This document shows positions 1-64,000 of a stretch of 64,000 nt of DNA, piece by piece. The translations under genes and the position numbers were made by a program. The notes below the pieces were generated by a model, which saw nothing but the letters and a program-made list of their open reading frames with translations, did no database searches and was not told the DNA's origin. Each line of letters begins with the position of its first letter. The first letter of the stretch is position 1. Location: NCBI GenBank assembly GCA_951406725.2, contig OX597816.1:18786001-18850000 (forward strand). Direction: 5' to 3'. The stretch comes from Octopus vulgaris (taxonomy: Eukaryota).

Positions 1-1069
1 AGTGGCATATTAGCGCATTATCGAACATTAAACAAATGCCATTGAAAATATTAATACAATATGGCTGATTAGTAGAATGGTTGTAATATTACTTTAAAAG
101 CTAAAGTTTAAAACCTCGTCATGTGAAAATGTATTTGATATAAGAATGTTACATAACAGTTATCTCAAATGAATAGATAAAGCCATTTCCAATAAAACGA
201 TCGCGATTGTAATAATTTATTGATACCAAAATAGTTGGTAAAATTCGTATAGCATATGGATTTAAATTATGAGGATTTAAAATTATGGTCAGATTTCTTT
301 ATTTTAAGGGAATACCATTATATTTATTTTCAGTAATTTTTTTCATCATTTCCATTATTTTCATTATTGAATGTGAAGTCGAATTACGAAAACATAAAAC
401 GCATGAAACCTGCTCAAAACGTGGAATACATCATACTTTTGTTGAGAACAAATTACGCTTAGAAACAGGCGAATGCTCGAATTTACACGATGTTTCATTA
501 ATAATTTCCATCTCGTGTTTCTAAATTTGTATCCATTAAGCTGTTGCGTTCCGTATTGTCCATCCACAAAAAGAATCGTTGCATAGATGTGTCTGAGTGA
601 CTGTATAACAATTTAATATAGAAGAGGTCGCCATATTTGGTGGGGCATATTATATTTCCTCGCCAGGGTGGTAAATGTTTTTTGTCTTGCACTTATATCT
701 CGCAATATTTCAGGTTCTGTTATGAAATGAAGAGAAAGTGAGATGCGGGGAAGATGCACATGAAAGATATCTATGTATTTTTATCACCCTCCTGTCAGAA
801 AAAATGTCTAAATTTATTGCAGCATAACTTGAACATATGGCGCATAAAGGGAACGGATATCACAGGACATTGATTAGAAATTAATTTTCAATATGTATAT
901 ACAATGAATAGCCTATGTAACTCCCTTGTGAGATCATTCTTTAATACGTTATATATTTATATCATATTCTATAGTATCTACATATCTGCTGTGCAAATGA
1001 GCGAATGGCCCTCAAACAGGAATATTCATAACAAGAAATATGAAACTACAGAAACATTTTAAATTTTTT

Positions 1070-1360
1070 CTGTTGTGTCTGTGGAGAGTAATTTTCTTTT
1101 TGTACCTTATAATTTAACACACCCACCGGTAAAATTTCCACTTATTTCTTATTTTTATTTTCCTAAAATTTCCGTTGCGTTTTGCAAACTTTTCAATAGT
1201 CAAAACTAAGCAATAAGTGGAAATTTTACCGTTGAGTGTGTTAAATTATAAGGCACAAAAAGAAAGTGACTCTCCCCAGACACAACAGTATATACTTCAA
1301 CACACGAACTCATATAAAGAATCTTGCAAACCAAATCCAAAAACGAAATTTTAAATATAT
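1070..1360. repeat. Dispersed repeat with internal inverted arms (~1070-1147 and ~1211-1288); second copy at ~48725-49005
   Basis: ttgtgtctgtggagag...ccggtaaaatttccacttatt is mirrored by aataagtggaaattttaccgttgagtg...ctctccccagacacaa. The ORF-track peptides 1206..1397 and 48805..48987 are homologous. Confidence 0.75.
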
Positions 1361-1599
1361 ATTTTTTTGCATGGTAAAATGACAATGGATATTGCATACT
1401 GTGTTGTACAAACGAAATTCGATGAGCACCACTGATGGTACTTTCATTATATTTTTGAAAAGGAGAGCAAGTTTTACTGTATTAGCTACTTATTTGTGAA
1501 ACCGGTGCAGCGAGCGTCAATGTTAAATTAAGCGGAGTTTAAACAGAATACATAAAGCATCTTTGTCCGGTATATTTGCAACAAGTTTATTCAAAGCAA

Positions 1600-1830
1600 G
1601 GCGGCGAGCTGGCAGAAGCGTTAGCACGCCGGGCGAAATGAGTAGCCGTATTTCGCCTGCCGTTATGTCCTGAGTTCAAATTCCGCCGAGGTCGACTTTC
1701 CGTTTCTTCCTTTCGGGGTCGATAAATTAAGTACCAGTTACGCACTGGGGTCGATATAATCGACTTGATCCGTTTGTCTGTCCTTGTTCGCCCGCTCAGT
1801 GTTTAGCCCCTTGTGGGTAATAAAGAAATA
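1600..1830 (+). mobile_element. SINE family 1; partial second copy follows at ~1835-1975
   Basis: Head ggcggcgagctggcagaagcgttagc, B-box-like gagttcaaattcc, central gtcgac...cctttcggggtcgataaattaagtaccag, tail gtgggtaataaagaaata. Recurs at 22.2, 28.9, 29.1 and 58.1 kb. Confidence 0.8.
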
Positions 1831-2120
1831 TTTATTTCGTCTACCATTACGTTCTGACGTCAAATTCCACCGAGGTCGAATTTGCCTTTCATCTTTTCGA
1901 GGTCGATAGCTTAAGTACCAGTCAATTTAATCGACTGGCCCATTCCTCCAAAATTCCAGGCCTTGTACCTATAGTTGGAAGAATTATTTTTGTTTTCGTT
2001 CATTCATTTTTTTCTGACAATAACGCATTCCCGCGTGCAATGCATAGATTTTTCTGTTCACTTACCTAGACATCTTTTCTTTCTAGATGTCTGTATTAAA
2101 CCGTCTGTTAATCTCAACAT

Positions 2121-2504
2121 GGGAGGGGTAATGGCCCAGTGGTTAGGGCAGCGGGCTCGCGGTCGTAGGATCGCGGTTTCGATTCCCAGACCGGGAGTTG
2201 TGTGTATTTATTGAGCGAAAACACCTAAAGCTCCACAAGGCTCCGGCAGGGATGGTGGTGATCCCTGCTGTACTTTATCACCACAACTTTCTCTCACTCT
2301 TATTTCCTGTTTCTGTTGTACCTGTATTTTAAAGGGCCCGCCTTGTCACTCTCTGTGTCACGCTGAATATCCCCGAGGACTACGTTAAGGGTACACCTGT
2401 CTGTGGAGTGCTCAGCCACTTACACGTTAATTTCACGAGTAGGTTGTCCCGTTGATCGGATCAACCAGAACCCTCGTCGTCGTAACCGACGGAGTGCTTC
2501 CATC
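2121..2504 (+). mobile_element. SINE family 2 (tRNA-like head), long-tail variant
   Basis: A-box tggcccagtggttagg and B-box-like ggtttcgattccc. A near-identical copy lies in reverse at 37762-38149. Confidence 0.85.
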
Positions 2505-2559
2505 CAATCTCAACATGATATCAGCGTTTTGGTTCATTCTTTTATTTGTGGGAGCAAAA

Positions 2560-3230
2560 ATTTTGCAGAAAGTTCGGATATCTCCGTTTCAGAAAAGGGT
2601 AAAACATAACAGCAACACTTTAAAGTGAGTAACATTATTTAGAACCAGACCACCGATATTATAAGAAAACGGAGAAATTTGAAAGAAGAATGGTATAATC
2701 TAGATGATCAATGGACGAAGTCTTTGCCACTTCAAATAACAAAGTAAAACATAATATAACCGATTGCAGCAACAGAATTTGCAAGATTTAGGAAAAGCGA
2801 TAAAAACATGCAGAACTGACACAAAGTAAACAGCAAGCAAAAAACAAATAAAAAGGGCAAAAACATTCTCAAAAAGAGACCCTAAAAGCATCATTCCAGT
2901 GCAACAGTTTTTAACTGCCACCATTAATAGCAATACTGCTATGGCTGTGAGCACCCAAAGATACAGACAAAAGGGACAATTCTATACGAAAGTAGCAACG
3001 TATAAGTTTGTAAAGAAAATGGAGCATCTTTGTAAAAGCAAGCGAAAGGTTTCATTATTAGCAGCTGATGGCAGAAGAGAATATGACAGGTAATAATTTC
3101 CAAAGATGTTTCACTGAAAATCTGATGCGTGGAATTGGGATGACAATTGAAGGTTGCTTGCGTTATCGAGTGTTTGCATTGGTTTTATCACCAGGACGCA
3201 AATACTCCACGCCGTAGCTTCTTTATCAAC
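2560..3230 (+). pseudogene. Possible highly decayed RTE-clade LINE remnant
   Basis: Broken motifs only, such as tat ggc tgt gag (YGCE) near 2940 and a GMTIEGCLR-like stretch near 3135, with many stops and frameshifts. Confidence 0.3.
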
Positions 3231-3444
3231 GAATTCCTCGCAATGAAACGATCTTTGCACCTCGTAGAAGCGGAGGATTTGTTCACTTCTCTCACTTAGG
3301 CATACACACCCACACATACACAGAATACTTGACATTAGACATGAGTTGTGTTCTGCACACTGAAGAAACCAGATCAAACCTTGCCGGAACTGACTGTTAG
3401 ACAAATGGTTGGTTCAATTTTGGAGGTGAGCGTCAGCAACATTT

Positions 3445-3683
3445 ACGACAGACGCAGATGCACTCTGCCTCGACAACAGATTGAATTCCCAGAATATAGA
3501 ATGACACCCTTTAGTGAACATATTGAGAAATGCGCAAAGCAACTACTACCACAATTTATAATCTTTCCATTCTATCAATATGCTATTGGGACACCAACAC
3601 AAGTTAGATTAAACAAGGAAGTTAGATTAAACAAGGAAACATTCTTTATTGAAAAATATATGCCAAAACTTAACCATTTCTAA
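3445..3683 (+). mobile_element. Penelope-like element fragment, C-terminal half of GIY-YIG endonuclease
   Basis: RQQIEFPEYRMTPFSEHIEKCA...FIIFPFY...RLNKETFFIEKYMPKLN matches the recalled PLE GIY-YIG ending (H..C, FPFY, E..FI..Y.P.LN). Contains an 18-bp tandem duplication aagttagattaaacaagg. Confidence 0.7.
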
Positions 3684-4425
3684 CATTTTTAAACAAGGAA
3701 ACTCATCTCATTGTAAAAAATATAAAACAAAACCTAACCACATTCTATTCCTTCTAAACTAAATTACGTTTATTTAGTCATACCCAACATGTTTGATTAT
3801 CTCCCTTATACAGGAAGAAATCCCTGATTACCTTCTCCTGCCTGGAACTCCTTATTTCACAGCATGGCGAAGACATGACACGATGTAGGTAAATAAATTT
3901 GAGAAATTTGAAAAGAAAATACGAAACCGGTTATTTCTCCAAAAACTGTTACTATAAAGAAAAATTTATAAAATTTTTCTAACATAACGACTTAAATATA
4001 TTCTTTAACCTCATAACACAAGCCTTCTGTAGATTTTTCACTCTTTTTTATTTTATATATAAATGTGTATATGTGTGTGTGTGTGTCTTTGTTGACATTC
4101 TCAAACTGTTTTTCCATATATTGGTTTCAAACTTTAGCGCAATTCTAGTGGGTCAATGGAGGAAGTATTCCGATTAAATCGGTCTCAGTGTTCATCTGGT
4201 ACTTATTTTATTGACCTGGGAAGAATGAAAGGTAAAGTGGATTCTGCGAGACTCGTTTACACGCTTAGCGGCATTTCGTCCGTCAAGACGCTGTGATTTC
4301 AAATTCCGGAGAGATCGACTTTGTCATCCTTTCGCGGTCGACAAATTAAGTACCAGTTGCACAGTGTAGTGGGGTCTATCTAACTCATTGGCCCCTCAAC
4401 AAAACTTGCGGAACTTATCCTTAGA

Positions 4426-4602
<177 letters not shown>

Positions 4603-5127
4603 AATTGTAGTTGAAGTTGTATCAACCTCAGTACTAGTAATAGTAGATTTAGTTGTAGTACTAATAAATATATTTATGGAGTAAAACAAAGATTATTTAT
4701 AGCGAATAGCTTATGTTGTGATCACGAATTCCACCGAGTCTGCCTTTGAACATCATACATACGTGCCAATGATGTACTGAGGGAATGCGATCCAATATTA
4801 TTTATCTCCCAACTAACTCGGTTACAATTCCCGAATGAAAGCAATTTTACCTATTTATAGTATTATTATTTTCTATAACAATATTGTTTTCATCATAACT
4901 TTTATAGTATTCACAGTATGCTACACATATGATCACGTGGAGTATACGGTATACGGTTATGCAACGCAAAGCTATTTAATGTTCAAAAATGAAATTTATA
5001 TTTTATTCTGTTAGCCAATATCAAATACAAAGTGTATATATATAATACAACATTAAGATACGTAAGAATCCGTTTTGTTCTCAAAAACACATTTCGACAG
5101 TTGAGTGTTTTACTGCCAGCACACACT

Positions 5128-5130
5128 ATA

Positions 5131-5199
<69 letters not shown>

Positions 5200-5383
5200 G
5201 TCTATCTATCTATCTATCCATCCATCCATCCATCCATCCATCTATCTATCGATCTATCTATCTATCTATCTGTCTATCTATCTATCTATCTATCTATCCA
5301 TCTATCTATCCATCTACCTATCTCTCTCTCTAGCTATCTATCTATTTATCTACCAATCTATCTCTATATCCATCCATCTATCA

Positions 5384-5420
<37 letters not shown>

Positions 5421-5435
5421 CCAACCTACCTATCG
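5128..5435. repeat. (TATC)n/(CATC)n microsatellite
   Basis: Read directly from the sequence. Confidence 0.97.
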
Positions 5436-5862
5436 ATCCATATACATTCATATAAGTGTGTGAGTGTATAATATATATATATATATCTGTGTATGTGTGC
5501 ATATATGATTGTGTTTCGATAGAAAGGATGTCAGAGTCGAATGGACAGTCAGATAGCTAGGTAAATATATATCTATATACAGAGATAAACGCTGAAGCGA
5601 ATTTATATCTGTTGTTAAGAGAGGAATGAAAATACAATGATGCTTACAGAGCAAAATTCTAGGTGGGATTAAGAGAAACTTGATGTTTAGTGATTCATTT
5701 ATGCCGGGTGTTTTAAAAGTAGTATCATGAGCAAATCTATACATACAATAAGTCAGTGGCTTAGAATAAAACAGCTCTAGATATGTACGCATATATGTGC
5801 GTGTATGCACATATATACATATATATATATGTATATACATATGTATACACACATCTATAAGC

Positions 5863-5904
<42 letters not shown>

Positions 5905-5911
5905 GTATATG

Positions 5912-5942
<31 letters not shown>

Positions 5943-5943
5943 G

Positions 5944-6020
<77 letters not shown>

Positions 6021-6147
6021 GTGGGGGTGGGGGGTGATGGACGACGGGCTTCTTTTTGTTTCCGTCAATCAAACCCACTATAAGGCTTTAGTTGGCCCGA
6101 AGCTATAGTAGAAGACACTTGCCCCAGGTGCCACACAGCCTCGGTTG

Positions 6148-6205
<58 letters not shown>

Positions 6206-6526
6206 TATATAGATATATACACATATATATATATACATAGCTATCTGTCTATGTATATATTTATACATATATTGTTTTTTTTATCTGGTTTGAAGATTCT
6301 TTCTGCGAATTCGTAACCGACTAAGTGGAAAGCCACTCATAAGGCTGCAAGTAGCAACGAAAGACGTCTGAGAAATAAAAACGAAATGACTTGCTGTTCA
6401 GCCTAATTAAACAAACAATCCATCGATTAGTTGGGTATTTAGCCAATTGTCAATTGTCTAATTATAAATGAGTGGAACTGAACAATGCTCTTGTTAATGA
6501 TATTTGCACGATTCACTCTAGACACC

Positions 6527-6584
<58 letters not shown>

Positions 6585-6744
6585 AGTGTTTAGTATGAAT
6601 CATTGTGTTCTGTCATAATATAAATAATTGTACATGAATCTGATACATTACGCTGCACGTTTGGAGATTACAAATGTATTATTCTGGTGGAAGAATATTG
6701 TCTATAACAACCCCCCCCCCCACCGCAAAAACCAAGAAACATAA

Positions 6745-7762
6745 TGAAAGAAAGAACGGTGACATATAAAACCTACTCAATTAAGGCAGGAAAAGTAGAA
6801 CATATGACTATAGAGCAAGTGGAGAAGGCACTGAGGTCAATCTGGCCAGAGGGTCGATATACGGAGAGGTAGAGGTTAGGTTTAAAGATGAAAAGCCAGC
6901 GAAAAAACACTCGATGAAACCTCTAAGGAACAAGGAGAGGTAAATATAACCACGTACCTGGGACAGAAAACGTCTCGGGTAAGGCTGGAAGGAATTGCAC
7001 CAGAGATAGATGTGGCCTGGATAGCGGCCGCTGTCTTGGCTGGTACCGAGGACAAGATAGTGGTGCTCCAGGCCAAAAAATCGAAAAGTGTGAACTGGAG
7101 TCGCCAAACATTGAATATGTTTAAGAAAGGTTCAAAAGAAAGGATTGAAGACATGGTTAAAACGGTGACCGTGAACGAAATAATGAATGTAATGGTGGAG
7201 GGCAGAACCCTTCGCTGTTATAAATGTAGCCTGAAGGGCCACATGAGAGCGAAATGCCCTCCACCGGTTAAACAAACTGAGTAAATGTAAGCGGAAGATC
7301 CCCCGGAGAAACCAGAGGGTGGACAAGAGGAACAAAAAATGGTACCAGTGGAAGCAGAAAAAGAAATGGCAGAGGAAAAGATTGAATGGGAAAATACAGT
7401 TTATGTTGATGTAGGGGAGTAAGAAAGTATTGAATGAGAACGCACGGTTTTGTTAATAACGGAACAGAAAATGATTGAAATAAAGGGACACAAAGGAGAT
7501 TATATGAGCTGTGAAAAGTAGTTTATAACATGGGAAACTTACCACGGTCTATAAAATATAAGGAACTGAAAAAACAAAAAACAGCATGGGATTGCCATAA
7601 TGGAGAACCGAGGTAAAGAAAGTGAGTGATGTTACTTGATGGGGCAAGTAACACCATTTTCGTTTCTCGCGTTCCTTTTTTTATTATATCATACGTTTCA
7701 TTTTTTTCTCCTTTGTTTCATGTCCCCAAATGTGGTGTATTGTCCCTCTTTGTTGGTCCGTT
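6745..7762 (+). mobile_element. Decayed gag-like ORF1-only retroelement (L1/Tx1-like ORF1) with CCHC knuckle
   Basis: ORF 7012..7284 contains CYKCSLKGHMRAKC (CX2CX4HX4C). A T-rich 3' region ends in tgggtaataaagaaata. No RT is visible. Confidence 0.55.
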
Positions 7763-8377
7763 ATGGGTAATAAAGAAATAAATTTTTGTGACAGTTTACT
7801 GTGAGAAAAAGTTGTTCAATTGGATTCTGGAAGCTATGATTGCATGTTTAGTTTATGCACAATGTGCTTTGTGTTAGGCATTTATAGATATATTTTATGC
7901 TCCAGGAAATCGCAAGGACTTTTGTCAGATTTAAAATATTTCCCGTATCATATAATGGTTTTTCCCATACCGAAACTACTGTGTAAAATTTATTAACTGT
8001 TGAATTAATAATTATTTACCCAATATGTAATGATTATTTCACTACCTGATGGCAAACTACGGTTTTCTTTCTGCGGTACTATCTTGTAATGGCAAAAAAG
8101 ACAGGTAGAATAAGTACTAGGCTAACAAAGAATAAGTCCTGGGGTCTATTTGCTCGACTAAAGGCGGTGCTCCAGCATGTCCACAGTCAAATAACTGAAA
8201 CAAGGAAAAGAGTAAAATTGTATATCAAATTTGACTTCTAATACAAATATTCTTTAATCAATCTGCTCAATCTGTTCGCAAATGATCGCCCACACAGTAG
8301 CATATCTTTGAACAAATGTTAAAATAGATACGATCATATTGCAGACAAGATTTTAGAATTTTTTTCATTATTTTTTT

Positions 8378-8764
8378 TTACTTGTTTCTGTCATTTGACT
8401 GCGGCCATGCTGGAGCACCGCCTTTAGTCGAGCAAATCGACCCCGAGACTTATTCTTTGTAAGCCCAGTACGTATTCTATCGGTCTCTTTTGCCGAACCG
8501 CTAAGTGACGGGGACGTAAACACACCAGCATCTGTCGTCAAGCAATGCTAGGGGAACAAATACAGACATACAAACACATACATAAATATATACATATATA
8601 CGACGGGCTTCTTTCAGTTTCCGTCTACCAAATCCACTCACAAGGCATTGGTCGGCCCGGGGCTATAGCAGAAGACACTTGCCCAAGATGCCACGCAGTG
8701 GGACTGAACCCGGAACCATGTTGTTGGTTAGCAAGCTACTTACAACACAGCCACTCCTGCGCCT
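8378..8764 (-). mobile_element. SINE family 3 (internal CA/TA microsatellite)
   Basis: Minus-strand head ggcgcaggagtggctgtg...ggttcagtccc and 3' end ggcggtgctccagcatggccgcagtcaaatgac. A 3' fragment also lies at ~8095-8212 (+). Confidence 0.85.
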
Positions 8765-8887
8765 AAGATATAGCGATTGCGTAAAAATTTCCAACAGACC
8801 TTACGCACGTTTTCTGAGTTAAAGATCATCAAATTTCAAATAATACAACATACATTAATCCACATCATTTCAAAATATATGTGATGT

Positions 8888-9066
8888 GGATGCACAATGG
8901 CCCAGTGGTTAGGGCAGCGGACTCGCGGTCGGAGGATCGCAGTTTAGATTCCCGGACAAGGCGTTGTGCATGTTTACTGAGCGAAAACACCTAAAGCTCC
9001 ACAAAGCTCGGGCAGGGAAAGGGTGACCCCTGTTGTACTCATTCGCCCCAAATTTCTCTCACTCTC
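8888..9066 (+). mobile_element. SINE family 2, 5' part
   Basis: caatggcccagtggttagggcagcggactcgcggtc...gagcgaaaacacctaaagctcc. Confidence 0.8.
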
Positions 9067-9410
9067 CCACCTAAATCCTTATTTACTGAATTATATTCAG
9101 TGGATGTTTTTTACTGTTAGTGCTTCGTCGATTACACAATTAACAGAAATATACAAAGGAGATAATCTTTTAAAAACATAACGCATGCAGAGATATAAAT
9201 AGTTTATATTTTGAAAGTGTCTGTGTTGCTCTACAGAAATTGATGTATTTATTCATATACATATGCTTATGTTTGTTCCTTCTCGAGCTACGCTTGGCTC
9301 ATTAAGGCCGGTTTCCCGGTTTCCTTGGTGTATAGATTCCCCACCTGGACGAGACGCCGATCCGTCGCAGGTGAAATGCAAGAGGAAAGAGCGAGAGAAT
9401 GTTTTAGCGA

Positions 9411-9477
<67 letters not shown>

Positions 9478-9859
9478 TATTATATATATATATACAAAAT
9501 TTTTATAATTATGAGCATAATTATAATTAGGGTTCAGCAAAATTTGATTCACCACATACTGAAATTTAGAAATAACAGTTAAAATACTATTCTACTACCA
9601 TAAGATATCTGCGAATCTGGGAGATATCTCATGGTATAGTATTATAATTATGCTCATAATTATAAAATTATTTGTATAAGTTTACCGATAATGGTTCTTT
9701 TAACATACTGAACTACTCGGTAAAATTATTAGTTATTAATTGATTATATATATATATAAAAATATATATATATATAAACAATTGCAGCGTGGAAGGTGTT
9801 TGTAAGCCATTTAAGAAACACACAAAAGCCGTTCGATTCACTTCAATATTTAAGTTTAA

Positions 9860-9910
9860 TTTGTCAAAATATTTTCATCGCTATAAGTCCGCGACCTGTT
9901 CACTGACAAA
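9860..9910 (-). ncRNA. Hammerhead ribozyme-like motif, G3-C8 core variant
   Basis: Minus strand reads tttgtca-GTGAACA-g-gtcgc/ggacttata/gcgat-GAAA-atat-TT-tgacaaa: 7-bp stem I, 5-bp stem II, palindromic ATAT. The host repeat has 23-bp terminal inverted arms (~9780-9950). A decayed copy lies at ~45270-45320. Confidence 0.55.
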
Positions 9911-10112
9911 AATCCGTGCTGCATCTGCAAACACCTTCCACGCTGCAATTATTTTCGTTCCACCACACGATTTCAGATCAAATCACTTGCTATGCATGTA
10001 CATCTCCGTAATATATATATGTATATATATATATAACATGTGATCTCTTAAGCACCACCAGCTCAAATATTGTCTCCTCTGTCTTCCCTCCTTGGGATTT
10101 TTCCTTCTCCTT

Positions 10113-10147
10113 GTTTCCGACGAAGAGCTCCGCTCGAAACGTTAAAC
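10113..10147 (+). ncRNA. Minimal hammerhead-like motif (U4C core variant)
   Basis: gttt-CCGACGA-a-gagc/tcc/gctc-GAAA-cg-TT-aaac; stem III is reduced to the palindrome ACGT. Confidence 0.5.
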
Positions 10148-10266
10148 CCTCCTTCCCTTCTTTCCTGAGCGTCAATAATACTTTAATTGTTCCACGTCCT
10201 GCGTTGGTGTGTTTTTTCTCTTTTTTTCTGTGTTTTCTTGTTTGGATTAACTATATATATATATAT

Positions 10267-10588
10267 AAAGGATATGAAGAAAATGCTGACAAAATAATTT
10301 AAGTAATTTAAGTAATTTAATTACGTGAAAGTTCTTTTTACCGGTTGCGCATTTGTTATGCTTATCAAAAGATAATTTTTTTTAAGAGAGATAGAGTTCT
10401 TTTCTGATATATTTTTTTCCTCTTATCAGATAAGAGGAAAAAATCTGTCAGAAAAGAACACTATCTCTCTTTAAAAAAATCATCTTTTGATAAGCATAAC
10501 AAATGCGCAACCGGTAAAAAGAACTTTCACCTAATTAAATGACTTAAATTACTTAAATTATTTTGGCAGCATTTTCTTCATTTCCTTT
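10267..10588. repeat. ~320-bp near-perfect palindrome, flanked by (TA)n
   Basis: Centre cctcttatc-a-gataagagg near 10428. The arms mirror each other out to aaggatatgaagaaaatgctg / cagcattttcttcatttcctt. Confidence 0.92.
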
Positions 10589-10625
10589 TTTATATGTCAC
10601 AACTCGTGTTCCACATCTCCTTTTT

Positions 10626-10659
<34 letters not shown>

Positions 10660-10772
10660 AGTTTATATGTATTTATATATATATATATATATATATGTGT
10701 ACATATATATATGTGTGTGTATATATATATATGTATACATATATATATGTGTGTGTCTGTATGTATATATAT

Positions 10773-10831
<59 letters not shown>

Positions 10832-10836
<5 letters not shown>

Positions 10837-11832
10837 AAAAAATGAAGTTCGAAAATTCTGCTGTATTATACAATTTTTTATTTTTATATATACATTATAA
10901 CATGTTTCAGTTCCTGAAATGAACCTTATCAAAAAAAGTTATATATAAAAAAAGACAGCTCATGCCGTCAAACACAAGAAATTCATTTATAATACACAAC
11001 GGAGTCAGACATCTTAGAGTTCATGTATAGTTGATATATAGTTTGAAGTATATGTTCAAAGTGTTCGATGCAGTGGCCCACGGTGGCGATACGTATTCAA
11101 TACAAAAAAACAGATGAAAGTGGTGGAAAGCGGTCAATACAGAAGATTGATGTTTCCGAAAGAGCGAGGAATTCATTTTTATCTTAAGCAATTGTGATGA
11201 CCCATGGTGGATGTTCGCTGGGTGGATCTAGTGAGTTTTGTGAAGTGCTCGGTTTTATAATGCCTGTTAGGTGGTCAATCCAGCGTAGCGTGACGTCATC
11301 AACGTTTTGACCAATCGTTTCGTTAGGTGGCTTTATTACGTTGATGACGTCACGCTACGCTAGATTGACCACCTAACAGGCATTGTAAAACCGAGCACTT
11401 CACAAAACTCACTAGATCCACCCAGCGAACATCCACCATGGGTCATCACAATTGCTTAAGGTAAAAATGAATTCCTCGCTCTTTCGGAAACATCAATCTT
11501 CTGTATTGACCACTTTCCACCACTTTGATCTGTTTTTTGTATTGAATACGTATCGCCACCGTGGGCCACTGCATCGAACACTTTGAACATATACTTCAAA
11601 CTATATATCAATTATACATGAACTATATATCAACTATACATGAACTCTAAGATGTCTGACTCCGTTGTGTATTATAAATGAATTTCTTGTGTTTGACGGC
11701 ATGAGCTGTCTTTTTATATATATAACTTTTTTTGATAAGGTTCATTTCAGGAACTGAAACATGTTATAATGTATATATAAAAATTAAAAATTGTATAATA
11801 CAGCAGCATTTTCGAACTTAATTTTTTACAAT
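10832..11832. repeat. ~1-kb fold-back inverted repeat (arms ~475 bp, loop ~30 nt)
   Basis: ttgtaaaaaatgaagttcgaaaattctgctg... mirrors ...cagcagcattttcgaacttaattttttacaa. Apex gtgacgtcatcaacgt / acgttgatgacgtcac at ~11290-11352. The right arm has a short tandem duplication at ~11600-11645. Confidence 0.95.
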
Positions 11833-11862
11833 TATATACCTACTCGTATACGAGCTAATCCT

Positions 11863-11901
<39 letters not shown>

Positions 11902-12083
11902 CAATTAAGGGTTTAGCAACGAATTGCCTCACCACACACCGAATTTAGAAATAGCAGTCAAAGAGTTATAGCTATTATTTCTACTACAAGGGAGATCTCC
12001 GTAAAAACACAGCACTTGAAAGGCAAACACAGACAGGTAAGAGAGAATGAAATGATGGCAATCTATAATACAATTTTAAGTCA

Positions 12084-12174
12084 CCTACGGACGTACGTTT
12101 CGAAATCAAGTTTTAGGAAAGCATAAGAATTAGTTAATTCTACCTTACCCAACTTCTTTTCTCATCAGCGTAGG
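12084..12174 (-). ncRNA. Type-I hammerhead ribozyme motif with canonical core and extended stem II
   Basis: Minus strand reads cctacg-CTGATGA-[gaaa...60-nt hairpin...tttc]-GAAA-cgtacg-TC-cgtagg: 6-bp stem I, perfect palindrome CGTACG, GUC cleavage triplet. Confidence 0.8.
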
Positions 12175-13370
12175 ATACTACAATTATGAATAATTGTATA
12201 TTAAATTTTGAGATACTAGAAGGCATCATCTCAACTCAGTGTCAGAGCGAGCTAAAGCATTACCAGCATGCTGCATAGTACTCTTCCCTCCCAGATTTTC
12301 ACGTATCGTTGGAATGTAACACCCACGATAGTCGAGAGATTGCCATTTACTGAAAGGCAATACGGTAGCAATCCGATAAAATGATAGTCAGGACATATAC
12401 ACACTTTATTTGGACCCATATAGTTTATGAGTTAATATTGTAGCGAAAACTACCGTCTTTCCGCTGCCTATAGAAATGATATATGGTCTAATAAGCAAAA
12501 TTTATCAATGTAGGGATGTATATGTTTGTAGGAACCTACGTCGCAATATGTAAGTGTCATCTAGCTGCCTCAATGTCATGTTGATTAGAATTCCAACTCT
12601 GTTACAGCTGGATGTGATCAATATGTTGAAAAGAACACGAACTGATATTTAATTAACTTCCATATTTTTTTCAGACGGTTAAACTTTCTAAACCACGTGA
12701 ATATTTCTTTTCGTTTCACATTAAGATCAATGCCTTAAACGACAATACCTAATAAAGACACACACCATCCCGTGAATACCTGAAGGATTCTAGAGATTTT
12801 TATAGTATTCCTTAGGTGAGAGTCAGCAATGGATACATATATCATTTCTTGTAAAATGCATTAAGGTCTAATAGAATGAATATAGTAAAATATAATGAAA
12901 GGCACAATTGACGTTCAAATAAGTGATGAATTTCTGGAGAATGCTCCACAAGAGAAATATTACATAGATTATTACATGGAAGCTGGGAAAGTAATACCTG
13001 ATACAAAATGTACAGTATGACGGTCAAATAGTTTATATTTATGATATCTGAGTCATATATGCTACACACACACACACACATACTTAGGTATATGCATATA
13101 TTAATAAATATGGATACTATATATATACACAAGCATACACATACACACATATACATATGCATATATATATATATACATTCAAATACACACACACACACAC
13201 ATATATATACATAAACATGCAAACATACAAACACACACACACACGCGCGCATACATATGTGTGTACATATATTTCTAATATAGAATAAACTTTTTTCCAA
13301 AGTGGCCAGCATATTAAAATACCTTTAAAGGTGAAAATTATAAACAATAATTATTTTGTGTACATATATA

Positions 13371-15090
13371 TTTTGATTTTGATTTTGATTTTTCAATTTT
13401 CCAGTTTCAGCTCATGAGCTGTGGCCATGCTGGGGCACCGCCATTTGCTTTGCTACATGATTTTACCTCACGAATGCTTTTTAGCAACTGCCATTTGGTG
13501 CATGAGATAGTTCAATGCAGATGCCCTCATCTGCACCTCCTGCCGTGAAGTTGGTTCATCCGGGACACCTGACAGGAAGAGATCCAGTCCTACTTTTAAG
13601 ACATCCGCATCTACACCATGCAGGTCCCTCAGGTTCTTCGGGAGGATATTGAAGAGCTGTGGGCCTCTGTAGCCCAGGCTATCACAGTATCTTGACCTAC
13701 ATATTGATGGCAAATTTGGAGTCCTTGGTACTACGCAGTGGCACCCGGTTCTGGCATTTGTGTGACTCTCGATGCCAAAGTTTGGGACAAGTCCTTCCAG
13801 GATCTTCCAGATATATATCATGGCATATCTTTCTCGCCTGCGCTCCAGGGAATAGACCTTTAATCTCTTGAGTCTTTCCCAGTAGCTTATATGCTGCACA
13901 GAGGCTATCTTCTTCGTGTAGCTTCGTTGGATCGCCTAAAGTTCTGTGATCAACTTGACACTGGATGGTGACCATAGCTGAGAGCAATAGTCAAAGTGGC
14001 TTAGGACAAGTGTCTTCCAGAGGACCATCATGGTTTCTTGTTCTCTTGTTCTAAAGGTTCTAAGAATCCATCCGGCCAGCCGTCTACATTTCATTGCCAG
14101 TTTGGCAACATATACATGAAAGGTCGCGTCATCACTCATGTGAATACCCAAGTCACGCACTGATTGTGCCTCTGGGATTGCAATCCCTCCGGGTCCAGTG
14201 TATTCATTGGATATTGCATTCAGTTTTGCATGCTGATAGCATAAAGCATGAAACTTTTCAGCATTGAACTGCATGCTATTCTTTTCAGCCCACTTGTATA
14301 TTTCGTCCAGCTCACATTGCAGGTGCTTAGTGTCTTCAGGGTTCTGTATTGCCTGTGAAACTTTTGTATCATCTGCATAACTTGTGATCGTGGCTCTCTG
14401 CGTGGCTGAGGGCATGTCTGAGAGGTCCATTATGAACACTAGTGGTCCCAAAACAGTGCCCTGCGGAACACCGCTCACTAAATATCCGAAAAATAGCTCC
14501 TAGAAAGACGGGATAATGGAAAAGGAAATATTCAGCACGAATGGTTCTCCAATGTGTACATATATACTTCTATTCTTCAGAAAGTCATGAAGCCATTCTC
14601 CCAATTTTCCAACTATGCCAAGATCACGCAGTTTGTGACATATCATTCCATGATCGACTTTATCAAAGGCCTTTGCAAAGTCGAGATATATGACGTCCAC
14701 ATTTGAGTGGTTGAGCAGTCGTTTCAGCACCCAGTCATAGTGTTGTAGGAGCTGAGTTAAGCAGCTTCTTTCTGGAAACTATGTTGGGTGTCAGGCAGCA
14801 AGTCATTTTCTTCAAGGAAGGTGATTAGTTTCCTTCTGACTATTCGTTCCATGACCTTGCTGATGTGTGAGGTCAGAGATATAGGTCTGTAGTTCTTGGC
14901 CTCCGCTCTGCTACCTCCTTTATGAATAGGGCATATTTTACCTTCCTTCAGTTTTCTTGGAAGTTTGCCAGTTGCAAGGAAGCTCTGAAAGAGAGACTGC
15001 AGTGGTCTTGCTAGGACTCTCTTACATACTTTTAGAATGATTGCCGGGAATCCATCGGGGCCAGTAGCTGAGTTTGTTTTCATCTCATCT
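13371..15090 (-). mobile_element. 5'-truncated, disrupted copy of LINE A (RT region plus 3' UTR)
   Basis: ORF fragments NYRPISLTSHISKVMERIV, YLDFAKAFDKVDH, SGVPQGTVLGP, YADDTK and YSLERRRERY are colinear with 52.6-54.3 kb. (AAAATC)n tail; TA-rich at both junctions. Confidence 0.93.
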
Positions 15091-16539
15091 ATATATATAT
15101 ATATCTTTGTCACTTGCGCTAAAGAAGTGATTAGATTAAATGAATTGAGTTTTAGGGTAGATAGGATTGGATAATCAATGGCGGTCATTTTTCTGAAACA
15201 AGTAGACAAATATAAAACAGAAAACACCGGTTATTTTTCTTGTGCTAATTTCATTATTATAGGGGAACGCCGCGCACTAAGCTTTCTGGTATTATGAAAT
15301 TTGTTCCCGGACTACGTTGGATATAAGAGCTGAGTATTGAACTCATCTCCAGTTACTCATACGTTCAGCACCACATCGGGTTTTGCGGTCTGCCTTTTAA
15401 GTGCATATGACACATATGATACATGAAACTGTAAACAAGCACATACAGAGGAATGCAACACGCTGCATCTCGGAAAGACATTTACTAGGAGCGTATTAGA
15501 AATATTTCACGATATTCATTCTTACAGTTTTAAAAGAAACTAAGAAAAAGACAAGTCATGTACGAAATGCGTTACGGCGTGCAGACGTTAAATACTTTTG
15601 CGATGCTGTGTTCCTTAATATTAAAGCAAACGAAAAGAATATGAACAAACGATGAAAATATAGACGGTTCTGTTTTTTTTTTTTCTAAATGCATATATAT
15701 ATGTACACATTGGAGAACCATTCGTGCTGAATATTTCCTTTTCCATTATCCCGTCTTTCCAGGAGCTATTTTTCGGATATTTAGTTTTAATTTTCCTCAT
15801 TCTCCGGCTTTGTTCTTGTGCACAGCCGATTTTATTGTTGTATGCTTTCTACTTTGTTCGGAAAATATTAGATATGTTTCGTTTTCCCAAACCTATTGAA
15901 AAAAAAATATGCGATATATATTTTGCTATACATTATGCCGAGGCTCAATTTCATTTCTTCCTAACAACGCTTTCTCTTCCTGCATGAATATAACTCATAC
16001 AACCAGCAACATCAATTCTGCTTACAACGTGGAAAGTGAAACAAAATACCTATAGAGAAGAAGACTTCATATTATCTGCTGTCAGTTGTTACTCACTCAG
16101 AAATAATGTCTTAGTGGAGAGATATTCTACATACACCCACCAGGCTCGAAATGGCTAAATATTGAAGAAATGAAAACTATACCGCTAAAATTATGTGGCT
16201 ACCTACAGACAAGAGACACTTGAATATAATATTAATGTCGGACGCTAGCCCATTCATATAATATCTAAAATAATATTTCGCTACATATCTCGCCACTACG
16301 ACACAACCAAAGAAAGTCTAAATAGCATCTATATTTTTGTATGAGAATATTAAAAACATATTGTACAACAGTAGTGAATTGGTAGAATCAAAAGCACAAC
16401 ATAGAAGGTTCAGCATATTTCTTCCGACTTTACGTTCTGAGATACGACTGCAGGCTATTTTACTGTTCAACTTAATCGAAAGACTTACACTTGGATCTAT
16501 GTAATCAACTTGACTCTTCCCTTAAAACTGATCGCTTTC

Positions 16540-16741
16540 TACTCTTTTACTCTTTCAGTCATTTGACTGTGGCCATTCTGGAGCTCCGCATTTAGTCGAG
16601 CAAACCGACACCAGCACTTATTCTTTGTAAATCTAGTACTTATTCTATTGGTCGCTTTTTGCCAAACCGCTATATTGCGAGGACGTAAACACACCGGATC
16701 GGTTGTCAAGCGATGTTGGGGGGACAAAAACAGACACACAA

Positions 16742-16824
<83 letters not shown>

Positions 16825-16995
16825 TACACATATATATACGGGTTTCCTTCAGTTTCTGTCTACCAAATCCACTCACAAGGCTTTGGTCGGCCCGAGGCTA
16901 TAGCAGAAGACACCTGCCCAAGGTGCCACGCAGTGGGAGTGAACCCGGAACCATGTGGTTCGTAAGCAAGCTACTTACCACACAGCAACTCCTAC
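16540..16995 (-). mobile_element. SINE family 3; a decayed plus-strand copy lies at ~17150-17460
   Basis: Same head, tail and internal (CA)n(TA)n as 8378-8764. Confidence 0.85.
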
Positions 16996-17781
16996 TGTTT
17001 AACTTGATCGAAAGATTTACACTTGGATCTATGTAACCAACTTCATTTTGTTTTAAAATTGATCGCTTTCTGTGAAAAATTAGAAAGACTTGGAGAAACA
17101 TAACGAAGGTGAGAATTTTTCGGACTACACCACAATTACAAAAAAAAAAAGTGGTTGTATGATAATTTGTTTCCCAACCATATGGTTGCAGGTTCAGTCC
17201 CACTGCGTGACACTTTCAGCAAGTGTCTTCTACTAGAGCTTTGAGTTCATTTGACAGATGAAAATTGCCAGAAAACAGTCCTGTGTGTGGGTCTGCTTGT
17301 ATTTGTTCCGCATTACTGCTTGACAACCGGTGTCGGTTCGTCTACGCACCTGTAACTTAATGATTCGGCAAAAAGGATATGAAAGAGATGATAGCCTGAG
17401 TACTAGACTTAATATAAGTATTCGAAACAAGAAGTCCGGCTTAAACCATTAAAGGCGGTCTTGTAGCAACAATAACTGAATCAGGTTAAAATAATTTTTG
17501 AATGTTTAATCAGAGAAAAATGCCAAACGTCAATTGCGAAATTACTCCAAACACATCTCTCTCCCCCTCTCTCTGTCTCACGCCCTCTCTGTCTGTCTGA
17601 TTGTCTGTCTGTCTCTCTCTCTCTCTCGCTCACTCACAGACAGTCACACACGAAATGGCGAGTGATAATCTCTTCAGTCATGTTAGTTTCGAAATACAAA
17701 GGGTAATGTTTACGCCAGTCAGATGTTTCAATAATGTGAATATACGTTATTTATTAAAAATATTTTGTCGATTATATATAC

Positions 17782-17831
<50 letters not shown>

Positions 17832-17887
17832 GTATGTGTGTATCCATGTAGGTACGTATGTGTATGCATGGATGTTTACTACATATA

Positions 17888-17933
<46 letters not shown>

Positions 17934-18155
17934 GATACGTGTAGACATATATGTACGTGTATGTGTGAGTGGGCGCACATGCTTACTCATATGCGAATAA
18001 ACGCATGTGAATACTCATGAAAACTTAAGTACTGAAATATATCTTTAAACTTCGCACTAACCGCTTTTTCTCTGGGTTTATTCGAAGAATGTCAGTCTGG
18101 TTGTGACTTTTATAATCTTCACATGTTTCTGGTTCTTTCCTTACAATTTCTATTC

Positions 18156-18214
<59 letters not shown>

Positions 18215-18484
18215 ATTTACGTTTTCTTCATTTTTACTCTTCAACTTACGCCTTTGATCGTTATGCAGTTTGAGCTAATATAGTTATAATGAAAACGAAA
18301 CTTTCTCATCGAACGTGATCATTGTAGTATGAATACACTTAGTGATCACAATAAAACCTCTCTGTTTTTTTTCAGGTTTGCATTTTCAAAAGATAGAAAA
18401 AGGAAACTTATTTCTCCAATATATTGCAGTCGGACGAAAAAACCAAAATATATAAATATATAAATAAAATAAATAAGTAAAAAT

Positions 18485-18514
18485 AAATGAATAATAATAA
18501 TAATAATAATGATG

Positions 18515-18579
<65 letters not shown>

Positions 18580-18697
18580 AATAATAATGATAATGATAAT
18601 AATAATAATAACGATAATGATAATAATAATAATGATGATGATGATGATGATAATAATGATAATAATAACAGTAATAATAATGATAACAATAATAACA

Positions 18698-18728
<31 letters not shown>

Positions 18729-18796
18729 CGACGATGATAATGATGATGATGATGATGATGATGATGATAATAATAATATTAATAGTAAAAATAATG

Positions 18797-18856
<60 letters not shown>
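18485..18856. repeat. (AAT)n/(GAT)n compound microsatellite
   Basis: Read directly from the sequence. Confidence 0.97.
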
Positions 18857-19290
18857 TATAAATAAATAAAAGAAACGGAAAATTATGCGGGTAAAATCAG
18901 AAATTCATATCTTTTAAGGCGAAGAAAAATATATCATAAAGTTAATTATATCTACCATTGATGTAAAAGAACACGCAATGAGCGCGCGCTGCACACAGAC
19001 ACACGTATAAATGATACGTGGCTGTATGTGTGTATAAGCGTACATGTTCGTTTCTTTGTGCTTCTTCTTTTGTAATACGTTCATGTGTAAGAACACTCGT
19101 TTATATGTGTATGTGTGTGTAAATATTACGAAGTATTTGAGTCGCATAGAAACAATAACTAGAAAGAATACTCAGCACAAATATTATTGTTGCGCTGATA
19201 AATTACTGACTTTATAACCTACATTCCCTTGCTCCGCCATTTCCACTCCCACTCTCTCTATCTCTGTCTTCTCTCTCTTTGTCTCTCTCA

Positions 19291-19323
<33 letters not shown>

Positions 19324-19445
19324 CCTCTCTCTCTCTCTCTCTGCATATATTAATACATGCATTGATTCATATTGTTTGTGTGTACTTGTGTGTGCGTGTA
19401 TGTGTTTATGTATATGCGTACGTATGTATGTTTATTATATGTATT

Positions 19446-19489
<44 letters not shown>

Positions 19490-21039
19490 GTGTATGTATA
19501 TATGTATATATATATATGTATGTATGCATGTATATATATATATATATATAAATGTATGTATATATATATATATATATATAAGTGTATATATGTATATATA
19601 TATATATACATATATACATACATATACATGCACAAACATATATATATATATATATATTTTTATTTATTTATATATTTATGTGTGAGTGTATGTGTGTGAG
19701 TGTGTGTGTCTGTGTGTATGTCTATAAGCGCATGTGTGTGTTAACGGTTATGATTATAACGTTTTAAAATATATGTATTTTTCTTTCACTTTTTATATTT
19801 ATCCTTTTTAAATTATTATCTGATCAAAGCGGAACAATATTCTATATAAAGCCAAAACATAAACACATCGCACATTGCCATCATCTTCCAAATTATAGTG
19901 CAATAAACATTTTATTACAAAATGCATATTAGAACTCTCGCTTAACATCAGAATTTTATAGTACAGGATTGCATTTGTTATAACCTTTTAACTTGGAGAT
20001 CACCAAACCTTACAGCAAATATTCAACAATAGTTCCACATTTTAATTTCACGTTATATTCTCTTCGCAACACTTTTATGCGTTCTATCAGCGATATTTTT
20101 GACGATACATTGGAATAAATTAGAAATATATCATGCAATATTCCCACCGCCTCACGGAATATTTATTTGCTACAGAGTGACTGAGTTTCATTCTTAAGAG
20201 CTGTAGCAATAACAACAGCTCGAAATCGAATAAGAATAGTTATAATATTTTCTATTATAGGCAGAAAGCCTAAAATTTTAGAGGAGTGGTCTTACTAGCA
20301 GAGACAACAAAAGCAGAGGTAATAATAAAAAAATAGTAGTAATATTAGTAATATTGGCAACTATGATAATATTAAAACCATTAATGATATTCTCTAATAA
20401 CTGCACTAAATACACTTTAACTGCCCTGTTGTTTCTCAAATTTTATCTCCATTTTTTTCTTCGTGTACAGTTAGAATAATTGGAAAAGAGAACTGTTGAA
20501 CTTCAAAAATATATTCGTTATTTTTAATTGAAATGGTAAACACGTTTGGTATTCGGGTCTCGTATATCACTTCTGAACACATAGAAAACACTTTCCACAA
20601 GGGCTTTTGATTTTGTTCTTATTGTTCGGTTTTAGCTTTTCTTATCAGATTTAAAATTGGTTAAATACAAAGAGAGAAGAGAAATATATCAGATATATGC
20701 GTATATAGTGCAGATTTATAAATGACATAACGAGTGATGTAATATTTTCATATGAAATATTATTGCTTTAAACGCGATATTTGCAACCATATAATGTGAT
20801 CGGTGTTATGTATTTCGAGTTTAAATCTGAACTATTCGTTGAAGAATGATATTCCAACAAGAAATGTTTTGTTTAGATAAAAATAATATTAAGTGCATTT
20901 ACATTGCATCTTATCGTGTGATTTAACGATTCCGGTGCTGTTACGGTTGCCCAGCTGTTCACAGGCCATTTCTTTGTCTTCTAATGCCTATAGCTTTTAG
21001 TATGTGCCTGAAGGAAGAAAATATTACTCTTCTTGTATT

Positions 21040-21429
21040 ACTCTTTTACTTGTTTCAGTCATTTGACTGCGACCATGCTGGAGCACCGCCTTTTAGTTGA
21101 ACAAATCAACACCAGGACTTATTCTTTGTAAGCCTAGGACTCATTCTATCGGGTCCTTTTGTCGAACAACTAAGTTACGGTGTCATAAAGACACCAACAT
21201 CGGTAGTCAAGCGATGTTGAGGGGGAACAAACACAGATACACAAACACACACACACAGATACATATATACGTCGGGCGTCTTTCAGTTTCCCTCTACCAA
21301 ACTCGCTCATAAGGATTTGGTCGTCCCGAGGCTGTAGTACAAGGCACTTGCCCAATGTGCCACGCAGTGGGACTAAACCAGGAACCATGTGGTTCGTAAG
21401 CAAGCTACTTACCACATAGCCACTCCTGC
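21040..21429 (-). mobile_element. SINE family 3
   Basis: ttttacttgtttcagtcatttgactgcgaccatgctggagcaccgcc ... catagccactcctgc. Confidence 0.85.
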
Positions 21430-22219
21430 ATACAATTATTTAAAAAATATCCGTGTACACTTGAGCAAAAGAAAACATATTCTAAATACATTGTCTCGAG
21501 AAATAAATCACATTATAGACATTTGCTGTGCAATAGAGGCTAGTGGGCTACGATTGCTATCGAACCGAGGATTGAAGCGATTCTGCATGTCGTCAACAGT
21601 GGATACTAACACAAAGAGATCGTTGCATTAGCAGAACAGTAAATGCTACATTTGCTGATGTGTGCAAAAGTTTTTTTAAGCTATGGTTTAGCCGAAGCGC
21701 ACTTAGTAACATTGAATGAAATGTAGTTGTTTACGATTATATGTAACATGTCAAAACATGTTTTATGTTATATTTCAGCAGCACGAACACTAAATAATTT
21801 TGAAATCATTTCAATGTGATGATGGTCGTTTTTCTCTTAATTTTGGCAGGAGAAGAAGAAATGATTTCGTTGCTTTTTTAACGATATACGTTTCCACTCA
21901 TTTGTGCCCCTCCCATTTTTTCCATATTTGTTGTTTTCATACACATTAATGTCTCTGTCCAGCCCGCAGCTACCTTTATCTGTGTTCGATCTTCATGGTC
22001 AATTCGATGAAATAAAGTTCACACTCAATATTTTGTACGAATAATAAGTGATTCTATACCTGGTAATTAAAATACAACGGTAGCCACACGATAATCACCA
22101 GCATCAATTTTTCCCTATAACCAGAAAATCTAGTTCACAAAGTAGAAAGAACAGGATATGTACTTTCTTTTTACAAAACTATCTATATTCGCATTACGTG
22201 ATGATTCAACTTATATATA

Positions 22220-22448
22220 TTTCTTTACTACCCACAAGGGGCTAAACACAGAGGGGACAAACAAGGACAGACAAACGGATTAAGTCGATTACATCGATCC
22301 CAGTGCGTAACTGGTACTTAATTTATCGACCCCGAAAGGATGAAAGGCAAAGTCGACCTCGTTGGAATTTGAACTCAGAACGTAACGGCAGACGAAATGC
22401 GGCTACGCATTTCGCCCGGCGTGCTAACGTTTCTGCCAGCTCGCCGCC
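22220..22448 (-). mobile_element. SINE family 1
   Basis: Reverse complement of 1600-1830. Confidence 0.85.
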
Positions 22449-23183
22449 TTTTTTATATAGATGTGTTATTTATACAACAGGATGTCCGCTGTTAAACATG
22501 GAACATGCTAAACACGTGAAAATATTAAAATTATAAATCTCATATTGATGCAATTGTTCCACTGCATATTTATATCTTTGTATGATGGCACCTTATAATG
22601 GACCGTATAATTTTATTTTATACATATTCTCTACTATTTTGTCATGAGAGCAAAATTCGTATTTCGTTCTTACTAAATAATTTGTAGATATATTAGATTT
22701 AGCCCGCCTTTGAAACTATAACACATAAACGATGGCATTTGTGAAATATGTCTTCTTAACCGGGCATCTCTTAAGAAGGGAAAATGAAAATTGTATTTTA
22801 TTACCTTCAAATGTTAAGGTCAGATTGATACTTGCAAACATATTACAGCAGCCAAGTTTCCGATGAGCTTGTGGGTTTTCATATTTCTCTTCTATGAATT
22901 AAGAAAGAGAAGCTGGAATATCTCACATATAATATCCATATTTTGTACACTATTTATAAACATATAGAAAATCCACACCTTTAAATCTATGCTTACAATC
23001 CTGAATCATGATTATAGTAATAATAATAATAATAATAATAATGATATTAATAATAATATTGCATACATAAATACATAGTTATATGTATATAGAAGCATAT
23101 ATGTATATATAAGCATATATATATATATATAAGCATATCTATATATATATGTATATATATATATATATAAGCATATCTATATA

Positions 23184-23215
<32 letters not shown>

Positions 23216-23255
23216 AGCATATCTATATATATATGTATATAAGCATATCTATATA

Positions 23256-23321
<66 letters not shown>

Positions 23322-23339
23322 GGGGGTGTAACAAGGATT

Positions 23340-23919
23340 GTGTGAAGCACCAATTTTGCTAAAAGTAGGAGTCAAAAATACTTCGAAGCCACAAAAAATA
23401 AAACTAGATTTTCACGGGCATTTTTGGAAAGAACGAAGTGAATACGTTTTGTGCCTTATCTCTGCAAAATTGCTAGAAGTAATACCACTTAACCTGGCAT
23501 CATGATTTCTAATTTAGCACTTGATTCTCTTCATCGAAGTCTACTCATAGCAAACTTATATATCACTTCGAACAATGCCTCTGTTGGGTTCAGCGTCTCC
23601 AACATGAATTCAGAGACGGAATTAAGTGAATAAATAAATAGATAAATAAATAAATATATATATATATCGAAACGTAGAGTAGATGAAACCTTTAGCGACT
23701 GAAGAAGGGGTTTGTTCTTTGTGTTAATTGTCCTGTACTACTTTTTTTTTGCTGTTTTAAAAAAAATGTCCAGTTCCTTTGATCTGTGTCTATGTTTTCG
23801 TTTTTCATTGTGTTCGACGTCCTTTTGGTGTCCTGTACTCATATATGCGTGTATATGTACATGTAGAGGTAGGTACGTACATATATGTTTATATATATGC
23901 ATATGTTTTATTTTATTTA

Positions 23920-23984
<65 letters not shown>

Positions 23985-24700
23985 ACGGGAAGCTTTATGA
24001 AAGTAGACAAAAGACGAAGACAGGTTTACGGAAATAAACAAAAGACGAAGGCAGGTGGAATACAAACAAACAATTGTATTAGTATGGCGCTCAGGAAATA
24101 TAAATAAAACAAGTCTGGAAATAAATGGGTCAAGATAGAAAATGCTAAAATAATTTTATGAAAAATCATCTCAGTACCGGTTTCAGTCATTGAGACTTTT
24201 TCAACGGTAACAAATGATTAAATTTAGAGAAATTAAAAGAAAAGATTTTTAAAAGAATATTTGTATAGTGTTCAAATACAAGTAGCATTTTCCTTGTTTT
24301 TGCCTGTCTCTGTCTCTTGTTTACTCTCATGAAAGATAATAATGTTAGCGGCCGATACATTATTATCTCTCATGAATATCAATTTTCTTTATATATTCTA
24401 TTTGTTTTGACTTAGGTCCTTTTCGCAATGCGGCTTGGGCCCTGAAACGGACAGAGGCATTGTTTGAATGTATATATAAGTTTGTTATGAGTAGACATCG
24501 ATGAATACAATCATGTGCTTTTGGTGTTAAATTCGAAGTCATGATACCATGTTAAATGGTATTCTTTCTTGCAATTTTGGAGAAGTAAGTCACAATCCTT
24601 ATTCACGTCGTTCTTTCCAAAAATGCCTGTGAAAATCTAGTCTTAATTTTTGTGGCTTCGGAGTATTTTTGACTCCTAGTTTTAGGAAAACTTGTTTCAT
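23340..24700. repeat. Diverged inverted repeat (arms ~23340-23600 and ~24435-24700) enclosing other repeats
   Basis: taggagtcaaaaatacttcgaagccacaaaaa...ggcatttttggaaagaacga mirrors tcgttctttccaaaaatgcc...tttttgtggcttcggagtatttttgactccta. Confidence 0.8.
24171..24210 (-). ncRNA. Hammerhead-like motif, U3-A8 core variant, with damaged stem I
   Basis: Minus strand reads ttaccg-TTGAAAA-agtc/tcaat/gact-GAAA-ccgg-TA-ctga. Confidence 0.45.
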
Positions 24701-24723
24701 AGCGCCCTACCTATATAAAATTG

Positions 24724-24757
<34 letters not shown>

Positions 24758-25199
24758 TATTTTTTACTATTTATTTACTATTTTGTACTTAACTTAATTA
24801 TTGGTATATGTTTTATCGTAATATTTCTATAAGGTATAATTTGATTATGTCATTGTTATTTTATTGTCGAATTGCTACATGGAGGTTCATTTCTAATGTA
24901 TATACATACACACACGCGCGCGCGCACACACACACACACACATATATCTATGTATGTATACATATATATTTATATATATTTATGTATATATATGTGTGTT
25001 TGTGTGTGTGTGTGTGTGTATGTGTGCTTCGTGTATGTATGAGCGCGCGTAAGAGCGTTTATGTGTGTTTGTATGTGTGTGTAATTTAAAGCCAAGTTTC
25101 TTTTACACTCTTTCATTATTCATGTTATGCATATTAATATTTGAAATTAGAGCTAGCTAATTTAATTTGCAGATATGCTATCCAGAGGTTTGGTGACAG

Positions 25200-25930
25200 T
25201 ATGTCTTCTCAAGCATCAGGAACACTTCTAAAGATTCTTGCAGAACACAACTTGATATTTTTCTGCATGCTGAGAATGGTTTGTCAACCAGAATGTATCA
25301 GATTTATCTTTGTGTTCATAAACAAATTTTAAACGGGCCTCTCTATGCCTCTTAGTCAACAGCCTAGTGTTTCTAGGAGAGCGAGATTTTAGTTCATTCC
25401 TATGAAGTTCATTGTTGATTGTTCATAGTGTAACACTAGGCCCTAAAGCTAACAAATCGTCTTGCAACTCCTTTCTGGTGATCATTGTGTTTTTTTTCCA
25501 TTCTTCGTTTCATTTTTCTTAAAGATCTAGGGGAAATCTTGCGTGGTGCACTGGATCTTATTCTGTTTTCAACAGTTCCCAATGAAGATATGGTAGAAAA
25601 TGGAATACAAAACGTATGTGATATTTTCCTGCAAATCTTACCTGCTTTCCACTGTTCAATAATTAAGTTTTTCACTAAATTTAGAGTTTTTTACTTTTCG
25701 CCATTATTACAATACTTCTTTATGTGTCTTCTCAAGCATCAGGAACACTTCTAAAGATTCTTGCAGAACACAACATGATATTTTTCTGCATGCTGAGAAT
25801 TGTCTGTCAACATAAGAATCAATATTCTTCAGTCCCTTAGATAGCACTTTGAATTCTGTGACATATCCAGCAATTTCCACAAGAGAAAAATGTCTTCATT
25901 GTCACGTACATATTCCATAATTTTATATTG
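25200..25930 (-). mobile_element. Tc1-like transposon remnant (N-terminal HTH region)
   Basis: KNLIIEQWKAGKICRKISHTFCIPFSTISS...RSSAPRKISPR resembles the Tc1 HTH plus GRPRK motif. A ~90-bp direct repeat lies at ~25200-25288 and ~25724-25811. Confidence 0.65.
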
Positions 25931-26074
25931 TTTTTTCCTTAGATTTCTCAATTTCTTTTGTATTCATCTACCATTGCAAGATAAATGTAAAGACCCCTTT
26001 AGATCATGAATGACCACGTGATGGCACCTAAAAACTTCCGCTCCAAGCTCGGGCCAAGTTTTTCATGGAAGACT

Positions 26075-26743
26075 ACCAGAGACTTGGGAGTAATTGTGGT
26101 CAACAACATAGGCTGGGCCACTAAAATAAGCAGCGAAATTGACATGTGGCGCAGAATGTGTGCTGGATTCTCAGAATGTTCCAGTCGAGAGATATTTACA
26201 CCATAATCCTCTCTTCTCTACTTTTGCCCGACCCCACCTTGTATAATGTTGTACACTGTGGTCTCCCCACCCGAAACAAAGTATTATGAATGTTGAAGTA
26301 CCTCAAAAATCAATTAAAAAATGGTATGACAGGCCTTGACAACTGGAACCAACTAGAAAAGCCCAAGCTTTGCCCCAGTGGGCAATAAAGAAATAAAGAA
26401 AGCTCATGCTTTATTCTTCCTAACGTCAGCGTGAGGACTATATCATTTGCATGATGTGCAGAACATTTCATCGTTATTGCCCAAATGGTTTTGGCATCAT
26501 CTTTAAGATACAACCAAGGCTTGGGACCCGTATTGTCCGCCTACAACATAATTCACACCTGCATCTCATAACAGCAATACAGCTAAATGTTTTCACCTCA
26601 ATTGTCCCTGCTCTCTTTAACATTACACCAAAATACATTAAAGCAGCAACAGACCTCATAAAGTTCAACATGACTTTGAATAAAGAAAATCCGGATAAAC
26701 ATCCTACACCTGGGTATGTCGTTATAGACAATAACTATGTATT

Positions 26744-26745
<2 letters not shown>
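26075..26745 (+). mobile_element. Decayed copy of LINE B (3' part of ORF2)
   Basis: cagagacttgggagtaattgtgg...ctctctttaacattacaccaaaa is colinear with 51085-51700, with frameshifts. Confidence 0.85.
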
Positions 26746-26807
<62 letters not shown>

Positions 26808-26923
26808 CACATATATGTATGTATATATATATTTATTATATATATTTATATTTACTTACATTACATATATATATATATAGCAAATGAAAGACAGAAGATG
26901 GAATATACGATAATTTATTGTTA

Positions 26924-27030
26924 ATCACGACAGTTGTTTCGACACATCTAGCATCAATCCGTCTTGGGTGTGACACTCAACAACTGGTTCAGGAGCATCC
27001 GGTGGCACGGATGTATCTCGTCGGTCGATA
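26924..27030 (-). ncRNA. Degenerate hammerhead motif with long stem II
   Basis: Minus strand reads atcga-CCGACGA-gatacatc...gatgtgtc-GAAA-caactg-TC-gtgat: 8-bp stem II base, near-palindromic caactg, GUC triplet, imperfect stem I. Confidence 0.5.
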
Positions 27031-27182
27031 AATAAATACAACTCGTTAAAATAACTCTTCCGCATTGTAACGTTCCATTTTGTAGAGAGAAAAGCAGCCA
27101 GACGGAGGAAATATCTTCATTTATACAGAACATCAAAAATATAATCATATATATGTACGTATGCGTGTGTGGGGGTGTGTGG

Positions 27183-27850
27183 GTGGACACTGCTTAAGGA
27201 CACGGGCAGGGAACCTGTCAAGGCCTACAGCTGAATTGTATTTAATTTCGCTTATTGCCGCTAAGAACTTCGAGGCGCCAAACGTTATATCCAATATAGT
27301 GTGTTGAGGATTAACATCCCTGATACAGTCCAGATCGTCCGTATCAGGATTGCTAAAAACAGAGCTGTACTGTTTCTGAAGTATATCACTCATGGTTTTG
27401 GCATTATCTTGGAGAATATCATTTTCGTCAATTAAAGAGCCAACAGTGGAGACAGGGACTTTGTGGTTTTTTTTTTCTCAAAAGAGGACACTTTTGAGTT
27501 GAGTTTGATTTTCTCAAGTGCCCATTTTTCTTCAGGTGTTCTTCGGTTATTGATAATGTTCTTCATGCATTGTTGGAGGTTATCTTTTTTTTATTCGAGC
27601 AGAGCGTTAGCCGTCGAACTTATGTGTGGCTGTTGGCAGTATTTTAGTTTGTTAGTTTTAATCTTTATTAAAAAAAAATCTGATAATCGTTTTTCTGCTT
27701 TGAGGAATTCTGCACTTTAGTTTTCTTCGCAAGTCTTGGTGGATTATGTTTAGCACATATGTTTGTGACAGTTTCTACACAGATCTCCATAGATATTTCG
27801 ATACTGGAGGAGGTGTGCGCATGCGTGAAAGACCAGTCAACATGTGATAG
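27183..27850 (-). mobile_element. Decayed LINE ORF2 fragment (EN-RT linker), same clade as LINE A
   Basis: SDILQKQYSSVFS...AISEIKYNSAVGLDRFPARVLKQC aligns with LINE A SEILNEQFKSVFT...AIDEMKTDSATGPDGFPAILLKAC. Confidence 0.75.
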
Positions 27851-28690
27851 CTTATTTTATATTCTCTTCATTGTACATGTCTTTTTCCTGGCTAAAAGCT
27901 GATTTTTAGGCGATTTTACACATGACTCTTTTTCACTTTTGGTATTTATTGTGTATAAACAATAACTGTGTCTTATTCACAATTTTACCATCGAAAAGCA
28001 TAAATATATAGGTCACTAACGTGACTAACGGCATTAGTCAGCTCCAGTATTGCTAGAAATAATAGTCAAAACATCTCATAGCACTGACGAAGCACTTATC
28101 TTAATATACGTATTCGCTTTCAGTACATTTATTTATATTCAGACTGTTTTAATTGAAAGAAACTTTTTTTTCTATTTGTGAGGGACGCAATTATTTAGAT
28201 GAACATATATTCATCGCACGGAATGGCTATTTTCGTATTCAATATATATTTCATGGAACATAGAGATATAGATGATGAGAATACTTAATTTATACCAGAA
28301 AATATTTCTTGCTTTTCATTACCGGCGATAAATTCATATTTAACGACAATTATAAACATATGCTTGCTTAAATTGATACTTAAGACGACATCAATTAATT
28401 GATATAAAAGAACATGAATAGAAAATTCATTTTTGTGAAAGTTTTCCACATAAAATACATTCCTATCAGTAAACTTAAACGGAGAGCTATCGTAACATAT
28501 TCAAAATATTTCATTTATTTTAAATTTATGGAGCTTAGTTATTGTTATATTTTTATATCATATTTACTCTGTTATGGAACGGATTTCAGATTTTTGTATT
28601 TTGCATTCAGTATGCTATAGATTATAACAAAATCCATTTAGAAAGCTACTTTTCGCAGCATTATTTTTGATAACTCGCCCAAAATTTCAT

Positions 28691-28722
<32 letters not shown>

Positions 28723-28921
28723 TGTGTATGTCTATAATGAAAGTGTTTCTGTTGCCCAATATATCATATTATATACTTTGTATTTATGAATATAATGCTA
28801 TGTATCATTTTTCTATTACAAAAGTTACTGGCTTTGGTGTAGATAGAAATATTAGTAAATTGTAGTAATAGCAATCTATATAGGCCAATGATGAAGGTGT
28901 CCAAACTTTACTAATATACAT

Positions 28922-29350
28922 ATTTCTTTTCTACCCACAAGGGGCTAAACACAGAGAGGACAAACAAGGACAGACAAACGGATTAAGTCGATTACATCGA
29001 TCCCCAGTGCGTAACTGGTACTTATTTAATCGACCCCGAAAGGATGAAAGGCAAAGTTGACCTCGGTGGAATTTGAACTCAGAACGTAGCGGCAGACGAA
29101 CTACTTTACTAATATACCTATTTCTTTACTACCCACAAGGGGCTAAACACAGAGATGACAAACAAGGACAGACAAACGGATTAAGTCGATTATATCGACG
29201 CCAGTGCGTACCTGGTACTTATTTAATCGACCGCGAAAGGATGAAAGGCAAAGTCGACCTCGGCGGTATTTGAACTCAGAACGTAGCGGCTGACAAAATA
29301 CTGCTAAACATTTTACCCGGAGTGCTAACGATTCTGCCATCTCACCGCCT
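28922..29350 (-). mobile_element. Two tandem SINE family 1 copies (first one truncated)
   Basis: acccacaaggggctaaacacagag...gaactcagaacgtagcggc occurs twice. The flank actttactaatatac occurs at ~28906, ~29104 and ~29369. Confidence 0.85.
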
Positions 29351-30154
29351 TGTGTATTTACTTATATACTTTACTAATATACCTTAAACAGAGATATTGT
29401 ATTCATATCTAAATTTCTTTAAAACAAAAACTTGTTAGTATTGAATTTTCACTATACAACTCACCCTGCAGAGTTCGTGTCTCAGTACAGACGTTCAAGG
29501 ACATTGTTACATACAAATATACTACAATACAGGCACTGATATACCTAAATACACATGTATAAGAGAATCAAGAACGAGTATTTTCACAATCACATACTAT
29601 CGATTGTTGTAAATTCACAATAAATTATTACCAATAGTGAAAAAAAAAAAAAATCATTTGTGAAATCGCCTAAAAATCAGCTTTTAGCGACGGAAAAGAC
29701 ACGTAAAAGGAAGCAAATTTATCGAACACAACATTTGTGATGGTTCCACAGGATAAATTTTGAGAAAATTACGATTTCTATATTTGAATTTAACATCAGC
29801 GATCAATAATACTCTCTCAGGCAACATGTCATTGGATACATTAAGAGTGCTGATCAATGATGATCGATGTCGTTTCCAATAATAGAGGTTACAGACATTT
29901 TAAAGCTAATTTAATAGATTACTAAGACAAAACAACATTAAAAGTTAACTTATATTTGAAATTAGTTGCATGGATACGCACACGCACACACACACTCTCA
30001 CACAAACAAGCACATACATCACACACATAGCTGCACATATGTACACACGCACACAGAGAATCAATCATTTACCCAAATCCTCTAAATACCCCGAATAATT
30101 ATAAATAACTATATATACATACACACGTACACACACAGACACACACATGCACAT

Positions 30155-30197
<43 letters not shown>

Positions 30198-30970
30198 CTC
30201 TTTTACTTGTTTCAGTCATTTGACTGTGGATATGCTGGAGCACCGCTTTTAGTCGAGCAAATCGACCCCAGGACTTATTCTTTGTAAGCCTAGTACTTAT
30301 TCTATAGGTCTCTTTAGCCGAACCGCTAAGTTATATATAATTACACTTGTGCATTATTAATAATAATATTAATACTATTAATGGTTATTCAATGTGTGAA
30401 CCGTGCGGGGAAGTTTAAAAAATATGATGAAACTGAAGAGTACCTGTTTTGCTAGAGATAGAAGTCAAGTGACTGCGGAAGCCACAGAGAGCTCACTTTA
30501 CGAGCAAGCATGGTCAAAACTGTGCAAGGATTAAAAATTAGGCTCCTACAATCGTGACGTTCACAGAGGAAATGGTAGATAGCTTAATACATGTTTCGGG
30601 CTCTTAATTAAACAATCTTATCCCATCTTCATCGCGAGAGAATTCAAACTTAAACGTATTCTCCTCACTACGCTACCTTGTTAGTTTGATGACCCGAGGC
30701 ACATGCGTAAATGGACTAAGTGAATAATAAATAAATATACATGTACATTATTAATAATAAAGTTAATGATATTAGTCGTTGTATGCTTGTTCGTAAAGTG
30801 CGTTGTCTGTGAATTCCCACTATTGATATTGCAAATTGAAATCCTGTCCAAGGGACATTTGGCACGTTTAATATGAAGCAACGATGTGTTCAGATGGTAA
30901 GTGGCGGCTTCTCATGCAACTGAATTTCGAACATGTAGAGGTTGCAAATGACCATGATGCGATAGCATAT

Positions 30971-31020
<50 letters not shown>

Positions 31021-31145
31021 GAGGGTCCAAGAAACTATGATGACACTATGAAAGTCATTTATCCTCAGTCGCCTGGACTACTGCTCTCAGCTATGGTCGC
31101 CTTATACTACAAGGACGATAGCAGAGCTTGAAGCAGCCCAACAAG
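31021..31145 (+). mobile_element. Short LINE ORF2 fragment adjacent to (TA)n
   Basis: Manual translation ETMMTL*KSFILSRLDYCSQLWSPY aligns with LINE A ETMMVLWKTLVLSHFDYCSQLWSPS. Confidence 0.7.
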
Positions 31146-32618
31146 TGTGTGTGTATGCACGTAGAGGTTCGCTTACTTGTGCATATGCGCGTATGTATTT
31201 GCATATATTAGTGAGTGTGTAGTATGACAACGTCCCACAAATTCTTGAATCACACTGTATCAGGACGACAAACAATAAAAAAGGGGGGAAAACAACGTTT
31301 GTTGATAACATTGCGTATTTCGAAAATCGTTGTCTGACATTCATAATGAATCTCCGACATGGCAGACTGGAAAATGCCATTGTTATGAACCTCTAATTGA
31401 ATCTGTTGTTGAGAGTAAATATTTTGAATGTATTTGAAGCATTGCGCATATCTCTTATAGATATTTTGCTTGACGTCAGGCTGTAGAAGTTAAAATGCAA
31501 TTCATGATTGCTGCTACGTAAATAAATTAGTGCGGAGGTAAAGGTCGATGATTACAAGGTTGACGATAACGAAGAGTGCAAATCTATATGAATTATAAAT
31601 TGTATTTACAGATAAAATGAATAATTAGTTTATAATTCTTATATTCTAGCAGGAGTCACTAATTTCCCTCCGTTTACACCTACGTTAGTTACCGTTGCAA
31701 ACAAACTTGGTTCTGAATTACATCTGTCTTTAGTTTGGAACATTCATATATTCAAATCATATATATTCCTAATTCAATATTTCTAATTCGATTCTCAGGG
31801 TTGTTGAAATCAAAATCATTAGCCGAGCTGTTACCATTTGTACAGCATTACTTTCTCATATCTGCCTCGAATACCAAACTGGCAATCTATAGCCATACGT
31901 ATGTCAATAATATGATAATATTTTTATAGTCGAAGCAATGTTTTAATTTCCAAATTAGCAGATCGTAAGCGAAATTTAGAGATGAATACTGAACTGATTA
32001 TTTCTAAATGTATTTCCTTTACATACGCTGAAATTATTTGCGAGCATAAAATATTTCCGTATGTCCTACTTACTGGTAAGACACTGAAGAGTAAATAGCG
32101 TTCTGATTTTTCTTTAGACAACAAGCGAGCTGATGCAAAAAGGGAGCTAGTAATTATCAGACACAACACCTGACACAGTTTCTGCTAAGTGAATGGGCTT
32201 CATGAAATTCATCATGTGAACAGGTAATGTTTAATTAGACAACTGAGTGTCTACTTTAGTAAAACCAGGAAACAACCAGGCTTTAAGCATCGCAATTTCC
32301 GGAACCCACTTCGATTTGTCGTTGAATATCTAATCTCTAGACTGTTCAATTATTCATGTAATTTCTTTCTGCAGTAGGCACAAATCGTGAAATATTGGAG
32401 GGGGTGCTCATTGATTGTATCAACTCTAGTGTGGAAATGTTACTTACTTGATCGACCCCAAAATGATGGAAGTAAATAACAGCCTCAGTGGCATTTGAAA
32501 TCAGAACATAATTCCAGAAGGAATATCACTATATATTTTGTCCAAGTGCTTACTAGTCTGCCAGCTCTCTACATTATTCACAGAAACGGACATTCTATAG
32601 GACACAAACTCACTTATA

Positions 32619-33159
32619 TTGGGTTGTCCGGAATGTTCCTGCCGATTCCAAAGGAAAGAAAAAGGTCAATAAATACTTGCCATTACTATTTTGTTGCACA
32701 ATGCGTCTCCATCTTTCCTTTAACTTGAAAATAGCCTCTCCCCAAAATGGAGGTGGCTTCATGGCAAAGAATTCATCAAGGTATCTTTTTACGTCATCCA
32801 AGGAATTGAAATTTTTACCATTAAGATTATTCTGGAGAGACCTGAATAAGTGGAAATCCGAAGGAGCAATATCTGGTGAATATGGAAGGTGGGGTAATAC
32901 ATCCCAGCCGATCTGCAGCAATTTTTATCTGGTTTCCAAAGCATCAAGTACCGAATATGAAATTTCTTATCTTCCATTTTAAAGGGTTACAGAATTAACA
33001 CAGTATATAGGAACATAAACATTCTTCCACGAAAAGATAGCTCAAACTGTGCTCTAAATGGAGGTGTAGTAAAATCCTATTTTTTGGACTCAACCATGTT
33101 CTAAAATTAGTCGGAATATAAGCTACTATAAATCGGCAGGAACTTTCCGGTCAACCCAA
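32619..33159 (-). mobile_element. Mariner internal-deletion derivative with TIRs and TA target duplication
   Basis: TA|ttgggttgtccggaatgttcctgccgatt ... aatcggcaggaactttccggtcaacccaa|TA. Transposase C-terminus WDVLPHLPYSPDIAPSDFHLFRSL. Confidence 0.92.
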
Positions 33160-33670
33160 TACATTGTTAATTACTTGGCCGCAATAGCACGTCACGCATT
33201 ATAGGGACTCAAGAATATAATTAAAATTAGAATGTTGAATCGATTTCATGTTTAACATCTAATGAATGAGCAGGTAAATTATACCGGTGAGCCTTAGTTT
33301 GCACGAACGTACTACATATATTCATTGACAACTGAATGCCCACGTATTAACAACAAACTATTTTAGGGTTAAAACAAAGCCACACTAATCAAAGGTAATT
33401 TATGTCAAAAAGCATTTAAATTTAGAATAGTATAACGTCGATCATGAGAGAAATAATGGAGAGAGTGCTACGTTAATTAGGCAGGCCACGTGTATTAGAT
33501 TTACATAGACACTTAGAAATATAAAAGCGGTTAAACGGAACTAATTTTACTTTAAATACACTAATACCGATGTGTGGTTAACAAGTTCTCATTCTAATGT
33601 GATATTTCCGGATACATTTCATTGCTGACACTTTAAAAATTTGTCGTTTCCGTTTCTTATTCACATGGAT

Positions 33671-33713
<43 letters not shown>

Positions 33714-34510
33714 GGCTTCTCTTAGCGTAGATGTTTTCATTCATGGGCGTTAGCTACAGCATTAAAGTGGTTTAGCTCTTATTTCTAGCAAAGCAGGCGT
33801 TTCCTAAGGCCCTAGCCACATTTAGTAATAATTACAATTCTCCTTTCTGGTGAAACTTTGCGAACTGCAGTTTATATTAATATTATGTCGGCACAGTACC
33901 AAAGTATCCAACACTGCCGTCACGTTTCAGGACCAGTTACTGCAACAGCCCGCAGATTTTTCATATTTTTCTAAAGAATCTGTGCGACCTAAAAAAAGCG
34001 GATGTAGGTGGCTTCAAAGCAAAACTGGATATCTTCCTGTCGAGATTCCCTGATGATTGTTTCGGCACAACTTTCTCTCACTCTTTCCTCCTTCATCTTG
34101 TTGCTCACTTGCGACGGAACGGAGTCCCGTCCAGGTGGGGAACCTATACGCCAATGAAACCGGGAAACTGGCCCTAATGAGCGAAGTGTGGTTCGATAAG
34201 GAACAAACATGAAATCATAGTTCCTAAATGTAATGTGAAAAATGGATGGAGAATTGGCTGAATATAGGTCATAGCTCTTATTACGAAAATAAGAAGTGTG
34301 GGTTCGATTCCCACATGCTTAGTAATGCCCATTCCTCCACCCGTTATTATGGTTTATATATCCTAACATAAAACTATTTTCTATGGTCAAGATAGGATAA
34401 AAGCTTATACTTCTATTTGCAATATGCGCGCACACGCACACACACATATACATGCATGCGGCTGAAATATTTCTCTGTATTGCTAATATTTACTATGTAC
34501 ATTAAACAAT

Positions 34511-34808
34511 GTGGAGGCGCAATGGCCTAGTGGTTAGGGCAGCGAACTCGCGGCCGGAGGATTGGGGTTTCGATTCCCAGACCGGGCGATGTGTGTGTTT
34601 ATTGAGCTAAAACACCTAAAAGCTACACGAGGCTCCGGCACGGGGTTGCGGCGACCCCTGTTGTACTCTTTCACCCCAACTTTCTCTCAAGCTTTCTCCC
34701 TGTTTCTTGAGTTACGCTGCGATGGACTGGCGTCCCGTCCGGCTGGGGGAACACATAAGCCGGGGAAACCGGGCCCATGAGCCTGGTTAGGGTTGAAAAG
34801 GGCGCATG
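34511..34808 (+). mobile_element. SINE family 2, alternative-tail variant
   Basis: Same head followed by gcgatggactggcgtcccgtcc...gaaaccgggcccatgagcctgg. Related tails occur at ~9270-9410 (-), ~34070-34205, 36948-37197 and 59099-59365. Confidence 0.82.
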
Positions 34809-35829
34809 TATAAAATAAACATTAAACAACAGAAACATCTCGAACAAGTGAAAGCCACAATAGGTCTTCATTCTGAACCGAAACAGTTTCCTTTAGGCAT
34901 AAAAACATTCTCTAACTTTAGATTTTTCAACTCCCTTAGAATGACTTCCAAATTTGTAAATTTATATTTTCACACGACGATTTCTGAGAAATAACGAGTA
35001 GAGACCATTAATCATTCTGTTTTATTCAAAATATGTGTTCGTTTGGGTCATACAATATTCAAAATTTACTTCAAACTTTTCAAATTTGTTACAAGCCTAT
35101 ATATATATATACGTAAATGATAGAACAGATATCTCTCAGCTATGGCAAAATTCTCTTAGCACAACATTCGTAGAGATTCAGTAAACATACGCGAAATCAG
35201 TTTGCTAGGGGCACAACATGGCAACAAGCAAACATTTAATATTTAAGAATTAAATAAGTCACTATAAACGAACAGATACACAATAATTACTTTTATTAGT
35301 AGAGAAGGTAAACAAAATATTCTGACAGCTGGACTTTCGACTCTCATTATTCTTAATTTTGAACAATGAGTTCGTAAATGGAACAACATGTATTTCAATT
35401 AATTGGAAATACAAATAGAAACGGCAGTAGCTTATTTGGAGACACATGCGAATTATTTTCAGGGAAAAAAAGTGGAATCAGAAAAGATTGTCGCTGAAAA
35501 TGCAAAAATTGGTGAGTAAAGCGTTCAAGTTTTAAATACTTACCAAATGGTTATACTGAAGGTTACTGAATGAAAGCATGAAATCGCTACTGTATTTCCT
35601 TGAAACATGGTATGAGAAATGGAGGGAATAAATCCATAGATGTATATAAGATAACAGAAAAAATAAACGTGTGCATGTGCGTTGTAGGTTTTTGTGTGTA
35701 TCTATACATATACATATATATTTATCTATATTTTTATCTATCTATCTATCTATTTATCTATCTATTCATCTATCTATTCATCTATCTATCTATCTATATG
35801 CATTTATATATATCCGCTATTTATTAATA

Positions 35830-36095
35830 CAGTAATCCTTCGACTATCACGGGTGTTATATTCCAAAACAACTCGCGAAAGTTGGAAGTACCCAAAGTAG
35901 AAACAGTACTGTACTGTATATATTTACATTGTTTTTATAATTTGTATATATATATATTTTATTATAAATGCAAAACTGCACCACAGAGGATTCAACGTAA
36001 ACTTAAATGATAAAAGCGCGATGGGTGAATCGTGATAAGTGAAACGTAGTAGGTGAAACGCAATAGGTGAACCGCGATGTGGCGAGAGATTACTG
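35830..36095. mobile_element. pogo/Tigger-like MITE
   Basis: TA|cagtaatccttcgac ... ggcgagagattactg|TA: CAGT-starting TIRs with TA flanks. Confidence 0.7.
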
Positions 36096-36604
36096 TATTA
36101 CGATGATTACGCAATTCCGAGCATCCAGAAGCAGCGTTCGAGTTAAAAACAATGAGTTCTCACCTTAGTCTTCCGTAATGTTTGTGATCTACACAAAATT
36201 ATGTCTTATATCTATAAATACCTGTATGCTTTCACATATGTGGATATATTTATTTATATCTCCATCTATCTGTCGATCTCACTCTCTATATATACGTGTG
36301 TATGTATTTATGTATTTTTGTATATTTGCTACTTCATCAATATCTTTAGATATAATTCGATATAATGTATACGTATATATGTATATAACCAAAAACACAA
36401 GGATTTACGAAAATATATGGAACATACACAAAATAGCACAACTAGGCACCGCAATATCCTACGTAAAGCACTTTCAATAGAGTGAAAACTACAGCACCAA
36501 CACAAACCACAGCACATACTGAAGGCACACAGATTTGCGCTTCGTAGTGCAGTAAAAGTACGTCAAAAATATAAAACTACTGAATAATAATATTAATAAT
36601 AATA

Positions 36605-36925
36605 GTAATATTTATAGGATTGTGGTTAGTCCTCCAGGAAATATAGAAGCAAAAAAAAAATGAAGAGTGCCATTGTTATCAAGTGAACGATATTTCAACA
36701 TCTTGTGTGTCTTCCACAGGTTCAAAAAATGAAATAAACTTGTCAATCTACTTCATTTTGGTAATATTTATAGGATTGAGGTTTACTCCTCCATAAAATA
36801 TACAAGCAAAACAAAAACGGGCGGAGTGTCATTGTTATCAAGTGAACGATATTCCGACATCTCGTGTTTTCCACAGGTTCAAAAAAATATTACCAAAATG
36901 AAATAAATTAACAAGTTTATTTTTT
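36605..36925. repeat. Diverged ~155-bp tandem duplication followed by an inverted copy of the junction
   Basis: gtaatatttataggattg...cattgttatcaagtgaacgatatt...ttccacaggttcaaaaaa occurs twice. aatattaccaaaatgaa...acaagtttattt reverses ~36731-36768. Confidence 0.75.
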
Positions 36926-36947
36926 GAGTTCTATATATTTGTAGGTA

Positions 36948-37197
36948 TGGAGGCGCGTGGCTTAGTGGTTAAGGTGTCAGTATCATGATCCTAAGATTGT
37001 GGTTTCGATTCTTGGACCGAGTGACGCGTTGTGTTCTTGAGCAAAACACTTCATTTCACGTTGCTCCAGTCCACTCAGCTGGCAAAAATGTGTAACGCTG
37101 CAATGGACTGGCGTCCAGTCCTGCTGGGGAACACATACGCCATAGAAACCGGGAAACCGGGCCCATGATCCTGGCTAGGTTTTAAAAGGGCGCATTT
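36948..37197 (+). mobile_element. SINE related to family 2 (variant tRNA-like head, alternative tail)
   Basis: ggaggcgcgtggcttagtggttaagg...ggtttcgattc...gaaaccgggcccatga. Confidence 0.75.
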
Positions 37198-37724
37198 ATT
37201 TTATTTTATATTTTAAGGTATAAATTGTGTAGAAGCTTCTTAGTGCTGTATATTAAGATGTTTGGATATATTAAAGTCAGAAATTTAATTCTACATCGTT
37301 ACGCATTTATGCATCGTTATTTTGGAACGTTCTAGTAGAAACGTCAATGTCATTTACTGCGTGTGTAAGTATGCAATTGAATATAGGAAAACTCTTCTCT
37401 GAAGGAATTCTAAACGTATGTGAATTTTCATTGCGATAATTATATTTTATATCGCTAATAAAATGGAAATTAATTGCCACTCTTTTTGCAGAATGCTAAT
37501 TTGATGTTTTGGGAATTAAAGAGGAAATATTTAGAATTTTTAAACTAATGACGAAAATGATACATTACAACATTATGAACGACTTGCTTACTGTGCCTAA
37601 CATCATTACATATGTTGTAATTGTAGTTCTAGAAAATATTCTAGGGGTATATACAGCCCTCGTCTCTCTCTCTTTCTTCCTGTCATTTTTCTATCCTTCT
37701 CAATTTCTCTATCCCCCTCTCGCA

Positions 37725-37761
<37 letters not shown>

Positions 37762-37762
<1 letters not shown>

Positions 37763-38149
37763 GATGGAAGCACTCCGTCGGTTACGACGATGAGGGCTCC
37801 GGTTGATCCTATCAACGGAACAGCCTGCTCGTGAAATTAACGTGTAAGTGGCTGAGCACTCCACAGACACGTGTACCCATAACGTAGTTCTCGGGGATAT
37901 TCAGCGTGACACAGAGAGGGACAAGGCCGGCCCTTTGAAATGCAGGTACAACAGAAACAGGAAGTAAGAGCGAGAGAAAGTTGTGGTGAAAGAGTACAGC
38001 AGGGATCACCACCATCCCCTGCCGGAGCCTCGTGGAGCTTTTAGGTGTTTTCGCTCAATAAACACTCACAACGCCCGGTCTGGGAATCGAAACCGCGATC
38101 CTATGACCGCGAGTCGGCTGCCCTAACCACTGGGCCATTGCGCCTCCAC
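37762..38149 (-). mobile_element. SINE family 2, long-tail variant, between (TA)n and (CA)n
   Basis: Reverse complement of 2121-2504. Confidence 0.87.
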
Positions 38150-38176
38150 AAACACACACACACACACACACACACT

Positions 38177-38221
<45 letters not shown>

Positions 38222-38231
38222 AGAGAGAGAG

Positions 38232-39137
38232 AGAGGTATCAGTTTATTAAGAATGAAACGTCCGATTTTGAACTGACAGTTTATTTTAATTTTACTCAAC
38301 AAAAAGCAATGCAGTTAATCAAAGTATGCACCTAAATTATCAGCACGATTTTGCTATTTTATCAGTTGCTTGTTTATGCTGGCAACGAAGAATTTTGGAG
38401 AGCAAGTGGTGATTAAATCAGGAAAGGCTGTTTTGCATCTTCAGCTTTTTTGCTTGCAAAATGTTGGAGAACGTGATAGTCAGTTGGTGCAAGGTATGGG
38501 GAATATGGTAGATGACAGAGTACTTCCAATTTCAGTTCCTGTAACTTGAGTAGGGTTTTTTGTGCAACACGTGGTCGGGCTGTGTCTTGCAAAAGAATTG
38601 GCCTGTCACTATTAACCAATCTCAAGTTAATTGGAAGTTCACTCATCATTTTAATCCAATTGGTTGATGTATATATCTGCTGTAATTGCCTTACCAGGTT
38701 TCATGCAGCTGTGGTGAATAACACCAGCACTGGACCACCAAACAGACAACATTACCATTTTTTGGTGAATATTCTATTTTGGATTGTATTATGGCACGTC
38801 GTCTCTATCCAATCAGCGTGCAGAACGTTTGCTATTGTTGGAAATAATCCTTTTTCCCTCACAACAAACAATACTATGCAAATATGGTTCACTTTTATGC
38901 GGTGACAGCAAACACCAGCAAGTTTCAAGATGGCGTATCATTTTATGCTCTTTCAGTTCGTGTGATACCCACTTGTCCAGCTTCTTTACCTTACCGATTT
39001 GTTCCAGATTGTCCAATACAGTGGGAATCGAAACACCAAAGACCATGCTGCTAACTCACGCGTAGTTTGAGCTTATCAGCTTCCACTACGGTTCCAAGGT
39101 CACCATTGTCTACCTTCGTCTCAGGTCTGCCACGGGA
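38232..39137 (-). mobile_element. Decayed mariner transposase (second family)
   Basis: FGVSIPTV...IGKVKKLDKWVSHEL (WVPHEL motif), ILLQDTARP and HLPYSPYLAPTDYH (YSPDLAP motif), with frameshifts. Confidence 0.85.
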
Positions 39138-39769
39138 GATATATATTTCTAAATATGAAAAATATATAGAACTAAATCGTGATACGATTAGATAGAGAAA
39201 CTAAGGATGAGTATACGAAGCTAAAAGCCAGATAGTTATCAGAGCTTTACTCTAACGAGAAGACCATGCGCACCAATGCATTCATCCTAGCAAGACTGAT
39301 ACTAGCTGTAGGGAAACATTTCGCTAGTTAATAAAAGTAATCTGCAGCAGAGTCTTTCAAAACTTCAACTGTTTCACAGCAACTGCATATTTCCACAAGC
39401 AGGGTGATACTGTCAATCCTTATTTCAGTGGAAAAGGGGAATGCGAAACATTTATATCAGGAAATTAATGCAAATACCATTTCAATGCCGCATGCCTTCA
39501 CAAACAACATCATGTAAACACTGAAAATGAACATTAATTACAAGCAAAAACTGATCTGTATGTGACCATTCACTTCATAATAATCTCTCGTCTAACACCA
39601 AAAGTAATGGACTAGAATTTTTCTACAGAAATTATGAGGCGATATACTGTCTTTACTAGAATATGTAAGAATATGTTTCCTGTAAAAGTGGGGAAGTTTC
39701 TGATATTAACACTAAAAAGTAAGCTTTTTTCGATTAGTGAGGGTAACAACACATCACCTTACATAGGTT

Positions 39770-40069
39770 CGCTACCTAACTCAGATACCAGGAAACCCAA
39801 AAATGTCAGAAATTCAAAAGATAGTATTCATGGGAACAGCTCATATCCTACGCAAAATACTTTCTGTGTAATCTCAGGGTTTAAAACAAACATAATTTTC
39901 GTTTTTTTAGACATTCACGAGTACAACACCAAAAAAAAACAACAAATATATGGCATACTAGGCATAAAAACAACATGAACTTCCAACCTGTTGTCCCTTG
40001 AAGTCTCTGGGTGAGTCTTGGAGCCAACTTGTACAAATATAAAGCTCAAGTCAAACATATAATAATATC

Positions 40070-40101
<32 letters not shown>

Positions 40102-40110
40102 TAATAATAA
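39770..40110 (+). mobile_element. 3' end of an R4/Dong-like non-LTR retrotransposon ending in (TAA)n
   Basis: Manual translation IPGNPKMSEIQKIVFMGTAHILRKILSV* resembles recalled R4-clade C-termini (QK..LLGTA.ILR). The 3' UTR runs into (AAT)n. Confidence 0.6.
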
Positions 40111-40295
40111 AATCGAAAACTACCTTAAGAATGAGAACCAATTTCGAAATTTCCCCAAACACATGATGTAGGCTGGAGTGTATAACAGTCGAAACGTTGT
40201 GTTAACTACAAACAAATGAGAACAAATATCCGTCAAATGTGAACAAATGTAAATAATGTACGTAATTCCACATCTCATAAATATAGAACTGTTAA
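40110..40295 (+). mobile_element. Penelope pseudo-LTR-like repeat with a decayed hammerhead (40158-40203); reverse copy at ~43400-43540
   Basis: aacac-ATGATGT-a-ggctg...cagtc-GAAA-cg-TT-gtgtt. The reverse copy lacks the core and lies next to a Penelope RT fragment. Confidence 0.55.
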
Positions 40296-40545
40296 ATGTG
40301 TTTGTATAACATAGATGAATTAAGAAACAAACGGTATGGTTGTATTGTTTTACATCATTATATTACCTCCGGAATAATATCAATGTTTTCCTCGAAACAT
40401 ATGTCGGACGTACGAAGATTTGAATAACACCTGCGTTTGACTCCATTTCTTAATTTATATATATCTCTATCTATCTAGCCATCTCCTTTTCTATCTCTTT
40501 CTCTCTCTCTCTCCCCTATATATATATATATATATATATATACAT

Positions 40546-41066
40546 ACGAGCAAAACTGCCCTCGTCCAATGGACGGTGCTGAATGATATCTGCTGAATGA
40601 AAAGCAATCAATGTTTTCTGTTCATTAAAAAATATTTAAGCATGCCTTTATTTCAATAAAATTTTTGGTTTTGTTAAAAAAGTCAAAGAAAAAAAGGAAA
40701 CTTCTTGAGAAACCGAATAGTCTTTCCTTCCTTCATGCCAAGTTTGAAGACAATATCTCTTTTGCATCTTATTTTTTTGGTCTCTTAAATATACTGCATT
40801 TTGTAGCATTTTTTATCGTGTACGCGTAGTATCTATCGCAACAGATGATGTACTTTCGCGTACAAATGCACGTTCCCATGGCTTTATTGATCGCATTCTC
40901 ACCTGGAATCGATTTTTGTAATTTTTTCAAGGCCTATACACGCCCTGATATCGTCGGTAACTTCATATCAAATTTCAGCGCAATCGGATGGAGGATGCCC
41001 GAGAAGACACACACGCAGACAGACAGAACGGATTTTATATAATATTTATTTATATATATATATAGA
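40546..41066 (-). mobile_element. Non-autonomous Helitron/Helentron-like element
   Basis: Subterminal hairpin cgtcca-a-tggacg ~15 nt from a CTCGT (CTAGT-like) end. The other end has aaatttcagcgcaatcgg...cagacagacaga. Inserted in (TA)n. Confidence 0.5.
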
Positions 41067-43564
41067 TGTGTGAAGAATTTCGATAATATCCTAATAAACT
41101 TTCTCAAAATTAGAACATTGTTAAACCTCAGCTGTATTTCGATTTAGTAGATCCGGTGAGAAATAATTTAATTTAATATGATATAGGCATGAGCCATTCT
41201 ATTCATATTATTTGGGTAGACGTTAACGTTCTCAACATTTTTCGCCTCCTCTCGCATTCACTAATTCCAATACAAAGCAATCAAACGATTTCAGTACAAC
41301 GTAGACTTCGTCGATAAATTATATGGCTTTGATCTCTTTCCTAAGGCTTTTGATTGTAAGCTAAATTTTCAAAATTGAAAGAACACAAGATAATGCCATT
41401 AACGCATTTTTATTTGGTCTTTTAGTTGTACATTGAGTAATTAATTTCGTCTGCTTTAACTGCAGGCCGTGAATTATGCAAAATCTACTAAATTTTCACC
41501 TAACTTTGTTTGCAGCCAATGAATTAAATTTACTAGTAACATATCTCATAGTTTACCATTTACTAAATATATGAAACCACTTGAATATACCAGCACCCAC
41601 TTAATACTGGCAGTATTAGAGGTTACTGATTAGTTCATGTGGAAGGTGAGAAAAATCAAATAGGGTGCTTGTATTGTCTGTACACTCCATTCTAATACAT
41701 ACCCATAGTGTAATTTCAACAGAAACTGAAGATTACAAAAAGCATTATTATTTTACCCCACAATATTTCTTTATGATATTATTATATAGAGAATAATAAC
41801 TCTTATAATATTTTTATGATTACTGCATCACTCCATCAAAAATATCGTGTCTCATGACAAACAGCAGACTACACAATTTCAACCTTATTCTGAATCGGAG
41901 GTGTGAAACCAGAGTTATAAATTATCTAGACGAATATTATATTGTTCGCGTCAGGTCATTCGGAACGTGTGAAATCTATAATCATGTCTAGAGAATCAGT
42001 GACGTGATAACTGAAGCGTTTACATATTTTAATGCATTGAAAATAATTAAATTTATTCAATGTTACGTAGAGTCGAACGTGAACAATGTTGCAGCTTGAA
42101 CATTAATAACCTTGGCCTTTTGCTTTAATTTCACATATTAACCACTTTCTAGATTTTAGAGCATTCATTAATGACAGACAGTGTATTACATATTCTAAAG
42201 GCTGTAAATTCCAATAGTGTGTACTTTAATGGAAACGGTGACTGCTCGTGTCTTGAATATTCCATTTTTGTATCGGTTTTCTTCATTAGCATTGCCAGAC
42301 CATTTATCATCGTGGCCTGGAAAGTTACAGATGAAGTAAAACTGATATAAGACAAATATTAAGCAGCAACAGCGTACATCTTTTGATGTGTTTTTCTTCA
42401 GAGTATTGATAAACATTAAGCCTGTCCGCTTAATTATTTACTGTACTTAATGTCATAATAAATACAGCAATTATCTTTCTTTAAAACTCATGTCATCGGA
42501 AATGCAAAAGTGTTATAGACATAAATTATTAATGATATAAAAAAACAAAAAAACAATTGATTTTTAACGCAGGCCGAAAGCCACATATTTTAGGGGAGGA
42601 AAATTAATTGAATTGATCTACGAGTTCACTTGCACTTTTTTTGTACTCAACCCTGACAGATGAAAGGCAAAAATCAATGTGAATAGGATTAAAATTTAAA
42701 AGCTACTAACAAAAATATAATATAATTTTCTATGTTACTCTGCCATTTCTACCCCATGCAATTTTAATGATAATAAATTCCACATGATGTATAAATAACG
42801 GGGAATAATTAAATGGGTGAAAGTGTAGCGGGATGGTTAAATAAATTAGGGTTCACTCTAAATTATGACTTCTATACAAGCGTGAGAGAGAAAGAATTTG
42901 TAATTTACTTCAAACGATTTATTTAATATTTAATTTTTAAGTGGAGGGTATAAATCAAATAAGGCCCACTTCTAGAAAGTGGTAGAAAAATTCCTTTCAC
43001 AAGTTTGATACTTGAGATCCTTTTCGGTAGTGATGATTGTCAAATGTAAAAGAATGGTAAATGGGTTTTCGTTTAGGTGCAAGATGAGAATGTTTCGAGT
43101 GTGACGGGATGAGAAGATTACATTGATGCACTATTTGACTAATCCTATCCTATATTTCATAAACGCCAGAGGGTTGGAAGGTGATATTAATATCATGATG
43201 ACTTGATAATCACTGTAACATAGAGCAATAGGAACAAAAGCAAAATAATTATAATGTTAAATAAAGTTGGATACTTCTTCTGCGCATGTTCACGTGAATG
43301 GTTGAAATCTCAGTACAACTAACTGAAAATTTTACTAATCATAATATATTTTACCAGCCACATGAGTGGGCGTTGAAACAATTAACCATTATGTCAGTCT
43401 CTATTTATATTATTTACATTTGACGGATAATTTTCCTCATCTTGTTTCTTGTTAACACAACCTTTTGGCTGATATACGCTCCAGGTGTCTTGGGGAACTT
43501 TCTAACCAGGGTTCACATCCCTAAGGTATTTTTCGATGTTATTCTTCTTATTGACACTGTGATA

Positions 43565-43770
43565 AACGATCCCTATTGATCGTTTTTTTCTTTTTCCCTA
43601 TTTTTCCTTTTTTCTTCTTTTTTTTCTTTTTCTTTTCTTTTGTTTCTTTTCCTTTTACGATCTCTTTTGATCGAAAACCTACCCCCCTTTTCTTTTCTCC
43701 AAAAAAAGAAAAGCTCTACTTTGTAATCTGTCCCGTCTGTGTGCAGCCATGTGTGGCTTATAATGAAACA
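43565..43770 (+). mobile_element. T-rich 3' end of an unclassified retroelement; reverse copy at ~59396-59585
   Basis: aaagctctactttgtaatctgtcccgtctg(t/c)gtgcagcc(a/c)tgtgtggct is shared by both copies. Confidence 0.65.
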
Positions 43771-43985
43771 TATTCTTCTTATTGTTATTCAGGTCACTGC
43801 CTGGAATCGAACTCGGAATCTTGGCCCTAGTAGCCCGCGCTCTTAACCACTACGCGATATGCTGTGGGCAATTAGGGAGTGAATTTTAGGGCTTGTAAAT
43901 CTAATATTTTCCTATCCTTCCTTAATATGCTACTCACATCTTCACTAGTTCTGCTTAGAGCGTATGAATAACACGCACCAAGTAT

Positions 43986-44120
43986 GAATTTATGACATCT
44001 GTATACCGCAAGCCGACCTTTACTGGACGATACCTCAACTTCAACTCCCACCATCCATACCGCGTAAAGAAAGGGATTGCTTAGTGCCTAAAAGATCGAG
44101 CAAAGAATATAAGCAGCGAT
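43986..44120 (+). mobile_element. Penelope-like RT C-terminal (thumb) fragment
   Basis: Manual translation EFMTSVYRKPTFTGRYLNFNSHHPYRVKKGIA*CLKDRAKNISSD fits the PLE pattern T.VYRKPT...YL.F.S.HP...K......RA. Confidence 0.8.
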
Positions 44121-44399
44121 CGGATATTAATGATAAATATATTATCTCTGCCTCGGATCCTTTTACTATACAGATTACCTGTTTCCAATAAATACTTGAA
44201 ATAACGGTTAGGTCTATATATTTGTTTATCGTCCTGCTCGAATTATTGAAACAATAATTTCTTATCGATTATTCGTGTCCATGATATAAGTATCATTTTT
44301 ACCATTGATAACTGAAAATATTAGATTCGAAATTGTGTAGTATATATCCCTAACAATTTCCTTCAATATTGTCGGTGTATATTACACTGTCTACTTCAT

Positions 44400-44630
44400 T
44401 TACTCTTTCTTTTACTTGTTTCAGTCATTTGACTGTGGCCTTGCTGTAGCACCGCCTCTATTCGAGCAAATCTACCCCAGGGTTTATTCTTTATAAGCTT
44501 AGTGCTAATTCTATCGGTCTCTTTTGCGGAACGGCTAAGTTACAGGGACGTAAACACACAAGCATTGGTCGTCAAGCGATGTTGGATGGGGTACAAACAG
44601 ACACACAAACATATATACACACACACACAC

Positions 44631-44679
<49 letters not shown>

Positions 44680-44853
44680 TACATATATACGACGGGTTTC
44701 TTTCAGTTTCTGTCAACCAAATCCGCTCACAAGGCTTTGGTCGGCCCGAGGCTATAGTAGAAGACACTTCTCCAAGGTGGCATGCAGTGGGATTGAACAT
44801 GGAACCGTGTGGTTCGTAAGCATGTTACTTAGTACACAGCCACTCCTACGCCT
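44400..44853 (-). mobile_element. SINE family 3
   Basis: Same structure as 8378-8764. Confidence 0.85.
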
Positions 44854-47800
44854 ATATTTGTTCTTAAATAAATTTTTCTTCTTCTAATGAGTTGTTTATA
44901 TTCTGTGCTGATTTATCCCCTCGGCATAACGGAAATTTAGCTAAATGATACGATATTTAATGGAATATTTAATTAATGCCGCAGAGGTGTGATGCCTTGG
45001 TTTCTTTTTCTTGTTTAGATACTTTCGTAAAAGCTTAGTTACTAAACACAAGCATATAAGTTTGTAAAGTGGACAGTTTTATGGCGGTTAAGTCTAAATG
45101 TTCGAGTAAAAACTAAACTATAATAGAAGAATTACGGAGATGTTCTTGCATAGCAAGTGACCTGATCTGAGATCGTGTGCTGAAACAAAAACAATTGCAG
45201 CGTGGAAGGTGTTTATAAGCCATTTAAAAACACAAAAACTGTTAGATTCACTTGAATATTTAAATTTAATTTGCCAAAATATTTTTGTTGCTATGAGACA
45301 TTGACCTGCTCATTGACAAACTTCCGTGCTTTATAATAGAAGAATATGTCTAAAATGATGTATAATATTAATTATAATTATAAAAGTATTCTCTTTATCC
45401 TTTCTAATGTAGTATTACTTTAGAGCAGCACTGTGGTATACGTATGACATAGACGTAGGATCCTAAAAAGCATTGGAGAATATCAGCAGCAAAGCCATCC
45501 AGTGATGAAAATTATCCGGTGGTAACGGTGGAATTGCTAAATCTGGATTTCTGCGTATTTGCGCATCAACAGTATCAAGCAACGTCTAACAACCTGATAC
45601 TTAAACAAATTTAAGCACTGCTGATTGAGAAAAAACAGTAATTAAAGATTTGCAGCTGTTACAAATAGATGGTAGGCTCTCAGAAACATGTCATACATTT
45701 CTTCGCAGTGTATCTGAAGAGAAAATGAGATCGTATTTGCGAAAATAAGAAACACCTGAGTCCAAATTGATATTTCAAAAACGCAATCATCAAAACAAGT
45801 TCCACAGATTCGTAATAATTTTGTGCACATCACTTTCACTACCGAACACTAAGAGTGTGTAAAGTAGAAAAAAAATGACATTCATGATAATTCAAAAATT
45901 ATTAATATGCCATTATCTAATACAATACTGTGCTAAAGCAGACATAATAGATTATATATTACAGTAAAAATATAAGTCTAATCGGGAATAACATCAAAGC
46001 AACAACAGCATCGGAATTAAATACTAATGACAGAGCAGCGGTAATCATGATTTCTTATGCTAAGCATTTGCTCCTCAAGCAACAAAGCCATGAATAATCA
46101 ATGATGCTAAATCATACACAGCGGATTTTTATGATTATACACTGAAAATGGGGCATAAATATCGGTGTAGTTATGGATAAGTGTAGCTGAAGGTAGCTTG
46201 TGACTACGTCGTCGCAAATTCGAATCAGTGCATGTCATGTGTGAGTAATTTCTTGGTGCACCTTATGTGTTGTCCATTTTTTGTTGATGGAAACTTTTTT
46301 TAAGCGTTCCTTATGGGTGTATATATATATATTACTTTGTCTCTCTCTCTCTATCTCCCTTGTTTTTTTCTTTTTTGTATTTTTGCATTTATATTCGTGT
46401 AACATTGTCTGGTTTTCCGTCCTTGTTTGCGTATACATTCGATGCTTTTTTCCAAGGAATCTAATGCTCTTGGTTTAGTCTTTCCATGGGGTTGGCCAGA
46501 TTGGAGAAATCTCAAGATTAATCAGCCGAAATTGCGAGGATGATCCGGTTCTTGACTGCAGATAAAAGTCTTGACCAAAATACGGAATGGGGTGTCCCAT
46601 TATGGATGCATTTGAATGTAACAGATAAAAGTTAAAATATAGCCTCTGCTGTCATGCATTTTGTAGCTCAAATATCCTACACTAGTTCTTATTTTATCAT
46701 TATCATTTTATCATTATCATTATCATTACCTAGCAATATGTTTCTGATTCTGCTTAAATATCGAGGAAAATGTAATCTTCCAATTCCACCCACAGTAAAT
46801 GGTTTCAGAGTACTTTCGAAGATATTTATACGAATTCATTGATTTGCACTAATGTGTAAAGCGGATTAATAATGATTAAATGTTCAGGCTTCTTGAAACC
46901 ACCTTTCTTTGTAAATAGACAAAACTTTTCTTGTCTAGTACGACCTTCAATGAGAATGGTTACATTTTTCATGAATATACTCTTGTGGTATCCTCATTGC
47001 CGTTTTAGAACAAACATGGAACTAGTGTGAAGAAAATTCTGGAAAAGATAGTATTTTAATCAAAACACAGTATTCTCAAGTACCCAATATTAATCATACT
47101 TTAATTTGTTATAATGAAGCAAATATAATAATTGATTTGTCGGAATGTATTAACGAGTACATTAATAAATTCATAACCTATAGAGCAATGTAACTTCTGA
47201 AATGATTATTCTGTAAAATTCTGACCATTTGGTCTCAACGCATTCACCATGAGCTACAATGTGGATGTTCACTCATTCTTAAAAGCTATTTGATTGCGCA
47301 AATTTAATGGACGAATGGCTTGTGGCTGTAGTGATATGAATGTAAACCACTTAGTTCTTATTAAATGGTCAAAATTATAGAGACTGTTGATTTAATCGAA
47401 ATACATTGATTAAAATTTCTCATGCATTACTATGGAATTTTGCTACATTCTTTTTCATTAGGATAAATCCTGCTTCCAATGAACTTTATTGTAACGTAGT
47501 TGGAGGATTCGGTGCAAGTTCGACGCGTATCTTGTACAAGAGATTTAAGTGATAATCACTTCGCAAAATACGTTTATATTTCTCTATTATAACTCTAAGC
47601 ATAAATATGTTTGTACTGTATTAATTTGGTGAAAGTTATTTCAGAAATACAATTCTGAAGTAAGCAATAATAAATCGCTGAACGAGGTATAAGCAGTAGC
47701 TGCACGACAATGTGAAGTATATTTGCCACTTAAATGTGGCTAACCACTAAGGGAGTCATGCTACTGTAGCTTATAGCCCCAGGAAATCATCTCTTCCATC

Positions 47801-48084
47801 TGCCTATTGACACACTTTCTGTGCCCTATATGCAAACTTGAAACTAAGTGTTCCATAATATATCGGTTACTCATAAAGCTAAACATGTTTATGAAGTTCC
47901 TTACTTTCCTTCGAATTCACATCGTGTAGTCCATCGTGAAGTTTTTCTCAATCGCAAATTCTTGATTTTCTTTCAATGGCTGCTATTCTATGAACGGTTG
48001 TTTCTTATTTCAGACGAAATCTTCCCAGTTACGGATATCTTGTTCTATACCGCCGTACTACTGTAAAATTCGTTGCGAATGCCG

Positions 48085-48237
48085 TCTCTGACACCACACC
48101 GGATGTTACCTTCGTCTGTGGGCACTGCTCACGGACCTGCCTTTCCCATATTGGACTTGTCAGTCATGAGCGTGCATGCGCGCAACATGGACAGCCTTCC
48201 TGATCTTCGTTCGCGAAGCCGAGCAATGATGATGACT
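48085..48237 (+). mobile_element. 3' end of an RTE-clade LINE
   Basis: Manual translation FVCGHCSRTCLSHIGLVSHERAC...* (C-terminal zinc finger), then hairpin cttcgttcgcgaag and an (ATG)n tail. Confidence 0.75.
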
Positions 48238-49334
48238 GTAAAATTCCTTGTGAATTTAATCCTAGTAAAAGAACTTGGGAAAAACTTCACTTGAGGTGTC
48301 GTATGGTGTCTCGATACATTTTCAACTGATGAGGGAGGGCTAAAGGTTCCTAGATTTGTGTAAAATAAAATGAAGGCGGTTAAGTTCAATATCACTTTAT
48401 TCATCACACTTATTGCAGCTGTTCTTCAGTTTTTCTAAGCCCTGTAGAAGAACTCGAATGTTTCAGCCACAACCATGCCTTTGCGAACTCTTAAAACTAT
48501 GAATATTTAGCAATTCTGCGTAAGCAACAAAATTCACCGAAAAGCCTTTTACAGATTGAAATATTTCTCAAATATATGTGAACAGGCCTGAAGTTTGTTC
48601 ACTGTTAGTCAATGCTTCGCTATCCTATCATACATTCTTTGCAATTTTATATGATATGAATGTTCTATCTGTATATACTTTAACAATATGTATTGCTTAT
48701 TCTCAATTAATATTTAATATTTCATTGTGTCTGGGGAGAGTCATTTTCTTTTGAAACATTTTCTTTTGAAACAAAAGGAAACGCAGTGTAAATAACGAAC
48801 AGAGTCAAAACAATTGATAAGGTCGCAAGACGCAACGAAAATTTTTGGACAATAAAAATAAGAAAATCGTGAAAATTTTACCGGTGAGTGTGTTACATAA
48901 TAAGGCACAAAAAAGGAAATGACTCTCCCCAGACACAATAGAATATGCTTCAACACACGAACTTATACAAAGAATCTTGCAAACCAAATCCCAGAACGAA
49001 ATTCAATATTTCACACGTGGTTTTAAATGTGCACATGCACTGAGATAACATCGACAGGTATTTGTGGATCCTAGATTACCTATTTTAATTTTTGAAAACC
49101 ATTCATGTTCACATAGCATTCTTGGTAATCGAGGCATGTAGAAAATACCTACGAGTATCATAAATCTGTAGGAATTTTCATTTCATACTTTTAAATTCTT
49201 ATCTCAGTTTTGGAAGAATGAACTTGGTTTATGTCAATGCATATGGATAAGAAGTGGTTTTACCAAACCATTAAACTACAAGTATTACAGTACTTTATCA
49301 GCGTGACACTGCTTTTAATGTCTTCAAAATGTAC

Positions 49335-49543
49335 TTACTCTTTTACTCTTTTACTTGTTTCAGTCATTTGACTGAGGCCAATTTGGAGCACCGCCTTTAG
49401 TCGAGCAAATCGAACCCAGGACTTATTCTTTGTAACCCTAGTACTTATTCTATCGTTTACGGTTGCCGAACTGCTAAGTTACGGGGATGTAAACACACCA
49501 GCGATGTTGGGAGGACAAACACAGACACACACACATACACACG

Positions 49544-49575
<32 letters not shown>
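49335..49575 (-). mobile_element. SINE family 3, 3' half (5' half at 57684-57846)
   Basis: ttttacttgtttcagtcatttgactg...ggacaaacacagacacac(TA)n; stops at the internal microsatellite. Confidence 0.8.
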
Positions 49576-49789
49576 ATGATAAATCTCATAGCGAGTTATA
49601 AACAGTAGCGGTAACACATCGTGACGCATAATTGCCATTTCATTTGAATATGGCTAACCCCTAAGGGTGGATGCTACTGTAGTTTGTAGCCCCAGGAAGA
49701 TATCTCCTCCAGCTGGCTATAGACACACTATCTGTGTCCTCTCAGTATTTGTGAAGGGGAGTCATCCTCCCCGTCTTCAACTCATGATA

Positions 49790-49834
49790 CACACGGACCC
49801 GAGTTTCAAGGTGTTTACGTTTCATCAGCGTGTG
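49790..49834 (-). ncRNA. Type-I hammerhead ribozyme motif (inverted copy)
   Basis: Exact reverse complement of 50157-50201. Confidence 0.75.
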
Positions 49835-50156
49835 ACAATCATGGTTGTCGACGAGAAGTCAGCTCCATTCACAAATACATATACTTTTTCCGTGTCGATT
49901 GACACTGATAGTGTGTCTATAGCCAGCTGGAGGAGATATCTTCCTGGGGCTACAAACTACAGTAGCATCCAGCCTTAGGGGTTAGCCATATTCAAATGGC
50001 AAATATGCGTCACGATGTGTTACCGCTACTGTTTATTACTCGCTCTGAGATTTATCATTGTTTGATTTCACTTTTTCAATATCAGTGTCAATCGACACTG
50101 GAAAAAGTATATGTATTTGTGAAGGGAGCTGACTTCTCGTCGACAACCATGATTGT

Positions 50157-50201
50157 CACACGCTGATGAAACGTAAACACCTTGAAACTCGGGTCCGTGT
50201 G
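50157..50201 (+). ncRNA. Type-I hammerhead ribozyme motif with canonical core
   Basis: cacacg-CTGATGA-aacgt/aaac/acctt-GAAA-ctcggg-TC-cgtgtg: 6-bp stem I, stem II with one mismatch, near-palindromic stem III. Predicted GUC cleavage after 50195. Confidence 0.78.
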
Positions 50202-50361
50202 TATCATGAGTTGAAAACGGGGAGGATGACTCCACTTCACAAATACTGAGAGGACACAGATAGTGTGTCTTCAGCCAGCTGGAGGAGATATCTTCCTGGG
50301 TCTACAAACTACAGTAGCATCCACCCTTAGGGGTTAGCCATATTCAAATGGCAAATATGCG

Positions 50362-50880
<519 letters not shown>

Positions 50881-51814
50881 GACTCCAAGCTACAGAAGGT
50901 CATAAATGAGGCGAGTGACCGGACATGCCTTCAGTCAGATCTACTGGCTGTTATCCAATGGGCAGAAAAAAACAATATGCTGCTGAACGAGGATAAATTT
51001 GAGCTAATCCACTTTGGAAAAGAGGATGCCCTGAAACTCCCATACTCCCTTCCTTCAGGTGAAACTCTCGCGGCGTCCAACAACATCAGAGACTTGGGAG
51101 TAATTGTGGACAACAACGTAAGCTGGGCCACTCATATAAACACCAAAGTTGACATGGCCCGCAGAATGTGTTCCTGGATTCTCAGAACTTTCCAGTCGAG
51201 AGATATCCACACCATTATCCTTCTCTTCTCCACTTTTGCCCGACCCCACCTTGAATACTGTTGTCCACTGTGGTCTCCCCACACAATACAAGGTATCAAA
51301 AAAGTCGAAGCACCTCAAAGGGCAATCACAAAAAAGATAGATGGCATGACAGGCCTCGACTATTGGGGTCGACTAGAAAAGCTAAAACTCTATTCTCTCC
51401 AACGTCGTCGTGAGCGCTACATCATCTGCATGATGTGGAAAATATTCCATCAGCATTGCCCAAATGATGTTGGCATCACCTTTAAGGTACATCCAAGGCT
51501 TGGGCCCCGTGCCATCCGCCCAAAACAAAAATCGCACTCTCATCTCATAACAACAATACGGCACAATTATTTCACCTCAATTGGCCCCGCTCTCTTTAAC
51601 ATTACACCAAAACACATTAAAACAGAAACTGACCCTATAGGGTTCAAGAAGTCTTTGGACAGATTCCTTCAAGAAATCCCGGATATGTCTCTGTAAACAA
51701 TAACTCTCTACTTGAGTGGGCCATAGTGCCCAAATTCTGACTTGAAAGACTTCACCAGGTGGTGCTATTAAGTTAGACATGGCCTGGGCCAATAATGGCC
51801 GAAACCTATCAAAG
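50881..51814 (+). mobile_element. LINE B: 5'-truncated CR1/L2-group LINE inserted in (TA)n
   Basis: ORF 50977..51696 contains [22 protein letters not shown] and [13 protein letters not shown]. The 3' UTR ends ggccaataatggccgaaacctatcaaag|(TA)n. Confidence 0.9.
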
Positions 51815-52588
<774 letters not shown>

Positions 52589-55500
52589 GATTGATTGATT
52601 GATTCTAGTTTCAGCTTATGAGCTGTGGCCATGCTGGGGCACCGCCATTTGGTGTTGCTACTTGGTTTCACTTCATGGAGGCTTTCTAGCAACTGCTATT
52701 TGGTGCATGAGAGAGTTCGATGCAGCTGCCCTCATCTGCCCCTCCTGCCGTGAAGTTGGTTCATCTGGGACACCTGACAGGAAGAGATCCAGCTTCATTT
52801 TAAAGACATCTGTATCCACCCCATGCAGGTCTCTCAGGTTCTTCGGGAGGATATTGAAGAGCTGTGGGCCTCGGAAGCCCAGGCTATCACAGTATATTGT
52901 CCTACATCTTGATGGCAGGTTTGGAGTCCTAGGCACCACGCAGTGGCGCCCAGTTCTGGCATTTGCGTAACTCTCGATGCCAAAGTTCAGGACACTTCCC
53001 TCCAGGATCTTCCAGATGTATATTATGGCATATCTTTCCCGCCTACGCTCCAGGGAATATAATTTTAATCTCTTGAGTCTTTCCCAGTAGCTTACATTCT
53101 GCATAGAGGCTATCTTCTTTGTGTAGCTTCGTTGGATCGCCTCAAATTCTGTGATCAACTTGACACTGGATGGTGACCATAGCTGAGAGCAATAGTCAAA
53201 GTGGCTGAGGACAAGTGTCTTCCAGAGGACCATCATGGTTTCTTGTTCTCTTGTTCTAAAGGTTCTAAGAATCCATCCAGCCAGCCGTCTACATTTCATT
53301 GTCAGTTTAGCAACATGTACATGAAAGGTCGCGTCATCACTCATGTGAATACCCAGGTCACGCACTGATTGTGCCTCTGGGATTGCAATCCCTCCGGGTC
53401 CAGTGTATTCATTGGGTATTGCATTCAGTTTTGCATGCTGATAGTATAAAGCTTGAAACTTTCCAGCATTGAACTGCATGCTATTCTTTTCAGCCCACTT
53501 GTATATTTCGTCCAGCTCACATTGCAGGTGTTTAGTGTCCTCAGGGTTCTGTATTGCCTGTGAAACTTTTGTATCATCTGCATAACTTGTGATCGTGGCT
53601 CTCTGCGTGGCTGAGGGCATGTCTGAGAGGGCCATTATGAACAGTAGTGGTCCCAGAACAGTGCCCTGCGGAACACCGCTCACTATTTGTGTGTTAATGG
53701 AGGTGGCCCCATTGGCTACTACCACCTGACTTCTATCCTTCAGAAAGTCATGAAGCCATTCTCCCAGTTTTCCAACTATGTTGAGATCACGCAGTTTGTG
53801 ACATATCATTCCATGATCGACTTTATCAAAGGCCTTTGCAAAGTCGAGATATATCACTTCCACATTTGAGTGGTTGAGCAGCCGTTTCAGCACCCAGTCA
53901 TAGTGTTGTAGGAGCTGAGTTAAACAGCTTCTCCCTGGTCGGAAACCATGTTGGGTGTCGGGCAGCAAGTCATTTTCTTCAAGGAAGGTGATCAGCTTCC
54001 TTCTGACTATTCGTTCCATGACCTTGCTGATGTGTGAGGTCAGAGAGATAGGTCTATAGTTCTTGGCTTCCGCTCTGCTACCTCCTTTATGAATGGGGCA
54101 TATTTTACCTTCCTTCAGTTTTCCTGGAAGTTTGCCAGCTGCAAGGAAGCTCTGAGAGAGGAACTGCAGTGGTCTTGCTAGGACTCTCTTACATGCTTTT
54201 AGGAGGATTGCCGGGAATCCATCGGGGCCAGTAGCTGAGTCTGTTTTCATTTCATCTATAGCCTTGGTTACATCGTCTTCATTTATATCGATGTAATCTA
54301 TCGTCGCCGCCTCTGATTTTATATCTGCAGTGGTAAAAAAGTCAGTTGGATTGGTGATTTGGAGATGCCCAAGGGGTGGAGTGAAAACACTCTTGAATTG
54401 CTCATTCAGTATTTCACTTACCCTCATTGGTTTTCCTGTAAGTGTGCCATCCCTTTCGAGGAGTGGCCCTATTCTACAGTGCACTGTAGCTGTTTCTTTG
54501 GCATACCTGTAGAAAGCTCTGGGGTTAGATTTTATGTTTTCTATAGCCCAGGCTTCTTTGTCTGCTCTTTCTTTTTCATGGGAGAGTTGCAGACATTTTT
54601 CGATTTCCAACAGTTTTATTTTTAGGCGGGACTTTTCACTGCTTTCAATCTGTTTGTTTAGGCGATTTGAAAATTTCGTACGCCGTCTCATTAAAATTTT
54701 CCTCTCTCTGGGGATTTTGTTCTTGTGTACAGTGGCCTTTCTCTCTGGGACACATTTGTAACATATGGCTTGCATTACAGACATGAATTGTTGAAGTTTC
54801 ACGTCAATGTCTGGCGAGGAGAGACATTCAGGCCAGTTTTGTTTGAGGATTTCTTTCTCAATTTGTTTCCAGTTTGCCTTATGGTAGTTCAAGCTGGAAA
54901 GATTTTGAGGGTTTCTTGTAGGCTGCATGTCCGTGCTCTCTTTTGGCCCGTACATGGTCAGCTCTACCATGTTGTGATCCGAGAGTAGTGTCGGTGTCAC
55001 TTTCACATTATGGATGAGATCCATGTCATTTGTGAAGCAGAGATCCAGTGTGTTACCTGCCCTGGTTGGTTGGAGTATTACCTGCTCCATGTACAGGGTG
55101 TTGATGAGGTTCAGGAGAGACCTCGCCTGTCCTCGTTCACATCTTGTCATTCCTGGGAGAGAAAGGCCCTCGGGCCATCTGACATTGGGCAGATTGAAGT
55201 CTCCCATAAGAAGCACACCTATGTGTTGTTCTAATGTGGTTAGAATTTCTTCTATTTTTATAAGGCAGTCTTCGAACTTGCCCACATGGCTTGGGGCATC
55301 TGGAGGGCGATATGTAGCACACACAACTACATCAAGTTGCCTAATATGTACAATTAGTGTGTCACACACCGAGTTTGAGTATGACAAGAGGACCTGGGGT
55401 GTGAGGTCCTCACGGATGTACATAGCAACACCTCCATGACTCCTTTCTTTCCTGTCGGTCCGTAGTACAGCATACTGTGGTATGTGTAACTCCGCATCTG

Positions 55501-55620
55501 CTATGTCCGGTTTCAGGTGCGTTTCTGTAAGTGCTATGCATAAGGCTTGATTGCATGCAACAAAGTCTCTCAGGAACGGGATCTTTGTCCTGTTACTGAG
55601 TGTTTGCAGTCCTCTGATGT

Positions 55621-56930
<1,310 letters not shown>

Positions 56931-56931
56931 G

Positions 56932-57515
<584 letters not shown>

Positions 57516-57528
57516 TATAAATATATAT

Positions 57529-57846
<318 letters not shown>

Positions 57847-58129
57847 TCACAACAAGTCACATTCTTTAAATTCAAGAGAAGTTTAACTTCAAATGTTCAC
57901 TACTTTAGGACCTGATCCATCAAGTAAATTTTGCAACCCTATCATAAGAATAGCAGAAACTTAATATCACAGCTCAGAATTCTCTACTGGCAACAGTTGA
58001 AAGATTTATATATTTTATATAGATCCCTGATGGTTTTGCGGTTTTTTATAATGAAACTAGTGTCAAAATAAAGAACACGTTTCCCAACGGAGACTTACGT
58101 GCATCTCACATTCAAAGATATTTCAAAAT

Positions 58130-58333
58130 ATATTTCTTTACTACTCACAAGGGGCTAAACACAGAGGGGACAAACAAGGACAGACAAACGGATTAAGTCG
58201 ATTACATCGGCCCCGGTGCATAACTGGTACTTAATTTATCGATCCCGAAAGGATGAACTCGGAACGTAAAGACAGACGAAATACGGCTACGCATTTCGCC
58301 CCGCGTGCTAATGTTTCTGCCAGCTCACCGCCT
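58130..58333 (-). mobile_element. SINE family 1 with internal deletion
   Basis: As 22220-22448 but lacking the aggcaaagtcgacctc segment. Confidence 0.82.
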
Positions 58334-59098
58334 TCATGCTATTTCAAAATACTTAAGACCTACTTACCATGTCCTCCCGTTCAGCGTACACTTGATTTCT
58401 TGCCATGTACAAGAGTTTGCACAATATTTATTGAATCACTCGTACAGATGAAAATATATACTGGTAACGGAAAACAATTCAGCATCATTAACACTATCAA
58501 ATACATAACCACATGTAGCGTTATAATGGCACTTCTGCTCTTGTAATATCACATGTTTTTGACCTGCAATGCAGATGCTAATGTTTATAAACTTAGAAGA
58601 TCATATATTTTGTAAGTAAAACTATATACTTTAAAACAATATATTGTGTTGTAATGCATACGTATATCCCTAAAGCAATATTAACAACGGTATATTTCAA
58701 GATATTTCGTACCTACGAAATATATTAACATGGAAATCAAAATTTATAAAGTTTATAAAATTTTACTTCAAAATTCTAGTTGAATATATTGCATTAAAGC
58801 ATTAGCACATTCACATAGAAAATCCTAAGATATCGCCATAAAAAGGTTAATATTTACAAGCGTGTATATACTTAGAATTACCTAGGTATACGTATATAGA
58901 TACGTACACTCATACATACGTGCGAGCTCACGCACAACACACATATACATACGAGAGTGTGTATGTGTGTAAACATATGTGTGTATGAGTAAGTATACAT
59001 TTAAAAATGTCTATGAATATAAACACATCCATATATATGTATGATGCGTGTGTATGCGTGAATATATATATATATGTGTGCGTCTGTGTGTGTGTGTG

Positions 59099-59365
59099 TG
59101 GAGGCACATCGCCTAGTGGTTAGAGCAGCGGATTCGCGGTTGGGGGATCACGGGTTCGAAATCTCAGACCGGGCGACGTGTGTGTTTATGAGCGAAACCC
59201 CAAAGCTACACGCGGCTCCGACAGAAGGTAATGGCGAACTTCTGCTGACTCTTTCGCCACAAATTTTTCTCACTCTTTCCTCCTGCATCTTGCAGCTCAC
59301 CTGCGACCGCCCGGCGTCCCATCCAGCTGGGAACCTATACGCCAAGGAAACCGGGAAATAGGCCA
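59099..59365 (+). mobile_element. SINE family 2 variant
   Basis: ggaggcacatcgcctagtggttagagcagcgg...ggttcgaaatc...gaaaccgggaaa. Confidence 0.78.
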
Positions 59366-59366
59366 T

Positions 59367-59397
<31 letters not shown>

Positions 59398-59629
59398 TTT
59401 TTTATTAGCCACACAGGGCTGCACGCAGACGGGACAGATTACAAAGTAGAGCTTTTCTTTTGGGGGAGAGAAAAAAATGAGGTGTAGGTTTTCGATCAAA
59501 AGGGATCGTAAAAGGGAAAGAAAAAAAGGAAAGAAAAAAGAAAAAAACAAGAAAAAAGGCAAGGAAAAAATAATCAATAGGGATTGTGTATCACAGAAAT
59601 GTCATGATGTGAAGTGTAAAGGGGGTAGC

Positions 59630-59715
<86 letters not shown>

Positions 59716-59723
59716 GTAGATAG
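59630..59723. repeat. (GATA)n microsatellite
   Basis: Read directly from the sequence. Confidence 0.97.
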
Positions 59724-61294
59724 TATGGCTTTAGAAAATATGTGTTATTGAAGAAGCGGAGCAAAGCCTTAATAAACAGTGAAGTGGTGTGAAAAAAAAA
59801 AAACTATAACATTGGAAAGAAACGCATCAGGATCTCTGTTACCTGACATCGCAGCAATACCTATAACGTTGCTAAGTTTCAAAGAAAGATGTAGGTAAAA
59901 TGTCATTTATATTTCTCTTCATATAAATCACAATTCGTTTTATCGGAAATATATCTAAATATTATAACTCGTGTAACTATTCTTGCTGATCGTTGAAAGA
60001 GTTAATTAAATTTCAACGTGTTAGTAATGCGTTGCAAAAAAAAAAAAACAAAAAAAAAACATATATGCCAGAATTTTTAAAGTACTTACATAAACAATGA
60101 TTAAAATGGTACAAGTACATAAAGAAGAAAAAATATTTTCTATTTGAAAATAATTGTATTCATCTTTTGTTTATGCTCTAGAAATAAAAACTATTCCATA
60201 ATACAAGGCTTCCTATGGTGCATTGTTTATTTTCCTGTTTCATATGTGTTATAATGTCTTCCTGGAAGCAATGAGGTTTAGAATTACCAAAGCGTCCAGA
60301 AAAATATTTTGGATTATTTCGTCTAGTTTTGTGAAGGTTCGTTTTTCACAAACGATCGATTTTACAAGAATTTTGTCTGAAATATGATCATATCAAACGT
60401 GTAGAGATATCTCTTCAATGGAGCACAATTCAACTTTGTCCTGGAATTTCCAGTGGTGGCACAATTTCCAAATTCTTTGAGACATTGACCGTTCTTAGAC
60501 CATTAACGGTGGTCTAAAACTGGGGGATCAGTTATACGGGTAATTTTAGGGGCAGGCCATAGAAAAAGCATTTCTATTGCCTGCATCCTGAGAATATAGA
60601 AAAACAGTTAATGCACCCTAATTGGTTTCGCCAGTAATAGCGATGCTAACTAATTTTCTCAATTTTTTTTTTTTTATGATTTAGTTTTCTCCGGTTTAAA
60701 CATATTTGTGTTCTTTTTCTGAAGCAATGCCTGTTATGCATTTCCTTACTATAAGGTGTGCGATCCCCAATGAGTTTTACTTTCTTTTAACAAACATTTA
60801 AACAAAGAGAACTATTATGTTGCTCAATCATATTGTTATTTCTGAGGTGCCTTGAATGCTAATACATACTGTACACTCGTTGTAGGTTTAAAGCATTTTC
60901 TGTTGCAACGGCCATAATTTTCTTAAATATGCGGATGTATAATAATGCTACTTTTTGTATAGGATGCATGTATGCAGGTCAAGTAATTACCATTATGTAT
61001 TCTATCGCATGTTTCTACATATACAACACGAGAGATTTCAGAAATAATTCTGAATTTTTATTTCTATTTCAACATCTTCAGTTTTAGAAATTTCTCTCCC
61101 TTCTTTGTACAATGAGAACATGTTTATTTCCTGGTTTTACTATTGTTAATTTTCTTATGTCCGGTGAAATGGACTGTTATCCTGATTTAGGATGACCCAC
61201 TCAAGGGAATCTAATCATGGAGGTATTATGAACGAGTATTTCCTCCATCAGAATAAATATCAAAGTGACAGACGAAGGTCCATGCTCATTTGTA

Positions 61295-61598
61295 TTGGGT
61301 TGTCCGGAAAGTTCGTTCCGATTTTTTAAAGGAAATAAACAGGTCAATAAATACTTGCCATTACATTTTTAATCAACCAAATATGAACCATTTTGTTGCA
61401 CTTTCTTATATTCTCCTTAAACGGGTTACATAATTAACACAGGTTATAGGAACATCAACCTTCTTCCACGAAAATATAACTTAAGCTGTGCTCTAAATGG
61501 AGGCGTAGTCAAATCATATTTTAAGGACTCAAACATGTTCTAAAATAAGTCGTAAGGTAAGCTACTATAAATCGGCACGAAATTTCCGGACAACCCAA
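61295..61598. mobile_element. Mariner-derived MITE (same TIRs as 32619-33159)
   Basis: TA|ttgggttgtccggaaagttcgt ... cacgaaatttccggacaacccaa|TA. Confidence 0.9.
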
Positions 61599-62717
61599 TA
61601 GATTCAAAGAAAATAAACCGCTGCTGCTCATTCTATAAACCAAAGCAAAATATAATTATCAGACATATTAACAACATTGCAAGGTAATCGGAAGGAGTCA
61701 GAAGCATGACCACATGGAAAAGATGTAGGGGTGTATCTAGAAAGAGATTGGGACAGCTGTCGATAGATGTCACATCCTAAAAGTTTGCGGGTTCCACTGT
61801 TTGGGAAACACTGGGAAGAAAATTGGGATAGGTTGCTAAAACGAAAGAAACATATTTGTCATTGAAGATGCTGCAAAGTATAAACTTAAAAAAAACCCAC
61901 ACTCCTCACAACCAAAGACATTCTTTTGGTCGTTGATGTAGGTATTTTATCATAGTACAATATATTGTACGCTACTAGGCACGTATGCAACAGCATCACA
62001 TTTGGTTGAACTGCTTGTTCATTTCCCTGTGGATTCTAACGACCACTATTTTCTCTCGGAAACGTAGCATTTATGATTCACTTTATGTCATGTGTAGAAG
62101 AATACATAGTGTGGGGAAGCAGTAAGAATATAGCACTAAAAATTGCAAAACATCAAGGCCAGAAGGAACAGAAGTAGATGTGAATGAATGATTGTAGACA
62201 TATGAAGAAATCATGCAGTTTCTATCTTGGGGCAAATATCACGTCTGTTTTCGCTGCTGCGTCATCTGTCGCAACTCCTCGGATAACCTGGGCCCGATTA
62301 AATAGAAAATATAAGTAAGACACGTCCATAAAATATTCTACAGAACCATCCATAAACATCTATATCAAGATGAGAAAGTTGATGCTTGTCGCTTCTTGAT
62401 TTACCAAGAACCGAAATGCTCGAAAGCACCTTTAATACTGAGTGACTGTAATAAACAAGGTGAAAGAATTTCTTGTCCGCAAGGTGCATTCAGCTAATCT
62501 CTTTGTATATATGTGTGCGTATGTATTATAGATGCATGCATGCAAATATATACGTTAAAGTTTTAATATAATTTAGTGCATTGCTTTAGATCTTGACAAC
62601 ATTCATTTATGTAAATCATATAGAGAAGTATAATCATGCGTGATTGTCCGGCCAGTTGTTAGGTGTAACTGCAAATTTTGTGGGATATTCTTGGGTAGAC
62701 CTAAGACATGCTTTATA

Positions 62718-63020
62718 GGCCTAGTATTTATTCTATTGGTCTCTTTTGCCGAACCGCTACGTTACAGGACGTAAACACACCAGCGTCGGTTGTCAGTCGA
62801 TGTTGGGGGAACAAACACAGACACACAAACGTATACGCACACACATACATATATACAACGGGCTTCTTTCAGTTTCCGTCTACCACATCCACTCACAATG
62901 CTTTGGTCGGCCCGAGGCTATAGTAGAAGACACTTGTCCAAGGTGCCACGCAGTGGGACTGAACCCAGAACCATGTGGTTCGTAAGCAGGCTACTTACCA
63001 CACAGCCACTCCTATGCCTA
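62718..63020 (-). mobile_element. SINE family 3 (3'-truncated)
   Basis: gcctagtatttattctattggtctc...cacagccactcctatgcc. Confidence 0.82.
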
Positions 63021-63789
63021 TGATAGAAATTAGATAGAAATTAAAATTTTCTCTGATTTTACTGGCAAAAGAATCTGGAAGATACGAACTTCCAACTCAT
63101 TACCCACGAATAGATAAACAACTTTAACTTTACAATATTTTCTATAAATCATATTCTTTAACACATCATTTACTACTATCTGAAGATTATTCTCCGAAAA
63201 CATCATCACTATAAAACATTTTCATCTATTGTGAAGCGTATTTTATTTCAGCTTTTGTTAATTATGGAGTCGAAGGTAAAATTTTGTGGCGGAAATAAAT
63301 AAGCTTGTCCTTAATCTTTCTTAATCTTAAGTTTGCCCTTTTCTTTAATCTTTAAACATCATTTTTCTTGGTTTGACATTTGATATATTGATATTTTTAT
63401 TTACTATTTTTCATTGGATTTTCTCGAATTGCGTTCACGAGCAATGTCACTGTGTCTTAACTGATTAATTAGTAATTTTGTAGTAACCAGAGTCGCGTGG
63501 TATTCTTCAATTTTGGAGACGTTAGACGCTTTCTCTAGTTGTTTTTTTCTCAACTGCTATGTTTTCATTGGCTGGTTTGGGGTTATACGTTTTATGTTAT
63601 CGGATGTGTTTTATTTTCAATGCGTATTCTGCCTACGCGTTTTATCATTTTAAATTTAGAGGCCTATATTTTCTTCTTCTTAGCAGTGTTCATTCCCTTG
63701 TCATCCAAGCAGGGACGTGGTCTTGCTGCCTGCAGATATCCAGCTGCGCAACAATTTTTCATGTAGCTGTGTAAAGTTCTTTAGCCAAT

Positions 63790-64000
63790 AGGCGCAGGAG
63801 TGGCTGTGTGGTAAGTAGCTTGTTTACCAACCACATGTTTCCGGGTTCAGTCCCTCTGCGTGGCGCCTTGGGCAAGTGTCTCCTACTGTAGCCTCTGGCC
63901 GACCAAAGCCTTGTGAGTGGATTTGGTAGACGGAAACTGAAAGAAGCCCGTCGTATGTATGTATATATATGAGTGTGTGTGTGTCTGTGTTGGCCCCCCT
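63790..64000 (+). mobile_element. SINE family 3, runs off the window end
   Basis: ggcgcaggagtggctgtgtggtaagtagcttg...ggttcagtccc. Confidence 0.85.

Follow-up and report, generated by a model that had tools for sequence, protein, structure and literature searches.

Minimal hammerhead motifs of Penelope-like retroelements in Octopus vulgaris include a family with a flipped G3-C8 core pair

Hammerhead motifs in the window

The window, the whole 64,000-nucleotide stretch of Octopus vulgaris DNA analysed here, carries eight hammerhead-like motifs, S1 to S8, every one of which sits inside a high-copy repeat. The motifs listed in the initial annotation proved real: cores, hairpins, GAAA or GCAA, palindromes and UH were confirmed for 8/8 at the coordinates and on the strands given below, well above a shuffled control. 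Canonical cores with C3-G8 occur in S1 (12084-12174, minus strand), which has a 6-bp stem I, a long stem-loop II, the palindrome CGUACG and GUC, and in S2 (50157-50201, plus), which has a 6-bp stem I, the near-palindrome CUCGGG, GUC and one private stem II mismatch, with an inverted twin at 49790-49834 (minus). C3-G8 is combined with C4 in S3 (10113-10147, plus; extra A after A9, 4-bp stems, palindrome CG, GUU), where a minority subfamily has U4 instead, and in S4 (26924-27030, minus; stem II of 8-9 bp, near-palindrome CAACUG, GUC), where a family stem I of 5 bp is broken in the window copy.

U3-A8 is found in three motifs. S5 (24171-24210, minus) has a 4-bp stem II, the palindrome CCGG, GUA and a private stem I change in the window copy. 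S6 (11732-11765, plus), with a 5-bp stem II, the palindrome CAUG and GUU, belongs with its inverted twin (10899-10932, minus) to a fold-back insertion at 10778-11900. S7 (10487-10516, plus), a hammerhead-like motif with A13C and a poor stem I, likewise has an inverted twin (10339-10368, minus) in a fold-back insertion at 10259-10595. S8 (9860-9910, minus), identified by descriptor and family majority, is a type I minimal hammerhead with the flipped pair G3-C8. Stem I next to the core measures 4-7 bp in the majorities of S1, S2, S3, S4 and S8, and stem II 4-9 bp; the S5 majority has 3 bp, a mismatch and 2 bp, and the contiguous part is one pair in S6 and two pairs before a mismatch in S7. The helix III palindrome is perfect in S1, S3, S5, S6, S7 and S8, with one G-U pair in S2 and one mismatch in S4.

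Only S1 and S2 match the literal CUGANGA...GAAA...UH core; the departures are C4 in S3 and S4, U3-A8 in S5, S6 and S7, G3-C8 in S8 and C13 in S7. The expectation that CUGANGA searches miss such variants was therefore borne out. The CCGACGA core still has C3-G8, and what changed is U4C.

A strict descriptor with N3 and N8 free and stems I and II of at least 4 bp each recovered three of the eight motifs (at 10113, 12084 and 9860) versus 0.13 per shuffled window (30 shuffles). With stem I relaxed, six sites were obtained, all Watson-Crick at 3-8, namely five of S1-S8 and the inverted twin at 10932; the null for this descriptor was 0.27 Watson-Crick and 0.81 non-Watson-Crick matches per shuffle (Watson-Crick maximum 4 over 100 shuffles); the reversed window contained a single, non-Watson-Crick match. 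Blindly chosen genome sequence (400 kb) contained 13 strict matches, 11 of them Watson-Crick at 3-8, versus 1.2 in the null and 0 in reversed sequence. The comparison with shuffled DNA suggested in the initial annotation thus placed window and genome samples about tenfold or more above shuffled or reversed controls. The family consensuses, also suggested there, contain the motifs in their majorities and have intact stems where private changes break those of the copies at 50157, 26924 and 24171.

An Rfam scan of the window at E≤1 gave 134 matches, none of them to a hammerhead family, so that canonical S1 and S2 also went unrecognised; the matches were microsatellite-driven miRNA matches and one weak tRNA-like match, and ARAGORN found 0 tRNAs in the window. 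The Rfam hammerhead models do not extend to minimal helix III forms, and abundant families escape both Rfam and CUGANGA descriptors.

Association with Penelope-like retroelements

RT/GIY-YIG frames of Penelope-like retroelements (PLEs) lie upstream of six of the eight motif families (S1, S4, S5, S6, S7 and S8). In the S6 family, a 458-aa frame with RT, zinc-finger-like and GIY-YIG parts ends 977 nt upstream of the motif (L190); a PLE frame lies 979 nt upstream of S1 (L045), a PLE EN 304 nt upstream of S5 (L109) and a PLE EN piece upstream of S7 (L140). PLE EN pieces precede S4 in L053, L054, L063, L056 and L068, at about 450 nt where the motif scored. For S8, PLE RT and GIY-YIG pieces were located about 1.3 kb upstream in L186, and an EN piece 897 nt upstream in L030/L187. 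Pfam RVT_1 and GIY-YIG matched the S6 frame and the S8-clade frame of L187; the S8 and S4 coding pieces have no Pfam match and were identified by tblastn to the S6/L187 frames or by motifs. Within 1.5 kb of S2 and S3 (15 loci each) there was no PLE frame; at one S3 locus, microsatellites separate the motif from a PLE EN about 6 kb upstream. No descriptor match was found up to 2 kb downstream of the PLE frames L189, L128, L159, L125, L035, L150, L183 and L188 or of window positions 3450-3674. Two RT frames in the window (12842-15230 and 52673-55795), considered as hosts of S1, were rejected; they are AP-endonuclease LINEs, 86% alike, that are unrelated to the motifs.

Copies of the motif repeats share fixed 3' ends but differ at the 5' end, and they show TA-repeat targets and twins in inverted or tandem arrangement; the PLE traits of 5' truncation, inverted or tandem partial copies and an optional 3' tail were all found. 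A tree of C-terminal regions groups S8 (G-C), F182 (U-A), F187 (C-G) and S1 (C-G) in one clade, clade A (97/99); the U3-A8 trio S5, S6 and S7 falls in one separate PLE clade. A metagenome scan yielded nine clade A relatives, one with a hammerhead (U3-A8, L275) and eight without one within short flanks. Judged by their sequences, the eight motifs belong to a known class, the PLE minimal type I hammerheads; their earlier assignment to PLE-type minimal hammerheads with palindromic helix III agrees with the link of 6/8 to PLE coding remnants.

Among the closest published counterparts is the minimal hammerhead of PLE pseudo-LTRs (Cervera and De la Pena 2014, PMC4209133), which shares with the octopus motifs type I topology, a tiny palindromic helix III, an optional base after A9, G10.1-C11.1, a short stem I, frequent U17, the U3-A8 variant and inverted twins at distances of 100-700 bp. 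Most octopus motifs have a helix III of 4-6 nt, and the part of that paper searched contains no octopus entry. By our own count of its Fig. S3, U17 occurs in 24 of 56 PLE-type motifs, one being an oyster UUU. U17 and a short stem I are normal in PLE hammerheads, and the suggestion in the initial annotation that UUU or a weak stem I marks dead copies is not supported. The same 56 motifs include 2 U3-A8, 1 U3.G8, 0 G3-C8 and 0 C4, whereas the octopus has G3-C8 and C4 families. U3-A8 is already published for PLE hammerheads, with about 1,300 matches in Schistosoma (PMC4209133). Short-stem-III PLE hammerheads that cleave as dimers (Lunse, Weinberg, Breaker 2017) appear to be of this class, judging by the title and a review's description (PMC6765202). 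The portion seen of a study of natural core variants (Perreault et al. 2011, PMC3088659) reports U3-A8 covariation in nature, as in octopus, and U4C from a viroid with reduced in vitro activity; natural G3-C8 and A13C go unmentioned in that portion, and its variants are rare single cases, whereas those of the octopus mark whole retroelement families.

Covariation and decay at the core

The 3-8 position is Watson-Crick in all eight motifs (C3-G8 in four, U3-A8 in three, G3-C8 in one) and in 13 of 14 multi-copy families (permutation p 3.5e-4), F108 being the exception; collapsed by clade, the test gives p 0.05. All three Watson-Crick states occur within one PLE clade, and comparison of four look-alike families reveals two compensatory swaps in stem II. 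The covariation proposed from the window is therefore real, although thinner than it appeared, since four motifs stay C3-G8 and the U-A trio represents one clade. Nor are the repeats otherwise unrelated, as had been stated: besides that trio, the G-C motif and one C-G motif share another clade.

Uncompensated changes are also present. At position 13 of S7, C was found in 98 and A in 0 among the first 100 matches listed of 1,862, and the family majority has GCAA where GAAA is expected; the S7 core is likely dead in a family that was still amplified. Position 9 is C in most of the 23 copies of F187 (A9C). Among 43 pattern matches, an old look-alike group accounts for 17 C.A, 6 U-A, 6 U.G and 1 C-G, one of the six U.G matches being an S8 copy; the remaining 13 matches are S8-type. 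Selection on catalysis, as originally proposed, agrees with the paired state of 13/14 families but is weakened by these uncompensated core changes (A13C, C3.A8, U3.G8, A9C), which are fixed or common in multi-copy families.

The S8 family

In S8, G3 lies at 9903 and C8 at 9898, an extra G follows A9, stem I has 7 bp and stem II 5 bp; helix III is the palindrome AAUAUU, and the predicted cut falls after U17 at 9867. The host copy (9776-10012, minus) is a 5'-truncated PLE end flanked by TA repeats, composed of 9776-9927 on the minus strand and an inverted piece on the plus strand from 9928 to about 10012. A second, decayed family copy at 45131-45330 (minus), which the initial annotation lacked, has core A3 and G7 and broken stems.

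The G3-C8 pattern has 6,504 exact matches genome-wide (control pattern, 0); among the first 100 listed, 94 are G-C, 6 carry single changes and 0 double changes at 3-8. S8 was the commonest of the eight families in the 400-kb blind sample (7 pieces vs 0-3), and in contigs of four sequencing runs positions 3 and 8 showed no other letter among the matches listed (40/48 rows). Two amplification waves, one older (6.3% diverged) and one younger (1.9%), both have a G-C majority, and 0/7 diagnostic differences between these subfamilies fall in structured columns, which is not significant alone (p 0.10). The 3' ends form two classes about 58 nt apart, resembling a PLE "tail" (PMC11167929). G3-C8 in S8 is one evolutionary event. 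S8 is the new item among the eight motifs, the others being mostly of known kinds; the literature searched, which left outside the Lunse 2017 survey, Hammann 2012 and PMC4209133 supplement file 1, holds engineered G3-C8 hammerheads only and no natural one.

The Poseidon PLE hammerhead of the green anole lizard (Frangieh et al. 2024, PMC11167929) resembles S8 in lying in a pseudo-LTR, in its two 3' end classes and in keeping the uncut motif in copies; its PLE clade is a different or an unassigned one. There, C3G and G8C each abolish cleavage and the double mutant partly restores it; G3-C8 is thus a laboratory mutant of a C3-G8 ribozyme in Poseidon, whereas in S8 it is the natural majority state of thousands of copies. 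The activity of a G3-C8 variant was reported to be lower with C at position 17 than with G there (PMC3884650, which does not show the data).

Proposed function and alternative explanations

The motifs lie near the fixed 3' ends of 5'-truncated repeats, 6/8 of them downstream of PLE frames, and we consider it probable that the G3-C8 family is a functional minimal hammerhead with both 3-8 partners swapped. Two motifs in tandem or multi-copy transcripts would exchange palindromic helix III halves, probably aided by the element's protein, and a slow cut after position 17 would follow. Position 8 would act via its 2'-OH, so that any 3-8 Watson-Crick pair could position it and the core flip of S8 likely still permits cutting, while U17 in the G-C family would prevent an inactive G3-C17 pair, possible with C17. 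The cut likely frees the element from read-through or tandem transcripts. The uncut RNA would serve as insertion template, so that the core would be under genuine but leaky selection in the long run, and certain families (S7, probably also S6) amplify with impaired cores. A bolder version is tentative, and we lean somewhat against it: that S8 would be the first natural G3-C8 hammerhead family, catalytically active, with U17 co-evolved against the G3-C17 trap, in a PLE lineage preserving the whole compensatory path (C-G, C.A, U.G, U-A, G-C) as dated families.

Should S8 prove to cleave, the classic compensatory double mutant of the hammerhead core would have arisen naturally and been multiplied into thousands of copies, and the 3-8 pair of the active fold would gain support from evolution in minimal, dimer-type ribozymes. 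With compensated families and families that spread with broken cores side by side, one can test whether the persistence of the element depends on cleavage by the PLE hammerhead or whether the motif is simply carried with it.

The families amplified with A13C, A9C, C.A or U.G would also suit hammerhead-derived motifs that are mostly dispensable for catalysis, serving the PLE protein as a folded landmark or being carried along as pseudo-LTR passengers, with G3-C8 as two neutral changes in one amplified master. Of 24 S8 pieces found independently, not one starts at the predicted cut; in the lizard PLE, hammerhead-dead mutants still insert in vitro and RNA-seq reads ending at the cut are absent (PMC11167929); Naiad PLEs proliferate without canonical hammerheads (PMC8557442); and the single origin of G3-C8 fits as well. 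We nevertheless regard this reading as unlikely. The two S8 transversions fall exactly at paired positions, the other core letters, the 7-bp stem I and G10.1-C11.1 stayed unchanged through two amplification waves, and beside the 13/14 paired families no G.G or C.C family was seen among the families and pattern matches scored.

Slightly less likely still is a ribozyme with a selected 3-8 pair but a palindrome of little importance, working either as a monomer with a protein chaperone or in trans on other transcripts. The lizard hammerhead cleaves only with PLE protein added (PMC11167929), computed palindrome duplexes are weak (-0.2 kcal/mol for S8, -1.7 for S3, -1.0 for S4), the GAAC loop of F108 and F187 is not palindromic, and twins in the octopus genome are mostly inverted, so that a transcript reading through them would contain copies in sense and antisense orientation, not a dimer. 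Against this reading stand a palindromic or nearly palindromic helix III in 8/8 motifs, whose letters vary between families while palindromy is kept, and the Schistosoma minimal hammerhead, where dimers cleave and monomers do not (PMC4209133).

Chance matches of a permissive descriptor in DNA rich in A, T and repeats could be argued from a background of about 5 matches per 0.99 Mb and from the failure of S6 and S7 to reach a 4-bp stem I, but this reading is highly improbable overall and is refuted for S1-S5 and S8. The shuffled and reversed controls, the stems restored in family majorities and the expected place downstream of PLE frames speak against it. For S6 and S7, location behind PLE frames of the S5 clade argues for descent over chance.

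Hammerhead motifs and their host repeats

All eight hammerhead-type motifs of the initial annotation were recovered as described: S1 (12084-12174, minus strand), S2 (50157-50201, plus), S3 (10113-10147, plus), S4 (26924-27030, minus), S5 (24171-24210, minus), S6 (11732-11765, plus), S7 (10487-10516, plus), and S8 (9860-9910, minus). Positions follow the standard hammerhead numbering, which agrees with the cited literature. S1 and S2 have canonical cores, S3 and S4 keep C3-G8 with U4 changed to C (S3 with a U4 minority making up 14-32% of the depth across four read sets), S5, S6, and S7 carry U3-A8, and S8 carries G3-C8. The window stands above its shuffled null: a type I descriptor allowing any letters at positions 3 and 8 matched S1, S3, and S8, against 0.13 matches per shuffled window, and with stem I relaxed it matched six sites, 6/6 Watson-Crick at the tertiary 3-8 pair, against 0.27 such matches per shuffle. 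An Rfam scan of the window reported no hammerhead. A blind sample (40 stretches of 10 kb) of this 2.8-Gb animal genome, which has many TA repeats, yielded 13 matches, where shuffling left 1.2 and reversal 0; 11 of the 13 were Watson-Crick (C-G 7, U-A 3, A-U 1). Across the 0.99 Mb scanned in total, 8/8 multi-copy clusters were Watson-Crick at 3-8, and background accounts for about 4-5 of the 15 singletons.

Every motif sits within a high-copy repeat family. Rough first-look estimates of candidate copies, with 40 scored for each, were 2,212 for S8, 1,765 for S1, 2,745 for S4, 1,539 for S2, 1,627 for S3, 348 for S5, 1,033 for S6, and 668 for S7. Stems broken privately in the window copies of S2, S4, and S5 are intact in the family majorities. 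Copies share a 3' end fixed 100-300 nt beyond the motif and differ at the 5' end; inverted twins are common, and those of S2, S6, and S7 lie in the window itself. Long copies carry Penelope-like element (PLE) coding sequence upstream of the motif on the same strand: S6 has a 458-aa RT + GIY-YIG frame, S8 has RT and endonuclease pieces broken by frameshifts (L186, L030, L187), and S1, S4, S5, and S7 have endonuclease or C-terminal PLE pieces. No PLE-frame link was found in copies of S2 and S3. The closest named protein to one PLE frame studied is annotated from Octopus vulgaris (93% identity).

Relation to described hammerheads

The motifs are real and of a known class. The cited parts of PMC4209133 already describe PLE minimal hammerheads, a palindromic helix III, an extra base after A9, and U3-A8, and those of PMC3088659 describe natural U3-A8 and viroid U4C. 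Among 56 motifs counted from the Fig. S3 text of PMC4209133, U-A occurs twice, U.G once, and G-C and C4 not at all, leaving the G3-C8 of S8 and the C4 of S3 and S4 without counterpart there. Since 24 of these motifs have U17, an oyster UUU among them, and stem I can be as short as 2-3 bp, UUU and a short stem I are no mark of death, contrary to what had been suggested. No natural G3-C8 was found in the literature searched, outside which lies the largest survey of such variants (Lunse 2017); G3-C8 is apparently an undescribed natural variant, its novelty being provisional.

Core variation across families

In a tree built on 12 C-terminal pieces of protein, three of them less than half filled, clade A (97/99) comprises S8 (G-C), S1 (C-G), F187 (C-G), and F182, a U-A family discovered in the blind sample; clade B (99/97) comprises S5, S6, and S7, and clade C contains S4. 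The repeats are therefore not unrelated, contrary to the initial claim, and the three U-A motifs probably count as one case. The proposed 3-8 covariation nevertheless gains, as three Watson-Crick states within clade A alone are better evidence than that first offered. S8, F182, F187, and a further family, F108, all contain an additional G and resemble one another in stem II, where two compensatory swaps occur; the stem II shuffle control is weak because it comprises only six rows from four families. U3-A8 also occurs in a distant metagenomic relative of clade A, at one of nine loci. More U3-A8 families occur at L111, L172, L202, and L003, two with a 5-6-bp stem I.

For S8, a 19-letter pattern with positions 3 and 8 free gave 6,504 exact matches (control 0). 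Among the first 100 listed, 94 were G-C, 6 had a single change, and 0 a double change, the pattern that neutral decay of a G-C master would leave. The family comprises two waves, both mostly G-C: the older has 15 rows at 6.3% divergence, of which 14 cover the positions (11 with G3, 10 with C8), and the younger has 37 rows at 1.9%. Seven diagnostic differences distinguish them, none in the 41 structured columns (p 0.10). The 3' ends cluster around two positions relative to stem I, +133 and +192, resembling the anole PLE tail from two RT start sites in the cited part of PMC11167929.

Proposed selection on catalysis and uncompensated families

The selection on catalysis proposed initially is only partly supported. 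In its favor, 13/14 multi-copy families are Watson-Crick at 3-8 (permutation p 3.5e-4). Against it, collapsing to six lineage states leaves 5/6 (p 0.05), the predicted cut forms the start of 0/24 independently found S8 pieces (the whole core lies inside 15), and three families depart from the expected core. Among the first 100 of 1,862 S7 matches listed, 98 had C13 and two U13. In F187 (L187:590-790 minus, L212-L231), C9 is found in the majority of 23 copies, including most young ones, beside an A9 subfamily. The F108 pattern gave 43 matches (C.A 17, G-C 12, U.G 6, U-A 6, C-G 1, A.C 1); among the 20 read, four G-C and one U.G were S8 copies, the others forming an old diverse group (L204-L211, L232-L263, L268-L271) with C.A, U.G, U-A, and C-G at 3-8. 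These counts indicate that pyrimidine-purine mismatches lasted in masters, the purine-pyrimidine flip being seen only fully compensated. The F108 loop is a non-palindromic GAAC, and no tie of this group to a coding frame was found. Beside the G3-C8 variant, the uncompensated families by themselves form an informative set.

The S7 family (window 10487-10516, 10339-10368), in which C replaces the conserved A13 and stem I is poor, has reached at least 1,862 copies; its motif is a candidate dead ribozyme within a PLE family that is nonetheless successful.

We consider it fairly probable that S8 cuts slowly, as a dimer or protein-aided, with leaky selection on its core. According to the cited parts of the sources, cleavage by minimal PLE hammerheads is weak and confined to multimers (PMC4209133); in the anole PLE, cleavage requires PLE protein and is abolished by C3G or G8C alone but partly restored when the two are combined, and mutants that do not cleave nonetheless insert in vitro (PMC11167929). 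G8C is likewise partly rescued by C3G in PMC8495972, and in PMC3884650 a G3-C8 variant is worse with C17 than with G17, discussed there with an inactive 3-17 pair. S8 RNA would fold by dimerizing or with aid from protein, with a slow cut predicted after U17, a base that would evade the G3-C17 trap; S5 and S7, having U3 and A17, could enter an equivalent U3-A17 trap. The insertion template would be uncut RNA, and because of this selection on the core would be indirect and leaky. That the motif is a non-catalytic passenger seems unlikely: the absent cut starts and uncompensated families would suit it, while the prevalence of 3-8 pairing speaks for catalysis. A version in which the ribozyme works as a monomer or in trans shares ground with the dimer or protein-help reading of S8.

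Just upstream of S8 lie a branch-point-like CTAAC, a pyrimidine tract, and CAG, then ATG (L186 about 7845-7885; window 9911-9927 minus), the AG being 15 nt ahead of stem I; 12/24 independently found pieces begin at -24 to -1 from stem I. These candidate splice-like signals recall the Drosophila virilis Penelope intron end beside helix I (PMC4209133, cited part).

Other features of the window

The window's own RT frames were rejected as the host of S1, being LINEs: a 1,040-codon open AP-endonuclease + RT frame (52673-55795 minus) and a broken relative, 86% identical to it (12842-15230 minus). Large fold-back insertions of up to 1.1 kb (10778-11900, 10259-10595, 49544-50441) join PLE ends head-to-head and, if transcribed, would form long double-stranded RNA. 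A PLE endonuclease-region remnant (3450-3674 plus; 39% to the S6 frame) has no hammerhead match within 2 kb downstream. A weak tRNA-like Rfam match (34248-34322 plus; 36 bits), not called by ARAGORN, is probably a SINE head.
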